Part shown: piece after piece, positions 1 to 64,000 of the stretch | Position numbering within the stretch: position 1 is the first letter of the stretch | How the letters are laid out: each line of letters opens with the position of its first letter | NCBI RefSeq assembly: GCF_947568905.1 | Contig: NC_079164.1 | Location: 25,606,001-25,670,000 of the forward strand | Length of the DNA stretch: 64,000 nucleotides | Origin: Ostrea edulis | Taxonomy: Eukaryota | Direction of reading: 5' to 3' | The notes under the pieces: model-generated | Seen by the model: the letters and a program-made list of their open reading frames with translations, nothing else | What the model was told of the DNA's origin: nothing | Databases searched by the model: none | Made by a program: the position numbers and the translations under genes

Positions 1-482
1 GCGACTTAGCGGTGTATAACAAGGTGTCAGTGTTAAAATAAAATCGTTTGTTCACTTACTTCTCTTTTCACGTATGAATTAGGAAATAAACACTGGCAGG
101 CTAATTGTTAAACCAAAATGAAATGTGTAGTAAATTTCCGGAAAAGTTAATTCTTGAAGGGGGAAAAAAATGGAATAATAATAATAGCGGGGTGAAAGCT
201 CCAACGATATGCTTTTTAAATTAAAAATCTTACTGAATCCGGAGCAGCAATCTATTTTTGTTTGCATCTTTATTTCGAAACGCAACCAGATAAATATCGA
301 ATATTCATGTCTCTGATTCTATCGACTCAAATGGAACTGACGTACGATAAAACTAATAATAATGATATAAAAAATAGTAAGTAAATAAAAACAGAAGGAT
401 ATTGGTAAAACACTGTCGACTGAGGAAAGTTGCGTAGCTAGGTTTGAAATATTTGTACGCGGGGGGGGGGTTAATGTTAGCA

Positions 483-582
483 CAATCTGATTAAAACCAG
501 ATCTTCAATCCGCTCCTCTATTGGCCATGTCGCGTTATGGCCAATAGAGGAGCGGATTGAAGATCTGGTTTTAATCAGATTG
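483..582. repeat. Perfect 46-bp inverted repeat with 8-nt loop (palindromic MITE-like element)
   Basis: Arm 483-528 CAATCTGATTAAAACCAGATCTTCAATCCGCTCCTCTATTGGCCAT is the exact reverse complement of 537-582. GTTAGCA flanks both sides (476-482, 585-591). Confidence 0.85.
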
Positions 583-689
583 GAGTTAGCATGTATTTAC
601 GGAAGATAACGAAAAATGACGAAAAGTAAAACGTAGAGAAATAAATGTCTGCAAGGATCACATTAACAGACAACAAACAGTCTGTCGAA

Positions 690-990
690 TGTGTCGTCTG
701 AGCCTTGCTTTGGATCCTTGTCCAGAGACGAAATGGTTATAACAGATCGATGATGATCTGTTAGACTATTTGTGGAAACAAATTTCCTTGTGTTGCTGCT
801 TGAAGCAAACTCTTGGGGTTATATATCAAGGTCGTCTGCAATTTGTTTTGCGTCATCAAAGCATGACATGTACAGGATTCTCTGCTAATTTCCTTGATCA
901 TGATAACATGTTCCTCACTTCACTTACTTGCGGTGGAAATGTCATGATCTTTATCGGAAATTTAAAGGGGCATGGACACGATTTGAGCAG
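690..990 (-). mobile_element. Possible degenerate hAT/ZMYM1-like transposase fragment
   Basis: Minus-strand translation with stops and shifts gives VSEVRNMLS*SRKLAENPVHVML..DAKQIADDLDI*PQ, reminiscent of hAT transposase C-terminal regions. Recognised by eye only. Confidence 0.25.
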
Positions 991-1037
991 AAAATAAAAT
1001 TGTTAGTTTTTCCATTTTCAATCTTTACAATAATTAA

Positions 1038-1416
1038 CTAAAGCATTTCTAATGGTCAGCAAATATCTGAATGTCATTTGTCTTATTACAAGAGATATAC
1101 AGAGTTCACAATTCTTTGTTATGTAAACAAGGGTAGTGCCATGATTTGTTTACATAGGTTAAATATACTTGTAAATGCTTCGTTGAAACATATTTTCAAT
1201 TTACAAGTTAATTCTGAACACATTAAAACAATTTCTAGGGTTTGTCACATCTCATTTTGTTTTAATTAAACATGATATTTTCCATGAAGCAATCTATACC
1301 TAAACAAAAACATGCCACGAGCCTTGTTTACATAACAAGGAATCGTGAGTGTTGTATCTCAAGTGTAACTCAACAAATGGCATTTAAATTTTTGCTGACC
1401 ATTAGCAATATCTTAG
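1038..1416. mobile_element. Non-autonomous DNA transposon (MITE) with ~120-bp imperfect TIRs, flanked by TTAA
   Basis: 1038-~1160 (CTAAAGCATTTCTAATGGTCAGCAAA...TTGTTATGTAAACAAGG) mirrors ~1300-1416. TTAA at 1034-1037 and 1417-1420. Confidence 0.7.
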
Positions 1417-1789
1417 TTAAGCATTTTAAACATCAAAAATGCGGGAAATAAAATTTTATTTTTTTCAAAAGTTCAAATCGTATCCATACCCCTTTACCAG
1501 TATCGAGTACAAACTGTATACGTATACCTTGCCAACAGAAATGTCATCAACGTATAGGAGGTCATCCATGTCACAAAACACTGTGAGGTCACCTTCGTTT
1601 ATCTTTCCAAAGACTGCAGAACTGCATATTACCCTGGGAAAAGGCTAGGATATACATGCACCAGAGAGCTACGGATCCTCCCGTGCGCCCGTTTGAGGTA
1701 TTAAATCGCTGTATTCCTGCAGTGCCGTCTCAAAATTTTAGGATAAAATTGGATCCCAATAAATTTGTGTCCAAATATCCATGAAGTCC

Positions 1790-1930
1790 CATATGCTAAC
1801 GGAAAACTCACAGCTTCAAATGATTTCATTTAGTGACGATAGCCATGCATGTTAGACCACCATTTCCTCGAGATCGGCAGTGGTTGGTCTCTTGAGCGAT
1901 TCAAGTGACTCCGTAACGACAAAGCCAAAG
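1790..1930 (-). mobile_element. Possible pogo/Tigger-like DDE transposase C-terminal relic
   Basis: Minus strand reads SLKRPTTADLEEMVV*HAWLSSLNEII*SC, resembling the KRP..DL..WV..AW....E.I..SF segment of pogo-type transposases. Two stops. Confidence 0.3.
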
Positions 1931-3762
1931 TGATTACTCTAGGGCACCTGCCATGTGATGGGGACCTAATAGTACTTAAATTTTTATACCAATAAATATG
2001 AATAAGAATGAATACCAGTAGTTTACTGTATAATAATAATAATGAGTTTATTCACCAATTGTCTTGTTAATTTTGTGTACAATTTTCATTTCAACAAATT
2101 CATAGTTAATGATATTAAACAATAAAACTAATTTTGCAAATATTGCAAAATCCATATGGCATAGTAGAGATAATATTTATGAGAACTTCATTGGCAATAA
2201 TCAAGTTCATTACATTTTAATATTAAGGTGTTTTAAATAAATTCCCTTTAAAGTGATTTAAATAGCTATTATTGATCTACAGAAATGACCAACTCTGTAA
2301 TGTATATAAGTTATGTGATGCATAGAAATCTTGTGGTTTTCTACACCCTATCATAATTGAAAAGTGAGTCTGTATGAAAATCACAAGGCTACACAGCCCT
2401 ACCAAGTTTCATGGTAAATGAATCTGATGACTATGTATGTCAGTTTGTCTCCCTGGGCCTCATCAGTCAGAGAAGAGATCAAACTGAGACACCAAAATTG
2501 TCGAGGATAATCTCTGATACCTTCCTGGTTTCCAATATACATTTAAATGCATGTATGTTTTTACAAGTTTTATTTTTACATTTCTCAAAATTCACATGTT
2601 TAAACATTAAAACAATCAAGAAACCAGGAAAGTTTCGTCCCATTTTGAACTGAAATTCTGCAGCAATGAAACAAATCACATTGACTTTGTGAAATCTTTT
2701 GGCATCACAGGAAGGTGGAACTACGTTAATAGAATACTAATAATCAACAAATAATCTGACTGTACTATTGTCTGTCTAATCATGAATTCATTGACAATTC
2801 TGCAATGAGACACTGGCATAGAGCTGCCGGATAAGATCATCTGCCATTGTGAGTCTACTACTGGACTGACTTGGTGCCTGTTACAGTTGTCAATCAGTTA
2901 AAAAATTGAAATTTAATAGCACATACTGCTAGAATGGTCTCCTTGAAATCTTTGAAGCAATAAACATTTACATTCATAGACAGGCAGTACACAAATACCT
3001 ACAATAAAACAAACTGAAAAATTTTAACTGGAACAAACTGTTAGATGAAAACTGAACATGATTGAACTACAGAAAATGTTTTTCATATACCCTTCCCCAT
3101 TGTCTATACTCTATTTAAGAGTATGGTTGACATTATCCATACTTGCATTATGCATGACATTGAAGGGAATAGACATGCACTGGGAAAAATAGGATAGATC
3201 AGAAAGCAAAAGCACACTGAAACATACAATGGGTGGTGGTGGGTTTTTTTTAGGGGGGGGGCATTACTAGAGTGTGCTACATTTTACACTGTCGCCTCAG
3301 TAAACCTTTATCAATCAGTAAAGAGTTTTCGTGGAACAAGTACTGGAATGACCAGACTCCACTTGAAAAAAAAAAAGGCACAACACGTGCCGTATACAGT
3401 GTAAATCCTATTTCTGTTTCATATTACACACATTGCTTGAACATATGTCAGTCTTTGGAAAAGTGTGCATAGAAAATGTACCAAAGCCTTTGAAAAAGAT
3501 GTAATTAGCACGTGCGATATAAACTTGCTAGCGACATACGCGTGTTTCTGACATTTTTTCTAAAAAATATTTTCCATCTCCTCTATATCCAGTCAAAGAT
3601 GGATAACTACAAGTGCACGAGTAGATATGGATAATGAGAAGGAAATAACCATCTCTCACTAAACAAATCCCATTTAACAGGAAATCACTTCCAATACATT
3701 TTCCGTCATTAAAGTACTTTAGTACAAAAATATGAGTTCATTTCAAATCGGATGTTATCGCC

Positions 3763-5767
3763 ATGATGTGTCTAAGCAACAAATGGTATTTCTTTTATTC
3801 AGTTTTGTCTTTAATGCTCGAAAGTTTGATATTCAGTTAAGTATAATTTTAAAATGTCTTTAACAGGCCATACGACTGCTTGCCGAATTATAAGATAGGA
3901 GTCGAGAAATGTGAAAGTAAGTACCGAGAAATGTCACACGAAGAATTTTGAGAAAATTTAACATTAATAAATTCAACCAGTATTTTCATGAAAGACAAAC
4001 TCTAATGATTTCTATAGGAAACAATATTGTTAATGGTTCGTGCAACGAACAGGCCACGGGACTTTATCATATGATCCAATTCAGATCCTTTGATCCGCTC
4101 ATATCGCTACTCGATCTACATAATGTACGTGAGCGGATCAAACGATCTGATCTTAATCAGATTATCATATAATCCTTATGTTTTGTACAACAATGAAAAA
4201 AGTTTTAGATTCACGGTAATTATTTGAACAAATATCAGCTCTCTTCAGATGGAATGATATCATTAGCTTACATCAATTTTGTGCTGTGTAGTTTGTGATG
4301 CGGGTGAATACGGCTGTAATTGTTCCACGCCCTGTGGGGCCAACAGCTACGGTGTTAACTGCTATGAAACATGTCACTGTACACAGGACCAGATATGTGA
4401 TCCTCAGAATGGATGTCTAGTAGTCAATATCTCTACGAAAACGCCAGGTAAATTAAAATATTTTGTGTCGCGATGTTTTCCTTTTTCAGCAATTGTTCAA
4501 TAAACCTTGAAACACCAAGGACATGGATCTTTTTACTCCAGAAGAACTTTCAGTATCAGAATGGTATTTTACAGATAGCTGTACATAGACTAATTTTTGA
4601 AAATACCATCATTTGTGGAGGTGAGCACATGGGATACAATTCAATTCAATTTTCATATCATGAATCATAGATGCGAAGAGGACGAAGACTCGTATGGTTT
4701 GAAACTCTTCCGTATCTATGATACACTTCACATAATATGTACCTTTTCTATGATACCATTCTTGATTTCAATCGATATTACTTATATTTGCACAATCCAA
4801 GAGCAGTCAGTCTTTTTATAAACTACATGTATCACTCTGACCTTCAGAAACCCAGTCTGCAGAATATGACATGATGACGTCAGATCAGTTCAACGTTTTC
4901 TTCAGCAACATCACCACGTCTCTTCTGGTTTCCCTGGCATTTGTCGTGATTGTCAGCGTCATCTGCGGTTTCATTCTCATCAAGTAAATGAAGGAAACCA
5001 GAGCATTGAAAATGTTAACCTATAAACGATTAATAGATACTGCTAATTTTACATACCTACTTACTGTCTAAATATTACTGATATTAATTTCTAGTCGTAC
5101 ATTTGTATTATTTATAAAAACGGCTGTTTATTTCAGGTCAAGTAAAAGATATTACAAACGTGAATATCGTAAGTAATTTCTTCTTCTTCAAAAGATGAAT
5201 ATCTATATCATGATTCTAATTGCAAGTAAATTGAGGTTTCTCAGTTCAATGTTAACTGATGCAATGATTTCAATTTTGAAAAAAAAAAATTCAGAACGAA
5301 TGCTGAGTAACTTAATGGAGGGAAGGCCAGGGGCTGGAAATGAGTATCATGGTTACAGCTCTGCAGACTCATTGACCAACTTCAGACTCTTTCCTTCAGG
5401 CGGCGAAGAAAATACGTACGATCATACCGATAGAGGCGACTACCACATTCTGTCTCTCAGACATACGTCACAGAGGGCGTGTGTTTACGACGGACAATGT
5501 CCTCTGATGACGTCATTTCACGTCCAGACTCCACAAACAACTGCTGAAATATCACCATCGCCTGATATCGAATATCTAGGTATTAACATTGAACCAGAAT
5601 GTTTAATAAATCTCTTTAGAGAATCGGAAGATGACTTATTTAGCACTGTCAGTAATCAGGAAATCATATCCGAGATCCAGAGTGACAGTGAAAAGGGGAA
5701 TTATGAAAATTACAGCGGATGTGACGTGAACAGTGGGATCCTGAACACAGGAAGCGTGCTGTCTTAA
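3763..5767 (+). CDS. Gene A: single-pass EGF-like (MEGF10/SCARF-like) receptor, ectodomain class I + tail class X; 5' end unresolved
   Basis: Exons 3763-3785 (MMCLSNKW, uncertain), 3867-3916 (PYDCLPNYKIGVEKCE), 4292-4447 (CDAGEYGCNCSTPCGANSYGVNCYETCHCTQDQICDPQNGC), 4848-4983 (TM SLLVSLAFVVIVSVICGFILI), 5137-5168 (SSKRYYKREY), 5295-5767 (Tyr-rich tail, stop TAA). All introns GT-AG; phases 2,1,1,2,1 match paralogs; 870 nt = 289 aa plus stop. Confidence 0.8.
4081..4150. repeat. 21-bp inverted repeat hairpin related to the 483-582 palindrome
   Basis: TCAGATCCTTTGATCCGCTCA (4081-4101) versus TGAGCGGATCAAACGATCTGA (4130-4150), 1 mismatch. Shares ATCCGCTC and TTAATCAGATT with 483-582. Confidence 0.7.
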
Positions 5768-6228
5768 AATAGAGACGCTGTATAGGACGATACACAATAT
5801 CTGTTCAAAATAAGTTTGGAAAATAATTTTTGTCTCACATTTCAGTGGATTGCTTTCGGTGTTATTTTGAATATCAGAATGTTTATATGATAGTCTATTA
5901 AACCAATGAACATTACATATCCTCAATGTTATCAATATTGGCAATGATCGTTTTCTGATTCAAAATATATAAAAATCATATTGTTATTATTTGACTTCAT
6001 AATGTACGAGTATATAGTCGTGGTACTTATTCCCGTTCGTACTTCTGAAATTGAATTTTATACGTACAATGTCAACAACGTGTCCATTATCTACAAAATA
6101 TCAATTTAAAGTAAATGACTTGATTGTTGATTGGGATATATTATAAACAATGGAAGCATGGATTTCGTGCATGATAAGAAAAGTCAATAAAGTAAATTAC
6201 AGATACCCGATACCTATATCCATTTTTC

Positions 6229-6233
<5 letters not shown>

Positions 6234-6277
<44 letters not shown>

Positions 6278-6629
6278 CACTAAAGTTCCAACAACACCCG
6301 ATACCTCAAGAGTGTCGGATCCACAACATGGATACAAGGTCAAATACAAAAAATTATACAAAGCACTAAAATGACCAACGACACGAACAACGAGATTGGA
6401 GACGCTGTGTAGGACGATACACAATATCTGTTCAAAATAAGTTTGGAAAATAATTTTTGTCTCACATTTCAGTGGATTGCTTTCGGTGTTATTTTGAATA
6501 TCAGAATGTTTATATGATAGTCTATTAAACCAATGAACATTACATATCTTCAATGTTATCAATATTAGCAATGATCGTTTTCTGATTCAAAAAATTGTTG
6601 TTCGTGTCGTTGGTTATTTTAGTGCTTTG

Positions 6630-6683
<54 letters not shown>
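6234..6683. mobile_element. Insertion between two (TA)n runs: 34-bp inverted repeats enclosing a 194-bp copy of gene A 3' UTR
   Basis: (TA)n ~6234-6275 and ~6634-6683; inverted repeats 6358-6391 and 6597-6630 (1 mismatch); 6399-6592 duplicates 5772-5965. Confidence 0.75.
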
Positions 6684-6684
<1 letters not shown>

Positions 6685-8087
6685 CACCTTATGGTAGCAA
6701 CCCAGAAAATTCATTGATGATGTCTGCCGATAAATATCTTATAGACAATTTTGATGATGTCTGCCGATAAATATCTGATAGACAATTTTGATTTGATATT
6801 GACTCCTGATTGCACACGGAAATACATAGACGAATTCTTAGCAGTGCTTTGCCCTTGTGGAGGATCCAGTACACTGACCTAGGATCTAGCAAATTGTCCC
6901 TGTGTATAAGTATTTATTGTGGTTACCATATAATAGTGCTCAAACTAAGTCAGCAACTCAAGTACTGTACTCAGTACCTGAAGGATATCATACACTGACC
7001 AATAATCTAGTATATTGTCCCTATGTAAGTACTTACAGTGGTTACTATATACTGTATTCAGACTAAGTCAGCAACCAAAACATTGTACTCAGCACCTGGA
7101 GGATAGAGAAGAGTGAAAACAGATCCAAAGGACTGTTAACATGACGACGGTGATTTCTGTTTATTTTCATGAAACTTGGTCTGGAATGTAACTGCAAAAT
7201 TGACAGTCTGTAGCTCTACTGTCAAAGATTATTGAATGGGTGAGTCGGATATTAAGACGCCGCCAAAATGCTGGATATATATTAGTTACAGTAATGTAGC
7301 CCTCTTCATTTTTTTTTTTTTTGGAATAGGGCCACAACTTAGGATCTCCGTAATGGTGAAGGTGTGCGTGTGGTTCACCCCTGCAACATTTACGATCATT
7401 CTAAACATTTGCTGACTTTCTTTACGTAAATAAAACTGCTTTTTATCTTTCCTAGTCCATATAAAAATCTATAACCTGCAACTTACGATTTGTGAGGCTC
7501 TATTCTATACCGCTTTTAACAATTTCGATACATTCCAATTTCTCGATTCATATTATGCACCATTTTGAGCTGAACTTCCGATTGTCAAATTGTTATTTGC
7601 ATTTCCCATATAGGGTATAGTTTTACATCGTGGACGAGTACGGACGAGAAAGCTATTTCGTCGGATTTAAAAAGGTTTAGATTTTAAATCAAGTTAAAAA
7701 CGAACAGCAGAGTGCAATTTTTTCTGCCACCATATGCAATTTTCCTTTCTTTGTCGGAATGGCTATACATTTTCGTGCTGATTGTCAATGTTTAGGTTTT
7801 TCAGTAGATTCACCTCCGAGAATTCACGATGACAGATGAAGAATTTGCATGTTGTACATTATATCTATTGAAAAAACACTTCTATTGGACATGTCCAAGT
7901 ACAGAGTTGGTACCCTGAGTGTAAACGCAGAGTGTAAACAACATTGGCGACAAATACTTCAAGCTTATTACAGGTTATTCATAAAAATAGTTTACACTAT
8001 TACAATTATCCTATGAAGTTCTAGCCCTCTCTCGAAAACGTTAGAATAAAAAAATCGGAGAGGGTTTCATTATTGATGCTAGATAAT

Positions 8088-8897
8088 CTGTTGGAATTCC
8101 CATGGGCACGAATTGTGCTCCTTTGTTAGTTGACTTGTTTTTATATTCCTATGAAGCAGAATTTTTTCTAAAACTTCTACGTGAGAAGAAAACATTTCTT
8201 GCTGTGATCTTCAATTCGACATTTATATAATATATCGACGATGTTTTACCTATTAACAATAATACCTTTCATTCATATGTCGATTCGATATATCCCCGTG
8301 AACTCGAAATAAAAGACACCACAGAGTCGTCCACGTCTGCCTCATACTTAGATATTTTATTGAAAGTAGATACTATCGGTAAACTAACAACTCAACTTTA
8401 TGACAAACGGGATGGTTTAGCTTTTCCATCGTCAACATGTATGTAGCAATATTTCATTATCACCTGCATATGGTGTTTATATCTCTCAACAGATTCGATA
8501 CGCAAGAGTTTATTCTGCGTATGGTCAATTTTTAAATCGAGGCAAGCTACTGACAAACAAGTTGATGGTGCAGGGGTTTCAACAGTCCCGTTTAAAGTCA
8601 GCATTTCACAACTTCTATGGTCGTTATGATGATCTATTTTGTCAATACATCCTATCATTGGGTCATATGCTGTCTGACGTGTTTCATACCGATTGTTAAG
8701 CCGTTCTTGGCACACTAATTTTTACTATGGATAACTCCGTTTACCTGATAAAGATACAAGGCTCACGGCGGGTGTGACCGGTCGATAGGGGATGCTTACT
8801 CTTCCTAGGCACCTGATCCCACCTTTGGTGTGTCCAGGGGTCCGTGTTTGCCCAACTCTCTACTTTGTATTGCTTATTGAGTTATCGTTATATTCAT
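8088..8897 (+). mobile_element. Penelope-like retroelement, 3' part of RT ORF plus 3' UTR (degenerate)
   Basis: Motifs VGIPMGTNCAPLLVDLFLYSYEAEF, YIDD, ELEIKDTTES, LTTQLYDKRD, SQQIRYAR, QGFQQSRLKSAF. ORF ends MLSDVFHTDC*; ~200-bp 3' UTR (GGTGTGACCGGTCGA...CCCAACTCTC...TTGTATTGCTTAT) recurs throughout the window. Confidence 0.8.
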
Positions 8898-9289
8898 TTT
8901 TCATAAATATGTGTCTAAAATGAAACCAAAATATCATCATGACCCAAAATAATTTGAGATTTCTCGATTGCAAGTAAATATATAACGATAAAAAAGAAAC
9001 GTAATTAGTAGTAATTTATCGCTGAATCTTTTCAAATGATTTTTCCACACCTGATTTTTGGTCTGGTATGAATTGCCTGCATCTAGCATTATATTGTTTA
9101 ATGGATAGACATTTTATAGAATTTGAGGTGAATAAAACGTGTTTTTATAAAATCCTACAATTGGTCTCTGTAAGTCTCGACTGTTGTAAGTTCCTAATGC
9201 ATGTGATTCAGACACCAGTAGTCCATCTAAATGCGCGGATTTTCGACATTTGATTGCGTTGTCTTTAAATGTAACCGTTTTTGAGAAAC

Positions 9290-10545
9290 ACCGCATCTGA
9301 ATGATGCAGTTGGACGACTGGAAGCAGGTGTGTCACAATTTGCAGTTGCTAGAGATTTCAATGTTGCACAAAGCACCATACCTCACCTTTGGAACATGTT
9401 CGGCATACATGTACAGTAGTTAGACCACGCGTGAAACCAGAAGCATAGTGTCGCTTTATCCGATTGCGTCGTCGTCGTCAATGATTCACGTTATCTATAG
9501 CATCTGCCTTGGGATTCGCAGAATATTGTTGCATAGTAAACACGTGTGGAACACAAGATGGCGAACTCCGAACTACTTTATCAAATCATTTAGGTTAATT
9601 CAAACTCCGTACAGCGTCAAATTCTCCGGGACTACTTTCCCCTACGAATAGTGATATTGGAGTTGTAGCGTAACGGAACATACTGAGCTGACCGGAGCTT
9701 GAGGTTAATTAGGTAACATAATATAGTAATACAGAAACCAATTAGATCAGCTCTTACAATTCCGGATCAAGATATAGCAAATATCAGACAAGATTGTTAG
9801 CAATCGACTACGGGATCCTGGGATGGTTATGGAGCGCAGACCGGTTCTGACTCCGCAACATCGCCGGAACCGACTTCAATGTTCTCACACTCATAGAGTA
9901 TGGGCGCGGCAACGCTGGCAAACAGTTTGGTTCAGCGATCGATTTATCTCCAATTTTATTGCAGAGGCCTGATGAAAACCCCAGAGTGTATAGACTCTAA
10001 AACGAACGTTTTGCGCAAAATTGCACCCAGACTCAAAAAAAAGGGGGGGGGGGGAGGTAGTGTTATGATGTGGGCCGCAATATCTTATACAGACAGAGTA
10101 GTATTGCTTTTGGTTCAGATACTGGGTTCTTTAACGACTCAACAATATATCGATGAAGTCATACAGCCTCACATGGTTCCAAAAATGCAGCATCCCGGAA
10201 CAGTTTTTCGACATAACAAAACCAACGACATATTGCTTGTCTAACACGTTATGTTCTGCAAAGACACATTATTCAGGTTCTTCCTTGGCATCCACATCAC
10301 CAGATTTGAACCCTATCGAACATGCCTGGGACGACGTGTGTAGACGTATCCGCCAAAGAAACCTACGCCTCAGACTGCAACAAGTGGCCCCAGCTATGTA
10401 GTAAGAGTGGACCAACATTCCTAGACAGTTTTTAGACTTAAGGTAGTACTCTACATCATCATAATGGCTGACTTCCTTTAAAAACATGGATGAAAAAATC
10501 GATATCAGCAATATTTGACTTTTCCTTTTCCATTTAAGTACCTAG
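9290..10545 (+). mobile_element. Highly degenerate Tc1-like transposon (second family) with an ~260-bp internal insertion
   Basis: Fragments DAVGRLEAGVSQFAVARDFNVAQSTI (~9300-9380), RRPVLTPQHRRNRLQ (~9830), GGGSVMMWAAIS (~10050), SPDLNPIEHAWD (~10300). Frameshifts and stops; ends approximate. Confidence 0.75.
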
Positions 10546-10762
10546 CCGAGTAGCTCAGTAGGTTAGAATACCGACTGCTGACCTGTAGGTCGCAGGTTCG
10601 AGTGCAACAGGGGTTTTAAATTTTTTTTTCAGATTACCTTCTACTAAAACTGTATTTGTTGACAAAATAAAGTAAATTTGAAAATTTTCAACTTCAAAAT
10701 ATTTTTGTACATATCCTCCACTTTTCATCTACATCAAATTTCTCTGGTGTAGCACACCTCCT
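10545..10762 (+). mobile_element. tRNA-derived (SINE-like) repeat
   Basis: A-box TAGCTCAGTAGG (10551) and B-box-like GGTTCGAGTGC (~10595). The acceptor stem cannot pair, so it is not a functional tRNA. AT-rich body follows. Confidence 0.6.
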
Positions 10763-10849
10763 TCATTCGGTCCATGGGAATACATTGTCAGGCTGTAATT
10801 GGTGCTCGTGGGGGACAAACTAGATATTGGGAGACCTTGAACTGTTAAT

Positions 10850-10852
<3 letters not shown>

Positions 10853-10897
<45 letters not shown>
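10853..10897. repeat. (TA)n microsatellite
   Basis: Pure TA run. Confidence 0.95.
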
Positions 10898-10899
<2 letters not shown>

Positions 10900-11299
10900 C
10901 TTTTCAGCATTTTCAGCATTGATAACTTTACCAAGCTTTTAATTATACCTAATGAGTAAAATTCATACAAATACATATATCTCTGTGATGCAAAAAGTTC
11001 AATAATTTCGCAAAAACTTATGACATCACGAGAAGTACCTTAATGACTATGACCAGGTCGGCCTAACGGATACTCCCTACGAATACAAACAATCCAATTC
11101 TTAAAGGAAGTGCATGTATTGTATGAATATATTTCAGAGGAGTTGCGGGAATTCTGATGTTTGCCGGAAGTCTAAGATAGACAGTTACAGTGTATGTTCT
11201 ACATTGAACACTGGTAATACAGAATAATTTATAGTAGTCTGAGTGATCTACAACTGATTTCCTTGGTTAATAAATGCAAACTATTTACATTGTAGTAGT

Positions 11300-12059
11300 C
11301 AAGAAAAGTTCACAATATCAATCTCAATCTCATATCAATCTCCTAGCTCTTATAAAGAATACAAAATTAAAGGTCATAGGAGACGATTTTCAAAAAAGTC
11401 AATTCGGCATATGAATGAAAATGGAAGTTCTTAATACCGGTAGATTAAACGTCGTCGATATATCTAAATGAGAAAGTGTCCAGTTGAAGGCCACATCAAG
11501 ATATTTTTCTCCATGTAGAAGCTTTTGAATACAATCTGCCTCATAAAAGTATAAAACTAGTCGGCTGATAAAGAAGCACTATTCGTGCTCATAACCAAAC
11601 ACCACCTAGATATTGTCAATGAGGAACTCTAATATCTTTTAATATCAACATCATAGTACTTGTGCGTAGAACCAGAGTGGTGTTTAACAAAGTTATTTTT
11701 TTATCACAATATATGAATATATCCGTGTTCTATTTTTATACCAACAGCTGATAGCAAAAATCTGTTGTCAGGAATGGTCGTGTAAAGTGTTGAAAAGTCA
11801 TAAGGTTTGGTGCTATTCATTTGGAGAAAGTATTGAGACTTCAAATTTACTAAAATTTCCTTGGAATATTTTAGAATCCAGATTTGATTTACACTACTCG
11901 CATATGCTGTGGTTTGATATATTGATACGTCTGAAGTTTTCTTTCAAAGCAGCTAATATTATTGTATGGTATTCCTTATCTTGCCCCTGTATCGTTTTCT
12001 CTACATTTATCACTCGATCTATGTCAGGTTTTCATTCTGCCCTTTTGATATCTTCATGG

Positions 12060-12095
<36 letters not shown>

Positions 12096-12240
12096 GTGAG
12101 TTCTGTCCCTCCTTCATTTCTAGTCTTGATATTTGTTTATACCTATGAGTGTTTTGAGGTAATGTTTTTGATCATTCAAAGAAAAGGAATTATTGTTCAT
12201 TTGAATGGTGGAAAAAGCAGTAAAATACACCGACCACTTA
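11300..12240 (-). mobile_element. Penelope-like RT fragments, interrupted by (CT)n at ~12063-12092
   Basis: Reverse complement of the FRYIDD region, TLYTTIP.DRF and YDFSTL motifs, homologous to the copies at 17.9-19.1 kb and 23.5 kb. Confidence 0.7.
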
Positions 12241-12300
12241 ACACGTACATGAAAGTTGAAGATAAGGAACAGTTATCTATCTCAAAATAAATAATATACA

Positions 12301-12455
12301 ATCATTTCATGCCTACTCAGGAAACAGTCAAAACTATTGTCCCGAGGTTGTGACGAAGACCGGGGAAACTGTTGTCAGAGGCCGCAGTTTCCCGGGTCTT
12401 CGCCACTGCCGAGGGGCAATAGTCTTGACTGTTTCCCTAGTAGGCATGGAATAGT
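12301..12455. repeat. Long imperfect palindrome (~70-bp arms) of a non-autonomous DNA element; family unassigned
   Basis: ATCATTTCATGCCTACTCAGGAAACAGTCAAAACTATTG...GGGGAAACTG pairs with CAGTTTCCCGGG...CAATAGTCTTGACTGTTTCCCTAGTAGGCATGGAATAGT; loop 12372-12384. Confidence 0.7.
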
Positions 12456-12619
12456 TGTTTCATTACCTAATCTGTTAATCTGGTAATAGTTTCTCCCGTG
12501 ACCGGGAAAAAGTTGTCATGTGACTGGGAAACAGTTCGTCACGTGATAGGGTAATAGTAGGTCACGTGATGAACTTTTTCACCCCTGCTCATTTTGTGTA
12601 CTTTTCTCTGATGATGTAA

Positions 12620-12995
12620 TATCGATAACGATCATTGGGTCAAATGCTCTCTGACGTTGTTTCATACCGATTGTTAGGCCGTTCTTGGCACACTGATTTT
12701 GACTACGGATATCCTCGTTTACTTGTTCAAGGTATAGGGCTCATGGCGGATGTGACCTGTCGAAAGGGGATGCTTACTCCTCCTAGATACCTGATTCCAC
12801 CTCTGGTATATCCAGGGGGTCCGTGTTTGCCAAACTCTCTGTTTTGTATTGCTTGTGGGAGCTATGAAATTGATCACTGTTCGCTATCTTTGCCTTTCAT
12901 ATTGTAGATTAGGTAATAATACAAAATAGAGAGTTGCCTGGATATACTAGAGGTGGGATCAGGTGCCTATGAGTAGTAAACATCCCCTGTCGACC
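12620..12995. mobile_element. Two Penelope-like 3' end fragments in opposite orientation (+ 12620-12900; - ~12905-12995)
   Basis: GQMLSDV.. coding end plus conserved 3' UTR on +, then the reverse complement of the same UTR. Confidence 0.75.
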
Positions 12996-13096
12996 TTTGT
13001 ATTATTATGGATGTGTGCAGGCTGATATATAAACTTCCCGTTAAATTACTCACATCATTATTAAATGTGGGTCTATTTCTGAATATTGTTGATGCA

Positions 13097-13110
13097 GGAA
13101 ATTCCGGAAA
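13097..13110 (+). promoter_or_regulatory. kappaB-like GGAAATTCC overlapping ETS-like palindrome TTCCGGAA, upstream of gene B
   Basis: Same motif at 36363 (D) and 55804 (E); TTCCGGAA alone at 20854 (C) and 136. Function is inferred. Confidence 0.4.
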
Positions 13111-13239
13111 ATTGCAATCAAAATTTATGATGTTAAGAGTGTAATCAAATTTGAATACAAACATGTAATTTGGATGAAAAAACTCTCCGAGATCTTGCTA
13201 TAGCTTACATGTTATGCTTGACGTACAGAAACAATTGTT

Positions 13240-16200
13240 ATGTATACATGTAATTTAATCATATGTGTCATTTTGACCGCGAATCCGGTATACAATATAC
13301 ATAATTCTACAGTAGGATGTTACATAAACGACACGTAAGTAACCATGATAATTATGACAACTGGAAATTATTCCTCTGTCAATTTCTAATGTATACTGTA
13401 CATATTTTATACTATATGCTGTATGTTGTATTGTACTTCTTTACTTTCATAAGATTGTAGGTGATACTGCGTTTTACATCACAATGTACATCTGTTATAT
13501 CTTACAGTTGTGTCCGGAAGGGGGGGGGGTACAATTGTAAGAAAGACGAAGATAACGAACAGTGATAAATCTAATAACTTCTATAAGCAATACAAAACAG
13601 AGAGTTAAGCGAAAAATAAGGAGAGAGAATTCAAGGAGCAAATCACGGTTTCCTCAAACTTTTGTTTGTCGTTTTGTGAAATACAGATGTACATGTATAC
13701 GGAACATTTTATTGGTTTTCATGGAATTTTGAATCATTGATTCAATTAAATCCATTATTGGCAATGAGATTAAAAGTATCTCTAGTACTTTTATTTTCGA
13801 CTTTATCAAAGCATGCCAGATTGGCGAATATTAAATACTAAGTGAATTACAAATTGCGCTTTTAGACTTAGATGTTATTCATGATATTTCTTTACAAAGA
13901 GAGAGGGACATAGAAATGACGAGAAAACCCCCAAATCGTAATATGTTTACTGTGAACACGGAAATATTCGCCCCCGTTTTAATTTCGTCCCTTTTGCCCT
14001 CGTTGTCAATAGGCGAATTTGAGAGTGGGAGAAACTGTTTTCTCTCACATCTCTCTTTTAAATCAACTATGTCTGGATGAATTTAAAACGGGACGAAACT
14101 GCCTGCGAGTGTAGAAAGGCGAAAATAACACGGGACGAAAATAACACTGTATACAGTATTTCAAACATATTTTATTATGTATAATTCCAATGTGATTTGT
14201 TACAATTGTTTTGATTGGACAAAAATAAAGCTGAACAATAGTTTACACATGAATAAATCTGAAAACGTGATGTATTCATACATGTCTGAAAACAAATATC
14301 GTACATGTAGTACGGGGAAACTATTCAAATTTTTGCAATTGTCAATAAAGCGAATGAATTGGAATTATAAGAATCAAACATTCTTTTTGAAGAATTTATC
14401 GATGTGTAACCTCGTTTTGTTTTACTCACACTTCGCACTTTTATTCAGTTTGTGAGTAAAATGTCCGGAGTTTACACATCGATAAATTCTTCATAAATGT
14501 TTACATAGACTTCTCCAGTACTAGATCATTACTTTATCAAATTATAAATGAAATTAGTTGCAAGTCTAGCAGAGATATTTTGCGAGGTCCGTCCACGACA
14601 AAAAACAAGGTCGTCATATTTTCCCATACAAAGTCTATAACCTTTTTATTATCAAAATGGCCAAATGAGCTCTAAAACTTCATTGTTATTTCGGATTTCA
14701 AACATTTCGGTTGAGCATCACTGAAGAGACATTATTTGTCGAAATGCGCATCTGGTGCATCAAAATTGGTACCGTACAAGTTTTACATTATATACTTTTT
14801 ATATATTTTTAACAATTTCTTTATTGGTTTAACTGAGTGAAAGATGAAAAACACGAAAAATTTGAAAATTAACGGCGTCGTAACGGCTTGTGTATTGATT
14901 GTGACGTAATGTTTGCCGGCCGAAATGTTTCTGGGCATATATCTTGGGATATATGCCCGGAAACTTTTAAAGGAAAAAGAAGAGATGAAATTGAAAGTAT
15001 ATAATAAAAAGATATATAAATATCAATAGTAAGTAGAACAAATGTAATGATAAAAAGATTAGTTATAATCACATCGTTTATATACACTACCTTTATATCT
15101 TAAGACAAATTTAGTTATTTTCATTCCAGGTTTATCCCATGTGAAACAAATTTGAAATTAATGAAATCAGGGAAATGTGAAGGTAAATATACTCTCTGTT
15201 ATACTTGAAACAGAAGTGGCTGTAGTTATTTCATGATTAACTTGAATATACATGATCAAATTTAGAATAAAATGCTCAGGGTGAGAATATAACCTTTGAG
15301 ATTCTGGGAGGAATTAATCACCCCTACATTGCCAGAAATATACATTCTTGATGTACACATTACGATGTGTAGATCGTTCTATTCAACAAGTTCCCAGGGT
15401 AATCCCCACCCCCTCATTCTATGATTGTTCAAATATCTTCAAAACAGATGAAATCATTACCCTTATGGCCTATTAGGATGGATAAGTCAAAATGCATTGA
15501 GTATTCTGCTGGGCAAGTGCCCTTGGGGTAATCCCAAACCCTATTTCATAATTGTTGATATACATCTAAAGCAATTGAGATCCTGACCCCTAAACCAAAT
15601 GCATGTATATTCCTGCTGCACATATGAAGATGCATTGAGTATTCTGATGGGTGGGCAAGTGCCTTAATCCCTGGACCCATCATGTTTTTATTGTTCAAAT
15701 ATCTTTAAAATGGTTGAGTATCCAACCCTTAAAGCAAATATATTCTTGTTGCACATGACACAATGCGCTGAGCACCATATTTTCGTTCGCCTCCACCCCT
15801 TTCGCTCCTCAAGGTAAAAATAAAAATTCCAAAACCCCACATCTAAAGGACACCGCCAACCATCTCCCAAAAGTTGATTTAGCCAATTCATAAAATGTAA
15901 GAGTAGTTCTTAAAACCAGGTTTTTATGTAGAAAAATGTCGTTTTTGAACCCCAATTGGCCCACGAGTGAAAATGAAAATGCACATCTATAGGACACCAC
16001 CAATTACCTTCCAAAAGATGATTTGGCATAAAATGTATGAGGAGTTCTGGGAACCAAGTTGGGTTTTACTTTTTAAAAAAGCATCATTTTTTACCCTATT
16101 TGCCCCAAGGTAAAATTCAAAATTCTGAAACCTTATTGCACATCTACAGGACACCACCTATCACATTGCAAAAGATTATTTGATTACTGCTTAAAATAAA

Positions 16201-19200
16201 AGAGGGGTTTAAGGAAGAAGAAAGTGTGACAAACGGACGGACTAGGGTAACAACAATATACCTAAACTTTCTTTAGAAATTGCGGGTATTATGAAAATAA
16301 AATTCTCCATCAGAAAACATACCAGATTTCCTTTGTCGAAAGATTTTATTTTAGATCTGATAAACGGTAGCAGTTTTAAAGAAAAATATAGATATATTCT
16401 GTTTGTAGATTGCGAGGCTGGTAGATATGGTTGTAACTGCTCTCTAGTATGTTCCAGCAATGCATTTGGTGTAGGCTGTTACTCCACATGTAACTGTTTT
16501 GCTGATGAGATTTGTGATCCCGCAACAGGATGTACTAGCAACACCAGTGTTTCTTCATATACAACAGGTAGATTTCTCTATAAACATTTATATAACAGTT
16601 ATGAAACAGGTACTATTTTCTAATTGTTGAACAACAGGTAGAATTCCCTATGAGTAATACAACATATTTCCCATTAACTTATACAACAGTTAGATTGATA
16701 TATGAACATATTATCCTATCAGGTACAATTAGTATGTTAATTTTTTTTTCTCTTTAAATACGCATGATTTGAAATAAACGTTTGTTTTGCGACATGTTTT
16801 TGGTGATCAAAACAACTAATTATTGTATTTCCCTACATATTTTGTGAATTATTGAAAAACATTTCGTAGTCCATAGATTAGAAATAGTTCAGCTTTTTTT
16901 CTATAAGAATTTATCTAAATAACGATTTTGTTGTGTTTTGCCGATTTCGTGGTTACATGCGCATTATAAAATCTAATATTTTGATGGAATAAGTTGCAGT
17001 ATATATCCATATATTTCCATATCTATTGCATCTCTCTTCCCATGAGATATGTTTTCAGATTCCTCCAACCTTCCAAGAAGTTCTCCTGTAAGGTCATTTA
17101 ATTTTCCAAAAAACAATCGTCTGAACAAATTTCCGTTGTCGCTGCTGGTGTCCTCGGCAACTGTAGTTTTCTTCAGCATACTCTGTGCTGCTATCCTGAT
17201 ACGGTATTACACAATACTCAAATCTATTTCATTTGAAATTGTTATTTCTACACATGCCTCAAATTTTATTTCTTTTTAAAACATTTTCAGATTAAAAAAA
17301 AGAGTATACCAACGTGAATACAGTAAGTAAATTTGATTTAGAGTCCTATTTCAAAATCCACACAATTTGTGTAGTATTAATTTAGGATTTAATATAGTTT
17401 CAAATCATCTTATTCATGAGGGTCAGAATTCTAGAAAAAATACCATCATACTACAAAAGGTAGAAAATGTGGGAAATCTTGAAAGTCCACATGGAAATAA
17501 TGTGAATGTGATGGAACTCTACGTAAACTAAACATAGTCATGGACATCGTCATGCTCACGGCGGGTGTGACCGGTTGACAGGGAATGCTTACTCCTCCTA
17601 GGCACCTGATCCCACCTCTGGTGTGTCCAGGGGTCCGTGTTTGCCCAACTCTCTGTTTTGTATTGCTTATAGGAGTTATGAGATTGATCACTGTACGTTA
17701 TCTTCGCCTGTAATGCCACCGGATGATAATTCGAAACACACCGCCCGTCCCTTAAACTTAGTCTAATTAACAAAGGAATATATGCTATCAACATGAACAA
17801 CATCGTTGGTTATAATACAGTTCAGACTTGTATTCCAAGTTCCGGTCAACACCCTGTATTACCCACAAGTGTACCTCTACTATTGCATCCATTTGTAAAT
17901 TTACAAACACACTTTACGCTTAGATATAGATGATCTTATTCAAAATTATAGGGGAAAACAGAGTGCCAAAAAAAGTGGAGTCAAATTCGTCTAACGATAA
18001 TATACCATAGGATTTGCGAAATGCTGACTTTAAACGAAACTGTTGAAATCCCTGCATCATCAACTTGTTTTCAGTAGCCTGCCTCGATTTAAAAACTGAC
18101 CACACACCGAACAAGCTCTTGCGTATCAAATCAGTTGAGAGATATTAACACCATATGTAGGTGATAATGGAATATTGCTACATAAATATGGGAAGTTGAC
18201 GATGGAGAAGTTGAAATCGTCCTGTTTGTCATAAAGTTGAGTTGTTAGTTTACCGTTATATATATTTCCAATAAAATATTCAAGTATGAAGCAGAAGTGG
18301 ACGAGCTCACAGGGATATATCGAATCGACATATAAATGAAAATTATCATTGTTGATAGATAATACATCGTCGATATATATAAATGTCAAATTCAAGGCCA
18401 CAGCAAGAGATTTTTTTCTTCTCACGTAAAAGTGTTTCGATAAATTCTGCTTCATAGGTATATAAAAACAAGTCAGCTAACAAAGGAGCACAATTCGTGC
18501 CCTTGTTGATTCCAACAGACTGTTGGAAGACCTGAACACCAAAGACCACGATGATAATTATTGTCAATTAGGAACTCCAGCATATTTTGTATTTCAACTT
18601 CAGAGTGCTTGTGTGGGGAATCAGAATGGTGTTTAACAAAGGAATTTTTTGGATGGCTGAATACTAGATTCGAATATTTCCGTTTTCCATTATTTTAAAG
18701 AAGCAACTGCCTATGATGTCAAAAAGTCTAGTCTTTAATTCATCGTGAGGAATGGTAGTGTAAAGTGTTGAAAAGTCATACCTTTTGATTTTCTTGTTTT
18801 GGGAAAAGTTTTGCGATTTCAAATTCACTAAAAATTCTCCAGAAGTTTTTAGAATCCACATTTGATTTACACCACTTCTGGTATATGTAGTCGCACAATA
18901 CTTTTGAGGTTTCTCCTTCACAGCTGTTAATGTTTTCGTGAGGAGCAAAGATAGGGGCTTTGTAGAACATTTACTGGATTCAGCAATGTATCTTTATTTG
19001 TAAGGGTTTTTATGAAATTTAGGAATCTAGTATAGGTACGGTAACTCATATTCATCCGACCCATTGACTAGGATATTAAATGTGTCTAACATTGAAGCAT
19101 GGTTTTGAAGAATTCATCTTTTGAAAAGGCAAATATCATTTTAATTGTGATTTCCCGCTCTTGCGTGGGGTTTTATCTAGTACAAATAAAAAGGAATACT

Positions 19201-19352
19201 TGTAAAAAAAAACACCCCAACAACCCAAAAAGCAATAATCAAAATGCAAAAACAACCCCTGGAAATATATGACAAGAAAACCAATGTCAAAGTATATAAC
19301 ATAAATCGAATTAATGTGTAATACATGTACATCAAATCTATGAAATGTCATT

Positions 19353-19395
<43 letters not shown>

Positions 19396-20110
19396 CTGGT
19401 TACGAAAGGAACGCTCTACCACTGAGCTACTGTGACCGGTGTATACACTTAATGAAGTAAAGACACAGCTACATGAACATTGTAAATAATGTAACAATCA
19501 TAGACATACAGAAACGAAACCATGAATTCAAACTGATTTATCTCGATTAATACTATGTCCACCGTCAATGTTAATTTACTTTTGTTTCATACATGTACAA
19601 TAACACACAATATTTGAATTTATTACATATTGAATAAGTTGTCCTGTTTGAAATTCAATATGATCGTATCTTTTTTCTTCTTCAGAAAAACTGGTAAATA
19701 ACTTGCACATGGCTGAAACAAGAAGAACTGAAGATGATCCTGAATATGCTTCCTACAACTATACAGATTCGAGTATATTCAGCAATAGCCTACGCCATAG
19801 CAATGAAGAAAACACGTACGACCATTCGGAACGAGGAAGCTACAACATCTTATCTCTAAGAACCAGATCATCAATGGTAAATGAAAATGACGAGGGGTGT
19901 GATGTGGCTTCATGCAGTTTTCCACATTCATCTTACAGTATGTCAAAATCTAAAGTCGAGGAGTTGAATGTCGGGATAGAACCAGAATGTTTGATCAACC
20001 TATTTCACGAGGACGAAGGTCAAAAAGTAATATATACCAAATGGGAAAAGGAAACTAATCCTAAATCACCGACTACAAGTATCAACAGACCAAAGTCAAG
20101 CATATGGTGA
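13240..20110 (+). CDS. Gene B: single-pass EGF-like receptor, ectodomain class II + tail class X (302 aa, intact)
   Basis: Exons 13240-13334 (signal-like MYTCNLIICVILTANPVY..GCYINDT), 15130-15182 (FIPCETNLKLMKSGKCE), 16409-16567 (CEAGRYGCNCSLVCSSNAFGVGCYSTCNCFADEICDPATGC), 17059-17203 (TM LSLLVSSATVVFFSILCAAILI), 17291-17322 (LKKRVYQREY), 19686-20110 (tail, TGA). All GT-AG; 909 nt. Confidence 0.88.
13540..13608 (-). mobile_element. Penelope-like 3' tip fragment
   Basis: GAAGATAACGAACAGTGATAAATCTAATAACTTCTATAAGCAATACAAAACAGAGAGTT is the reverse complement of the family 3' end. Confidence 0.7.
13948..14158. mobile_element. Tc1/mariner-type MITE with TACTGT...ACAGTA ends
   Basis: Left TACTGTGAACACGGAAATATTCGCC; right CGAAAATAACACTGTATACAGTA; subterminal GAAAATAACAC repeats. 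Confidence 0.55.
14708..14774 (+). ncRNA. Type-I hammerhead-ribozyme-like motif (stem I not evident)
   Basis: CTGAAGA (14721-14727), stem II GACA/TGTC, GAAA (14741-14744), stem III TGCGC/GTGCA, TC (14760-14761). Confidence 0.4.
14927..14964. repeat. 17-bp hairpin inside an intronic repeat
   Basis: GTTTCTGGGCATATATC-TTGG-GATATATGCCCGGAAAC, one G-T pair. Confidence 0.7.
15385..16293. mobile_element. Helentron-associated non-autonomous element (HINE-like) with internal tandem subrepeats
   Basis: Internal repeats (GATGCATTGAGTATTCTG x2, CATCTAAAGGACACC/CATCTACAGGACACC), short ACGG run and terminal hairpin AATATACC...GGGTATT. Left end approximate. Confidence 0.55.
17551..17710 (+). mobile_element. 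Penelope-like 3' UTR fragment in gene B intron 5
   Basis: GCTCACGGCGGGTGTGACCGG...GATCACTGTACGTTATCTTCGCCT. Confidence 0.8.
17960..19130 (-). mobile_element. Penelope-like RT fragment in gene B intron 5
   Basis: ORF track: GTNCAPLLADLFLYTYEAEF, IYIDDVLSINN, NIPLSPTYGVNISQLI, KYCATTYTRSGVNQMWILK, YDFSTLYTTIPH. Confidence 0.85.
19393..19439 (-). mobile_element. Truncated tRNA-derived SINE head abutting (CT)n at 19354-19392
   Basis: Reverse complement CCGGTCACAGTAGCTCAGTGGTAGAGCGTTCCTTTCGTAACCAGG: A-box plus a TTCGTAA loop (CGT, Thr-like); no T arm. Confidence 0.55.
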
Positions 20111-20944
20111 TAGCGACATACTGCGTCATGTCCTGAAAAAGAGGAATTTCGTGTCTAGTTGTGCCGCGAACAAAGAGAAAGTGGTTATTTAAAAACCCAA
20201 AATCATGAATACATGCATGTCTGTATGCTGCATTAAGTTCACAGGAGGATGTTGCTTTTGATTGGAATACATGATTAGAAGTCCATACAATAAAAACATA
20301 ATGATTGAGTTTGCTTCTCAAAACCAAATCTCAGAAAACTTGTTACACGTAACTTTAGTACAGTTTTTGATAATTCCAATATTTGAAGAATGTAGGTACA
20401 TACATGTATCTATGAAGGAAAATTAAAATGATATTCCGTCTCATCTCCACTTGTGTACATGTACTACAGTGTATATTATTCTAAGACAAAATATTTGTTT
20501 GTTGTCATTTTTGGCGTATCTTGAAAAACACTTTTTGTCTTATCAGCCATAATAAAAGTCACGGTGGTGGCAAAGTACAGCATACACCATGGCTTGTTAT
20601 TCATATTCGATTTGTAAAACTTGGAGGATAATGGGGGCTATACGTGTTCTATGTAACAATAGAAACATTGATTAATTATGCTTTGGTGATATACTAGGTC
20701 GAGTAGAATGAATTAAAGTTTAACGATGTCCGATGAAGGTCTGATTATATTTTACAATATTTATTACAATGGATATACTTCCGCAAATTATGAAATGTTT
20801 CTGCAGAATAATTTATTACTAATTGAAATGAAGCTTGTAAATATTGGTGTGAATTCCGGAAACAATTCTAGAGTTGAAAATCTGAAAGTAAAAATCTGCA
20901 GAATAAGTGTACTTAATATTACTGTCATCGAATGTTTACCCGAC

Positions 20945-23900
20945 ATGTTAGGTTTCGTCTTCATTACGATTCTCCTTAAACTTGTGCATCCTGCTGAAGG
21001 GGACTGTCACGTAAACAACTGGTAATTCAGTTATTCTACAAATTTTAAATATTGTTACAAAAGATTGCATGATATTTATCATAAAGTTTAAATGTTACAT
21101 AATCTAAATGTGTGAACTATTTTCTGTATTTTGAATTGACCTGAATAGCAGATTTTATCAATCTACTTAAAATGTACCTATATGATAATACCTGTTCACG
21201 TTATCTCAAATTAGATTTCCTTTTATGACTCTTGATATGGAGTAATATTCATGTGCATGTATTTTCCACCAAAAATGAACTTTAACACAGCCAATTATCA
21301 TACACAGGCCATTGTCATGTGAAGCCAACTTCAAAGTAGGGCCCGATAAATGTGAACGTAAGTAAAGTACTACCAAAATAATTGGCACAGAGAATTTATG
21401 TAACAAATCGTGTGAACACGGCTCTAAGAAATAGAAAACTACATTGAACTGACAACTCATTTCAGCATGTGAAGCCGGTAAATATGGATGTAACTGCTCC
21501 CAGGACTGCACCGTCAATACATATGGTTTGAACTGCTACCTCAAGTGTAATTGTTCTGTGGATGAACTTTGTGACCCAGCAGTTGGATGTGTTAGCTTCA
21601 ACATCACTTCAACGTACAAAACATTTACACAACAAACATCGGTTTCAGCATCATCATCATCATCATCATCATCAACAACACCATCTTCATCATCAGGTTT
21701 ATATTCTTCCTTATTACACGTCTACTGATTTATCTCCCTTTAAATTTAATACAATAAAACTGTCTATTTCCCAGAAAATGCAAAATCACCGCAACTCCAT
21801 ATCTAATATTCATTGATATTTTTAACCAATTAAAATACCCGCTAGGTGGAGCGTTCCGCACTGAGGTCTGTGACATATTGTTATTATTAGACGTCATGAA
21901 AGAAAAACTGTAATCATAATGGTCATTCGATCAAGCTCTTGCGTATCAAATCAGTTGAGAGATATAAACACCATATGCAGGTGATAATGGAATATTGCTA
22001 CATAAATATGGGAAGTTGACGATGGAGACGTTGAAATCATCCCGTTTGTCATAAAGTTGAGTTGTTAGTTTGCCGTTAATATCTACTTTCAATAACATAT
22101 CTAAGTATGAAACAGAAGTGGACGACTCTTTGGTGTCTTTTATTTCGAGTTCACTGGGATATATCGAATCGACTGAATGCAAATTATAATTGTTAATAGA
22201 TAATTCATCGTCGATATATCTAAATGTCAAATTGAAGGCCACAGCAAGAGATTTTTTCATCTCAAGTAGAAGTTTTTTTTAAAACATAAATTCTGCTTCA
22301 TAGGAATATAGAAACAGGTCAGGTAACAAAGGCGCTCTATCAAGAGTTAAAGAAAGCTCTTTTTTATTACAGATTATTTGAATTTAGATATAAGAAACTT
22401 TGTTGATATTAAAAAATGGACTTTTTATACAAATTGGGTTGACAAAGGCATTAAGACCTTGAATGGCTTAGTTTTACAGAATGGAACATTCAAATGTTTT
22501 ACTGATGTAAAAGATGTGGTTGGTACAAAGAACCTTTTAAGCTATTATTGTCTTATTTCAAAAGTACCCAAAAATATTAAAAAAACAAATTACTGATTTT
22601 AAAAACAAAGTACATCATGAATTTTTGAGTCCAAATCAATGCATTGTACAGAAATGAACTCTAGTTCTAATGTTAAATTGTTATATCAAGTTTTGAAGGA
22701 AAAGGAATTCATAGCCCCACAACTCAAAAGAGAGAAGGGGGAAACTTATCTCAGTGAAACTATTTCAGGAAAATGTTAGGAAGTTTACTGTATGAACGCA
22801 TCATTATGCACAAAAGAAACAAAATTAATTGATTTTCAATACCGTAGTATGTGTTATATAGCTACAAACTCTTTCCTTCACAAACTTAAACTTGTAGACA
22901 ATGACTTGTGTTCATTTTGCAAAAGCGAAAGAGAAACAGTCACTAATATTTTTTATGACTGTGCGTATGTATCTGCTTTCTGGAGAGATTTTGTGAAATG
23001 GTACAATGCACTTGAAAAAGATTATAAAATCAAAAAAGAATTGTGTTACTAGGCAATATTGATGGAAGCTGTTTGGAAAATTTTCTTCTTTTGTTAGTAA
23101 TAGAGCACATTTATTACTCCAGATCACAGGGCTCAAAACCCAAATTGTCAGATGCAATTGATTTGTTTAAATACTATAGAAATTTATAAAAATATTGTCA
23201 AAATGTATTTCATAGCAAGTCCAAAATGCTTGGTAAATGGGCATTGTATGATAATATAATGGACAAATAGTTTGTTAAAAATCAATATACATTGATATGA
23301 AAAATAAAACAATTACCTTTATATTTAAATTTCCATGTGTATATATGTATTTTTATGTGTGTATTTATATTTATGTGTGTATATGTATATATTATACATG
23401 TATATATTATATATACAATTCATTGTAATTGTTGATTTAAAGGTGCACGGAGTAATTGCAAATGTGAATGAGCGAGTGAAGATTAAAGTTTGTATGTATA
23501 AATGTTTTGAAAATACAAAAATAAAACATTAAAAAAACTAAGGAGCACAGTTCGTGCCCAGGGGATTTCCAACAGACTGTTGGAAGACCTGATCACCAAA
23601 GACCACGAAGATTTTGTCAATGAGGAACTCCAGCATATTTTTTATTTCAACTTCAGAGTACTTGTGTATGGAATCAGAGTGGCGTTTAACAAAATATTTT
23701 TTGGAATGACTGATCACTAGATAGGAATATTTGCGTTTTCCATTTTTGTTGATAAAGCAACTATCTATGATGTCAAAAAGTTTAGTCTTTAATTTATCGC
23801 GAGGAATGGTCGTGTAAAGAGTTGAAAAGTCGTACGTTTTGATGTTGATTTGAGAAAAGTTTTGTGATTTCAAGTTTACTAAAAGTTCTTTGGAAGTTTT

Positions 23901-26763
23901 TTTTAGAATCCACATTTGATTTACACCACATCGGGCATATGTAGTTGCACAGTACGTTTGAGTAGAATAAATATTGATAACATGAACCCATTTCAATCCG
24001 TAGTAGATTAAGTTAATCTTACTGAAAATCGTAGTCTGAACGCAATGCAGATTAAATATTGTGTGTTAAGTTTACTCATGTTATGCCAATCCCAGTTTGA
24101 ACCGCCCTAAGTAACACGATACGCATAATGCCCAGTGATTTTCTTGATTGAAAAGAAATGTCAATTTAAACCAGACACAGTTGATCAGTCCCCATACAAT
24201 TGTAGATGGATGGTCGTATAATCACTCATTACATCGAGTCATATGAAATGCAAAACATTTTGTATATGGCATTATTAAATATTTCAATCCGACTCCTGTG
24301 TAACGACCATGGGTGATTGTTTCTTTATGATAATTCAGACAATATCGTACATGTACCACATATCATCCGTCTACTGATTTGTTTATTTATCTAGAAGCTC
24401 AAGAGACGACAACAGTGCTGAGAAATAGTGCAGCGCCATTAAAACCATTAACGATGTTCAACGCTGTTATTATTGCATTAGCAGCCTCATTGGTTTTAGT
24501 GGTTACGCTGAGCATTTCCTGCATAGTTATTGTATTAAGGTAATTATAATTATCTATCATAATATCAGTTGTTGTGTCACAATATACCTGTTTATTGTAG
24601 TTAAACTTTTATCTCTCTTTTTATGCCCCCCCCCCTACTTGAAGATGCAGGGGCACATATTTTTGGTTTGTCTGTCTGTGTGTCTGCAAAACTTTAACAC
24701 TAGTCCTAACTTTTGAATAGATGCTAATATAGCTTTTATATGTTACATGTGTAATGTATTCCTGGTGACATAACCTTCTTTGATTATCAAAGGATTTGAC
24801 CTCGTGATCGTTTGACTTGCTTTTGAGTAATTTAGACCAAAGCCATAACTTTTAAATGTTTAGTAATATGTCTTTTATATTCCACATGTACTTTCTTTTG
24901 AAAAGACATTTCTTTAAGTAGCATTTTTTAATACCTCATGACCTTGACCTTTTACCTACTTTTGAAATGTTAACCTTGGTAATAGCTTTTGAACGGGTTG
25001 GGCTAAGGCTTTGCTATTTCACATGTGTCTTCTTTGTAATAATAGTTTTCATTTCTGAGTTTGTAATATTGACCTTGGGGTTTGACATACTTTTGAAAAA
25101 CTTTAACCTTGGCCCTTATCGACTACGTCGCAATTCGGGTGCATCAGTGTTTTACAAGCACAGATTGTTTCATTGTGTGATTGTATGACTGAAATTTAGG
25201 TTTAACAAAAGCCTTCAGAAATTTAAGATAATTATCGATTCATATGGAGGACAAGTTGTAAAAGTGACAAACATCAAATGTCAATGTATTTTTGAAAAGA
25301 CTCTAGGGATTTGAAATTTTGGGAAGGTCACCCAACAGGAAAATAAGATTTAGCAACGCATAGATACATTGTACATGTATTTATTTTCACTATATTTTTT
25401 AGTGCTGTAATAACAACGCATAAATATATGTATTTATTTTTACTGTATTTGTTTGTAGACGAAACTCGAAAAAGGGGACAAAAACAGCTACGAGTAAGTG
25501 CCCTAATGTTTTTATTATCGTTGAAATAACAGCGTGCCACTTCGCTTGATGGAGCGTGCAAATTTCAATCACTGATTGGTCATGTAGTTTCAGTAAAGTT
25601 AGCTTGGATGACCACGTTATGCCATTCTTTCAAAGAAGCCGCACCTAAACATTTGCAGGGTGATCAAACTGTCATGCTGTTACTGAAATGATTGCATTAT
25701 TGATATAAAACTCACTGCAGTCATTGTTACCATAAACTAATGGACAGTAAGATAAAACAAAATCTAGTATGGAATACGTAATGTCAATTGCCGCGAAATC
25801 AAAGAAGCAGTCTCGCAAATTCAGCTCTAAAAATTTTGAAACTTTCCAAACCCATTGATGACGAATATCATCAATAACATTAAAAGTCACCAACCTTTAT
25901 CTCTTTATGACGTCACAATCCTATTCTGTTGTATTATGACTAAATCATCTGCGGCTCTATTCTCTGTGTTTGGGATAGTGTGAATATGCTATATCATTCG
26001 CCAACTTCCGATTCAAATTTGCTGATAAGATAAAGAGCATATTATCAATTATGTAATAATCAACAAAACATTTTTAAATCTGTGACTGAGTAGATATCAT
26101 ATAGATTGTTGAAAATTCGCAATATGTACCTATTCATAACAAAGTCTTGCAATTCCGCCCCGTTTCTAAAAAAGACTCTAATATTTCTACAAATATGTAG
26201 ATGTGAGAATTTATGAAATTGCAAATTGATGGAATTGAAGTTATGCCATTCGCAAAATAAATCTTTAAAATGGATAAAGTTTTTGATTTTAAAAATAGAA
26301 CTTTGTAATACGGATTAATACTGTATATTTGTAAAATTATCATAACGATAGCTATATATCATGAATAAAGAGTGTCATCAATTCTAACTATCGTTTAGAA
26401 ACAAAGAACAGCGAGGAGATGTCTGAGACCGCGGAACAAAATCCAGATTTCCATTCGTACCTTACCATCAGCGAAAGATCATTTCGTCTGTATGCCGATG
26501 TTCATTATGACGAAGCGGAGGAGAGGAAGAGCTTAACATCAGTATCACTACACAGCAAAGGATACGATACCAGCATCAGTGATAAAAGTGGAGGATCCGG
26601 TTATTATCTAACACCGACAGTAAAGACTGCCAAAAAAGACACAAACGGTAGTCAGTCATCTGTAACACCGACAGTAAAGACTGCCCAAAAAGATGCAACC
26701 GGTAGTCAGTCATCTGGCGATTATGACGATACCATCACAAATTGTTCAGAAACCTGTATCTGA
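20945..26763 (+). CDS. Gene C: single-pass EGF-like receptor, ectodomain class I + Ser-rich stalk + tail class Y (300 aa, intact)
   Basis: Exons 20945-21021 (signal MLGFVFITILLKLVHPAEG-DCHVNNW), 21308-21357 (PLSCEANFKVGPDKCE), 21466-21696 (CEAGKYGCNCSQDCTVNTYGLNCYLKCNCSVDELCDPAVGC plus poly-Ser), 24395-24539 (TM AVIIALAASLVLVVTLSISCIVIVL), 25459-25493 (RNSKKGTKTAT), 26399-26763 (tail, TGA). All GT-AG; 903 nt. Confidence 0.88.
21925..22335 (-). mobile_element. Penelope-like RT fragment in gene C intron 3
   Basis: ORF 21946-22260: AVAFNLTFRYIDDELSINN..YDKRDDFNVSIVNFPYLCSNIPLSPAYGVYISQLI. Confidence 0.85.
22340..23537 (+). mobile_element. L1/Tx1-like LINE 3' fragment (zf-RVT-type C-terminus, 3' UTR, A-rich tail)
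   Basis: KLIDFQYRSMCYIATNSFLHKLKLVDNDLCSFCKSERETVTNIFYDCAYVSAFW (C-x2-C-x7-N-x4-C); AATAAAACATTAAAAAAA at ~23520-23537. Confidence 0.75.
23538..23985 (-). mobile_element. Penelope-like RT fragment
   Basis: YCATTYARCGVNQMWILK..YDFSTLYTTIPRDKLK..GNPLGTNCAP. Confidence 0.85.
24619..25170 (+). mobile_element. HINE-like (Helentron non-autonomous) element in gene C intron 4
   Basis: TTTTATGCCCCC...GGGGCACATAT hairpin, (GTCT)n, ~130-150-bp subrepeats (GACCTT..ACTTTTGAAA), end GCATCAGTGTTTTACAAGCACAGATTGTTT. Confidence 0.7.
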
Positions 26764-26864
26764 CGATTAAATACAGATTGCTATCAGGGAAACATAAGGC
26801 ATGTTTGATGTAATTAAAGCATGAGATGTCTCTTTTAACTTTTACCGTTAATTCCCAGCTCTTT

Positions 26865-27140
26865 CCCTGTCTACATTTTACAGAATTTGGGAAATGCTTA
26901 TTTTAAACGAGACTGTTGAACCAATGCATTGTAACATCAAACTATTTGTCGTTAGTCTACCTCGATTTAAAACATAACATGTTCATAAGCATCGAATCAG
27001 TTGAGAGACATAAACACCATATGTAGGTGATGATGGAATATTGTTATATAAAGATGGTAGGTTGACGATGGAGAAGCTGAAATCATCCCCTTTACCATAA
27101 AATTGAGTTGTTAGTTTACTGTCAATATCCATGTTCAACA
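26865..27140 (-). mobile_element. Penelope-like RT fragment
   Basis: LTTQFYGKGDDFSFSIVNLPSLYNNIPSSPTYGVYVSQLIR. Confidence 0.8.
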
Positions 27141-28104
27141 ACCTAATTTTGATGCAATTCATCAAATCGGTCACTAAGAATTTAAGATATTCTAAACTAG
27201 TTCCATGAAACACGAAAAATGTAAGATGAAATATTTTAAACAAAATCAAGAAACAATTCAATTTGAGTACTCACTTTATAAAGCATTAACTACTATACGT
27301 GTAACGTGTGTTCAGCAGAGGGTCGATATTTATCAGTGGACACGTACCTGGTTACACCAAGGATTTTGCAGTACATATATTTTACAAAAATGTTTGTTGT
27401 CTACTATAACCAAGTGACGTAGGTTTTAATATTAAATTTATTAAGAACTAAAGGCAATGGCAGATCTGAAATTAACAAATCACACACCACATTACACATG
27501 CAACAAAATATACAATTCCATAAATTCATATTCGTATTTCCCTTTAAAGAAGTCAAAATATTCCAATGAAATGTACATGATCGACTTTATTACTTTACTT
27601 CAAAAAGTAACAAACTTTATAGTCCTTGATAAAAAAACCCGGCCATTTCATAGTAGAGAAATATACTGATAAAAAATAGTTCAACGTACATAATTATCAA
27701 TCAGTTAATAATAAACATTTCAAATCTATACCTTACGGTGTGGCACGGGCAGCTACATGTATAGGTCTACTCCCTCTAAAACAAATTTCCCGCACTGATG
27801 AAAATAGCCCGCGAAACTTATTTATAGAAGAAAAAGTGATTAAACTGGTTTTAGCTAGAGTGAGTGAATTCCTACAAACAACCTGGCCAATAGAATGTTG
27901 TGAATAAATTTCATTCAATTAATATAGCACAGCTTAGTATTGAAAAATGTAGAAAATTCAATTAGATATAAAGATCACCCTGCCACACTACTAAGCAAGA
28001 AATGAATTTATTCAATACATTTACGATGATTAATCAACATGGATTTAATTTAACATAATCCTTCAATTCCTTCAATCCAAAGTCCTGAGACAATGGGCTT
28101 TTAC

Positions 28105-29490
28105 CATCGGTGTCTGATTCTTTCTAAACTTTAAAACTCACTTGAGTGTTTACACTACGTTTATCAACGCAATGCCCCCCCCCCCCCCCCCCAACGTGTA
28201 AGGCGTCGCCTGACGACAGAACAACTGGGCAGATGTATTGGAATGCTTGACGCTGGTTATTCACAACGTGACGTTACAAATGCACTAAACGTCAGTCAGA
28301 GCGTTGTAAACATGGCCTGGAACCAACAGCAGACTTTTGGTACAGCAGCACACCGACATGGGGGTGGTCATCAGAGGTCGACAACCCAACGCCTAGACCA
28401 TTTTGTGCCTCTTCAGGCACGACGCCATCCCTTCAGGACAGCAACCAGCTTACGTAACGACCTCCTGAACGCCTCGGGGGTGAATGTGTCCACTCAGACG
28501 ATACGGAATCGGCTTCACAATGCAGGTCTCAACTCGAGAAGGGCACCTGTTCGAGTCCCTCTGACTGTTCGACACCGGCGGGAGCGATTGGACTGGGCTG
28601 AAGATCATGTCACTTGGACACAGAACGATTGGGTTCAAGTTCTGTTCACTGATGAGTCTAGGTATTGTTTGGACTTTACAGACAGGATGCACCGAGTGTG
28701 GCGACGACAACGTGAATGTTTCCATGATGCCAACATCAGTGAACATGACCGTTATGGTGGTGGTTCCATCATGGTCTGGGGTGGAATCAGCAGGGACGGA
28801 AGAACAGATCTTCATGTCCCGGAGAGAGGAACAATGCCGGGGGTGCGGTACCGGGATGAGATCTTAGATGTTTACGTCAGACCCTACGCTGGTGATGTTG
28901 GCCCTGAGTTCATCCTGATGGATGATAACGCCCGTCCTCATCGCACCAGGATGGTGGAGCAGTACCTTCAGCAGGAGACAATTGTCCGTATGGACTGTCC
29001 AGCGCGCTCGCCGGACTTGAACCCGATTGAGTATGGATGGAACATGCTGCAGGTTGCCCTTTCACGACGTAAAACACAACCCACGACTTTGGCAGAGCTC
29101 GGAAACGCCCTCGTGGAAGAGTGGAACAACCTTTCCATTGGAAACATCCGGGTGCTTATTGACACCATGGCTCGACGTTGTCAAGCCGTCATTGATGCAA
29201 GGGGAGGCCATACCCGGTATTGACACTTCATCGACTAAGTGTAATGATGAACTATCCCCAAAAACTGTGTAATTCTTTCTCTGGTTTGCTGTTAACTTTT
29301 TGTAATGAAATGCCTTTTGGTGTTGTTATCAGATTTCAAGCATTCCGTATTGATAAAAGTTCATGCCGTTCATGGATTTTCATTCATAACCTGAGTAAAC
29401 ACGTTTCTGAGTCAAATTTATGTCTTTTGTTATGTTAGTGGTAAATTACACACATATAACCTAGTGATTCTTATCAAATTTTGAGAAGTA
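28105..29490 (+). mobile_element. Tc1 (DD34E) transposon, 5'-truncated; transposase ORF 28243-29223 (true start 28172 frameshifted by a C18 run)
   Basis: VLFTDESRY, FILMDDNARPH, SPDLNPIE. Right TIR TGATTCTTATCAAATTTTGAGAAGTA followed by TA; left TIR absent. Confidence 0.92.
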
Positions 29491-30519
29491 TATTATAAAA
29501 ATGACAACTGCCTCATCATGTCTATTGAGGAAGTTTAGAAAATACATATGAAAAATACGGACGTTTTCTAAGTCTGTCTATGAATAAGATGCCAGACACG
29601 GGAAGCAAACATGGTTATCAAACATGATTGGATGAAGTTTAAAAAGTGAAACATTATTTATTCTCAAATCATATAACAACATCATGTGTATGTGAAAATT
29701 CTATTAGTTTTACACAAGATATTTTATTATCAAAATGCAGTTAAGCCCTCTTGTTCTCATCAGGACGAAATGGGGACTTAAAAGCGACCAACATATTTTT
29801 TCCACGCCCCTCTAAATTGAAATCCACAATTCACCCTTGCTCATTGGAAAATTTGCATTGAAAATGCTTAAATTCACCATCATGATGGTAAGCAGATTGA
29901 GTAAATGAATATTATTAGATTTTGAGTTTCAATAGATTGCAGAACAAAACTTGCTTCAGAAATGTGCTGAATGTGTCATTGAATGAAATGGCAAGACATA
30001 CCCTGTATCTATATCACATGATGTTGGCAATATTACTCGCTGGACTAGCTATACTGCGGATGTTTGCAACCCTGATTTGCACGTCGCGGATCTTAAGCAA
30101 AGCAATAACCGAATATACATGTATATAAATATTTGCGGCTGTAGCATATTGAAACCAACATAAATTATTCTAATCAATTCATTTATTTACTTACATTGTG
30201 ATATCTGGAATGTTATAATGAGATGCTTCTATATTTTATACACTGTCATTCCGGGGAGTACTTGTTGTACAAGCTACGTATAAAATCGTTAATTCATAAT
30301 ATTTATTTAATAATGAATAAAAATGAAACGTATTAATTGAAATAATAAAGAGTTACATGTATATTTATATATATCTCTAGAAATCTTTAATCAGAACTTT
30401 TATGGTATATCAGTGTGTACAATTTTACCAAAACAACAGGGGATCGTAAGATAATACAAAACTGGAGGAAATTGCTAATATCTGCTATATATGTCTCTGG
30501 TCAGCTGGAACGAATACAA

Positions 30520-31455
30520 ATTCTTCGTGTAACCTATTTTGTTCCTTTATTACCTTTGGTTTACTAATCCCAGAACGATAAATGGTATGTACTTTGTTTT
30601 GATGTGTCTCAGAGATTTCAATATTTGTCTTGAATCCATTCTGACAAGGAGCTAAGCTCTTCTTTTTCTATTTACCTTATCGTCTGGCATTATCTTCGAT
30701 ATAATTCATACCAGAGATGAAGTTCTGTTGTGAACAGAAAATTCGGAGCTATGAAATATGAAGATTTAAGACCTTTTAAACCAAGTGAATTCAGTTCTTC
30801 GTTTTCAACTATGTCGATATCACCAGTAATGACATATCCAGCTAAAATAACGTTGAAAGAAGAACAAGAACATGTAGATGGATTACGTTTAAGATTATCT
30901 TAAGTTTGTAATTAAAAAGTTTGGATGCGATAATAGAAGTATATTTACAGGACATAAATTTTGAAATGATACAACACATGACTGATTTTTATTATGACGA
31001 AGAATCTTCTTTATGCTAAAGGCATATATAACGTTGTTATAACTTTGAAGCTTAAGGAAATGACGATATTATTCGGAAGAATATTCATTTTGTAACCTGC
31101 AATGATTTAAAGAGTTGATAATGGACAACATCTATAATCTTAGAATTCCAATCTGTATTCTAGTGTTGAAAAATCCAAGTATGGACTAGTTTTGGCTTCC
31201 TGAAATAACGTAATCAAGACATTCAATGGAACAGAGTAACCTTTTCTGCGAATATGACGTGGACCTAATTGTTTCTTGACAAAAGGTAAAAGTAAATCAA
31301 GTGATACTTTGTGTATACGTGGACTTTTGTATGAACGAACTTCATGACTATGGCTTTGTGTACATCGACGAATCACATTTACGTTATCTGCATTTAGACT
31401 AGTCAGATTCCCAACATTATCTACGTTGAAAGAATTCTTTCTTCTCGTATGGAAG
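30520..31455 (-). mobile_element. Penelope-like ORF N-terminal region, degenerate
   Basis: Minus frames give CSCSSFNVILAGYVITGDIDIVENEELNSLGLKGLK and EKEELSSLSEWI, resembling the pre-RT region of this PLE family. Absent from unit 2. Confidence 0.55.
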
Positions 31456-32376
31456 GTTTATGATATAATAATCATATAGTTTGTCACACCTCTCGTAATC
31501 AAACATTTGTGGATCAGATTAGTCACTGTGGCATATAGAATACATAGCCTGTGTGACAGTTCATAAGTATGCCCAGCATTTAGACCATCATGATAGTGGA
31601 TGACTGAACGTGCCGTTATGTAAGCATTAAATGTTTTAAAATCAGAAATAGATGACAATAAATGATTTGATAGAGCAGCAACTTACATGTACGATTTTCA
31701 TCCACCACTTCAGAACTACGATATCCGCTATGTACCTAAACCATACACTGGGTCATTGTCTACAATATACCAGGACTTCTGAATTGATTTTATCATAAAT
31801 TTACAGCCCGGATTTACCTCCCGTGGATTTGATGAAGTTTTCAGTTGACGTGGTAGAAGATCTGGTGAAAACCAAATTCAAATTGATCAACTTGCTGAAA
31901 CTTCTTCTGAAAATGCATGTATGTTGTGTACATCGTCTAATCAAAAATAGCTATATTGTATTAACAGCATGTATACATGTACGTACATGGTAGGTGTCTT
32001 GAAATATATGGAATATTTGGACTATTGAAAGAAAATATGATAGCGAACGACATTTGACAAGCCCTGTTCGTGTTTTCGACGGGAGATCATATATTAATTA
32101 TCTTTCAATACAGTTACAATCAATTGAGTTTATTGTAGATCACAATATCAAGTTAATGCAGTAAGGGAATATATTATAAACAATGGAAGCACGGGTTTCG
32201 TGTAAGATAAGATAATACAAGTTACAGATACCCGATACTTCCATTTTTCTAACTGACAACAAATGTATAACCTCGACTCATGGTAGCATACGAGAGCAAT
32301 AATTTCCAGAGGAGCGATGGAGTTCTGGTGATGTCTGTCGATAAGTGTCTGATAGGCTTTGATTTCAAATTGAATT

Positions 32377-33550
32377 TAAAGACTCCCTGATTGCACACTG
32401 GAAAGCAGTGCTTTGCCGTTGTGGAGGATCCAATACACTGACTTAGGATCTAGTAAATTGTCCCTGTGTGTAAGTATTGTACATATTGTGGTTACCATAT
32501 GATAATGCTCAAACTAATTCAGCAACCCAAGTACTGTACTCAGTACCTGAAGGATGTCATACACTGACCAATAATCTAGTAGATTGTCCCTATGTAAGTA
32601 CTTACAGTGGTTACTATATACTGTATTCAGACTAAGTCAGCAACCAAAACATTGTACTCAGCACCTGTAGGATAGAGAAGAATGAAAACATGATTTTTTA
32701 TTAATATTCATAGAACTTCGTCTTGAATTTAACTGCAGAATTGGCAGTCTGTAGCTAAACGGTCAAATATTTTGGAATGGGTGAACTAGATATTAAATTG
32801 CCACCAAATCGATGCGTATATATTAGCTGCAATAATGTAGCCCTTTCCGATTTTGGTTGTTTGTTTGTTTGTTTTTGTTTGTTTTGTTTTGTTTTTTTGT
32901 TTTTTGGGAATGGAGGCAAGAACTTAGGATCTTCGTAATGGTGCAGATGCAGGAGTGATCATAAAGACTCCCTGATTGCACACTGGAAAGCAGTGCTTTG
33001 CCGTTGTGGAGGATCCAGTACACTGACTTAGGATCTAGTAAATTGTCCCTGTGTGTAAGTATTGTACGTATTGTAGTTACCATATGATAATGCTCAAACT
33101 AAGTCAGCAACCCAAGTACTGTACATAGTACCTGAAGGATCTCATACACTGACCAATAATCTAGTAGATTGTCCCTATGTAAGTACTTACAGTGGTTACT
33201 ATATACTGTATTCAGACTAAGTCAGCAACCAAACCATTGTACTCAGCACCTGTAGGATAGAGAAGAATGAAAACATGATTTTTATTAATATTCATAGAAC
33301 TTCGTCTTGAATTTAACTGCAGAATTGGCAGTTTGTAGCTAAACGGTCAAATATTTTGGAATGGGTGAACTAGATATTAAATTGCCACCAAATCGATGCG
33401 TATATATTAGCTGCAATAATGTAGCCCTTTCCGATTTTGGTTGTTTGTTTGTTTGTTTTTGTTTGTTTTGTTTTGTTTTTTTGTTTTTTGGGAATGGAGG
33501 CAAGAACTTAGGATCTTCGTAATGGTGCAGATGCAGGAGTGATCATAAAG
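32377..33550 (+). repeat. ~585-bp direct tandem duplication containing ~120-bp subrepeats
   Basis: 32377-32961 repeated at 32962-33546 with TAAAG at the junctions; single copy in unit 2 (~52452-53040). Confidence 0.9.
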
Positions 33551-34639
33551 TGATTCACCCCCGCAACATTTTCGATCATTCTAAACATTTTCTGACTTTC
33601 TTTACGTAGATAAAATGATATTCTATGTTTCTTAGTCCATATATAAATTTACAACCTGCACATTACAATTTGTGAGGTTCTATTCTACCTTTTTAACAAT
33701 TCAGACATATTCCAATTTCTCGATTAATTCATACTATGCGCCATGTTTGAGCTGAACTTCCGGTTGTCAAGTTACATGTAATTGCATATTCCGATATAAG
33801 ATCATATAAGATAGTGTTTTACTTCATGGATGAGTACGGAGGAGAAAACTATTTTGTCGGTATTGAAAGGGTTCAGATTTGAAATCAAGTTAAAAACGAA
33901 CAGCAGATTGTAATTTTTTTTTCTGCCACCGTATGGTTTTCTTTATTTTGTCGGAATGGCTGAAGTAACTACATTTTCGAGCTGATTGTCAATGTTTAGG
34001 TTTTTCAGTAGATCCACCTATGAGATCTCTTGATAATAGACGAAGAATTTTACATGCTGTACATGATATTTATTTAAAAACACCTTTATTAGACGTGGCC
34101 AAGCACTGAGTTGGTACTCATTTTAGTGTAAACATTGGAGACAAGTATTCGGAGCTTATTATCGGTCATTCATAAAAATATTTTGCACCATTACGATCAT
34201 TCTATGACATTGTAGCCCCCTCCCGAAAACGTCAGAATAAAGAATAGGAGAGGACAACATTATTGCAGTTAGATAGATATGTATTAAAGTGACACCAAAA
34301 TATCATAATAAGGAAAAACAATTTGAGATATACTCAATTACACTTTGATTTCTAACCCAGCGTTTTCATCATTTTTGTATTATCATAAATCAATTATAAA
34401 ATATCTTAAAATGAATAAGAAATTTTACGTAACGTTTTCTTATTTAACAGTATATTATATATAAATCAGGAAATTGTTGTGTAAGAGGTATAACAATAGT
34501 GAAAATATCAGCATAATAATTTCGTAAAAAGCAAAAACCCATGGTGTCACCTTAATGACTATGATGCAGGGCGGCCTAGTGGATCCTCCCTACCAATACA
34601 AACAATCTAACCCTTAAACAAATAACAACTAAATAAATA

Positions 34640-35135
34640 ATTGCCAGAAGAGTGACGAGAGTTGTGTTGGTTCCTGTTCATGTGTATCTGATAGGCAAAT
34701 TTTATGGTCGTTATGGTCGTTGTAACGATCTGATTTACCAATACAGATTGTCATTGGGTAAAATGCTGTCTGGCCAATTGAGGTCGTTCTTTGCATACTG
34801 ATTACGAACAATGATCAATCTCATAATTTCCATAAAGAATACGCAATTAAGAGTACGACAAAGCACAAACACCTGGACAAATCCCAGAGGTGGGATAAGG
34901 CGTCTAGTAGAAGTAAGCATTTCCTGTTGACCGGTCACACCCGCCATGAGCTCTCTATCTTGATCAGGTAAACTGAACTGAATAATTAAGGAAGGTGAAG
35001 ATAACGAATAGTTATCAACCTCATAACTCCTATAAGCAATACAAAATAGAGAGTTGGGCTAGCACGGACCCCTGGATATACCAGAGATGGGTGCCTAGGA
35101 GTAAACATCCCCTGTTGATCGCCCACTTCCGCTGT
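34640..35135 (-). mobile_element. Two Penelope-like 3' end fragments
   Basis: Reverse complement of the family 3' UTR at ~34700-34960 and ~34990-35135. Confidence 0.75.
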
Positions 35136-36524
35136 GAGCACTATGTTTTCATCGGATAAACGGAGTATTTTTTCATTGATGGAAGTACATTATGTGTACC
35201 ACGAACCCCCCCCCCCCCCGAAAACTGTATCATTGCGGATAGTGTATGTAGCTAAGTTTCCTGGAGGGTTGTCACAGCTTCCAAAGGTGGATATAAGAGA
35301 GTGTTGTAAAGGGTAATGCAAGTTTTGAAGGTGAATTGCTAAGACATTGCTTTTGATGGTCATTGCAGTGCCTGTTTTAAATTCGTACGGAAACTTCGTT
35401 CCCATGTCCACTCATGAACGTAATATGCCGGAGTTCGAAACCGTCGTCGTTAGAGGTTTGAATATTGCAGTCGCTCTGAGGCAGTGTTCGATGTATTTTG
35501 AGAACCAGAATTTCTAGAAATGTCAGAACCGCTACGGTTCAAATGACAGACATTACCGTGAACCACACATTCTCTTGTTGTGGAGACACCAGTGCAGCTT
35601 TTAAACAGTGATTCGTGTCTGTGACATGACGAAGTTGTCGCAGGGTGTAAACTGGACAATTGTCATCCCCGGCTGAGTACATCTGACTATCAGAATTGCA
35701 GAAGCAGACGTGTGCTATTTCTGTTTCTATTTTCAAATAGTCATTTTATTTTATTTTGCATAATTATTTGCTTACTTATTATTTATATTCGATATTTGTT
35801 TGTTTCTGTTGAATAAATTTATTTAGAGCGATAGAATTGTTAAGTTTTTCTGTATTCAACTGTATGTAATAAGACACTTATAAGAACCTTTTAGTATCCA
35901 AGATATACTCTTCAAAAATTAAAAACAAAAGACAATCTCTTTAAAACGTAGACATTTTCACCATATAGATAAAGGAACAGCAAGTTGCATGTCATTGATA
36001 GATGAGATTAGATTAAATCTATTATGAGTAAACTCAGGGCATTTGAAGAAAAATTGACAAGCATTTTCAGTATGGTGGCAACAAATGGAATTATCTCGTA
36101 AGAAGTGACCTTTATGATCTGCATTTAGATTGCTTGCATTGTTTCTATGTTGACAATAGAAAATAGTTCCTTTGCGTTTACCAGAATCAAAAAGTTTACT
36201 AGATTGTAAGCAATATAATTTTTAAAGCAGTTTTAAATGATGAAAGTGATATACATGCATCTTCGTATTGTAATTGATGTGTGCAGGCTGATATATAAAC
36301 TTCCCGTTAAATTATTCACATCATTATTAAATATGGTTTTATTTCTGAATGTTGTTGATGCAGGAAATTCCGGAAAATTGCAATTAAAATGCATAATGCT
36401 AAGAGTACAATATCTATGATGAAACCCATTTGAATTTGAATATAAACATGTAAATTTGAATGTAAAACCTTTCGAGATCTTGCTATAGCTTACATATAAT
36501 GTTTGACATATAGAAACAATAGTT

Positions 36525-37019
36525 ATGTATACATGTAATTTAATCGTATGTGTTATTTTGACCGCGATTCCGGTATATAATTCTACAGCAGGATGTAACA
36601 TAAACGGGTAAGTAACCATGCTAATTATGACAGCTGGAGATTCTTCTTCTATCAACTTCAAATGTATACTGCACATATTTAATTGTATAAATTCATACTG
36701 TGCTGTATGTTGCATTGCCTTTATTTACTTTCATAAGTTTGTAGGTGAGTTTGAGTTTTACATTACAATGTACATTTGTCATATGTTACATATATGCTTG
36801 GAGGTGTGGCAGTTCATACAATTGTAACGGATAGAAAATAAGAACCGAGAATTTAAGGAGTAATTTACGTCTTCTGCAAGTCTTTCAAGTGCCGATTTTC
36901 TGTCGTTTTGTAATATACAGATGTGCCAGGAATATTTTGTTAATTTTCAAGGAATTCTAAATCGGTTAATTTTATCGACATTATCAACACCTGGCATATT
37001 AGCGAATTGAATTGAATGG

Positions 37020-37068
<49 letters not shown>

Positions 37069-40000
37069 CATAAAGACAACTAGAAAAACCACAAAAACTC
37101 AAAAGTTCCATGTTCATTTTGACCATACATGTATTTTATTGTGTAGAAGTAGGCAGAGCATACATAGACCTTCTCCTGAGGTAGAAGATGATAAAAATTT
37201 TAACATTATCAATCAAATTAGTTGCAAGTCTAGCAGAAATATCAAGAATAACTAAAAGTACATATAGCCTTAACTCGATATCTATAGCAAGCACAAGAAA
37301 ATATAAGTATCTATGACTCACGTGTAATGATAAAAAGGGTTAGATGTAACCGCGTTTACATAAATTGTATCTTTATACATTACGGCAAATGTAGCTATTT
37401 TCATTCCAGGTCTAACCCATGTGGAGAAAATTCCAGATTGTTGGAATCTGGAAAATGTGAAGGTAAATGCAATCCTAAATTTAAAAAAAATGAGTCCATC
37501 AGAGAAGCGTACTAGATTGCCGCGCTGTTAAAAGGTTTTATATCAAATCTAATAAGGTACCTCTTTTGAGGAAAGGTATAGATATATTTCTTCTTTCCAG
37601 CTTGCGAGGCTGGTAGATATGGTTGTAACTGCTCTCTACTCTGTCCCAACAATACATTTGGTGTAGGCTGTTACTCCACATGTAACTGTTCTGCTGATGA
37701 GATTTGTGATCCCGCAACAGGATGTACTAGCAACACCAGTGTTTCCTCATATACAACAGGTAAATTTCTCTATAAACATTTATATAACAGAGTTATGAAA
37801 CGGGTAATATTTTCTATTAGTTGAACAACAGATTGATTTCCCTATGAGCTATACAATAGATTTCCAGAGTTAGACAACATATTTCCCCATGTGCTATGTA
37901 ACAGGTAGATTTCCCATGCGTTATATAACGGGTAGCTTTCCCATGAGTGATATAACAGATAAATTTCCCATGAGTGATATAACAGGCAGATTTCCCATGA
38001 GTGATATAACGGGTAGATTTCCCATACGTTATATAACGGGTAGCTTTCCGATGCGTTATATAACAGGTAGATTTCCAATGCGTGATATAACGAGTAGATT
38101 TCCCATGCGTTATGTAACAGGTATATTTTCCATGCGTTATATAACGGGTATATTTCCCAAGCGTTATACAACGGGAAGATTTCCCATACGTTTTATAACG
38201 GGTACATTTCCCACATGTTATATAACAGGTAGATTTCTCATGTGTTATATAACGGGTAGATTTCTCTTGCGTTATATAACGGGTAGATTTCCCATGAGTT
38301 ATAAAACGGGTAGCTTTTCGATGCGTTATATAACAGGTAGATTTCCCATGCGTGATATATCGGGTAGATTTCCCATGCGTTATGTAACAGGTAGATTTTC
38401 CATGCGTTATATAACGTGTATATTTCCCAAGCGTTATACAACGGGTAGATTTCCCATGCGCTCTATAACGGGTAGATTTCCTACGCGTTATATAACAGGT
38501 AGATTTCTCATGTGTTATATAACGGGTAGATTTCTCTTGCGTTATATAACGGGTAGATTTTCCTTGTGTGTTATACAACATATATCCCCATGACTTATAC
38601 AACAGGCATATTTCCCTATGAGCACATTATCCTATCAGTTACAATTAGAATGGCGATTATATTTTCTCTAAATATACATTACTTGAAGTAAAACGCTCAT
38701 TGAGCGACCTGATTTGGAGACCAAAACCACTAGATACCGATATTTTCTTTCTCAAAAGTATTCTATGAATTATTAAAATCGATTTTGTAAGTTAATAGAT
38801 GATATAATAATTTTGTTACGTTTTACCGATTTCGTGGCAACATACACATTATGAAAGGTGGGGATAACGAACAGTATTCAATTCCATAACTCCTATAAGC
38901 AATACAAAAAATAGCGAGTTAAGGAAACACGGACTCTTGGACACACCACAGGCGGGATCAGGTGTCTAGGAGGAGTAAACATCCCCTGTCGACCGGTCAC
39001 ACCCACCATGAGCCCTATCTTTTGCTCAGGTAAACGGAGTGATCCGTAGTCAAAATCAGTGTGACAAGAACAGCCTAACAATCGGTATGAAATAAGTGAG
39101 ACAGCATTTGACCGAATGAAAGCTTGTATTGGCCAACTGCATCGTTATAGCGACCATAGAATTTGCGAAAAGCTGACTTTAAACGAGACTGTTGAAACCC
39201 CTGCACCATCAATTTGTTTGTCAGTAGCTTTCCTCGATTTTAGTTTGCCGTTAATAACTATCCAAGTATGAAGCAGATGTGGAAGACTCATGGTGTTTTT
39301 CATCTCGAGTTAACAGAGATATATCGAATCGACATTCGAATGAAAATGGTTGTTTTGTCCTCATCTAGAAATTTTTGAATTAAAGCTGACATGTATTAAT
39401 AAATATATACTACTCAAAATATGATAAGGATCATAGATATTTTTCTGTTAAAAAAATTAATAACTGCATAACTGGCAATATTGTGTCCAAGTGAAATAAA
39501 AAACGTCTTCAACAAACTCGCACGTACATTTCATGGCATGGGAAATGCGTTGCTCATCACAGTTTCTGCTTTTGCTACCATTGCATGATTTTCACTCAGG
39601 CATCGGTGTCTGATTCTTTCTAAAATTTCAAACTCACTTGAGTGTTTACACTACGTTTATCAACACAATGCCCCCTCAACGTGTAAGGCGTCGCCTGACG
39701 ACAGAACAACTGGGCAGATGTATTGGAATGCTTGACGCTGGCTATTCACAACGTGACGTTGCAAATGCACTAAACGTCAGTCAGAGTGTTGTAAATATGG
39801 CCTGGAACCGACAGCAAACTTTTGGCACAGCAACACACCGACATGGGGGTGGTCGTCAGAGGTCGACAACCCAACGCCAAGACCATTTGGTGGCTTTTCA
39901 GGCACGACGCCATCCCTTTGGGACAGGAACCAGCTTACGTAACGACCCCCTGAACGCCTCGGGGGTGAATTTCTCCACTCAGACGATGCGGAATCAGCTC

Positions 40001-41897
40001 CACAATGCAGGTCTCAACTCGAGAAGGGCACCTGTTCGAGTCCCTCTGACTGTTCGACACCGGCGGGAGCGATTGAACTGGGCTGAAGATCATGTAACTT
40101 GGACACAGAACGATTGGGTTCAAGTTCTGTTCACCGATGAGTCTAGGTATTGTTTGGACTTTACAGACAGGAGGCACCGAGTGTGGCGACGACAACGTGA
40201 ACGTTTCCATGATACCAACATCAGTGAACATGACTGTTATGGTGGTGGTTCCATCATGGTCTGGAGTGGACTCAGCAGGGATGGAAAAACAGATGTTCAT
40301 GTCCTGGAGAGAGGAACAATGCCGGGGGTGCGGTACCGGGATGAGATCCTCGATGTTTACGTCAGACCCTACGCCGGTGCTGTTGGCCCTGAGTTCATCC
40401 TGATGGATGATAACGCCCGTCCTCATCGCACCAGGGTGGTGGAGCAGTACCTTCAGCAGGAGATAATTTTCCGTATGGACTGGACAGCGCGCTCGCCGGA
40501 CTTGAATCCGATTGAGTATGTATGGAACATGCTGCAGGTTGCCCTTTCACGCCGTAGAGCACAACCCACGACTTTGACAGAGCTCGGAAACGCCCTCGTG
40601 GAAGAGTGGAACAACCTTCCCATTGGAAACATCCGGGTACTTATTGACACCATGGCTCGACGTTGTCAAGCCGTCATTGATGCAAGGGGAGGCCATACCC
40701 GGTATCGACACTTCATCGACTAAGTGTAATGATGGACTATCCCCCAAAACACTGTAATTCTTTCTCTGGTTTGCTGTTAACTTTTTGTAATGAAATGCCT
40801 TTTGGTGTTGTTATCAGATTTCAAGCATTCCGTATCGATCAAAGTGCATGCCGTTCATGAATTTTCATTCATAACCTGAGTAAACACGTTTCTGAGTCAA
40901 ATTTATGTCTTTTGTTATGTTAGTGGTAAATTACACACATATAACCTAGTGATCCTTATCAAATTTTGAGTAGTATAGTATAATTCTATAAGTCCGCCAT
41001 ATTTCTTTGCTAATCCGCCATATTATTTGGATATTCTATTGTTATATGTATCGGGGTTCGCATGGTATATAAGGGGACGACTTTATCTACGCTTCACTTC
41101 ACATCAGTTTCTTTGATTTATCTGTGTGGGTAGCTTCGACAGGTAAACACGTACATCTCCGATACTAATTTATAGGACATCAAAAGGAAATGAAATCACG
41201 CTTTGGAACACCACGCAGTGCTAAAAATTATAATAAGCATATCGCATAGTACTAAATTATTCTAGAGGTTTGGATAAATAAATATAGAATGCCTTTTCTT
41301 TACGTGAATGTTCGTACATTTGCAGTAAATATGTCAAAACTATACAAGAAAACGCGGAGAAATATTTCATCTATCATCTATTGATAAAATGGATTAAGCA
41401 AAAGGTATAAAATCTATACCATTCACACTTACTTCAAGCAAAATGCAAATACATAAATACTACTTTACTTATGCACGCGACATGTATGCTCGCCATGAAA
41501 ATGCATCGAATGCGGACGATTATTTACCTGGGTCTACTCGTAATATATGTAAAGGATCGCAGATGTACGTGTACACTTGTGGAAAATACTCTAAGTAGTA
41601 GTAAAACTCCCTTTATTTGCATAATCCATGAAACAAAACGATAAACTTCATTTGTATTTGTACAGTAAATGGCATCGCCCATAGTACAGACTGCGACACA
41701 CTTAGCCCGTGCCGATCAGCTATCTTCAATCAGGGGAAGTATGAGAGTATAATATTTACCCTGTATTGTGCATGAATCCTTATACCGTATGAGTTACTGG
41801 TCAGAGTACTGCAGATTTATAAATCAGGAAATCATTTAGGTACATAAATTGTTTGTGCATAGATAATTTGCTTATACAACACTGTACCAGTGCATGG

Positions 41898-41948
<51 letters not shown>

Positions 41949-44029
41949 TCAATCGGTGATCTTGTAATAATCACGCTCTTATCAAGACAAATTATATCGT
42001 TAATTCAATAAAATAGAACCGTAACTCAATATTGTTCTCATTGATTGATAATACAGATTTATTTGATTCATTTCAAGCACGCAATAATTAAAGATTAAAC
42101 ATATCTTTAAATAATGTTATTTTCAATTACTTCCTTTTATGCTAATTTGGCATTCAATAGATCTTTTATATATCTATGCTATTTTGCATTATTGCATTCT
42201 GCGTTGAACTCGACGCAAATTTATTATACTAATGCAAAATGTAATAATTAAGTTTATCATATTATGCGTCGCTATCAAACACATAGAATCAAGGTGAGGG
42301 GACAAGAGTGACTATCCCCCACCTTTAATAACAATATCCATTATTTGTTATTTTGTAATGCAAATAAAAGATATATTGGGTGACAACCCCTTCCTCCCAC
42401 TTGACCCCAGCTTAAACGTTCTGATATAATAGTAGAAGACACACACCACCACCAATTAAGAAAATGAAGATATTATGAGGCACTCATAGTAGAGGATTCT
42501 AACCACCCCATCCCACCCCCAACGATTGAATAAAATGAAGTGTAGGGAGAAATTATTGAGGCAGTCAAAGTAAAAGACTCGTTAACCCTTCACACCCACA
42601 TTAGGACTGAACATTGGACCAAACATCTTGGTTTTTTTTTTTATTTTATTGCTGTTTTCCTTCATCTTTTATTTCGAATGGCAAGAAATTTTGAAGAATC
42701 CATTTTTCATTTTTTTTTCTTCCTGTTGTACCCCCTCCCTCATGAAAAATGACAATACATGTCTGGTTATTACATGTACATTTTGCTTTGCAACATATGC
42801 ATGTATACTGATTGTATGGTGTAGAATTTCACCCTTTACCAAGTTTTCCTTCATTTATGCAGTGTAAGAAATGGTAAACTAAAATCACAAAACAAAATGC
42901 ATAAAGACCAAGATATATTTAAACGTAGGAATTTCATTCACGAATACATAAATACATGTCTTCAGAAAAATCGCATGCATGCATTGCAGGACTATATCAT
43001 ATGTGTGATTTAACGTTTCTATAACATGCCATAATGATTACTTTCAGGCTTGAGTGTAATTTATTCATAAATATTTTCATTTCGTAGATCTAGCGCAATG
43101 GATATATACTGAAATAAGACATACCTCTGTACGTCGAAATTTCAATTTCAAATGTATTCGATATATATAAGATGTTAGTATTCATAAATCAGTAAAATTC
43201 GTGTTAAGGTTTTATTTGATATGATACAGTGTCAATATACTGTAATGCATTAGTAAGATATGCAAAAGGCAAGAGTAGAAACATTTTCCTTTTTCATTAT
43301 TAGTATCAATATCTATATGATCACGAAAAAAAACACGATATAATTTATATCCGGATTCATATACCGATTTAGATATCAATAAAAACAAAGCTGCATAGTT
43401 TGGGGAGGGGGTTCTAATGGGTCTGATGAAATTAAAAGAAGGAACCCCACATTTACATTCAAACTAGATGTATTTCAAAATGATTTCATTTCTGCTCTGA
43501 CTGAAAGTATATGCATGATTCTAAAGTCGGGAACGAATCTTACATAGAAAATAATTAATAGGGGAACACATAAATTCGAGCTCCTTTGGAATTTAATGAA
43601 ATGTAGGTATGCCCATTTCTTTTGAAACGAATGGATATGTTGTTTTAGGCACCTATACAGGGGGTTTGGGTGGGCAGGGAGGCTGATCTGCTTTCCCCCA
43701 CGTTTTTGACAATTTACTTCTTTCCGTTATTCTAACATACAAAGTCAGTATTTTCTACATGCGCAGTTCAAAGCAAGGTGAAGACAACGATCAGTGATCA
43801 ATCTCATAACTCCTAAAAGCAATACAAAATAGATAGTTGGGCAAACAAAGCTATATTTTTTTAAATTGTAATGAATTCAATTATAAGCAGCAACTATTGT
43901 AAGTTTCCAATATATTGTAATTCACAAATTTTTAAGTAGCTGGAAATTTTTAATGCTTGTAAGCTTACATTTATATCAGTGATTGATTTTCTTTCCTTCT
44001 GTGAAATGATATATTGTACATACAAGTAA

Positions 44030-44080
<51 letters not shown>

Positions 44081-47000
44081 GTTAAGTCAATGAATATGGG
44101 CATACATAGACCGTAATTAAGTATATGGTCACCAAAGAGACAATGAAATTATATTTTCGTTTATACATTTCCTTTTATGTGTCTTTGTGTAATCAATTGT
44201 TTATTATTGATTGCAAATGCAATACCCGCATTTTCACACAGGTGTATATTTCTATCATTATTCCCTTATTTGTATATCCAAGTTTGTATATGATCATCAA
44301 TAAATTTTGAATTGTGCACGCAATATATCCAACCAGATGCTAGGTGTATATCATTAGATTCCCGATTTCTATAAACTGCAAAACCTCGACCAGACAAGCA
44401 TTCAATACAGGAAAACAAATATCGACTCTGACATCTCCCCTGATTGAAAACACCCTGTTTGGCCCTGGTGAAGTGTGTCGCAGTCTGTACAATGGAACGA
44501 CAACGTGTTGTAAAGTTCTAACGAGATACAAATAGGGTTTATCATTTTGTTTCGTGGATTCATCATAATAAAGAGAATCTAATATTTTCGGTAGGTGCAC
44601 ATCTCCGATACCTGTTGAGTAGACATCCGTATTTGATAAGTTTTACAGAATGGAACATTCTAATGTTTTACTGATGTAAAAGATGTGGTTGGTACAAAGA
44701 ACTTTTTAAGCTATTATTGTCTTATTTCAAAAGTACCCAAAAAGATTAAAAGACAAATTGCTGATTTTAAAAACAAAGTACATCATGAATTTTTGAGTCC
44801 AAATCAATGCATTGTACAGAAATGAACTCTAGTTCTAATGTTAAATTGTTATATCAAGTTTTGAAGGAAAAGGAGTTCATAGCCCCACAACTCAAAAGAG
44901 AGAAGTGGGAAACTTATCTCAGTGAAACTATTTCAGGAAAATGTTATACTTAATTTTACTGTATGAACGCATCATTAAGCACAAAGAAACAAAATTAATT
45001 GGTTTTCAATACCGTAGTATGTGTTATATAGCTACAAACTCTTTCCTTCACAAACTTAAAACTTGTAGACAATGACTTGTGTTCATTTTGCAAAAGCGAA
45101 AGAGAAACAGTCACTAATATTTTTTATGACTGTGCGTATGTATCTGCTTTCTGGAGAGATTTTGTGAAATGTTACAATGCACTTGAAAAAGATTATAAAA
45201 TCACAAAAAGAATTGTGTTGCTAGGCAATATTGATGGAAGCTGGTTGGAAAAATTTCTTCTTTTGTTAGCAATAGAGCACATCTATTACTCCAGATCACA
45301 GGGCTCAAAACCCAAATTGTCAGATGCAATTGATTTGTTTAAATACTATAGAAATTTATAAAACTATTGTCAAAATGTATTTCATAGCAAATCCAAAATG
45401 CTTGGTAAATGGGCATTGTATGATAATATAATGGACAAATAGTTTGTTGAAAATCACTATACATTTATATGAAAAATAAAACAATTACCTTTATCTTTAA
45501 ATTTCCATGTTTATGTGTGTATTTATATTTATGTGTGTGTATGTATATGTTATACATGTATATATTATATATACAATTCATTGTAATTGTTGATTTAGAA
45601 GGTGCACGGAGTAATTGCAAATGTGAATGAGCGAGTGAAGATTACAGTTTGTATGTATAAATGTTTTGAAAACACAAAAATAAAACATTAAAAAAACAAA
45701 GGAGCACAGTTCGTGCCCAGGGGATTTCCAAGAGACTGTAAGAAGACCTGATCACCAAAGACCACGAAGATTTTGTCAATGAGGAACTCCAGCATATTTT
45801 TTATTTCAACTTCAGAGTACTTGTGTATGGAATCAGAGCGGCGTTTACCAAAATATTTTTTGGGATGACTGATCACTAAATAGGAATATTTGCGTTTTCC
45901 ATTTTTGTTGATAAAGCAACTATCTATGATGTCAAAAAGTCTAGTCTTTAATTTATCGCGAGGAATGGTCGTGTAAAGAGTTGAAAAGTCGTACGTTTTG
46001 ATGTTGATTTGAGAAAGGTTTTGTGATTTCAAGTTTACTAAAAGTTCTTTGGAAGTTTTATTAGAATCCACATTTGATTTACACCACATCGGGCATATGT
46101 AGTTGCACAGTACGTTTGAGTAGAATAAATATTGATAACATGAACCCATTTCAATCCGTAGTAGTTTAAGTTAATCTTACTGAAAATCGTAGTCTGAACG
46201 CAATGCAGATTAGATATTGTGTGTGAAGTTTACTAATGTTATGCCAATCCCAGTTTGAACCACCCTAAGTAACACGATACGCGTAATCTCCAGTGATTTT
46301 CTTGATTGAAAAGAAATGTCAATTTAAACCAGACACAGTTGATCAGTCCCCATACAATTGTAGATGGATGGTCGTATAATCACTCATTACATCGAGTCAT
46401 ATGAAATGCAAAACATTTTGTATATGGCATTTTTAAATATTTCAATCCGACTCCTGTGTAACGACCATGGGTGTTTGTTTCTTTATGATAATTCAGACAA
46501 TATCATACATGTACCACATATCATCCGTCTACTGATTTGTTTATTTATCTAGAAGCTCAAGAGACGACAACAGTGCTGAGAAATAGTGCAGCGCCATTAG
46601 CGCCATTAAAGCCATTGAGGATGTTCAACATTGTTATTATTGCCTTAGCAGCCTCATTGGTAATAGTGGTTACGCTGAGCATTTCCTGCATAGTTATTGT
46701 ATTAAGGTAATGATAATTATCTATCATAATATCAGTTGTTGTGTCACAATATCCCTGTCTATTGTAGCTAAACTTTTAATTCTCTTTTTATGTCCCCCAC
46801 CTACTTGAAGATTCAGGGGCACATATTTTTGGTTTGTCTGTCTGTGTGTCTGCAAAACTTTAACACTAGTCCTAACTTTTGAATAGATGCTAATATAGCT
46901 TTTATATGTTACATGTGTAATGTATTCCTGGTGACATAACCTTCTTTGATTATCAAAAGATTTGACCTCGTGATCGTTTGACTTGTTTTTGAGTAATATA

Positions 47001-48945
47001 GACCAAAGCCATAACTTCTAAGTGTTTAGTAATATGTCTTTTATATTCCACATGTACATTCCTTTTGAAAAGACCTTTCTTTAAGTAACATTTTTTTAAA
47101 TACCTCATGACCTTGACCTATTACCTACTTTTGAAATGTTAACCTTGGTCAAAACCTTTGAACGGGTTGGACTAAGGCTTTGCTATTTCACATGTACGTG
47201 TCTTCTTTGTAATAATAGTTTTCATTTCTGAATTTGTAATTTTGACCTTGGGGTTTGACATACTTTTGAAAAACTTTAACCTTGGCCCTTATCAACTACG
47301 TCGCAATTCGGGTGCATCAGTGTTTTACAAGCACAGATTGTTTCATTGTGTGATTGTATGACTGAAAGTTAGGTTTAACAAAAGCCTTCAGAAATTTAAG
47401 ATAATTATCGATTCATATGGAGGACAAGTTGTAAAAGTGACAAACATCAAATGTCAATGTGTTTTTGAAAAGACTCTAGGGATTTGAAATTTTGGGAAAG
47501 TCACTCAACAGGAAAATAAGATTTAGCAACGCATAGATACATTGTACATGTATTTATTTTCACTATATTTTTTAGTGCTGTAATAACAACGCATAAATAC
47601 ATGTATTTATTTTTACTGTATTTGTCTGTAGACGAAACTCGAAAAAGGGGACAAAAACAGCTACGAGTAAGTGCCCTAATGTTTTTATTATCGTTGAAAT
47701 AACAGCGTGCCACTTCGCTTGATGGAGCGTGCAAATTTCAATCACTGATTGGTCATGTAGTTTCAGTAAAGTGAGTTTGGATGACCACGTTATGCCATTC
47801 TTTCAATGAAGCCGCACCTAAACATTTGCAGGGTGATCAAGCTGTCATGCTGTTACTGAAATAATTGCATTAATTATTGAAATAAAACTCACTGCAGTCA
47901 TTGTTACCATAAACTAATGGACAGTAAGATAAAAAAAAATCTAGTATGGAACACGTAATGTCAATTGCTGCGAAATGAAAAAAGCAGGCTCGCAAATTCA
48001 GCTCTAAAATTTTTAAAACTTTCCAAACTCATTGATGATGAATATCATCAATAGCATTAAAATCACCAACCTTTATCTCTTTATGACGTCACAATCCTAT
48101 TCTGTTGTATTATGACAAAATCATCTGCGACTATATTCTCTGTGTTTGAGATAGTGTAAATATGCTATATTATTCGCCAACTTTCGATTCAAATTTGCTG
48201 ATAAGATAAAGAGCAATCATTAATTATGTAATAATCAACAAAACATTTTTAAATCTGTGACTGAGTAGATATCATATAGATTGTTAAACATTCGCAATAT
48301 GTATCTATTCATAACAAAGTCTTGCAATTTCGCCCCGCTTCTAAGAAAGACTCTAATATTTCTATAAATATGTAGAGAAACAATGTGATAATTTATGAAA
48401 TTCCAAATTGATGGAATTGAAGTTATGCCATTCGCAAAATAAATCTTTAAAATGGATAAAGTTTTTGATTTTAAAAATACAACTTTGTAATACGGATTAA
48501 TACTGTATATTTGTAAAATTATCTTAACGATAGATATATATTATGAATAAAAGGTGTCATCAATTCTAACTATCGTTTAGAAACAAAGAACAGCGAAGAG
48601 ATGTCTGAGACCGCGGAACAAAATCCAGATTCCCATTCGTACCTTACCATCAGCGAAAGATCCTTTCGTCTGTATGCCGATGTTCACTATGACGAAGCGG
48701 AGGAAAGGAAGAGCTTAACATCAGTATCATTACACAGTAAGGGATACGATACCAGCGTCAGTGATAAAAGTGAAGGATCCGATGATTATCTAACACCGAC
48801 AGTAAAGACTGCCAAAAAAGACACAACCGGTAGTCAGTCATCTGTAACACCGACAGTAAAAACTGCCCAAAAAGATGCAACCGGTAGTCAGTCATCTGGC
48901 GATTATGACGATACCATCACAAAATGTTCAGAAACCTGTATCTGA
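36525..48945 (+). CDS. Gene D: chimeric receptor, class II (E/B-type) ectodomain spliced to C-type TM and tail Y (282 aa, open frame)
   Basis: Exons 36525-36607 (MYTCNLIVCVILTAIPVYNSTAGCNING), 37410-37462 (SNPCGENSRLLESGKCE), 37601-37759 (EGF-like), 46553-46706 (TM, in-frame 9-bp duplication), 47632-47666, 48581-48945. All GT-AG; 849 nt. No B-type TM exon and no C-type exons 1-3 were seen between 37760 and 46552. Confidence 0.75.
37024..37066. repeat. (GA)n microsatellite (further GA/CT runs at ~41901-41943, ~44033-44077, ~56529-56575, ~61082-61119, ~63205-63257)
   Basis: Pure dinucleotide runs at matching positions in the two units, with different lengths. Confidence 0.95.
37886..38570 (+). 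repeat. 27-bp minisatellite (~25 units) in gene D intron 3
   Basis: Consensus GCGTTATATAACRGGTAGATTTCCCAT; 9-aa periodicity (RYITGRFPM) in ORF 37889-38593. Confidence 0.95.
38857..39345 (-). mobile_element. Penelope-like 3' fragment in gene D intron 3
   Basis: Starts AAGGTGGGGATAACGAACAGT (3' end, reverse complement) where homology to gene B intron 3 stops. Confidence 0.85.
39408..40975 (+). mobile_element. Full-length Tc1 element (1568 bp) with 26-bp TIRs and TA target duplication
   Basis: Left TA|TACTACTCAAAATATGATAAGGATCA, right TGATCCTTATCAAATTTTGAGTAGTA|TA (1 mismatch). Confidence 0.95.
39668..40723 (+). CDS. Tc1 transposase, DD34E, uninterrupted 351-aa ORF
   Basis: N-terminal HTH region, VLFTDESRY, MDDNARPH and SPDLNPIE with 34 residues between D and E. 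The TGA stop of the 28-kb copy is CGA here, extending the ORF by 5 aa. Confidence 0.9.
   Translation: MPPQRVRRRLTTEQLGRCIGMLDAGYSQRDVANALNVSQSVVNMAWNRQQTFGTATHRHGGGRQRSTTQRQDHLVAFQARRHPFGTGTSLRNDPLNASGVNFSTQTMRNQLHNAGLNSRRAPVRVPLTVRHRRERLNWAEDHVTWTQNDWVQVLFTDESRYCLDFTDRRHRVWRRQRERFHDTNISEHDCYGGGSIMVWSGLSRDGKTDVHVLERGTMPGVRYRDEILDVYVRPYAGAVGPEFILMDDNARPHRTRVVEQYLQQEIIFRMDWTARSPDLNPIEYVWNMLQVALSRRRAQPTTLTELGNALVEEWNNLPIGNIRVLIDTMARRCQAVIDARGGHTRYRHFID
43774..43852 (-). mobile_element. Penelope-like 3' tip (copy at ~62947-63022)
   Basis: AAGGTGAAGACAACGATCAGTGATCAATCTCATAACTCC...TTGGGCAAAC. Confidence 0.75.
44639..46130. mobile_element. Duplicated L1/Tx1-like 3' fragment (+, 44639-45697) and Penelope-like fragment (-, 45698-46130)
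   Basis: Copies of 22470-23537 and 23538-23985; ORFs CSFCKSERETVTNIFYDC and YDFSTLYTTIPRDKLK..GTNCAP. Confidence 0.85.
46785..47343 (+). mobile_element. HINE-like element in gene D intron 4 (copy of 24619-25170)
   Basis: Same termini and subrepeats. Confidence 0.7.
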
Positions 48946-49064
48946 GCATGACGATTAAATACAGATTGCTATCATAGAAACATAAGGCATGTTTGATGTA
49001 ATTAAAGCATGAGATGTTTCTTTTAACTTTTGCCGTTAATTCCCAGCTCTTTCCCTGCCTACAT

Positions 49065-49345
49065 TTTACAGAATTTGCGAAATGCTGATTTTAAACGAGA
49101 CTGTTGAAACAATGCATTGTAACATCAAACTATTTGTCGTTAGTCTACCTCGATTTAAAAAACTGTTCATACGCATAACATGTTCATAAGCATCGAATCA
49201 GTTGAGAGACATAAACACCATATGTAGGTGATGATGGAATATTGTTATATAAAGATGGTAGGTTGACGATGGAGAAGCTGAAATCATCCCCTTTACCATA
49301 AAGTTGAGTTGTTAGTCTACCGTCAATATCCATGTTCAACAACCT
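49065..49345 (-). mobile_element. Penelope-like RT fragment (copy of 26865-27140)
   Basis: LTTQLYGKGDDFSFSIVNLPSLYNNIPSSPTYGVYVSQLIR. Confidence 0.8.
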
Positions 49346-50997
49346 AATTTTGATGCAATTCATCAAATCGGCCACTAAGATTTTAAGATATTCTAAACTA
49401 GTTCCATGAAACACGAAAAATGTAAGATGAAATATTTTAAACAAAATCAAGAAACAATTCGAGTACTCACTTTAAAAAACATTAACCACTACACGAGTAA
49501 CGTGTGTTCAGCAGAGGGTTGATATTTATCAGTGGACACGTACCCGGTTACACCAAGGATTTTGCAATACATATTTCACAAAAATGTTTCTTGTCTACTA
49601 AGCAAGAAATGAATTTATTCAATACATTTACGATGATTACGATGATTATTCAACATGGATTTAATTTAACATAATCCTTCAATTCCTTAAATCTATAGTC
49701 CCGAGACAATGGGCTTTTACCAATGGTTCAGTCAAGTGACCTAATGTATCTTACCAGCTGATGTCTCCAGCTCACTTTGACACTGGGGTACAGACTCTTT
49801 TTTTTTTTTTTTTTTTTTTTTTAGACATTATTGCCAAGTGTCAAAGCTACGATGGTTAATCAGCTAGCCAACATAAACCGTAAGGCTTATTCAGCCCTAA
49901 TGTAGCCTTATACTTACAAAGGATCGGCTTTTCTGCGTCTCTTTTGTGGACATTTCTGCTTCGTTGTGGAGATCAGACAAAATGATCTGCGGTCGACCAA
50001 TATATAAATAGCATTTCCCGAACTTATTTCACTGCAAGGGAAACATGTTATCAAACATGATTGGATGAAGTTCAAAAAGTGAAACATTATTTATTCTCAA
50101 ATCATATAACAGTATCATGTGTATGTGAAAATTCTATTAGTTTTACACAAGATATTTTATTATTAAAATGCAGTTAAGCCCTCTTGTTCTCATCAGGACG
50201 AAATGGGGACTTAAAAGCGACCAACATATTTTTTTCACGCCCCTCTAAATTGAAATCCACAATTCGCCCTTGCTCATTGGAAAATTTGCATTGAAAATGC
50301 TTAAATTCACCATCATGATGGTACGCAGATTGAGTAAATGAATATTATTAGATTTTGAGTTTCAATAGATTGCAGAACCAAACTTGCTTCACAAATGTGC
50401 TGAATGTGTCATAGAATGAAATGGCAAGACATACCCTGTATCTATATCATATGATGATGGCAATATTACTCGCTGGATTAGCTATACTGCGGATGTTTTC
50501 AACTCTGATTTGCACGTCGCGGATCTTAAGCAAAGCAATAACCGAATATACATGCATATAAATATTTGCGGCTGTAGCATATTGAAACCAACTTAAATTA
50601 TTCTAATCAATTCATTTATTTACTTACATTGTGATATCTGGAATGTTATAATGAGTTGTTTCTATAATTCATACACTGTCATTACGGGGAATACTTGTAC
50701 AAGATACGTATAAAATCGTTAATTCATAATATTTATTTAATAACGAATAAAAATGAAACGTATTAATTGAAATTATAAAGAGTTACTTGTATATTTATAC
50801 ATATCTCTAAAAATCTTTAATCAGAGCTTTTATAGTATATCAGTGTGTACAATTTTACCAAAACAACAGAGGATCATAAGATAATACGAAACTGGAAGAA
50901 ATTGCTAATATCTGCTATATGTAAAACTTTTACATTTTACATTTACGTTATTTGCATTTAGACTAGTCAGATTCCCAACATTATCTACGTTGCAGTA

Positions 50998-51520
50998 GCA
51001 TGTCAAGAACGGCCTGACAATTGGTTTGAAACACGTCCGACAACATTCGACCTAACGACACGTTGTATTTGTAGATTTACATCATGGTAACGATCATAGA
51101 ATATTCTAAATGCTGACTTTAAACCAAACCTTGGAAACCCTTGTAACATCATCTTACTTGTCAGTAGCCTGAATCGATTGAAAAAAACAGATGAAACCCT
51201 AATCATTCATGCGTATCGAATCAATCGAGAGATATGAACACGATTTGCAAGTGGCAATGGAATATTGCTACATAAATATAGGAAGTTAGCGATGTTAAAG
51301 CTGAAGTAACCTCACTTGTCATAAAGTTGAGTTGTTAGTTTGCCGTTAACATCCATGTTCAATAACATCTCTAAGTACAATTCTGAAATGGGAGACTCTG
51401 TAGTGCCTTTTATTTCGCATTCACTGAGAGATATCGAATTAGTAATAGATAAACGTCATCGTTATACTGGTTGCAGATCTATCTGTAGATTTGAAGGCCA
51501 CAGCAAGAATTCTTTCTTCT
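50998..51520 (-). mobile_element. Penelope-like RT 3' fragment
   Basis: LLTSKMMLQGFPRFGLKSAFRIFYDRY; mostly absent at the matching position in unit 1 (~31435). Confidence 0.75.
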
Positions 51521-54129
51521 CGTATGCAAGGTTTATGATATAATAATCATATAGTTGGTCACACCTCTCGTAATCAAACATTTGTGGATCAGATTAGACA
51601 CAGTGGCATATGGAATATATAGCCAGTGTAACAGTTCATAAGTATGTCCAGTATTTAGACCATTATGACAGTGAATGACTGAATGTGCCGTTATGTAAGC
51701 ATTAATTGTTTTAAAATCAGAAATAGATGACAATAAATGATTTGATAGAGCAGCAACTTACATGTACGATTTTCATCCACCACTTCAGAACTAGGATATC
51801 CGCTATGTACCTAAACCATACACTAGGTCATTGTCTACAATATTCCAGGACTTCTGAATTGATTTTATCATAAATTTACAGTCCGGATTTGCCTCCCGCG
51901 CATTTGATGAAGTTTTCAGTTGACGTGGTAGAAGATCTGGTTGAAACGAAATACAAATTGATCAACTTGCTGAAACTTCTTCTGAAAATGCATTTATCTT
52001 GTGTACATCATCTAATCAAAACTAGCGATATTGTGTTAACAACATGCACACATTTAAGTACATGGTAGGTGTCTTGAAAGATATGCAATATTTAGACCAT
52101 TGAAAGAAAATATTATAGCGAACGACGTTTGACAAGTCCTGTTCGTGTTTTCGACCCGAGATCAAATATCAATTATCTTTCAATACAGTTACAATCAATT
52201 GAGTTTATTGTAGATCACAATATCAAGTTAATGCAGTAAGGGAATATATTATAAACAATGGAAGCACGGGTTTCGTGTAAGATAAGATAATACAAGTTAC
52301 AGATACCGATACGTCCATTTTTCTAACTGACAACAAATGTATAACCTCGACTCATGGTAGCATACGAGAGCAATAATTTCCAGAGGAGCGATGGAGTTCT
52401 GGTGATGTCTGTCGATAAGTGTCTGATAGGCTTTGATTTCAAATTGAATTTAAAGACTCCCTGATTGCACACTGGAAAGCAGTGCTTTGCCGTTGTGGAG
52501 GATCCAATACACTGACTTAGGATCTAGTAAATCGTCCCTGTGTGTAAGTATTGTACATATTGTGGTTACCATATGATAATGCTCAAACTAATTCAGCAAC
52601 CCAAGTACTGTACTCAGTACCTGAAGGATGTCATACACTGACCAATAATCTAGTAGATTGTCCCTATGTAAGTACTTACAGTGGTTACTATATACTGTAT
52701 TCAGACTAAGTCAGCAACCAAAACATTGTACTCAGCACCTGTAGGATAGAGAAGAATGAAAACATGATTTTTTATTAATATTCATAAAACTTCGTCTTGA
52801 ATTTAACTGCAGAATTGGCAGTCTGTAGCTAAACGGTCAAATATTTTGGAATGGGTGAACTAGATATTAAATTGCCACCAAATCGATGCGTATGTATTAG
52901 CTGCAATAATGTAGCCCTTTCCGATTTTGGTTGTTTGTTTGTTTGTTTTTGTTTGTTTTGTTTTGTTGTTGTTGTTTTTTGGAATGGAGGCTAGAACTTA
53001 GGATCTTCGTAATGGTGCAGATGCTGGAGTGATCATAAAGTGATTCATCCCCGCAACATTTTCGATCATTCTAAACATTTTCTGACTTTCTTTACGTAAA
53101 TAAAATGACATTCTATATTTCTTAGTCCATATATAAATTTACAACCTGCACATTACAATTTGTGAGGTTCTATTCTACCTTTTTAACAATTCAGACATAT
53201 TCCAATTTCTCGATTAATTTATATTATGCGCCATGTTTGAGCTGAACTTCCGGTTGTCAAGTTACATGTAATTGCATATTCCGATATAAGATCATATAAG
53301 ATAGTTTTACATCATGGACGATTACGGAGGAGAAAGCTATTTTGTCGGCATTGAAAGGGTTCAGATTTGAAATCAAGTTAAAAACGAACAGCAGATTGTA
53401 TTTTTTTTTTCTGCCACCGTATGGTTTTCTTTATTTTGTCGGAATGGCTCAAGTAACTACATTTTCGAGCTGATTGTCAATGTTTAGGTTTTTCAGTAGA
53501 TCCACCTACGAGATCTCTTGATAATAGACGAAGAAGTTTTTAAAAACACCTTTATTAGACGTGGCCAAGCACTGAGTTGGTACTCATTTTAGTGTAAACA
53601 TTGGAGACAAGTATTCGGAGCTTATTATCGGTCATTCATAAAAATATTTTGCACCATTACGATCATTCTATGACATTGTAGCCCCCTCCCGAAAATGTCA
53701 GAATAAAAAAATAGGAGATGGCTACATTATTGCAGCTAGATAGATATGTGTTAAAATGACACCAAAATATGATTTCTAACCCAGCGTTTACATCATTTTT
53801 GTATTATCATTAAACCAATTATAAAATATCTTAAAATCAATAAGAAATTTTACGTAACGTTTTCTTATTTAACAGTATATTATATATATTATATATAAAT
53901 CAGGAAATTGTTGTGTAAGAAGTATAGCAATAGTGCAAATATCAGCATAATAATTTCGTAAAAAGCAAAAACCCATGGTGTCACCTTAATGACTATGACG
54001 CAGGGCGGCCTAGTGGATCCTCCCTACCAATACAAACAATCTAACCCTTAAAAAAATAACAACTAAATAAATAATTACCAGAAGAGTGACGAGAGTTGTG
54101 TTGATGCCTGTTCATGTGTATCTGATAGG

Positions 54130-54575
54130 CAAATTTTATGGTCGTTATGGTCGTTGTAACGATCTGATTTACCAGTACAGCTTGTCATTGGGTAAAATGC
54201 TGTGTGGCCAATTGAGGTCGTTCTTTGCATACTGATTACGAACAGTGATCAATCTCATAATTTCCATAAAGAATACGCAATTAAGAGTACGACAAAGCAC
54301 GAACACCTGGACACATCCCAGAGGTGGGATAAGGCGTCTAGTAGAAGTAAGCATTCCCTGTTGACCGGTCACACCCGCCATGAGCTCTCTATCTTGATCA
54401 GGTAAACTGAACTGAATAAATTAGGAAGGTGAAGATAACGAATAGTTATCAACCTCATAACTCCTATAAGCAATACAAAATAGAGAGTTGGGCTAGCACG
54501 GACCCCTGGATATACCAGAGATGGGTGCCTAGGAGGAGTAAACATCCCCTGTTGATCGCCCACTTCCGCTGTGAG
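54130..54575 (-). mobile_element. Two Penelope-like 3' end fragments (copy of 34640-35135)
   Basis: Family 3' UTR, reverse complement. Confidence 0.75.
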
Positions 54576-55936
54576 CACTATGTTTTCATCGGATAAACGG
54601 AGTATTTTTTCATTGATGGAAGTACATTATGTGTACCACGAACCCCCCCCCCCCCCCCCCGAAAACTGTATCATTGCGGATAGCGCATGTAGTTAAGTTT
54701 CCTGGAGGGTTGTCACAGCTTCCAAAGGTAGATATAAGAGAGTGTTGTAAAAGGTAATGCAAGTTTTGAAGGTGAATTGCTAAGACATTGCTTTTGATGG
54801 TCATTGCAGTGCCTGTTTTAAATTCGTACGGAAACTTCGTTCCCATGTCCACTCATGAACGTAATATGCCGGAGTTCGAAACCGTCGTCGTTAGAGGTTT
54901 GAATATTGCAGTCGCTCTGAGGCAGTGTTCGATGTATTTTGAGAACCAGAATTTCTAGAAATGTCAGAACCGCTACGGTTCAAATGACAGACATTACCGT
55001 GAACCACACATTCTCTTGTTGTGGAGACACCAGTGCAGCTTTTAAACAGTGATTCGTGTCTGTGACATGACGAAGTTGTCGCAGGGTGTAAACTGGACAA
55101 TTGTCATCCCCGGCTGAGTACATGTGACTATCAGAATTGCAGAAGCAGACGTGTGCTATTTCTTTTTCTATTTTCAAATAGTCATTTTATTTTATTTTGC
55201 ATAATTATTTGCTTACTTATTATTTATATTCGATATTTGTTTGTTTCTGTTGAATAAATTTATTTAGAGCGATAGAATTGTTAAGTTTTTCTGTATTCAA
55301 CTGTATGTAATAAGACACTTATAAGAACCTTTTAGTATCCAAGATATACTCTTCAAAAATTTAAAACAAAAGACAATCTCTTTAAAACGTAGACATTTTC
55401 ACCATATAGATAAAGGAACAGCAAGTTGCATGTCATTGATAGATGAGATTAGATTAAATCTATTATGAGTAAACTCAGGACATTTGAAGAAAAATTGACA
55501 AGCATTTTCAGTATGGTGACAACAAATGGAATTATCTCCTAAGAAGTGATCTGTATGATCTGCATTTAGATTGCTTGCATTGTTTTTATGTTGACAATAC
55601 AAAATGTTTCCTTTGCGTTTACCAGAATCAAAAAGTTTACTAGATTGTAAGCAATATAATTTTTAAAGCAGTTTTAAATGATGAAAGTGATATACATCTA
55701 TCTTCGTATTGTAATGGATGTGTGCAGGCTGATATATAAACTTCCCGTTAAAATACTCACATCATTATTAAGTTTGGTTTTATTTCTGAATGTTGTTGAT
55801 GCAGGAAATTCCGGAAAATTGCAATTAAATTGCATAATGCTAAGAGTACAATATCTATGATGAAACCAAATTGAATTTGAATATAAACATGCACATTTGG
55901 ATGTAAAACCTTTCGAGATCTTGCTATAGCTTACAT

Positions 55937-55964
55937 GCAAGGTGAAGATAACGAACAGTGAACA
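55937..55964 (-). mobile_element. 28-bp 5'-truncated Penelope-like insertion with 6-bp TSD (TTACAT)
   Basis: TTACAT[GCAAGGTGAAGATAACGAACAGTGAACA]TTACAT; the matching site upstream of gene D (~36490) has a single TTACAT. Confidence 0.85.
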
Positions 55965-55999
55965 TTACATATAATGTTTGACATATAGAAACAATAGTT

Positions 56000-56523
56000 A
56001 TGTATACATGTAATTTAATCGTATGTGTTATTTTGACCGCGATTCCGGTATATAATTCTACAGCAGGATGTAACATAAACGGGTAAGTAACCATGCTATT
56101 TATGACAGCTGGAGATTATTCTTCTATCAACTTCAAATGTATACTGCACATATTTAATTGTATCAATTCATACTGTGCTGTATGTTGCATGGCCTTTATT
56201 TACTTTCATAAGTTTGTAGGTGAGTTTGAGTTTTACATTACAATGTACATTTGTCATATGTTACATATATGCTTGGGAGGTGTGGCAGTTCATACAATTG
56301 TAACGGATAGAAAATAAGAAGCGAGAATTTAAGGAGTAATTTACGTCTTCTGCAAGTCTTTCAAGTGCCGATTTTCTGTGGTTTTGTAATATACAGATGT
56401 GCCAGGAATATTTTGTTGGTTTTCAAGGAATTCTAAATCGGTTAATTTTATCGACATTATCAACACCTGGCATATTAGCGAATTGAATTGAATGGTAAAT
56501 GAAATTCAATTTGCGCTTACGGC

Positions 56524-56579
<56 letters not shown>

Positions 56580-57265
56580 AAGACAACTAGAAAAACCACA
56601 AAAACTCAAAAGTTCCATGTTCATTTTGACCATACATGTATTTTATTGTGTAGAAGTAGGCAGAGCATACATAGACCTTCTCCTGAGGTAGACGATGATA
56701 AAATTTTAACATTATCAATCAAATCAGTTGCAAGTCTAGCAGAAATATCAAGAATAGCTAAAAGTACATATAACGTTAACTCGATATCTATAACAAGCAC
56801 AAGAAAATATAAGTATCTATGACTTACATGTAATGATAAAAAGGGTTAGATATAACCGCGTTTACATAAATTGTATCTTTATACATTACGGCAAATGTAG
56901 CTATTTTCATTCCAGGTCTAACCCATGTGGAGAAAATTCCAGATTGTTGGAATCTGGAAAATGTGAAGGTAAATGCAATCCTAAATTTTAAAAACATGAC
57001 TCCATCAGAGAAGCGTACTAGATTGCCGCGCAGTTAAAAGGTTTTATATCAAATCTAATAAGGTACCTCTTTTGAGGAAAGGTATAGATATATTTCTTCT
57101 TTCCAGCTTGCGAGGCTGGTAGATATGGTTGTAACTGCTCTCTACTCTGTGCTAACAATACATTTGGTGTAGGCTGTTACTCCACATGTAACTGTTCTGC
57201 TGATGAGATTTGTGATCCCGCAACAGGATGCACTAGCAACACCAATGTTTCCTCATATACTACAG
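56000..57265 (+). CDS. Gene E exons 1-3 (class II ectodomain); TM and tail exons presumably beyond the window
   Basis: Exons 56000-56082 and 56916-56968 are identical to gene D; 57107-57265 has 5 nt differences from D. GT-AG sites intact. Confidence 0.82.
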
Positions 57266-57391
57266 GTAAATTTCTCTATAAACATTTATATAACAGAGTT
57301 ATGAAACGGGTAATATTTTATATTAGTTGAACAACATATTGATTTCCCTATGAGCTATACAATAGATTTCCAGAGTTAGACAACATATTTC

Positions 57392-57885
57392 CCCATGTGC
57401 TATGTAACAGGTAGATTTCCCATGTGTTATATAACGGGTAGCTTTCCTATGAGTGATATAACAGATACATTTCCCATGAGTGATATAACAGGCAGATTTC
57501 CCATGAGTGATATAACGGGTAGATTTCCCATGCGTTATATAACGGGTAGCTTTCCGATGCGTTATATAACAGGTAGATTTTCCATGCGTGATATAACGGG
57601 TAGATTTCCCATGCGTTATGTAACAGGTAGATTTTCCATGCGTTATATAACGGGTATATTTCCCAAGCGTTATACAACGGGTAGATCTCCCATACGTTCT
57701 ATAACGGGTAGATTTCCCACACGTTATATAACAGGTAGATTTCTCATGTGTTATATAACGGGTAGATTTCTCTTGCGTTATATAACGGGTAGATTTCCCA
57801 TGCGTTATAAAACGGGTACCTTTTCAATGCGTTATATAACAGGTAGATTTTCCATGCGTTATATAACGGATAGATTTTCGCTGTG
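57392..57885 (+). repeat. 27-bp minisatellite (~18 units) in gene E intron 3
   Basis: Same consensus as 37886-38570. Confidence 0.95.
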
Positions 57886-58170
57886 AGTTATACAACATGT
57901 ATCCCCATGACTTATACAACAGGCAGATTTCCCTATGAGCACATTATCCTATTAGTTACAATTAGAATGGTGATTATATTTTCTCTAAATATACAAAACT
58001 TGAAGTAAAACCCTCGTTGAGCAACCTGATTTGGAGACCAAAACCACTAGATACCGATATTTTCTTTTTCAAAAGTATTCTATGAATTATTAAAATTGAT
58101 TTTGTAAGTTAATAGATGATATAATAATTTTGTTACGTTTTACCGATTTCGTGGCAACATATACATTATC

Positions 58171-58660
58171 AAAGGTGGGGATAACGAACAGTATTCAATT
58201 CCGTAACTCCTATAAGCAATACAAAAAATAGCGAGTTAAGGAAACAAGGACTCTTGGACACACCACAGACGGGATCAGGTGTCTAGGAGGAGTAAGCATC
58301 CCCTGTCGACCGGTCACACCCACCGTGAGCCCTATCTCTTGCTCAGGTAAACGGAGTGATCCGTAGTCAAAATCACTGTGCCAAGAACAGCCCAACAATC
58401 GGTATGAAACAAGTGAGGCAGCATTTGACCGAATGAAAGCTTGTATTGGCCAACTGCATCGTTATAACGACCATAAAATTTGCGAAAAGCTGACTTTAAA
58501 CGAGACTGTTGAAACCCCTGCACCATCAATTTGTTTGTCAGTAGATTTCCTCGATTTTTAGTTTACCACTAATAGCTATCCAAGTATGAAGCAGATGTGG
58601 AAGACTCATGGAGTTTTTCATCTCGAGTTCACAGAGATATATCAAATCGACATTCGAATG
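58171..58660 (-). mobile_element. Penelope-like 3' fragment (copy of 38857-39345)
   Basis: MMVQGFQQSRLKSAFRKFYGRYND.. plus 3' UTR. Confidence 0.85.
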
Positions 58661-58725
58661 AAAATGGTTGTTTTGTCCTCATCTAGAAATTTTTGAATTA
58701 AAGCTGACATGAATTAATAAATATA

Positions 58726-60164
58726 TACTACTCAAAATTTGATAAGGATCATAGATATTTTTCTGTTTAGAAATTTAATAACTGCATAACTGGCAATATT
58801 GTGTCCAAGCGAAATAAAAAACGTCTTCAACAAACTCGCACGTGCATTTCATGCCATGGGAAATGCGTTGCTCATCACAGTTTATGCTTTTGCTACCATT
58901 GCATGATTTTCACTCAGGCATCGGTGTCTGATTCTTTATAAAATTTTAAACTCACTTGAGTGTTTACACTACGTTTATCAACACAATGCTCCCTCAACGT
59001 GTAAGGCGTCGCCTGACGATAGAACAACTGGGCAGATGTATTGGAATGCCTGACGCTGGCTATTCACAACATGACGTTGCAAATGCACTGAACGTCAGTC
59101 AGAGCGTTGTAAATATGGCCTGGAACCGACAGCAAAGTTTTGGTACAGCAGCACACCGACATGGGGTGGTCGTCAGAGGTCGACAACCCAACGCCAAGAC
59201 CATTTGGTGGTTCTTCAGGCACGACGCCATCCCTTCGGGACAGCAACCAGCGTACGTAACGATCTCCTGAACGCCTCGGGGATGAATGTCTCCACTCAGA
59301 CGATACGGAATCAGCTTCACAATGCAGGTCTCAACTCGAGAAGGGCACCTGTTCGAGTCCCTCTGACTGTTCGACACCTGCGGGAGCGATTGGACTGGGC
59401 TGAAGATCATGTCACTTGGACACAGAACGATTGGGTTCAAGTTCTGTTCACAGATGAGTCCGGGTATTGTTTGGACTTTACAGACAGGAGGCACCGAGTG
59501 TGGCGACGACAACGTGAACGTTTCCATGATACCAACATCAGTGAACATGACTGTTATGGTGGTGGTTCCATCATGGTCTGGAGTGGAATCAGCAGGGATG
59601 GAAGAACAGATCTTCATGTCACGGAGAGAGGAACAATGCCGGGGGTGCGGTACCGGGATGAGATCCTCGATGTTTACGTCAGACCCTACGCTGGTGCTGT
59701 TGGCCCTGAGTCCATCCTGATGGATGCTGCAGGTTACCCTTTCACACCGTAGAGCACAACCCACGACTTTGGAAGAGCTCAGAAACGCCCTCGTGGAAGA
59801 GTGGAACAACCTTCCCATTGGAAACATCCGGGTGCTTATTGACACCATGTCTCGACGTTTTCAAGCCGTCATTGATGCAAGGGGAGGCCGGTATTGGCAC
59901 TTCATCGACTAAGTGTAATGATGGACTATCCCCAAAAACTCTGTAATTCTTTCTCTGGGTTGCTGTTACCTTTTTGTAATGAAATGCGTTCTGGTGTTGT
60001 TATCAGATTTCAAGCATTCCTTATCGATCAAAGTGTATGCCGTTCATGAATTTTCATTCATAACCTGAGTAAACACATTTCTGAGTCAAATTTATGTCTT
60101 TTGTTATGTTAGTGGTAAATTACACAATTATAACCTAGTGATCCTTATCAAATTTTGAGTAGTA
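58726..60164 (+). mobile_element. Tc1 element with perfect TIRs but defective transposase
   Basis: TA|TACTACTCAAAATTTGATAAGGATCA ... TGATCCTTATCAAATTTTGAGTAGTA|TA. 1-bp deletion at ~59165; ~122-bp deletion at ~59727 removes the second D to E segment. Confidence 0.93.
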
Positions 60165-61078
60165 TAATATAATTCTATAAGTCCGCCAAATTTCTTTGCT
60201 AATCCGCCATATTATTTGGATATTCTATTGTTATATGTATCGGGGTTCGCATGGTATATAAGGGGATGAGTATCTACGCTTCACTTCATATCAGTGTCTT
60301 CGATTTACCTGTGTGGGTAGCTTCGACAGGTAACACGTACATCTCCGATACTAATTTATAGGACATCAAAACGAAATGAAATCAAGTTTTGGAACACCAC
60401 GCAGTGCTAAAATTTATAATAAGCATATCGCATAGTAGTAAATTATTCTAGAGGTTTGGATAAATAAATATAGAATGCCTTTTCTTTACGTGAATGTTCG
60501 TACATTTGCAGTAAATATGTCAAAACTATACAAAAAAGTCGGAGAAATATTTCATCTATCATCTATTGATAAAATGGAATAAGCAAAGGGTATAAAATTT
60601 ATATCATTCACACTTCAAGAAAAAAGCAAATACATAAATACTACTTTACTTATGCACGCGACATGTATGCTCGCCATGAAAATGCATCGAATGCGGACGA
60701 TTATTTACCTGGGTCTACTCGTAACATATGTAAAGGATCGCAGATGTACGTGTACACTTGTCGAAAATACTCAAAGTAGTAGTAAAACTCCCTTTATTTG
60801 CATAATCCATGAAACAAAACGATAAACTTCATTTGTATTTGTACAGTAAATGTCATTGCCCATTGTACGGACTGCGACACACTTAGCTCGTGCCGATCAG
60901 CTATCTTCGATCAGGGGAAGTATGAGAGTATAATATTTACCCTGTATTGTGCATGAATCTTTATATCACATGGCTTACTGGTCAGAGTATTGCAGATTTA
61001 TAAATCAGGAAATTATTTAGGTACATAAATTGTTTATGCATATATAATTTGCATATATAACACTGTACGAGTGCATGG

Positions 61079-61122
<44 letters not shown>

Positions 61123-63202
61123 TTCAACCGGTGATCTTGTAATAATCACGCTTTTATCAAGACAAATTATATCGTTAATTCAATAAAATAGAACCGTAAC
61201 TCAATATTGTTCTCATTGATAGATAATACAGATTTATTTTATTCATTTAAAGCACACAATAATTAAAGATTAAACATATCTTTAGATAATGTTATTTTCA
61301 ATTACTTCATTTTATGCTAATTTGGCATTCAATAGATTTTTTATATATCTATGCTATTTTGCATTATTGCATTCTGCGTTGAACTCGACGCAAATTAATT
61401 ATACTAATGCAAAATGCAATAATTGAGTTTATCATATTATGCGTCGCTATCAAACACATAGAATCAAGGTGAGGGGACAAGAGTGACTATCCCCCACCTT
61501 TAATAACAATATCCATTATTTGTTATTTTGTAATGCAAATAAAAGATATATTGGGTGACAACCCCTCCCCCCACTTGACCCCAGCTTAAACGTTCTGATA
61601 TAATAGTAGAAGACACACACCACCACCAATTAAGAAAATGAAGATATTATGAGGTACTCATAGTAGAGGACTCTAACCACCCCATCCCACCCCCAACGAT
61701 TGAAGAAAATGAAGTGTAGGGGGAAATTATTGAGGCAGTCAAAGTAAAAGACTCGTTAACCCTTCACACCCACATTAGGACTGAACATCGGACCAAACAT
61801 CTTGGTTTTTTTTTTTATTACTGTTTTCGTTCATCTTTTTAAACTCTTATTTCGAAAGGCAAGAAATTTTGAAGAATCCATTTTTCCAATTTATTTCTTC
61901 CTGTTGTATCCCTTCCAACATGAAAAATGACAATACATGTCTGGTTATTACATGTACATTTTGCTTTGCAACATATGCATGTATACTGATTGTATGGTGT
62001 AGAATTGCACCCTTTACCAAGTTTTCCTTCATTTATGCAGTGTAAGGAATGGTAAACTAAAATCACAAAACAAAATGCATAAAGACCAAGAATTTTTTAA
62101 ACGTAGGAACTTCATTCACGAATACATAAATACATGTCTTCAGAAAAATCGCATGCATGCATTGCAGGACTATATCATATGTGTGTTTTAACGTTTCTAT
62201 AACATGCCATAATGATTACTTTCAGGCTTGAGTGTAATTTATTCATAAATATTTTCATTTCGTAGATCTGGCGCAATGGATATATACTGAAAATATACAT
62301 ACCTCTGTACGTCGAAATTTCAAATTCAAATGTATTCGATATATATAAGATGTTAGTATTCATAAATCAGTAAAATTCGTGTCGAGGTTTTATTTGATAT
62401 GATAGTGTCAATATACTGTAATGCATTAGTAAGATATGCAAAAGACAAGATAATAAACATTTTCTTTTTTCATTATTAGTATCAATATCTATATGATCAC
62501 GAAAAAACATGATATAATTTATATCCGGATTCATATACCGATTTAGATATCAATAAAAACAAAGCTGCATAGTTTGGGGAGGGGATTCTAATGGGTCTGA
62601 TGAAATTAAAAGAAGGAACCCCATATTTACATTCAAACTAGATGTATTTCAAAATGATTTCATTTCTGCTCTTACTGAAAGCATATGCATGATTGTAAAG
62701 TCGGGAACGAATCTTACATACAAAATAATTAATAGGGGAACACATAAATTCGATTTCCTTTGGAATTTAATGAAATGCAGGTATGCCCATTTCTTTTAAC
62801 ACGAATGAATATGTTGTTTTAGGCACGTATACAGGGGGTTGGGTGGGCAGGGAGGCTGGTCTGCTTTCCCCCACGTTTTTGACAATTTACTTCTTTCCGT
62901 TATTCTAACATACAAAGTCAGTATTTTCTACATGCGCAGTTCAAAGCAAGGTGAAGACAACGAACAGTGATTAATCTCATAACTCCTACAAGCAATACAA
63001 AATAGATAGTTTGGCAAACAAAACTATTATTTTAAATATTGTAATGAATTCAATTATAAGCATCAACTCCTGTAAGTTTCCAATATATTGTAATTCACAA
63101 ATTTTTAAATAGCTGGAAATTTTTAATGCTTGTAAGCTTACATTTATATCAGTAATCGATTTTCTTTCCTTCTGTGAAATGATATATTGTACGTACAAGT
63201 AA

Positions 63203-63259
<57 letters not shown>

Positions 63260-64000
63260 GTTAAATCAATGAATATGGACATATATAGACCGTAAATAAG
63301 TATATGGTCACCAAAGAGACAATAAAATTATATTTTCGTTTATATATTTCCTTTTATATGTGTCTTTGTGTAATCAATTGTTTATTATTGATTGCAAATG
63401 CAATACCCGCATTTTCACACAGGTGTATATTTCTATCATTATTCCCTTATTTGTATATCCAAGTTTGTATATGATCATCAATAAATTTTGAATTGTGCAC
63501 TCAATATATCCAACCAGATGCTAGGTGTATATCATTAGATTTCCGATTTCTATAAACTGCAAAACCTCGACCAGACAAGCATTCAATACAGGAAAACAAA
63601 TTTCGACTCTGACATCTCCCCTGATTGAAAACACCCTGTTTGGCACGGGTGAAGTGTGTCGCAGTCTTTATAATGGAACGACAACGTGTTGTAAAGTTCT
63701 AACGAGATCAAAATGGAGTTTATCATTTTGTTTCGTGGATTCATCATTATAAAGAGAATCTAATATTTTCGGTAAGTGCACATCTCCGATACCTGTTGAG
63801 TAGACGTCCATATTTGATACGGTTTTTTTTTGGGTGAATATGCCATGTGCATTACATATTATGCATATGGCATGGATCTGTATTTTGCAATTGATATGAA
63901 TAATAGATTTTATGCTCTTTGCTTATTCCATTCTATCAGTATGTAATTAGCAAATGATTTTCCGCATTTATTTCATAAGAAATTGCAAATACTTGCATGC

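What the first reader, a model, noticed from the sequence alone, without database searches (positions are those of the whole stretch)
3763..57265. Receptor cluster shows all four combinations of two ectodomain classes and two tail classes
Seen: ectodomain class I (50-bp exon 2, C-x4-W|P-x2-C, YG[VL]NCY) occurs in A and C. Class II (53-bp exon 2, SGKCE, FGVGCYST) occurs in B, D and E. Tail X (32-bp exon 5 ending REY; EENTYDH..RG.Y.ILSLR and IEPECLINLF) occurs in A and B. Tail Y (35-bp exon 5; YLTI/YADV) occurs in C and D. So A=I+X, B=II+X, C=I+Y, D=II+Y. Inference: phase-1 intron 3 is a recurrent swap point between recognition and signalling modules, giving germline combinatorial receptor diversity. 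A and C ectodomains are only moderately similar, so class I may be ancestral rather than shuffled.
Basis: partly seen in the sequence, partly recalled or inferred. Interest (0 to 1): 0.82.

Follow-up and report, generated by a model that had tools for sequence, protein, structure and literature searches.

The report
Oyster mini-EGF receptors with swapped tails
A flat-oyster gene cluster encodes small one-EGF membrane receptors whose outside and inside halves occur in all four pairings, but only one pairing (gene D) is a provable recent swap, made by a 22-kb tandem duplication; the other three are old gene lineages.

Summary
Five six-exon genes on the + strand (A-E; E finishes beyond the window) have exactly the stated exon sizes, motifs and phase-1 intron 3. 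My models of C, D and E equal Ostrea edulis RefSeq proteins.

- D (II+Y) is a real chimera. A 22.2-kb tandem duplication (about 95% identity) has one breakpoint in intron 3 of C and the other in intron 3 of E, joined with 2-3 nt of microhomology.
- "Class I" is not a clade. A is no closer to C than to B in exon 3 (55% against 53%; B-C 58%). The 50-bp exon 2 and C-x4-W|P motif also occur in a neighbouring class III gene and in Saccostrea, Magallana and Crassostrea, so they are ancestral. An A+C/F clade is not supported (p-AU 0.38 and 0.049).
- The order A, B, C matches Saccostrea echinata, so I+X, ?+X and I+Y are old lineages.
- With D and the Crassostrea X/Y hybrids removed, ectodomain and tail trees are not significantly incongruent.

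Module swapping does recur in the wider family. The Y cassette joins a lectin-like ectodomain on chromosome 9 at a phase-1 intron. Crassostrea genes combine an X-type membrane segment with a Y exon 6.

No RNA or read data could be obtained. Other windows of this genome were also noted as minimal-EGF receptor arrays.

The parts
3763..5767 (+). Gene A: ancestral-type ectodomain (50-bp exon 2) plus tail X. The 5' end is uncertain: exon 1 is either 3763-3785 without a signal peptide, or 3783-3835 with one.
   Evidence: Groups with S. echinata g1 at 89/91.
13240..20110 (+). Gene B: derived class II ectodomain (53-bp exon 2) plus tail X.
20945..26763 (+). Gene C: ancestral-type ectodomain plus tail Y (Y-type TM exon, 35-bp exon 5, YLTI-x7-YADV exon 6).
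   Evidence: Contained in XP_056013184.1.
22469..44638 (+). Copy 1 of the 22.2-kb tandem duplication unit. It runs from C intron 3, through C exons 4-6 and the spacer, to D exons 1-3 and part of intron 3.
44638..63820 (+). Copy 2 of the duplication unit, 94-97% identical to copy 1. It holds the copied Y cassette used by D (46553-48945) and E exons 1-3. The junction is at 44638-44640 with 2-3 nt of microhomology.
36525..48945 (+). Gene D: a chimera of class II exons 1-3 and a copy of C's exons 4-6, in frame across an 8.8-kb phase-1 intron 3.
   Evidence: Identical to XP_056017210.1. The same structure is seen in D' (XP_056017742.1).
56000..57265 (+). Gene E, exons 1-3 (class II). Its tail X exons lie 7.9-13 kb further on, outside the window.
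   Evidence: Identical to XP_056014920.1.

Best explanation
The window holds the start of a large tandem cluster on Ostrea edulis chromosome 1. The genes encode minimal type I membrane receptors: a signal peptide, a short Cys-containing segment, one SCARF1/MEGF10-like EGF unit, a stalk, a TM segment and a Tyr-motif tail.

Three of the four module pairings are old, vertically inherited gene lineages:
- A has the ancestral ectodomain and tail X.
- B and E have a fast-diverged Ostrea 'class II' ectodomain and tail X.
- C and F have the ancestral ectodomain and tail Y.

The fourth pairing, D (II+Y), was made recently by one microhomology-joined tandem duplication of 22.2 kb. Its breakpoints fell in the large phase-1 intron 3 of C and of the E ancestor. 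This placed a copy of C's exons 4-6 behind a copy of E's exons 1-3. D and E therefore carry near-identical ectodomains on unrelated tails, giving a paired-receptor-like couple.

Shown: the gene models, the duplication, the junction and reading-frame compatibility. Inferred: that D is expressed, and that the X and Y tails signal differently.

Across the family, the TM-plus-tail cassette (or exon 6 alone) has been re-used several times at phase-1 introns. Module shuffling is therefore real but occasional. The window's 2x2 table does not demonstrate it.
For: Gene models and RefSeq identity.

Duplication architecture and junction.
- D against E exons 1-3: 100%, 100% and 96.9% DNA identity.
- D against C exons 4-6: 89% (a 9-nt indel), 100% and 95.9%.

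Older duplication, about 90% identical, of the (B, C) pair and the (E, F) pair.

Ancestral status of the class I characters:
- Class III has C-x4-W|P..C and a 50-bp exon 2.
- All three S. echinata genes have a 50-bp exon 2.
- The motif is present in Magallana and Crassostrea proteins with either tail.

Trees and AU tests.

Synteny of A-like, X-tailed and Y-tailed genes in S. echinata.

Other swaps:
- Chromosome 9 lectin-like ectodomain plus Y cassette, with a phase-1 junction and about 70% identical introns 4-5.
- X-type TM with Y exon 6 in M. gigas, C. angulata and C. virginica.
Against: - No RNA evidence was obtained.
- The basis of the RefSeq models is unknown to me.
- The ectodomain alignments are short (48-67 columns), so failure to reject congruence is weak evidence.
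- In Saccostrea the X- and Y-tailed neighbours have about 89% identical exon 3 while their introns cannot be aligned. This could mean gene conversion or an older swap that the trees cannot resolve.
- A has no clear signal peptide, and neither A nor B was found among NCBI O. edulis proteins, so they may be pseudogenes.
Confidence: 0.8

Rival explanations
1. One reading: intron 3 is a recurrent recombination hotspot. A, B, C and D each arose by re-assorting two ectodomain classes with two tail classes within this cluster.
For: - All four combinations exist.
- The Y cassette has 10 copies on chromosome 1, several of them behind different ectodomains.
- Saccostrea neighbours with X and Y tails have near-identical ectodomains.
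Against: - Class I is defined by ancestral characters.
- There is no A+C support.
- The A-B-C order is conserved in Saccostrea.
- Congruence cannot be rejected once D is removed.
- The Y cassettes behind class III genes are orphans lying downstream of complete genes.
Confidence: 0.12
2. Gene conversion rather than cassette swapping: tails are stable, and ectodomain exons 1-3 are periodically homogenised between neighbours, with conversion tracts ending in intron 3.
For: - S. echinata g2 and g3 share 89% of exon 3 while their introns cannot be aligned.
- S. cucullata X- and Y-tailed proteins have identical exon 3 peptides.
- O. edulis B against D: exon 3 is 95% identical, but exons 1-2 only 76-81%.
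Against: - D's origin is a contiguous 22-kb duplication that includes introns and spacer, not a short conversion tract.
- In Ostrea, the B and C ectodomains are only 58% identical.
Confidence: 0.25
3. Assembly artefact: the tandem copies are mis-joined haplotypes, so D is not a real gene.
For: - A 200-kb higher-order repeat is 97.6-99.2% identical, which is within oyster allelic divergence.
- No read-level check could be made.
Against: - The 22-kb copies differ by about 5% with many indels and sit inside one contiguous sequence.
- The D-type arrangement (class II ectodomain followed by a Y cassette about 11 kb downstream) is present independently in the +200-kb copy as D'.
Confidence: 0.05

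Closest known systems
MEGF10 / MEGF11 / Draper / CED-1 and SCARF1 (multiple-EGF engulfment and scavenger receptors)
   Same: - The EGF unit has the CxxGxYGxxC...C.C...CDP..GC pattern.
- The best solved-structure match is SCARF1 (8hn0_A, E 2.7e-4).
- NCBI names relatives MEGF10, MEGF11 or draper.
- They are type I membrane proteins with tyrosine motifs in the tail. Draper has an ITAM (from memory).
   Different: - There is only one EGF-like unit, against about 15-17 in MEGF10.
- No EMI domain is present, and no Pfam EGF or Laminin_EGF hit appears even at E 0.1-1.
- The proteins are only 240-300 aa long.
- The tails have no detectable similarity to known families.
Vertebrate paired activating/inhibitory receptor clusters (KIR, LILR, Ly49, SIRP, CD300; fish NITR and LITR). 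Knowledge from memory.
   Same: - Tandem clusters.
- Near-identical ectodomains on different signalling tails (D against E).
- Hybrid genes made by unequal recombination or duplication in introns.
- Phase-1 domain boundaries.
   Different: - The ectodomain is EGF-type rather than Ig or C-type lectin.
- Tail Y carries its own ITAM-like motif (YLTI-x7-YADV), rather than a charged TM residue that recruits an adaptor.
- No functional data exist.
Classical phase-1 exon shuffling of extracellular modules (Patthy's rule; from memory)
   Same: - The modules are bounded by phase-1 introns.
- The swap happened by intronic DNA rearrangement.
- The reading frame is preserved.
   Different: - The shuffled unit here is the TM-plus-cytoplasmic cassette (exons 4-6), not an extracellular domain.
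- The event is recent enough that both parental breakpoints can still be read.

Membership tests
MEGF10/Draper/SCARF-type EGF receptors | EGF-like (laminin-type) repeat with the conserved Cys/Gly pattern | tested here: met
   The motif was read directly. phmmer matched SCARF1 8hn0_A at E 2.7e-4.
MEGF10/Draper/SCARF-type EGF receptors | Many tandem EGF repeats and an N-terminal EMI domain | tested here: not met
   There is a single EGF unit in exon 3. No Pfam EMI, EGF or Laminin_EGF hit was found.
Paired-receptor-type cluster | Near-identical ectodomains joined to unrelated cytoplasmic tails in neighbouring genes | tested here: met
   D and E ectodomains are 100% identical in exons 1-2 and 96% identical (protein) in exon 3. 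Their tails are Y and X, which show no significant similarity (E 0.66).
Paired-receptor-type cluster | Opposite signalling (canonical ITAM against ITIM), shown functionally | not testable with these tools
   Only motifs can be read. Tail Y has YLTI-x7-YADV, which is ITAM-like with V at the last position. Tail X has YDH..YxILSLR and EPECLINLF, and A alone has IEYLGI.
Exon shuffling at symmetric phase-1 introns | The same intron phase on both sides of the swapped cassette, and a DNA-level breakpoint within introns | tested here: met
   Intron 3 is phase 1 in A-F and in the chromosome 9 genes. The breakpoints are at 22469 and about 63820, inside intron 3 of C and E.
   Only D is a demonstrable recombinant. 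There is no A+C clade, and the trees are congruent without D.

The most novel reading that the evidence does not exclude
Oysters may run an EGF-based counterpart of vertebrate paired immune receptors. In this reading, a portable ITAM-like signalling cassette (tail Y, exons 4-6) is repeatedly captured at phase-1 introns by different recognition modules: EGF classes I and II, a lectin-like ectodomain on chromosome 9, and X-type TM genes in Crassostrea. Structural haplotypes would add to the diversity (D and E against D' and E', and truncated against intact E tails), giving a germline-combinatorial, polymorphic innate receptor repertoire.
Probability: 0.3. Interest if true: 0.7.

Novelty: new member of a known kind. 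Interest (0 to 1): 0.45.

Why it matters
The window gives an unusually clean, recent example of a new receptor gene born by tandem duplication with both breakpoints in same-phase introns. Both parents, the junction and the in-frame product can all still be read.

It also shows that the many bivalve genes annotated as 'MEGF10-like' include minimal receptors built from interchangeable recognition, membrane and signalling modules. That makes a paired-receptor hypothesis for mollusc innate immunity directly testable.

Finally, a 2x2 table of shared characters can mislead when one of the classes is simply the ancestral state.

Tried and rejected
- Pfam and NCBIfam scans of A, C, D, E' and relatives gave no family.
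- A word search with A's tail found only the window's own ORFs.
- Two searches for RNA runs found no run on record as RNA.
That used the only call, so nothing was laid.
The far part of the cluster is therefore mapped only from exon hits.
- I first read the class III ectodomain plus Y tail (L031) as a further chimera. I rejected this because that class III gene has its own TM exon and tail ORF, and the Y cassette lies downstream as an orphan.
- The very strong AU rejection of a Y-tail ectodomain clade (p 5e-53) was driven by D and the X/Y hybrids. It vanished when they were left out.
- In one search my regular expression cut the wrong TM segment for O. edulis C and D and for S. cucullata P0019. 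Only the X-type TM grouping (98/100) is used from that tree.
- Literature searches found no paper describing this receptor family or its shuffling. MEGF10-like genes appear only in oyster expression lists.
Full report
**What the window is.** The window is G000:C1:25606001-25670000. The chromosome length, 112,480,954 bp, is the same as that of the contig carrying several NCBI Ostrea edulis proteins that match my gene models exactly. Sequencing runs holding the DNA are labelled with one organism or as 'oyster metagenome'. The sequence is AT-rich (about 35% G+C) and full of interspersed repeats.

**Checking the observation.** I built six-exon models by reading splice sites and checking frames. 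A, B, C, D and E (plus F, just outside the window) all have GT/AG introns and open frames. Exon 2 is 50 bp in A, C and F, and 53 bp in B, D and E. Exon 5 is 32 bp in A, B and E, and 35 bp in C, D and F. Intron 3 is phase 1 in all of them. D equals XP_056017210.1 ('MEGF11'), E equals XP_056014920.1, and C lies within XP_056013184.1.

Three caveats apply:
- E's tail exons lie 7.9-13 kb beyond the window. They are tail X, nearly identical to B's, but carry a frameshift deletion and stop before IEPECLINLF.
- A's C-x4-W exon 1 (3763-3785) gives no signal peptide. An overlapping alternative exon 1 (3783-3835) gives one.
- Neither A nor B turned up among NCBI O. edulis proteins.

**How D arose.** Self-comparison shows a tandem duplication in which 22470-44640 is repeated at 44639-63826 with 94-97% identity. 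A three-way alignment and a position-by-position comparison put the switch at 44638-44640. Upstream of it, the sequence matches E's intron 3 (parent position about 63820). Downstream, it matches C's intron 3 (parent position 22469). Only 2-3 nt of microhomology are shared, so this is a non-homologous tandem duplication rather than unequal crossing-over between repeats. The result is D:
- Exons 1-3 are a copy of E's (100%, 100% and 96.9% DNA identity).
- Exons 4-6 are a copy of C's (89% with a 9-nt indel, 100% and 95.9%).
- The two halves are joined in frame because both introns are phase 1.

The same arrangement recurs 200.4 kb downstream as D' (XP_056017742.1), which argues against a local mis-assembly. 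An older duplication, about 90% identical, relates the (B tail, C) pair to the (E tail, F) pair.

**Is 'class I' a real group?** It is not.
- In exon 3, A is 53% identical to B and 55% to C. B and C share 58%, and C shares 62% with D and E.
- An ML tree of exon 3 with paralogs from other clusters as outgroups is unresolved. AU tests reject none of A+C/F (p 0.38), A+II (0.38) or II+C/F (0.31).
- The neighbouring, more distant class III gene has an exon 1 ending C-HDQN-W, a 50-bp exon 2 starting P-G-C, and a Pro at the exon 2/3 junction.
- All three S. echinata genes have 50-bp exon 2.
- The GGCHVNxW|PxSCxANF..CE|PCE pattern is general in Saccostrea, Magallana and Crassostrea proteins, whatever their tail.

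The class I characters are therefore ancestral, and class II is a derived Ostrea form on a long branch (100/99). With these species added, A groups with S. echinata g1 (89/91), and an A+C/F clade is borderline rejected (p-AU 0.049).

**Age of the pairings.** In S. echinata (locus L040) the order is:
- g1: A-like ectodomain, X-type TM, 32-bp exon 5, X exon 6.
- g2: X-tailed.
- g3: Y-type TM, 35-bp exon 5, Y exon 6.

This matches A, B, C. The pairings I+X, ?+X and I+Y thus predate the split of these genera. When D and the X/Y hybrids are left out, a clade of Y-tailed ectodomains (p 0.15) and one of X-tailed non-A ectodomains (p 0.24) cannot be rejected. The alignments have only 48-67 columns, so this is weak evidence for congruence.

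**Shuffling elsewhere in the family.**
- Tail X exon 6 has only four copies in the genome: A, B, E and E'.
- Tail Y has ten copies on chromosome 1 and two on chromosome 9.
- The chromosome 9 genes (XP_056005796.1 and relatives) have a large non-EGF ectodomain with a weak C-type lectin match (E 0.004, below Pfam's cut-off). It is joined to the Y cassette across a phase-1 intron. Introns 4 and 5 are about 70% identical to C's, so the cassette moved as genomic DNA.
- In M. gigas, C. angulata and C. virginica, genes annotated in several independent releases have X-lineage exons 1-5 but a Y-type exon 6. Their ectodomains and TM segments nest within the X clade (92/97 and 98/100), so the junction is at phase-1 intron 5. 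One of these models spans 24 kb and overlaps another gene, so that model alone is doubtful.
- Some Y cassettes in O. edulis are orphans lying downstream of complete class III genes.
- The class III tail shares only a short YxH..YNxLSL motif with X (E 0.009) and nothing with Y. X and Y show no significant similarity to each other.

**Saccostrea ectodomains.** The X- and Y-tailed neighbours have about 89% identical exon 3 while their introns cannot be aligned. In S. cucullata the exon 3 peptides are identical. This may reflect exon-limited gene conversion, and I could not resolve it.

**What the proteins are.** They are signal-anchored type I proteins of 240-300 aa with one EGF-like unit. The best solved relative is SCARF1 (E 2.7e-4). 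Pfam recognises nothing. More than 680 similar exons lie in clusters on at least eight chromosomes, so the counts are lower bounds. Earlier first-stage notes of this scan flagged other such arrays in this genome. I found no paper describing the family.

**What could not be done.** No RNA runs were found. Expression of D, and the status of A and B, therefore remain untested. A 200-kb higher-order repeat (97.6-99.2% identical) may be a young duplication or an uncollapsed haplotype.

**Verdict.** The strong reading, a recurrent swap point shown by four combinations, is not supported for this window. One recent chimera, D, is supported and explained mechanistically. Occasional cassette re-use at phase-1 introns is supported for the family as a whole.

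Noticed in passing
G000:C1 about 25.83-26.03 Mb (loci L017-L025, L012): A higher-order repeat lies about 200.4 kb downstream and repeats the D, E, F and class III part of the cluster. The copies are 97.6-99.2% identical over 3.3-kb samples. It may be a very young duplication or an uncollapsed haplotype. E (frameshifted tail) and E' (intact tail, XP_056016510.1) could then be alleles.
   Followed up: partly
L031:10055-10000+ and L032 (C1:25730055-25739732): An orphan Y-tail cassette (exons 4-6 plus flank, 91-96% identical to C's) lies downstream of a complete class III gene. That gene has its own TM exon (L031:4745-4868) and tail ORF (L031:5084-5752).
   Followed up: partly
L030/L026 and L033/L027 (chromosome 9, about 61.35 and 61.40 Mb): Two genes (LOC125657772 and LOC130050249) have a C-type-lectin-like ectodomain joined to the Y cassette at a phase-1 intron. 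A B-like TM exon lies on the opposite strand just downstream.
   Followed up: partly
window 37886-38570 and 57380-57930: A 27-bp minisatellite sits directly after exon 3 of D and of E. It reads as an open frame of ITGRFPM-like repeats. Another first-stage note also flagged it.
   Followed up: no
window 22780-23049: A fragment of a reverse-transcriptase-type ORF (LINE 3' end) lies inside C's intron 3, just after the duplication breakpoint. It is carried along in the D and class-III-adjacent cassette copies but is absent from F.
   Followed up: no
window 16409-16567 against 37601-37759: B and D share 95% DNA identity in exon 3 but only 76-81% in exons 1-2. This suggests strong constraint on the EGF exon or gene conversion limited to it.
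   Followed up: no
   Followed up: no
window 63000-64000: A dispersed repeat has more than 40 copies at 85-95% identity across all chromosomes.
   Followed up: no

What the first reader, a model, noticed from the sequence alone, without database searches (positions are those of the whole stretch)
26399..26763. Tail Y has an ITAM-like tandem motif; tail X of gene A has a consensus ITIM (possible paired receptors)
Seen: C and D tails contain YLTI-x7-YADV, which has ITAM spacing (YxxI/L-x6-8-YxxI/L) but V in the last position. The A tail has IEYLGI, matching the ITIM consensus (I/V/L/S)xYxx(I/L/V). A and B share a conserved EENTYDH-x4-Y-x-IL block; B has only the near-match VIYTKW. Known: the Draper/MEGF10/CED-1 engulfment receptors signal through Tyr motifs, and Drosophila Draper has activating ITAM and inhibitory ITIM isoforms. 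Inference: the class II ectodomain may be wired to opposite outputs in B (tail X) and D (tail Y). Short Tyr motifs also occur by chance.
Basis: partly seen in the sequence, partly recalled or inferred. Interest (0 to 1): 0.7.

Follow-up and report, generated by a model that had tools for sequence, protein, structure and literature searches.

The report
Conserved tyrosine tail in oyster receptors
A cluster of small oyster membrane-receptor genes pairs nearly the same outer domain with either of two unrelated inner tails; one tail has a tyrosine motif, spaced like an immune activation motif, that is conserved across oysters, while the proposed inhibitory motif in the other tail looks like a chance match.

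Summary
One detail is off: EENTYDH is followed by 5 residues, not 4, before Y-x-IL.

Window 26399-26763 is the last coding exon of gene C, a 300-aa type I membrane protein with one Tie2/SREC/MEGF-type EGF-like module.

**Tail Y.** YLTI-x7-YADV sits in a 25-residue block, N.D.HSYLTIS..S.R.Y..V.Y.E. This block is nearly invariant in 20 tails from Ostrea, Saccostrea, Crassostrea and Magallana, with no indels. Shuffled tails give the pattern in 0.6% of trials. The last position is Val in 19 of 20 and never Leu or Ile, so it is ITAM-like, not a canonical ITAM.

**Tail X.** The IEYLGI "ITIM" occurs only in O. edulis gene A: 11 other tails lack that Tyr, and shuffles give such a match 43% of the time. 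What tail X conserves is YD[HQR], Y[NH]ILSL and EPECL[IL]NLF.

**Pairing.** The architecture is real and recurrent. Neighbouring X- and Y-tailed genes share 96-98% identical ectodomains in three genera.

"Activating versus inhibitory" remains untested, and no RNA evidence was obtained for O. edulis.

The parts
26399..26763 (+). Gene C exon 6: last coding exon. It encodes the whole of tail Y apart from the juxtamembrane mini-exon.
   Evidence: AG acceptor, phase 1, stop at 26761-26763. The six-exon model is in frame with GT-AG at every junction. The NCBI product length fits: 373 aa from an upstream ATG, minus 73, gives 300 aa.
26440..26514 (+). Conserved core of tail Y: NPDFHS-YLTI-SERSFRL-YADV-H-YDE. 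Tyr20 is at 26458, Tyr31 at 26491 and Tyr36 at 26506.
   Evidence: Mean majority fraction is 0.80 in this block against 0.45 in the rest of the tail. I23 is invariant. N14, D16, S19, Y20, L21, T22, S24, S27, R29, Y31, V34 and Y36 are each kept in at least 90% of 20 sequences. The block has no indels.
26605..26616 (+). Second conserved tyrosine site, YLTP (a pYxxP-type site).
   Evidence: Y69 is kept in 18 of 19, and L70 is nearly invariant.
26719..26760 (+). C-terminal DYDD tyrosine (Y108, kept in 14 of 15 sequences with a residue there) and the C-terminus ETCI, a PDZ-ligand-like T-x-I ending.
   Evidence: ETCI or ETCF ends the Ostrea, Saccostrea and Magallana C-type tails.
20945..25493 (+). 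Gene C exons 1-5. Exon 1 (20945-21021) is the signal peptide, exon 2 is 21308-21357, exon 3 (21466-21696) is the EGF-like module plus a Ser-rich stalk, exon 4 (24395-24539) is the TM segment, and exon 5 (25459-25493) is the mini-exon RNSKKGTKTAT.
   Evidence: tblastn with P0003; splice sites and reading frame.
36525..37759 (+). Gene D exons 1-3, the class II ectodomain: 36525-36607, 37410-37462 and 37601-37759.
   Evidence: The first 98 residues are 96/98 identical to gene E, P0060.
46553..48945 (+). Gene D exons 4-6: 46553-46706 (TM), 47632-47666 (mini-exon) and 48581-48945 (tail Y copy, with its core at 48622-48696).
   Evidence: Tandem duplication of 22470-27406 onto 44639-49600 at 95% identity. 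The 282-aa model is in frame. C and D tail exons differ at 8 synonymous and 7 non-synonymous codons. A sibling 282-aa product is annotated about 190 kb downstream.
3763..5767 (+). Gene A (tail X, A-type). Exons are 3763-3785, 3867-3916, 4292-4447, 4848-4983, 5137-5168 and 5295-5767. YHILSL is at 5441-5458, IEYLGI at 5567-5584 and EPECLINLF at 5591-5617.
   Evidence: The annotated product of 289 aa fixes exon 1 at 3763-3785 (MMCLSNKW), which has no signal peptide.
13240..20110 (+). Gene B (class II ectodomain, tail X). Exons are 13240-13334, 15130-15182, 16409-16567, 17059-17203, 17291-17322 and 19686-20110. EENTYDH is at 19805-19825, YNILSL at 19841-19858, EPECLINLF at 19979-20005 and VIYTKW at 20027-20044.
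   Evidence: The model is identical over all 302 residues to RefSeq XP_056015928.1, LOC130052985 isoform X2.
56000..57265 (+). Gene E exons 1-3 (56000-56082, 56916-56968, 57107-57265), the parental copy of D's ectodomain. Its TM and tail X exons lie beyond the window end.
   Evidence: 100% tblastn match to P0060 (LOC125653181 isoform X2), whose 3' part is tail X.

Best explanation
The interval is the terminal exon of a small type I membrane receptor. The protein has a signal peptide, a short Cys-rich segment, one Tie2/SREC/MEGF-type EGF-like module, a stalk, a TM helix and a cytoplasmic tail of about 130 aa. The model places no secondary structure on the tail, though the model is of low confidence. 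The exon encodes 'tail Y', a cytoplasmic cassette found only in true oysters (Ostreidae). Its functional core is a rigidly conserved block with three tyrosines, of the form SYLTIS-x2-S-x-R-x-Y-x2-V-x-Y-[DE]-x. Further conserved tyrosines sit at YLTP and DY[DE]D. I read tail Y as a phosphotyrosine docking tail. On this reading, receptor clustering leads to phosphorylation by a Src-type kinase, and the phosphotyrosines then recruit SH2 proteins. The first two tyrosines have ITAM geometry (YxxI-x7-YxxV, Tyr to Tyr 11 residues), so a tandem-SH2 kinase of the Syk/Shark type is one candidate reader. The invariant Val, together with the YDE[AVP] and YLTP sites, leaves other SH2 readers at least as likely. 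Tail X is an unrelated cassette, also conserved across oysters. Its conserved elements are Y[NH]ILSL, which fits YxxPhi, and EPECL[IL], which fits an acidic dileucine. It may therefore be an endocytic or sorting tail rather than an ITIM tail. The IEYLGI of gene A is a chance match. X- and Y-tailed genes alternate in tandem arrays and repeatedly share near-identical ectodomains, so the same recognition module is coupled to two different cytoplasmic outputs. Shown here: gene models, motif conservation, tail swapping and ectodomain identity. Inferred: phosphorylation, the readers, and the direction of signalling.
For: Gene models A-D are in frame with GT-AG at every junction. Model B equals RefSeq XP_056015928.1 exactly, and the annotated product lengths fit A and C. 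In tail Y the core block is nearly invariant in 20 tails from O. edulis, S. cucullata, S. echinata, C. virginica and M. gigas/angulata, with no indels. The pattern appears in only 0.6% of shuffled tails. A HMMER profile search of 1.84 billion representatives found only 23 hits. Every hit that carries a source name is an oyster protein; the unnamed ORF calls resemble them. Tail Y is joined to at least four N-terminal contexts: EGF with a C-type TM, EGF with an X-type TM and juxtamembrane segment (C. virginica P0016), a subthreshold C-type-lectin-like ectodomain (O. edulis P0018/P0050), and short ectodomains (P0019, P0031). That distribution is what a modular signalling cassette would show. The C and D tail exons differ at 8 synonymous and 7 non-synonymous codons, and the core carries only one change, at a variable site. 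The Magallana orthologue (282 aa) lies uninterrupted on 17 short contigs from at least 6 runs, which means spliced mRNA. X/Y ectodomain identity is 96/98 for D/E over the first 98 residues, 74/77 in S. echinata and 40/41 in M. gigas. The gene order X, X, Y is shared with S. echinata. Oysters have experimentally supported ITAM-Syk signalling (CgIgR, PMC6994640) and a receptor described as ITIM-bearing in a paper on an NCAM1-SHIP2 axis (PMC11841013, title and abstract only). In tail X, the invariant residues are Y41 D42, Y49 I51 L52 S53 L54 and EP.C..NLF.
Against: There is no direct evidence of phosphorylation or of any binding partner. The second half-motif is YxxV (Val in 19 of 20, Ala once, never Leu or Ile), which fails the canonical ITAM definition used in PMC9546547. 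In S. echinata P0022 the SER..LYA.V.YE unit is triplicated without the YLTI partner, which suggests it can act alone rather than as a bidentate ITAM. YLTI and YADV also fit the generic YxxPhi sorting signal. No RNA evidence was obtained for O. edulis C or D. The predicted structure was too poor to use (mean pLDDT 39.9). The endocytic reading of tail X rests on motif matching alone.
Confidence: 0.55

Rival explanations
1. Tail Y is a true activating ITAM read by a Syk/Shark tandem-SH2 kinase. Tail X is an inhibitory ITIM tail read by SHP2/Corkscrew. The cluster then encodes activating/inhibitory paired receptors like the Draper-I/Draper-II isoforms.
For: The ITAM spacing (x7) is invariant across 20 tails. 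Oyster Syk binds an ITAM receptor (PMC6994640). Draper and MEGF10 use ITAM with Shark/Syk, and Draper-II uses an ITIM with Corkscrew (PMC8092387). X/Y pairs with near-identical ectodomains exist. In Magallana the conserved tail X tyrosine reads V-S-Y-N-I-L, which fits the ITIM pattern.
Against: The IEYLGI tyrosine occurs only in O. edulis gene A, and such a match is expected by chance 43% of the time. Tails B and E have no ITIM. The -2 residue of YNIL varies (G, E, V, A, T), so an ITIM fit is lineage-specific. The second ITAM half is always YxxV or YxxA. The YA.V.Y unit is repeated on its own in P0022.
Confidence: 0.13
2. The conserved tyrosines of tail Y are sorting signals, not phosphorylation sites. 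They would be YxxPhi sites read by AP-2 or other adaptor mu subunits, directing endocytosis or lysosomal delivery.
For: YLTI and YADV both fit YxxPhi, and shuffled tails give at least one YxxPhi in 62% of trials, so the fit is cheap. The ectodomain type is shared with the scavenger receptor SCARF1.
Against: YxxPhi tolerates any x and several Phi residues, yet L21, T22, I23, S24, S27, R29, V34 and H35 are also nearly invariant and the spacing never changes. Three further conserved tyrosines (YDE., YLTP, DY[DE]D) do not fit YxxPhi.
Confidence: 0.17
3. The conserved block is a non-phosphotyrosine interaction surface. It could be a Ser/Thr-phosphorylated site or a binding site for a lineage-specific cytoplasmic partner, with the tyrosines serving only as hydrophobic contacts.
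For: S19, S24 and S27 are as conserved as the tyrosines, and R29 and H35 are nearly invariant. Nothing outside oysters resembles the block.
Against: Five conserved tyrosines in a tail of about 130 aa, to which the low-confidence model assigns no secondary structure, several in acidic contexts, are typical of tyrosine-kinase substrates. This is established knowledge of SH2 docking tails, not something tested here.
Confidence: 0.12
4. The tail Y motif is a chance match with no function.
For: Short Tyr motifs are common: there are about 70 loose matches in the six-frame translation of the window.
Against: Only 0.6% of shuffled tails carry the pattern. The block is the most conserved part of the tail in four genera and many paralogues.
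Confidence: 0.03

Closest known systems
Canonical ITAM (Yxx[L/I]-x6-9-Yxx[L/I]), as in FcR gamma, CD3, Ig-alpha/beta, and the oyster CgIgR tail (DYTEL...YEKL)
   Same: It is a cytoplasmic tandem tyrosine pair in a single-pass receptor. The first half is YxxI, the spacer is 7 residues and the Tyr-to-Tyr distance is 11. Oysters possess Syk and an ITAM receptor that binds it (PMC6994640).
   Different: The second half is YxxV, invariantly and never L or I. A third invariant Tyr follows 5 residues later. The flanking residues are invariant too, which a generic ITAM does not require. There is no sequence homology to any known ITAM-bearing chain.
Drosophila Draper / mouse MEGF10 / C. elegans CED-1 engulfment receptors
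   Same: They use the same subtype of EGF-like repeat. NCBI names some Magallana members 'protein draper' or 'MEGF10'. They are single-pass receptors with tyrosine-rich tails. Draper has alternative tails (ITAM isoform I, ITIM isoform II).
   Different: Here there is one EGF-like module instead of many, no EMI domain and no NPxY. The alternative tails come from separate neighbouring genes, not from splice isoforms. Neither tail is homologous to the Draper or MEGF10 tails.
Vertebrate paired immune receptors (KIR, LILR, SIRP, PILR, Siglec pairs)
   Same: Neighbouring genes in rapidly duplicating arrays have near-identical ectodomains but different TM and cytoplasmic parts. New members arise by duplication and exon shuffling, and pseudogenes are interspersed.
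   Different: There is no conserved ITIM in either tail. The TM has no charged residue for adaptor pairing. The ITAM-like motif sits in the receptor's own tail. The ectodomain is EGF-like, not Ig or lectin. Opposite signalling is untested.
SCARF1/SREC-I and the Tie2 EGF-like repeats
   Same: These are the best solved-structure sequence matches to the EGF exon profile (E = 3e-5 and 9e-6).
   Different: Those proteins have several such repeats and unrelated cytoplasmic domains.

Membership tests
Canonical ITAM | First half-motif Yxx[L/I] | tested here: met
   The first half-motif is YLTI. Y20 is kept in 19 of 19 sequences with a residue there; L21 and T22 are each kept in at least 90% of 20, and I23 in all 20.
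Canonical ITAM | Spacer of 6-8 (or 9) residues | tested here: met
   There are 7 residues in every sequence, with no indels in the block.
Canonical ITAM | Second half-motif Yxx[L/I] | tested here: not met
   The +3 residue is Val in 19 of 20 and Ala in 1, never Leu or Ile. The definition is as given in PMC9546547.
Canonical ITAM | Phosphorylation by Src-family kinase and binding of a tandem-SH2 Syk/ZAP-70/Shark kinase | not testable with these tools
   This needs phosphopeptide binding or cell assays.
ITIM ([I/V/L/S]xYxx[I/V/L]) in tail X | Pattern match in the cytoplasmic tail | tested here: met
   IEYLGI at 5567-5584 in gene A only. 43% of shuffled A tails give a match.
ITIM ([I/V/L/S]xYxx[I/V/L]) in tail X | Motif tyrosine kept in paralogues and orthologues, as expected of a functional site | tested here: not met
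   That column holds E, S, R or D in the 11 other tail X sequences. These include paralogue B and the S. cucullata A-type tail P0065.
Draper/MEGF10/CED-1 family | N-terminal EMI domain followed by many EGF-like repeats | tested here: not met
   Pfam finds no EMI or EGF hit on the exons or on full-length homologues. The gene models hold a single EGF-like module.
Draper/MEGF10/CED-1 family | EGF-like repeat of the SREC/MEGF/Tie2 subtype | tested here: met
   The EGF-exon profile hits the Tie2 repeats (E = 9e-6) and SCARF1 (E = 3e-5) among solved structures.
Draper/MEGF10/CED-1 family | NPxY motif in the tail | tested here: not met
   The four tail sequences contain no NPxY. Tail Y has NPDFHSY, which does not fit the motif.
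Paired receptors | Neighbouring genes with near-identical ectodomains and different TM/cytoplasmic parts | tested here: met
   D/E are 96/98 identical over the first 98 residues, the S. echinata X/Y pair 74/77 and the M. gigas X/Y pair 40/41. Tails X and Y do not resemble each other.
Paired receptors | One partner inhibitory (ITIM) and the other activating (charged TM plus adaptor, or its own ITAM) | tested here: inconclusive
   Neither tail has a conserved ITIM. Neither TM segment contains a charged residue. Tail Y is ITAM-like only.

The most novel reading that the evidence does not exclude
True oysters maintain a paired-receptor system of their own. In tandem arrays, one EGF-like recognition module is repeatedly re-coupled, by duplication, exon shuffling or gene conversion, to either of two conserved cytoplasmic cassettes. 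One cassette is a phosphotyrosine signalling tail with ITAM geometry (Y). The other is an endocytic or regulatory tail (X). This would be an invertebrate counterpart of vertebrate paired immune receptors, evolved independently.
Probability: 0.3. Interest if true: 0.8.

Novelty: new variant of a known kind. Interest (0 to 1): 0.58.

Why it matters
ITAM/ITIM-style signalling and paired receptors are central to vertebrate innate immunity, but their invertebrate counterparts are poorly mapped. Here an undescribed, oyster-specific cytoplasmic cassette with ITAM geometry is defined down to its residues. It is shown to be under constraint in four genera, and to move between ectodomains. The same clusters repeatedly produce gene pairs that share an ectodomain but differ in tail. 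This gives a concrete and cheap experimental entry point: a core peptide of about 25 residues, Y-to-F mutants and chimeric receptors. With these one can ask how mollusc haemocyte receptors signal, and whether 'paired' logic exists outside vertebrates. The work also removes a false lead, the ITIM of gene A.

Tried and rejected
- **RNA evidence.** The look-up of sequencing runs listed no holder on record as RNA. No splice or expression data were therefore obtained for O. edulis. No letters of 23335-23421 were sent to any search tool afterwards. My local scripts on the closed machine did use the whole window as a BLAST subject.
- **Pfam.** Scans of all exons and of full-length homologues gave nothing significant.
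- **First tail X word search.** It returned only ORF calls from unspliced O. edulis genomic contigs. A profile of A, B and the Saccostrea tail was needed to find relatives.
- **Structure.** The AlphaFold model of the Magallana orthologue had mean pLDDT 39.9, so no fold search was run.
- **Gene A exon 1.** My first version (3783-3835) implied a 31-nt intron. I dropped it for 3763-3785, which reproduces the annotated 289-aa product.
- **Look-ups not on record.** The look-up of encoding contigs had no record of P0003, P0007 or P0036.
- **Literature.** Searches for the accession numbers and for the motif strings found nothing relevant.
- **Tree.** I considered a tree of the 41-52-aa EGF cores and did not build one. 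The sequences are too short for support, so I report pairwise identities instead.
Full report
**What is at the coordinates**

The window is AT-rich animal DNA. A later look-up places the window at OX387704.1:25606001-25670000.

- YLTI at 26458-26469, followed by the 7-residue spacer SERSFRL and YADV at 26491-26502.
- The same pair at 48640-48684.
- IEYLGI at 5567-5584.
- EENTYDH at 5405-5425 and 19805-19825.
- VIYTKW at 20027-20044.

The only slip is that 5 residues, not 4, separate EENTYDH from Y[HN]IL.

**Gene models**

I used tblastx between paralogues, tblastn with annotated oyster proteins found later, and inspection of splice sites. This gave four complete six-exon genes and the start of a fifth, all on the + strand, all with GT-AG junctions and open frames:
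- A: 289 aa
- B: 302 aa
- C: 300 aa
- D: 282 aa
- E: exons 1-3 only

Each gene encodes a leader exon, a short Cys-containing exon, one EGF-like exon, a TM exon, a basic juxtamembrane mini-exon of 32 or 35 nt, and a long tail exon.

Three checks support the models:
- Model B is identical over all 302 residues to RefSeq XP_056015928.1.
- The annotated product lengths around B fit A (289 aa) and C. For C the product is 373 aa from an upstream in-frame ATG, and 373 minus 73 gives my 300 aa.
- The finding's interval, 26399-26763, is exactly the last coding exon of gene C.

Gene A, in the annotation-consistent model, begins MMCLSNKW and has no signal peptide.

**The duplication**

A self-comparison shows a tandem duplication of about 20-22 kb: 22470-27406 matches 44639-49600 at 95%, and 28105-44644 matches the stretch up to 63825. 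It joins the ectodomain exons of an E-type gene to the TM, mini-exon and tail Y exons of a C-type gene.

E's exons 1-3 match RefSeq LOC125653181 at 100%, and that protein carries tail X. D and E differ at 2 of their first 98 residues, which cover the signal peptide and ectodomain, yet they have unrelated TM segments and tails.

About 190 kb downstream the array continues with another 282-aa Y-tailed product, a 299-aa X-tailed gene and a C-like Y-tailed gene.

**Is the tail Y motif more than chance?**

The loose pattern occurs about 70 times in the six-frame translation of the window. A bare match therefore means little. But only 0.6% of shuffles of the C tail contain it, and conservation settles the matter.

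A word search with the tail exon found 13 relatives. A HMMER profile search of 1.84 billion representative proteins found only 23. Every hit that carries a source name is an oyster protein: O. edulis, Saccostrea cucullata, S. echinata, Crassostrea virginica, or Magallana gigas/angulata. The unnamed ORF calls resemble these, and several match tail Y copies in the M. gigas locus.

In an alignment of 20 tails the block N.D.HSYLTIS[DE][RK]S.R[LMI]Y..VHY[DE]. is the best conserved part:

| Measure | Core block | Rest of tail |
|---|---|---|
| Mean majority fraction | 0.80 | 0.45 |
| Indels | none | several |

Conservation of the individual tyrosines, among sequences with a residue at that column:

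| Tyrosine | Kept in |
|---|---|
| Tyr20 | 19/19 |
| Tyr31 | 19/20 |
| Tyr36 | 19/20 |
| Tyr69 (YLTP) | 18/19 |
| Tyr108 (DY[DE]D) | 14/15 |
| Tyr55, Tyr68 | not conserved |

Further intact copies in a 40-kb M. gigas array keep the block.

Since the duplication, the C and D tail exons have accumulated 8 synonymous and 7 non-synonymous codon differences. Only one change falls in the core, at a variable site.

The motif is real.

**Is it an ITAM?**

The geometry fits: YxxI, a 7-residue spacer, and a Tyr-to-Tyr distance of 11. The second half does not fit. Position +3 is Val in 19 of 20 tails and Ala in one, and it is never Leu or Ile. Those would be single-step conservative changes, so their absence is informative. 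The definition used for other invertebrate receptors requires L or I (PMC9546547).

The invariance of the 'x' residues (L21, T22, S24, S27, R29, H35) points to a specific reader rather than a generic one. In S. echinata XP_061196787.1 the SER..LYA[DN]V[HN]YE unit is triplicated without the YLTI half. That suggests the unit can act on its own.

The third tyrosine reads YDE[A/V/P] and the fourth YLTP. From general knowledge of SH2 specificities, these resemble Nck-type and Crk/Abl-type sites. That is a lead, not a test.

Oysters do have working ITAM-Syk signalling (CgIgR, PMC6994640). A paper on an oyster NCAM1-SHIP2 axis also describes a receptor with ITIMs (PMC11841013, title and abstract only). 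A phosphotyrosine docking function is therefore plausible in this lineage.

I put 'phosphotyrosine docking tail' at about 0.55. The specific Syk/ITAM version is a minority share of that.

**Tail X and the ITIM**

A first word search found only the locus itself. A profile of A, B and the tail X part of a Saccostrea read-through model found relatives in S. cucullata, O. edulis and Magallana. Some of these are named 'protein draper' or 'MEGF10' by NCBI.

In 12 aligned tails the invariant positions are:
- YD of YD[HQR]
- Y.ILSL of Y[NH]ILSL
- EP.C..NLF.E of EPECL[IL]NLF.E

The tyrosine of IEYLGI occurs only in O. edulis gene A. The same column holds E in B, and E, S, R or D elsewhere, and the S. 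cucullata A-type tail lacks it. An ITIM match arises in 43% of shuffles of the A tail. The ITIM is best read as chance.

What tail X does conserve fits a YxxPhi signal (YNIL) and an acidic dileucine ([DE]xxxL[LI], here EPECLI or EPECLL). I therefore suggest, as inference only, that tail X is an endocytic or sorting tail.

**The pairing idea**

Besides D/E in O. edulis:
- The neighbouring X and Y genes of S. echinata share 74 of 77 mature ectodomain residues.
- In the M. gigas array, a Y-tailed and an X-tailed gene share 40 of 41 EGF-core residues.
- By contrast, another X/Y comparison in Magallana, X-tailed M. gigas P0066 against Y-tailed M. angulata P0037, is only 57% identical.

The gene order X (A-like), X (B-like), Y is shared by O. 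edulis and S. echinata.

Tail Y also occurs behind other N-terminal contexts:
- an X-type TM and juxtamembrane segment in C. virginica XP_078338859.1
- a subthreshold C-type-lectin-like ectodomain in two O. edulis genes on another chromosome
- short non-EGF ectodomains

Tail exons are thus shuffled repeatedly, and arrays contain pseudogenes. This is the pattern of vertebrate paired-receptor clusters. The sign of the two outputs is unknown.

**Ectodomain and the Draper analogy**

Pfam finds no EMI or EGF domain. A profile of the EGF exon matches the Tie2 and SCARF1 EGF-like repeats among solved structures. The module is therefore of the SREC/MEGF subtype. But there is one copy only and no NPxY, so these are not Draper/MEGF10 family members in the sense of PMC8092387.

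**Expression**

The Magallana Y-type orthologue (282 aa) is encoded without interruption on 17 short contigs from at least six sequencing runs, which means spliced mRNA. For O. edulis I obtained no RNA evidence. The run search listed no holder on record as RNA.

**Verdict**

Tail Y is a conserved, undescribed, ITAM-like tyrosine cassette. The ITIM of gene A is a chance match. The X/Y pairing of ectodomains is real and recurrent. 'Activating versus inhibitory' remains untested.

Noticed in passing
window 21466-21696 (C exon 3), 37601-37759 (D exon 3): The EGF exon is symmetric: it is phase 1 at both ends, and its length (231 or 159 nt) is a multiple of 3. RefSeq lists isoforms that skip it in related genes (O. 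edulis LOC130054198 X2 = P0003, S. cucullata LOC134228874 X3 = P0007). These isoforms give receptors with a tail but no EGF module.
   Followed up: partly
proteins P0018, P0050-P0052 (O. edulis LOC125657772 and LOC130050249, on another chromosome): The same TM, mini-exon and tail Y cassette sits behind an ectodomain of about 430 aa. That ectodomain has a subthreshold C-type lectin match (E = 0.001-0.004).
   Followed up: partly
protein P0016 (C. virginica XP_078338859.1): An X-type TM and an X-type juxtamembrane segment (SKQFYKRQY) are followed by tail Y. This is a tail swap with a different breakpoint from O. edulis gene D.
   Followed up: no
protein P0022 (S. echinata XP_061196787.1): The tail holds three tandem copies of the SER..LYA[DN]V[HN]YE unit after a single SYLAIS.
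   Followed up: no
window 26611-26718 and 48793-48900: The C and D tails have an 18-aa (54-nt) tandem duplication, TPTVKTA.KD..GSQSS, that the related O. edulis protein P0003 lacks.
   Followed up: partly
window 26749-26760; C-termini of Magallana tail X proteins: Tail Y ends in ETCI or ETCF, and Magallana tail X ends in STKL, STRL or STSF. Both look like class I PDZ-ligand endings.
   Followed up: no
window 5591-5617 and 19979-20005: The nearly invariant EPECL[IL]NLF of tail X fits the acidic dileucine pattern [DE]xxxL[LI]. With Y[NH]IL (YxxPhi), this suggests an endocytic tail.
   Followed up: partly
window 3763-3785: The annotation-consistent first exon of gene A (MMCLSNKW) has no signal peptide. 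The gene may be 5'-truncated, or an upstream exon may be missing from the annotation.
   Followed up: partly
window 20726-20944: The annotated product of gene C (373 aa) starts at an upstream in-frame ATG, 73 codons before the signal peptide. Homologues start at the signal peptide.
   Followed up: no
protein P0020 / locus L018:10001-19555 (S. echinata XP_061196789.1): The 542-aa model is a read-through fusion of the neighbouring X-tailed and Y-tailed genes. Its second half lacks the TM exon.
   Followed up: partly
locus L019 (M. gigas OY970747.1:34925722-34965995): About nine family members lie in 40 kb. They include frameshifted tail Y copies (15281-15399, 35529-35650) and an EGF exon with an in-frame stop (31628-31789). 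This is birth-and-death turnover.
   Followed up: partly
window 28135-29220, 39614-40720, 58950-59749: Long ORFs (362, 369 and a degraded 225-266 aa) look like Tc1/mariner-type transposases. They lie inside the large introns and intergenic parts of the duplicated unit.
   Followed up: no
window 8401-8721, 18129-18476, 21949-22278, 26986-27270, 49187-49471 (- strand): Fragments of one repeated ORF family (…DDFNFSIVNFP…SPAYGVYISQLI…) recur next to or inside the receptor genes. They are presumably transposon-derived.
   Followed up: no
The stretch lies in intron 3 of gene C, in a low-complexity run.
   Followed up: no

What the first reader, a model, noticed from the sequence alone, without database searches (positions are those of the whole stretch)
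36525..48945. Tandem duplication with breakpoints in intron 3 of two paralogs creates an in-frame chimeric receptor (gene D)
Seen: 22470-44638 is repeated at 44639-63819. The unit starts inside intron 3 of gene C and ends inside intron 3 of gene E, so the junction at 44638/44639 joins E-like exons 1-3 to C-like exons 4-6. Both introns are phase 1, all splice sites are intact, and the joined CDS is 849 nt without a stop (282 aa). The junction shows no extended homology (..TATTTGATA|AGTTTTACAG, falling inside a LINE fragment), which points to non-homologous joining rather than unequal crossing-over between repeats. Inference: one event gave a recognition module a new TM and signalling tail while leaving both parents intact.
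Basis: partly seen in the sequence, partly recalled or inferred. Interest (0 to 1): 0.9.

Follow-up and report, generated by a model that had tools for sequence, protein, structure and literature searches.

The report
Oyster receptor gene made by tandem duplication
In the flat oyster genome, a 20-kb stretch was copied in tandem with its ends inside the introns of two related receptor genes, making a third intact gene that joins one gene's outer sensing part to the other's membrane anchor and signalling tail; this is a clean example of a known way of making new genes, but its expression is untested.

Summary
The window is Ostrea edulis chromosome OX387704.1, 25,606,001-25,670,000. Segment 22470-44638 recurs at 44639-63820, with 4.0% non-coding divergence plus indels.

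The left breakpoint lies in intron 3 of gene C and the right one in intron 3 of gene E; both introns are phase 1. The junction gene D has six exons with canonical splice sites and an 849-nt open CDS. Its 282-aa product is identical to RefSeq XP_056017210.1.
- Exons 1-3 are E-type: signal peptide plus a SCARF/MEGF-type EGF-like ectodomain, 96 of 98 residues identical to E.
- Exons 4-6 are C-type: stalk, TM and a tail with an ITAM-like motif.

New here:
- E's own TM and tail exons lie beyond the window and are of a different type.
- The same junction and an intact D-like gene (D2) occur again 200.7 kb downstream, so the junction is not an assembler artefact.
- The whole family shares intron phases 2-1-1-2-1, so any intron-3 swap stays in frame.
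- The window's E has a 25-nt frameshifting deletion in its last exon.

Not shown: transcription and the 37759-to-46553 splice.

Verdict: a real, fairly old chimeric gene; a new member of a known kind.

The parts
22470..44638 (.). Duplication unit 1 (22,169 bp): distal part of C intron 3, C exons 4-6, intergenic DNA with transposons, E-type promoter and exons 1-3, proximal part of E-type intron 3
   Evidence: Self-BLAST blocks at 93-97% identity to unit 2; non-coding divergence 4.0%
44639..63820 (.). Duplication unit 2 (19,182 bp): same content; its C-type exons 4-6 form the 3' half of D and its E-type exons 1-3 form the 5' half of E
44629..44648 (.). Junction 44638/44639 (TATTTGATA|AGTTTTACAG): a blunt, non-homologous join. 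The second genomic copy has the same join plus an 11-nt direct duplication (CGTATTTGATA)
36525..36607 (+). D exon 1: start codon and signal peptide (E-type; identical to E exon 1 at 56000-56082)
   Evidence: hydropathy peak at residues 6-24
37410..37462 (+). D exon 2: N-terminal Cys-rich half repeat (E-type; identical to E exon 2 at 56916-56968)
37601..37759 (+). D exon 3: EGF-like repeat (E-type); its donor CAG|GTAAAT opens the 8,793-nt phase-1 chimeric intron
   Evidence: similarity to SCARF1 EGF-like repeats, E 2e-4
46553..46706 (+). D exon 4: stalk and TM helix (C-type), with a 9-nt in-frame insertion relative to C exon 4 (24395-24539)
   Evidence: hydropathy 2.81 at residues 130-148
47632..47666 (+). 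D exon 5: basic juxtamembrane micro-exon (C-type)
48581..48945 (+). D exon 6: cytoplasmic tail Y with the ITAM-like YLTI-x7-YADV motif, and the stop codon
20726..26763 (+). Parent gene C (LOC130046482, XP_056013184.1): exons 20726-21021, 21308-21357, 21466-21696, 24395-24539, 25459-25493, 26399-26763. The left breakpoint 22470 lies in intron 3
56000..57265 (+). Parent gene E (LOC125653181, XP_056014920.1), exons 1-3 (56000-56082, 56916-56968, 57107-57265). Exons 4-6 lie off-window at 65124-65271, 65359-65390 and 70130-70386 in extended window numbering. The right breakpoint 63820 lies in intron 3
13240..20110 (+). Gene B (306-aa product): the older paralog of E, with the same E-type ectodomain, TM and tail X. 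It shows what E's 3' half looks like
22858..22983 (+). zf-RVT remnant of a non-LTR retrotransposon inside the 22333-23535 insertion that holds the left breakpoint
   Evidence: Pfam PF13966, E 1.9e-5, 25.6 bits against a cut-off of 27.5; the insertion is absent from C' intron 3
28105..29498 (+). Tc1/mariner copy present in unit 1 only (inserted after the duplication), with an open 326-aa transposase ORF at 28243-29223
39601..40983 (+). Tc1/mariner copy in E-type intron 3, shared by both units (58919-60172 in unit 2), so older than the duplication

Best explanation
SHOWN
- In an Ostrea edulis cluster of small single-pass receptors, a segment of about 19-22 kb running from intron 3 of gene C to intron 3 of gene E was duplicated in tandem by a non-homologous join.
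- The duplicated segment carries C's 3' exons at its left end and E's 5' exons at its right end. The junction therefore places the E-type promoter, signal peptide and EGF-like ectodomain (exons 1-3) upstream of C's stalk, TM and tail (exons 4-6).
- Both introns are phase 1, as in the whole family, so the hybrid intron of 8,793 nt keeps the frame.
- The result is gene D: 849 nt, 282 aa, identical to RefSeq XP_056017210.1.
- The event is old. Non-coding divergence between the units is 4%.
- It predates a second copy of the whole block 200.7 kb downstream, which carries the same junction and an intact D2.

INFERRED
- D is a type I membrane protein that binds whatever E binds, because the ectodomains match at 96 of 98 residues.
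- D would signal through C's tail, whose YLTI-x7-YADV motif is conserved across oyster genera. This probably works by tyrosine phosphorylation and recruitment of a Syk-type kinase.
- E would signal through a different TM and tail.
- Expression of D is not shown.
For: Duplication and boundaries.

D model: open CDS, canonical splice sites and identity to XP_056017210.1.

Parentage:
- D exons 1-3 against E: 100%, 100% and 97.5% nt identity.
- D exons 4-6 against C: 90.7%, 98.7% and 96.1%.
- E's own exons 4-6 encode a B-type TM and tail X and lie beyond the right breakpoint.
- No E/B-type TM exon lies in D's intron 3.

Non-homologous join.

Second copy:
- Same junction in a second copy, with an 11-nt duplication and two private insertions nearby.
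- D2 has all six exons and splice sites intact.

Neutral simulation: with substitution and indel rates taken from the flanking non-coding DNA, D stays intact in 5-19% of runs. D and D2 both stay intact in 1-5%.

Tail and ectodomain:
- The ITAM-like core is invariant in C, C', D and D2, and conserved in Saccostrea, Magallana and Crassostrea homologs.
- The ectodomain matches the SCARF1 EGF-like repeats (PDB 8hn0, E 2e-4).
- Oysters have an ITAM-Syk pathway (PMC6994640).

Against: - No transcript evidence. No database protein fragment spans the exon 3/4 joint. XP_056017210.1 is a computational RefSeq model.
- On the D lineage, polarised coding changes are about 10 non-synonymous to 5 synonymous. 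The total rate is close to the non-coding rate, so purifying selection is not demonstrable from substitutions.
- RefSeq's model of D2 starts inside intron 1 and has no signal peptide.
- Gene conversion from intact paralogs could keep the frame open without selection on D.
- The second tyrosine motif ends in V, not the canonical L/I.
Confidence: 0.8

Rival explanations
1. Dead by-product. The duplication is real, but D is only two gene fragments lying side by side. The six-exon model exists only in silico. The 8.8-kb hybrid intron is not spliced, or the product has no function, and the frame is open by chance or through gene conversion from the parents.
For: - No transcript evidence was obtainable.
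- The D-lineage N:S ratio of about 10:5 and an overall coding rate near the non-coding rate are compatible with neutrality.
- RefSeq models D2 differently, with no signal peptide.
- Exon-level homogenisation does occur in this cluster: exon 6 of B and E2 are almost identical while their flanks are 91-93% identical.
Against: - Under neutral rates from the flanking DNA, both D and D2 staying intact is expected in only 1-5% of simulations.
- All ten splice sites are kept in both copies.
- The only indel in 849 nt is a 9-nt in-frame one, whereas 47 of 55 non-coding indels are not multiples of three.
- The ITAM-like core is unchanged.
- The E-type promoter region is 96.9% identical to E's.
- The hybrid intron (8.8 kb) is no longer than E's own intron 3 (7.9 kb).
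Confidence: 0.3
2. Assembly artefact. The two units are the two haplotypes of one locus, placed in tandem by the assembler, so gene D does not exist in any chromosome.
For: - Oysters are highly heterozygous.
- 4% divergence with large presence/absence indels is not unthinkable for alleles in an immune-type cluster.
- No read depth could be obtained.
Against: - The join is blunt, between unrelated sequences (C intron 3 and E intron 3). There is no overlap that an overlap-based assembler could have used.
- There are no N in the window.
- The same junction is assembled a second time 200.7 kb away, in a copy that differs by an 11-nt duplication, two insertions and 2.4-3.8% substitutions.
- DNA runs from several other studies hold half or more of the sampled 31-mers of 46400-49000, but this does not test the junction itself.
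Confidence: 0.03
3. Unequal crossing-over. The duplication arose by homologous recombination between paralogous genes or dispersed repeats, not by non-homologous joining.
For: - The region is full of paralogs and interspersed repeats.
- A 44-bp repeat lies near both breakpoints.
- The left breakpoint is inside a retrotransposon remnant.
Against: - The 44-bp repeat is out of register: 138 bp before the left breakpoint, against 498 bp after the right one.
- Nothing else aligns between the two 1.2-kb breakpoint regions.
- At the join itself there is no shared base. Only a GTTTT pentamer lies 1-2 nt inside both partners.
Confidence: 0.05

Closest known systems
[quoted passage not shown]
   Same: One tandem duplication with its ends inside two neighbouring genes unites the 5' end of the downstream gene with the 3' end of the upstream gene and keeps both parents. 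The layout here is exactly that.
   Different: - Here the parents are paralogs of one receptor family with identical intron phases. The product is therefore a clean module swap (ectodomain against TM and tail), not a fusion of unrelated genes.
- The event is old (4% divergence) and exists in two copies, rather than being a segregating polymorphism.
- Expression is untested here.
Vertebrate paired immune receptors (KIR, LILR, Ly49, SIRP, PILR); comparison from general knowledge, not tested here
   Same: Two neighbouring genes have nearly identical ectodomains (D and E, 96 of 98 residues) but different TM and cytoplasmic tails. One tail carries an ITAM-like motif. The genes sit in a tandem cluster that evolves by duplication and recombination.
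   Different: - The ectodomain is EGF-like, not Ig or C-type lectin.
- The ITAM-like motif is in the receptor's own tail, not in an adaptor reached through a charged TM residue.
- E's tail has no consensus ITIM.
- No functional data exist.
SCARF1 (SREC-I) / MEGF10-11 / Draper class of EGF-repeat receptors
   Same: The Cys-rich ectodomain aligns to the N-terminal EGF-like repeats of human SCARF1 (PDB 8hn0, E 2e-4). RefSeq names D 'multiple EGF-like domains protein 11'. From general knowledge, Draper and MEGF10 signal through tail tyrosine motifs and Syk-type kinases.
   Different: - D has about one and a half repeats in a 282-aa protein, not many.
- Pfam detects no EMI or EGF domain.
- The tail is unrelated to theirs, so the RefSeq name overstates the relationship.
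Oyster ITAM receptor CgIgR, which binds CgSyk (PMC6994640)
   Same: A single-pass oyster receptor whose own cytoplasmic tail carries a two-tyrosine ITAM. It shows that an ITAM-Syk route exists in oysters.
   Different: - CgIgR has five Ig domains and a classical D/ExxYxxL/I-x(6-12)-YxxL/I motif.
- Tail Y reads YLTI-x7-YADV and has never been tested.

Membership tests
Chimeric gene created by tandem duplication | Two adjacent direct copies of one segment | tested here: met
   22470-44638 and 44639-63820 are colinear at 93-97% identity
Chimeric gene created by tandem duplication | The two breakpoints lie inside two different genes | tested here: met
   22470 lies in C intron 3 (21697-24394); 63820 lies in E intron 3 (57266-65123)
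Chimeric gene created by tandem duplication | The junction gene has the 5' part of the downstream parent and the 3' part of the upstream parent, in frame | tested here: met
   D is E-type exons 1-3 plus C-type exons 4-6. Both introns are phase 1. The CDS is 849 nt and open
Chimeric gene created by tandem duplication | Both parental genes are retained | tested here: met
   C and E are both present with six exons. Caveat: the window's E has a later 25-nt frameshifting deletion in exon 6, while its sister copy E2 is full length
Chimeric gene created by tandem duplication | The chimeric transcript is made | not testable with these tools
No database protein fragment spans the joint
ITAM-bearing receptor | Cytoplasmic YxxL/I-x(6-12)-YxxL/I | tested here: inconclusive
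   The tail has YLTI-x7-YADV. Spacing and the first half fit; the second half ends in V. The motif is conserved across oyster genera
ITAM-bearing receptor | Phosphorylation-dependent binding of a tandem-SH2 (Syk-type) kinase | not testable with these tools
   This needs biochemistry. The pathway exists in oysters (PMC6994640)
SCARF / MEGF10-11 / Draper receptors | EGF-like repeats of the SCARF/MEGF type | tested here: met
   phmmer against PDB: SCARF1 8hn0, E 2e-4, residues 39-98 of the chain
SCARF / MEGF10-11 / Draper receptors | Many tandem EGF-like repeats (with an EMI domain in MEGF10/11) | tested here: not met
   Only about 75 ectodomain residues, roughly one and a half repeats. Pfam finds no family above its cut-off
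Paired activating/inhibitory receptors | Near-identical ectodomains on neighbouring genes with different tails | tested here: met
   D and E are identical at 96 of 98 N-terminal residues. Their TM and tails are unrelated in sequence
Paired activating/inhibitory receptors | The partner carries an ITIM ([SIVL]xYxx[IVL]) | tested here: not met
   E and E2 have no ITIM consensus, only YKKL and YNIL. An ITIM-like IEYLGI exists only in gene A's tail ORF

The most novel reading that the evidence does not exclude
D and E form an invertebrate paired-receptor system made in a single mutational step. The two genes share promoter type and a nearly identical EGF-like ligand-binding module. E signals through its own tail, while D routes the same ligand to an ITAM-like, Syk-coupled tail. 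The TM-plus-tail cassette (exons 4-6) would then be a module that oysters repeatedly re-attach to new ectodomains. The same cassette sits behind an unrelated ectodomain on another O. edulis chromosome. A Crassostrea homolog combines the other TM type with this tail.
Probability: 0.25. Interest if true: 0.7.

Novelty: new member of a known kind. Interest (0 to 1): 0.4.

Why it matters
If D is expressed, it is a clear natural example of how immune-type receptor repertoires diversify in an animal without adaptive immunity. One duplication re-wires an existing recognition module to a different signalling tail, and the original genes are kept.

Three features make the case useful for study:
- Both parents, an older paralog pair (B and C') and a second copy of the chimera (D2) are all available for comparison.
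- The breakpoints are resolved to the base.
- The shared intron-phase pattern explains why such swaps are tolerated in this family.

It also corrects an annotation. The RefSeq name 'MEGF11' hides the fact that the gene is a lineage-specific chimera.

The mechanism itself is well known, so the value is as a clean case and as an entry point to ITAM-like signalling in oysters, not as a new principle.

Tried and rejected
I masked them in my local working copy and also avoided their paralogous stretch in unit 1. Junction-spanning reads, depth and spliced reads therefore remain untested.

2. Transcript evidence through protein databases.
- The D cluster holds only two RefSeq models.
- A search with residues 60-150, which span the exon 3/4 joint, found nothing.
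- This is uninformative, because O. edulis RNA-derived proteins seem sparse in that collection.

3. Pfam on D, C, E2 and the tail found no family above its cut-off.

4. Brute-force enumeration of splice models was far too ambiguous, with 2,461 solutions for the 5' half alone. I replaced it with paralog conservation and exact protein mapping.

5. Hidden TM exon in D's intron 3: rejected. B-type and E-type TM and tail peptides match only at B, A and E's off-window exons.

6. Strict activating/inhibitory pair: rejected. E has no ITIM.

7. Unit tree.
- I expected unit 1 to pair with unit 1' of the second region.
- Distances are instead nearly star-like: 2.1-2.7% in the promoter/exon 1-3 segment, with unit 1 the outlier (3.8-4.2%) in the distal intron segment.
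- The order of events is therefore resolved only by the shared junction.

8. Whether the second region is a true paralogous block or a retained alternative haplotype could not be settled.
- Its upstream C-like gene end is only 93% identical to C, C' or D. That argues for paralogy.
- The 137 kb between the two regions could not be fetched.
Full report
**Source and setting.** The window has no N and is 35% G+C. Protein look-ups place it on Ostrea edulis chromosome OX387704.1 (assembly GCA_947568905.1), at 25,606,001-25,670,000. DNA runs labelled as oyster also hold the sequence. I extended the window rightwards to 90,560 in window numbering, using loci fetched around neighbouring genes.

**The repeat is real.** Self-BLAST gives a colinear chain of blocks joining 22470-44644 to 44639-63826 at 93-97% identity.
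- Outside exons there are 621 mismatches in 15,454 aligned bases (4.0%, K2P 0.041). There are 55 indel events, 47 of them not a multiple of three.
- Unit 1 is 22,169 bp and unit 2 is 19,182 bp.
- The excess in unit 1 includes a Tc1/mariner copy at 28105-29498 (PF01498 plus PF13358, open 326-aa ORF) and a 585-bp internal tandem duplication.
- A second Tc1/mariner copy at 39601-40983 is shared by both units, so it is older than the duplication.

**Genes.** The window holds a cluster of small six-exon genes on the + strand. I mapped four RefSeq proteins back to the DNA residue by residue, using GT/AG introns.

| Gene | Protein | Exons (window numbering) |
|---|---|---|
| C | XP_056013184.1 | 20726-21021, 21308-21357, 21466-21696, 24395-24539, 25459-25493, 26399-26763 |
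| D | XP_056017210.1 | 36525-36607, 37410-37462, 37601-37759, 46553-46706, 47632-47666, 48581-48945 |
| E | XP_056014920.1 | 56000-56082, 56916-56968, 57107-57265, 65124-65271, 65359-65390, 70130-70386 |
| C' | XP_056019065.1 | 74673-80560 |

- Gene B (306-aa product) occupies 13240-20110.
- I had derived the D exons by hand from the sequence before finding the protein. The 282-aa translation is identical to the RefSeq protein.
- All four mapped genes have intron phases 2-1-1-2-1.

**The chimera.**
- The left breakpoint 22470 is in C intron 3 and the right breakpoint 63820 is in E intron 3. Both introns are phase 1.
- D exons 1-3 are 100%, 100% and 97.5% identical to those of E; the encoded 98 residues differ from E at two positions.
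- D exons 4-6 are 90.7%, 98.7% and 96.1% identical to those of C. They show ten residue changes and a 3-residue in-frame insertion.
- E's own exons 4-6 encode a different TM helix and a different tail (tail X). This tail is shared with B (97% protein identity) and, distantly, with gene A.
- Nothing resembling them lies in D's intron 3.
- Homology between B intron 3 and the E-type intron 3 stops at 16971/38856. It resumes only at 65029, after 6.9 kb of inserted repeats that contain the right breakpoint.
- Likewise, the left breakpoint lies in a 1.2-kb insertion (22333-23535) that is absent from C'. This insertion carries a zf-RVT remnant of a non-LTR retrotransposon.

**Mechanism of the join.**
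- The two breakpoint regions share only an out-of-register 44-bp repeat.
- At the join, TATTTGATA meets AGTTTTACAG with no shared base. A GTTTT pentamer lies 1-2 nt inside both partners.
- This fits end joining or a replication-template switch, not unequal crossing-over.

**Older history.** B's 3' half plus C (16966-26535) matches E's 3' half plus C' (65029-80386) at 88-93% identity. The pairs (B, C) and (E, C') therefore come from an earlier duplication. The event studied here then copied the segment between the intron 3 of C and the intron 3 of E.

**A second copy settles the artefact question.**
- The 90%-identity cluster of D has a second member, XP_056017742.1. It is encoded 200.7 kb downstream and is followed by E2 (299 aa) and C'2.
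- That region again holds two units and the same junction. The junction is extended there by an 11-nt direct duplication (CGTATTTGATA) and is flanked by two private insertions of about 640 bp and 275 bp.
- An assembler cannot create a blunt join between unrelated sequences, and certainly not twice with local differences. The duplication is therefore genuine and predates the split of the two regions.
- I could not decide whether the second region is a paralogous block or a retained alternative haplotype. E and C' against E2 and C'2 differ by 1.3-2.4%, but the C-like gene end upstream of D2 is only 93% identical to any copy in region 1.

**Is D maintained?**
- RefSeq starts D2 inside intron 1, yet exon 1 and the exon 2 acceptor of D2 are intact. 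The homology model is an open 849-nt CDS.
- Nei-Gojobori counts for D against C (exons 4-6) give pS 0.096 and pN 0.026.
- Polarised with C', the C lineage has about 6 synonymous and 4-5 non-synonymous changes. The D stem, D and D2 branches together have about 5 synonymous and 10 non-synonymous changes. That is an omega near 0.6, not distinguishable from neutrality.
- Against this, a simulation with the flanking substitution and indel rates leaves D intact in 5-19% of runs, and both D and D2 intact in 1-5%.
- The only coding indel is in frame.
- This is modest evidence for maintenance. Gene conversion from the parents is an alternative explanation.

**What the protein looks like.**
- Hydropathy gives an N-terminal signal-like segment and one strong TM helix at residues 130-148, followed by RRNSKK.
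- The ectodomain aligns to the EGF-like repeats of human SCARF1 (PDB 8hn0, E 2e-4). It has only about one and a half repeats, and Pfam reports nothing above its cut-offs. The RefSeq name 'MEGF11' is therefore generous.
- The tail carries YLTI-x7-YADV. The motif is invariant in C, C', D and D2. It is conserved in Saccostrea, Magallana and Crassostrea homologs.
- An ITAM-Syk route has been shown in oysters for another receptor (PMC6994640).
- E's tail has YKKL and YNIL but no ITIM consensus. A strict activating/inhibitory pair is therefore not supported.

**Modularity in the family.**
- An O. edulis protein on another chromosome (XP_056005796.1, 533 aa, weak C-type lectin signal) shares the TM and tail Y from D residue 119 onward, at 63% identity.
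- A Crassostrea virginica homolog combines an E-type TM with tail Y.
- With uniform intron phases, swaps of the 3' cassette appear to be recurrent in this family.

**What is missing.**
- A protein search across the exon 3/4 joint found nothing.
- Transcription, splicing of 37759 to 46553, read depth and population frequency are therefore untested.

**Verdict.** [quoted passage not shown] This is a tidy new member of a known kind, already present as an unremarked RefSeq model. It is of moderate interest, and would rise if D proves to be expressed and paired functionally with E.

Noticed in passing
L005:10001-22173, L006:10001-24540, L007:10001-15887 (OX387704.1 from 25,843,227): The whole block D-E-C' recurs about 200.4-200.7 kb downstream as D2, E2 and C'2, at 96-98% identity. 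It is either a large segmental duplication or a retained alternative haplotype in the assembly.
   Followed up: partly
L002:24131-24387 (E exon 6; extended window numbering 70130-70386): The window's gene E has a 25-nt deletion in its last exon relative to E2 and B. The deletion shifts the frame and shortens the tail to 243 aa, against 299 aa in E2. The conserved C-terminal EPECLINLF stretch is lost.
   Followed up: yes
window 19672-20115 compared with L006:23300-23745: Exon 6 of B and of E2 differ at only about two bases in roughly 445, while the surrounding DNA is 91-93% identical. This suggests gene conversion or very strong constraint on tail X.
   Followed up: no
window 37881-38560 (unit 2 copy near 57342-57937): A 27-bp minisatellite of about 25 copies (83% matches) starts about 120 nt after the exon 3 donor of D. 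Its unit resembles the end of exon 3 plus the donor. The period is a multiple of three and the array is open in frame. Any effect on donor choice is unknown.
   Followed up: partly
window 28105-29498: A Tc1/mariner copy is present in unit 1 only, so it inserted after the duplication. It has an uninterrupted 326-aa transposase ORF and is 94% identical to the older copy at 39601-40983.
   Followed up: partly
window 20726-21021: The RefSeq model of C (373 aa) begins 73 codons upstream of the Met at 20945, which aligns with the start of C', C'2 and the other homologs. The true C protein is probably about 300 aa.
   Followed up: no
L005:9166-9248 and L005:10084-10136: The RefSeq model of D2 starts inside intron 1 and lacks a signal peptide, although exon 1, its donor and the exon 2 acceptor are all intact in the DNA.
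   Followed up: yes
protein P0003 (XP_056005796.1, O. edulis, another chromosome) and P0007 (C. virginica): The TM plus tail-Y cassette is also attached to an unrelated, weakly C-type-lectin-like ectodomain. In Crassostrea, tail Y follows the other TM type. Cassette swapping appears to be recurrent in this family.
   Followed up: partly
window 32377-33550: A 585-bp tandem duplication (98.3% identity) is present in unit 1 only.
   Followed up: no
window 5195-5767: The tail ORF of gene A contains IEYLGI, which fits the ITIM consensus. The aligned position in B and E2 reads VEELNVGI, with no tyrosine.
   Followed up: partly
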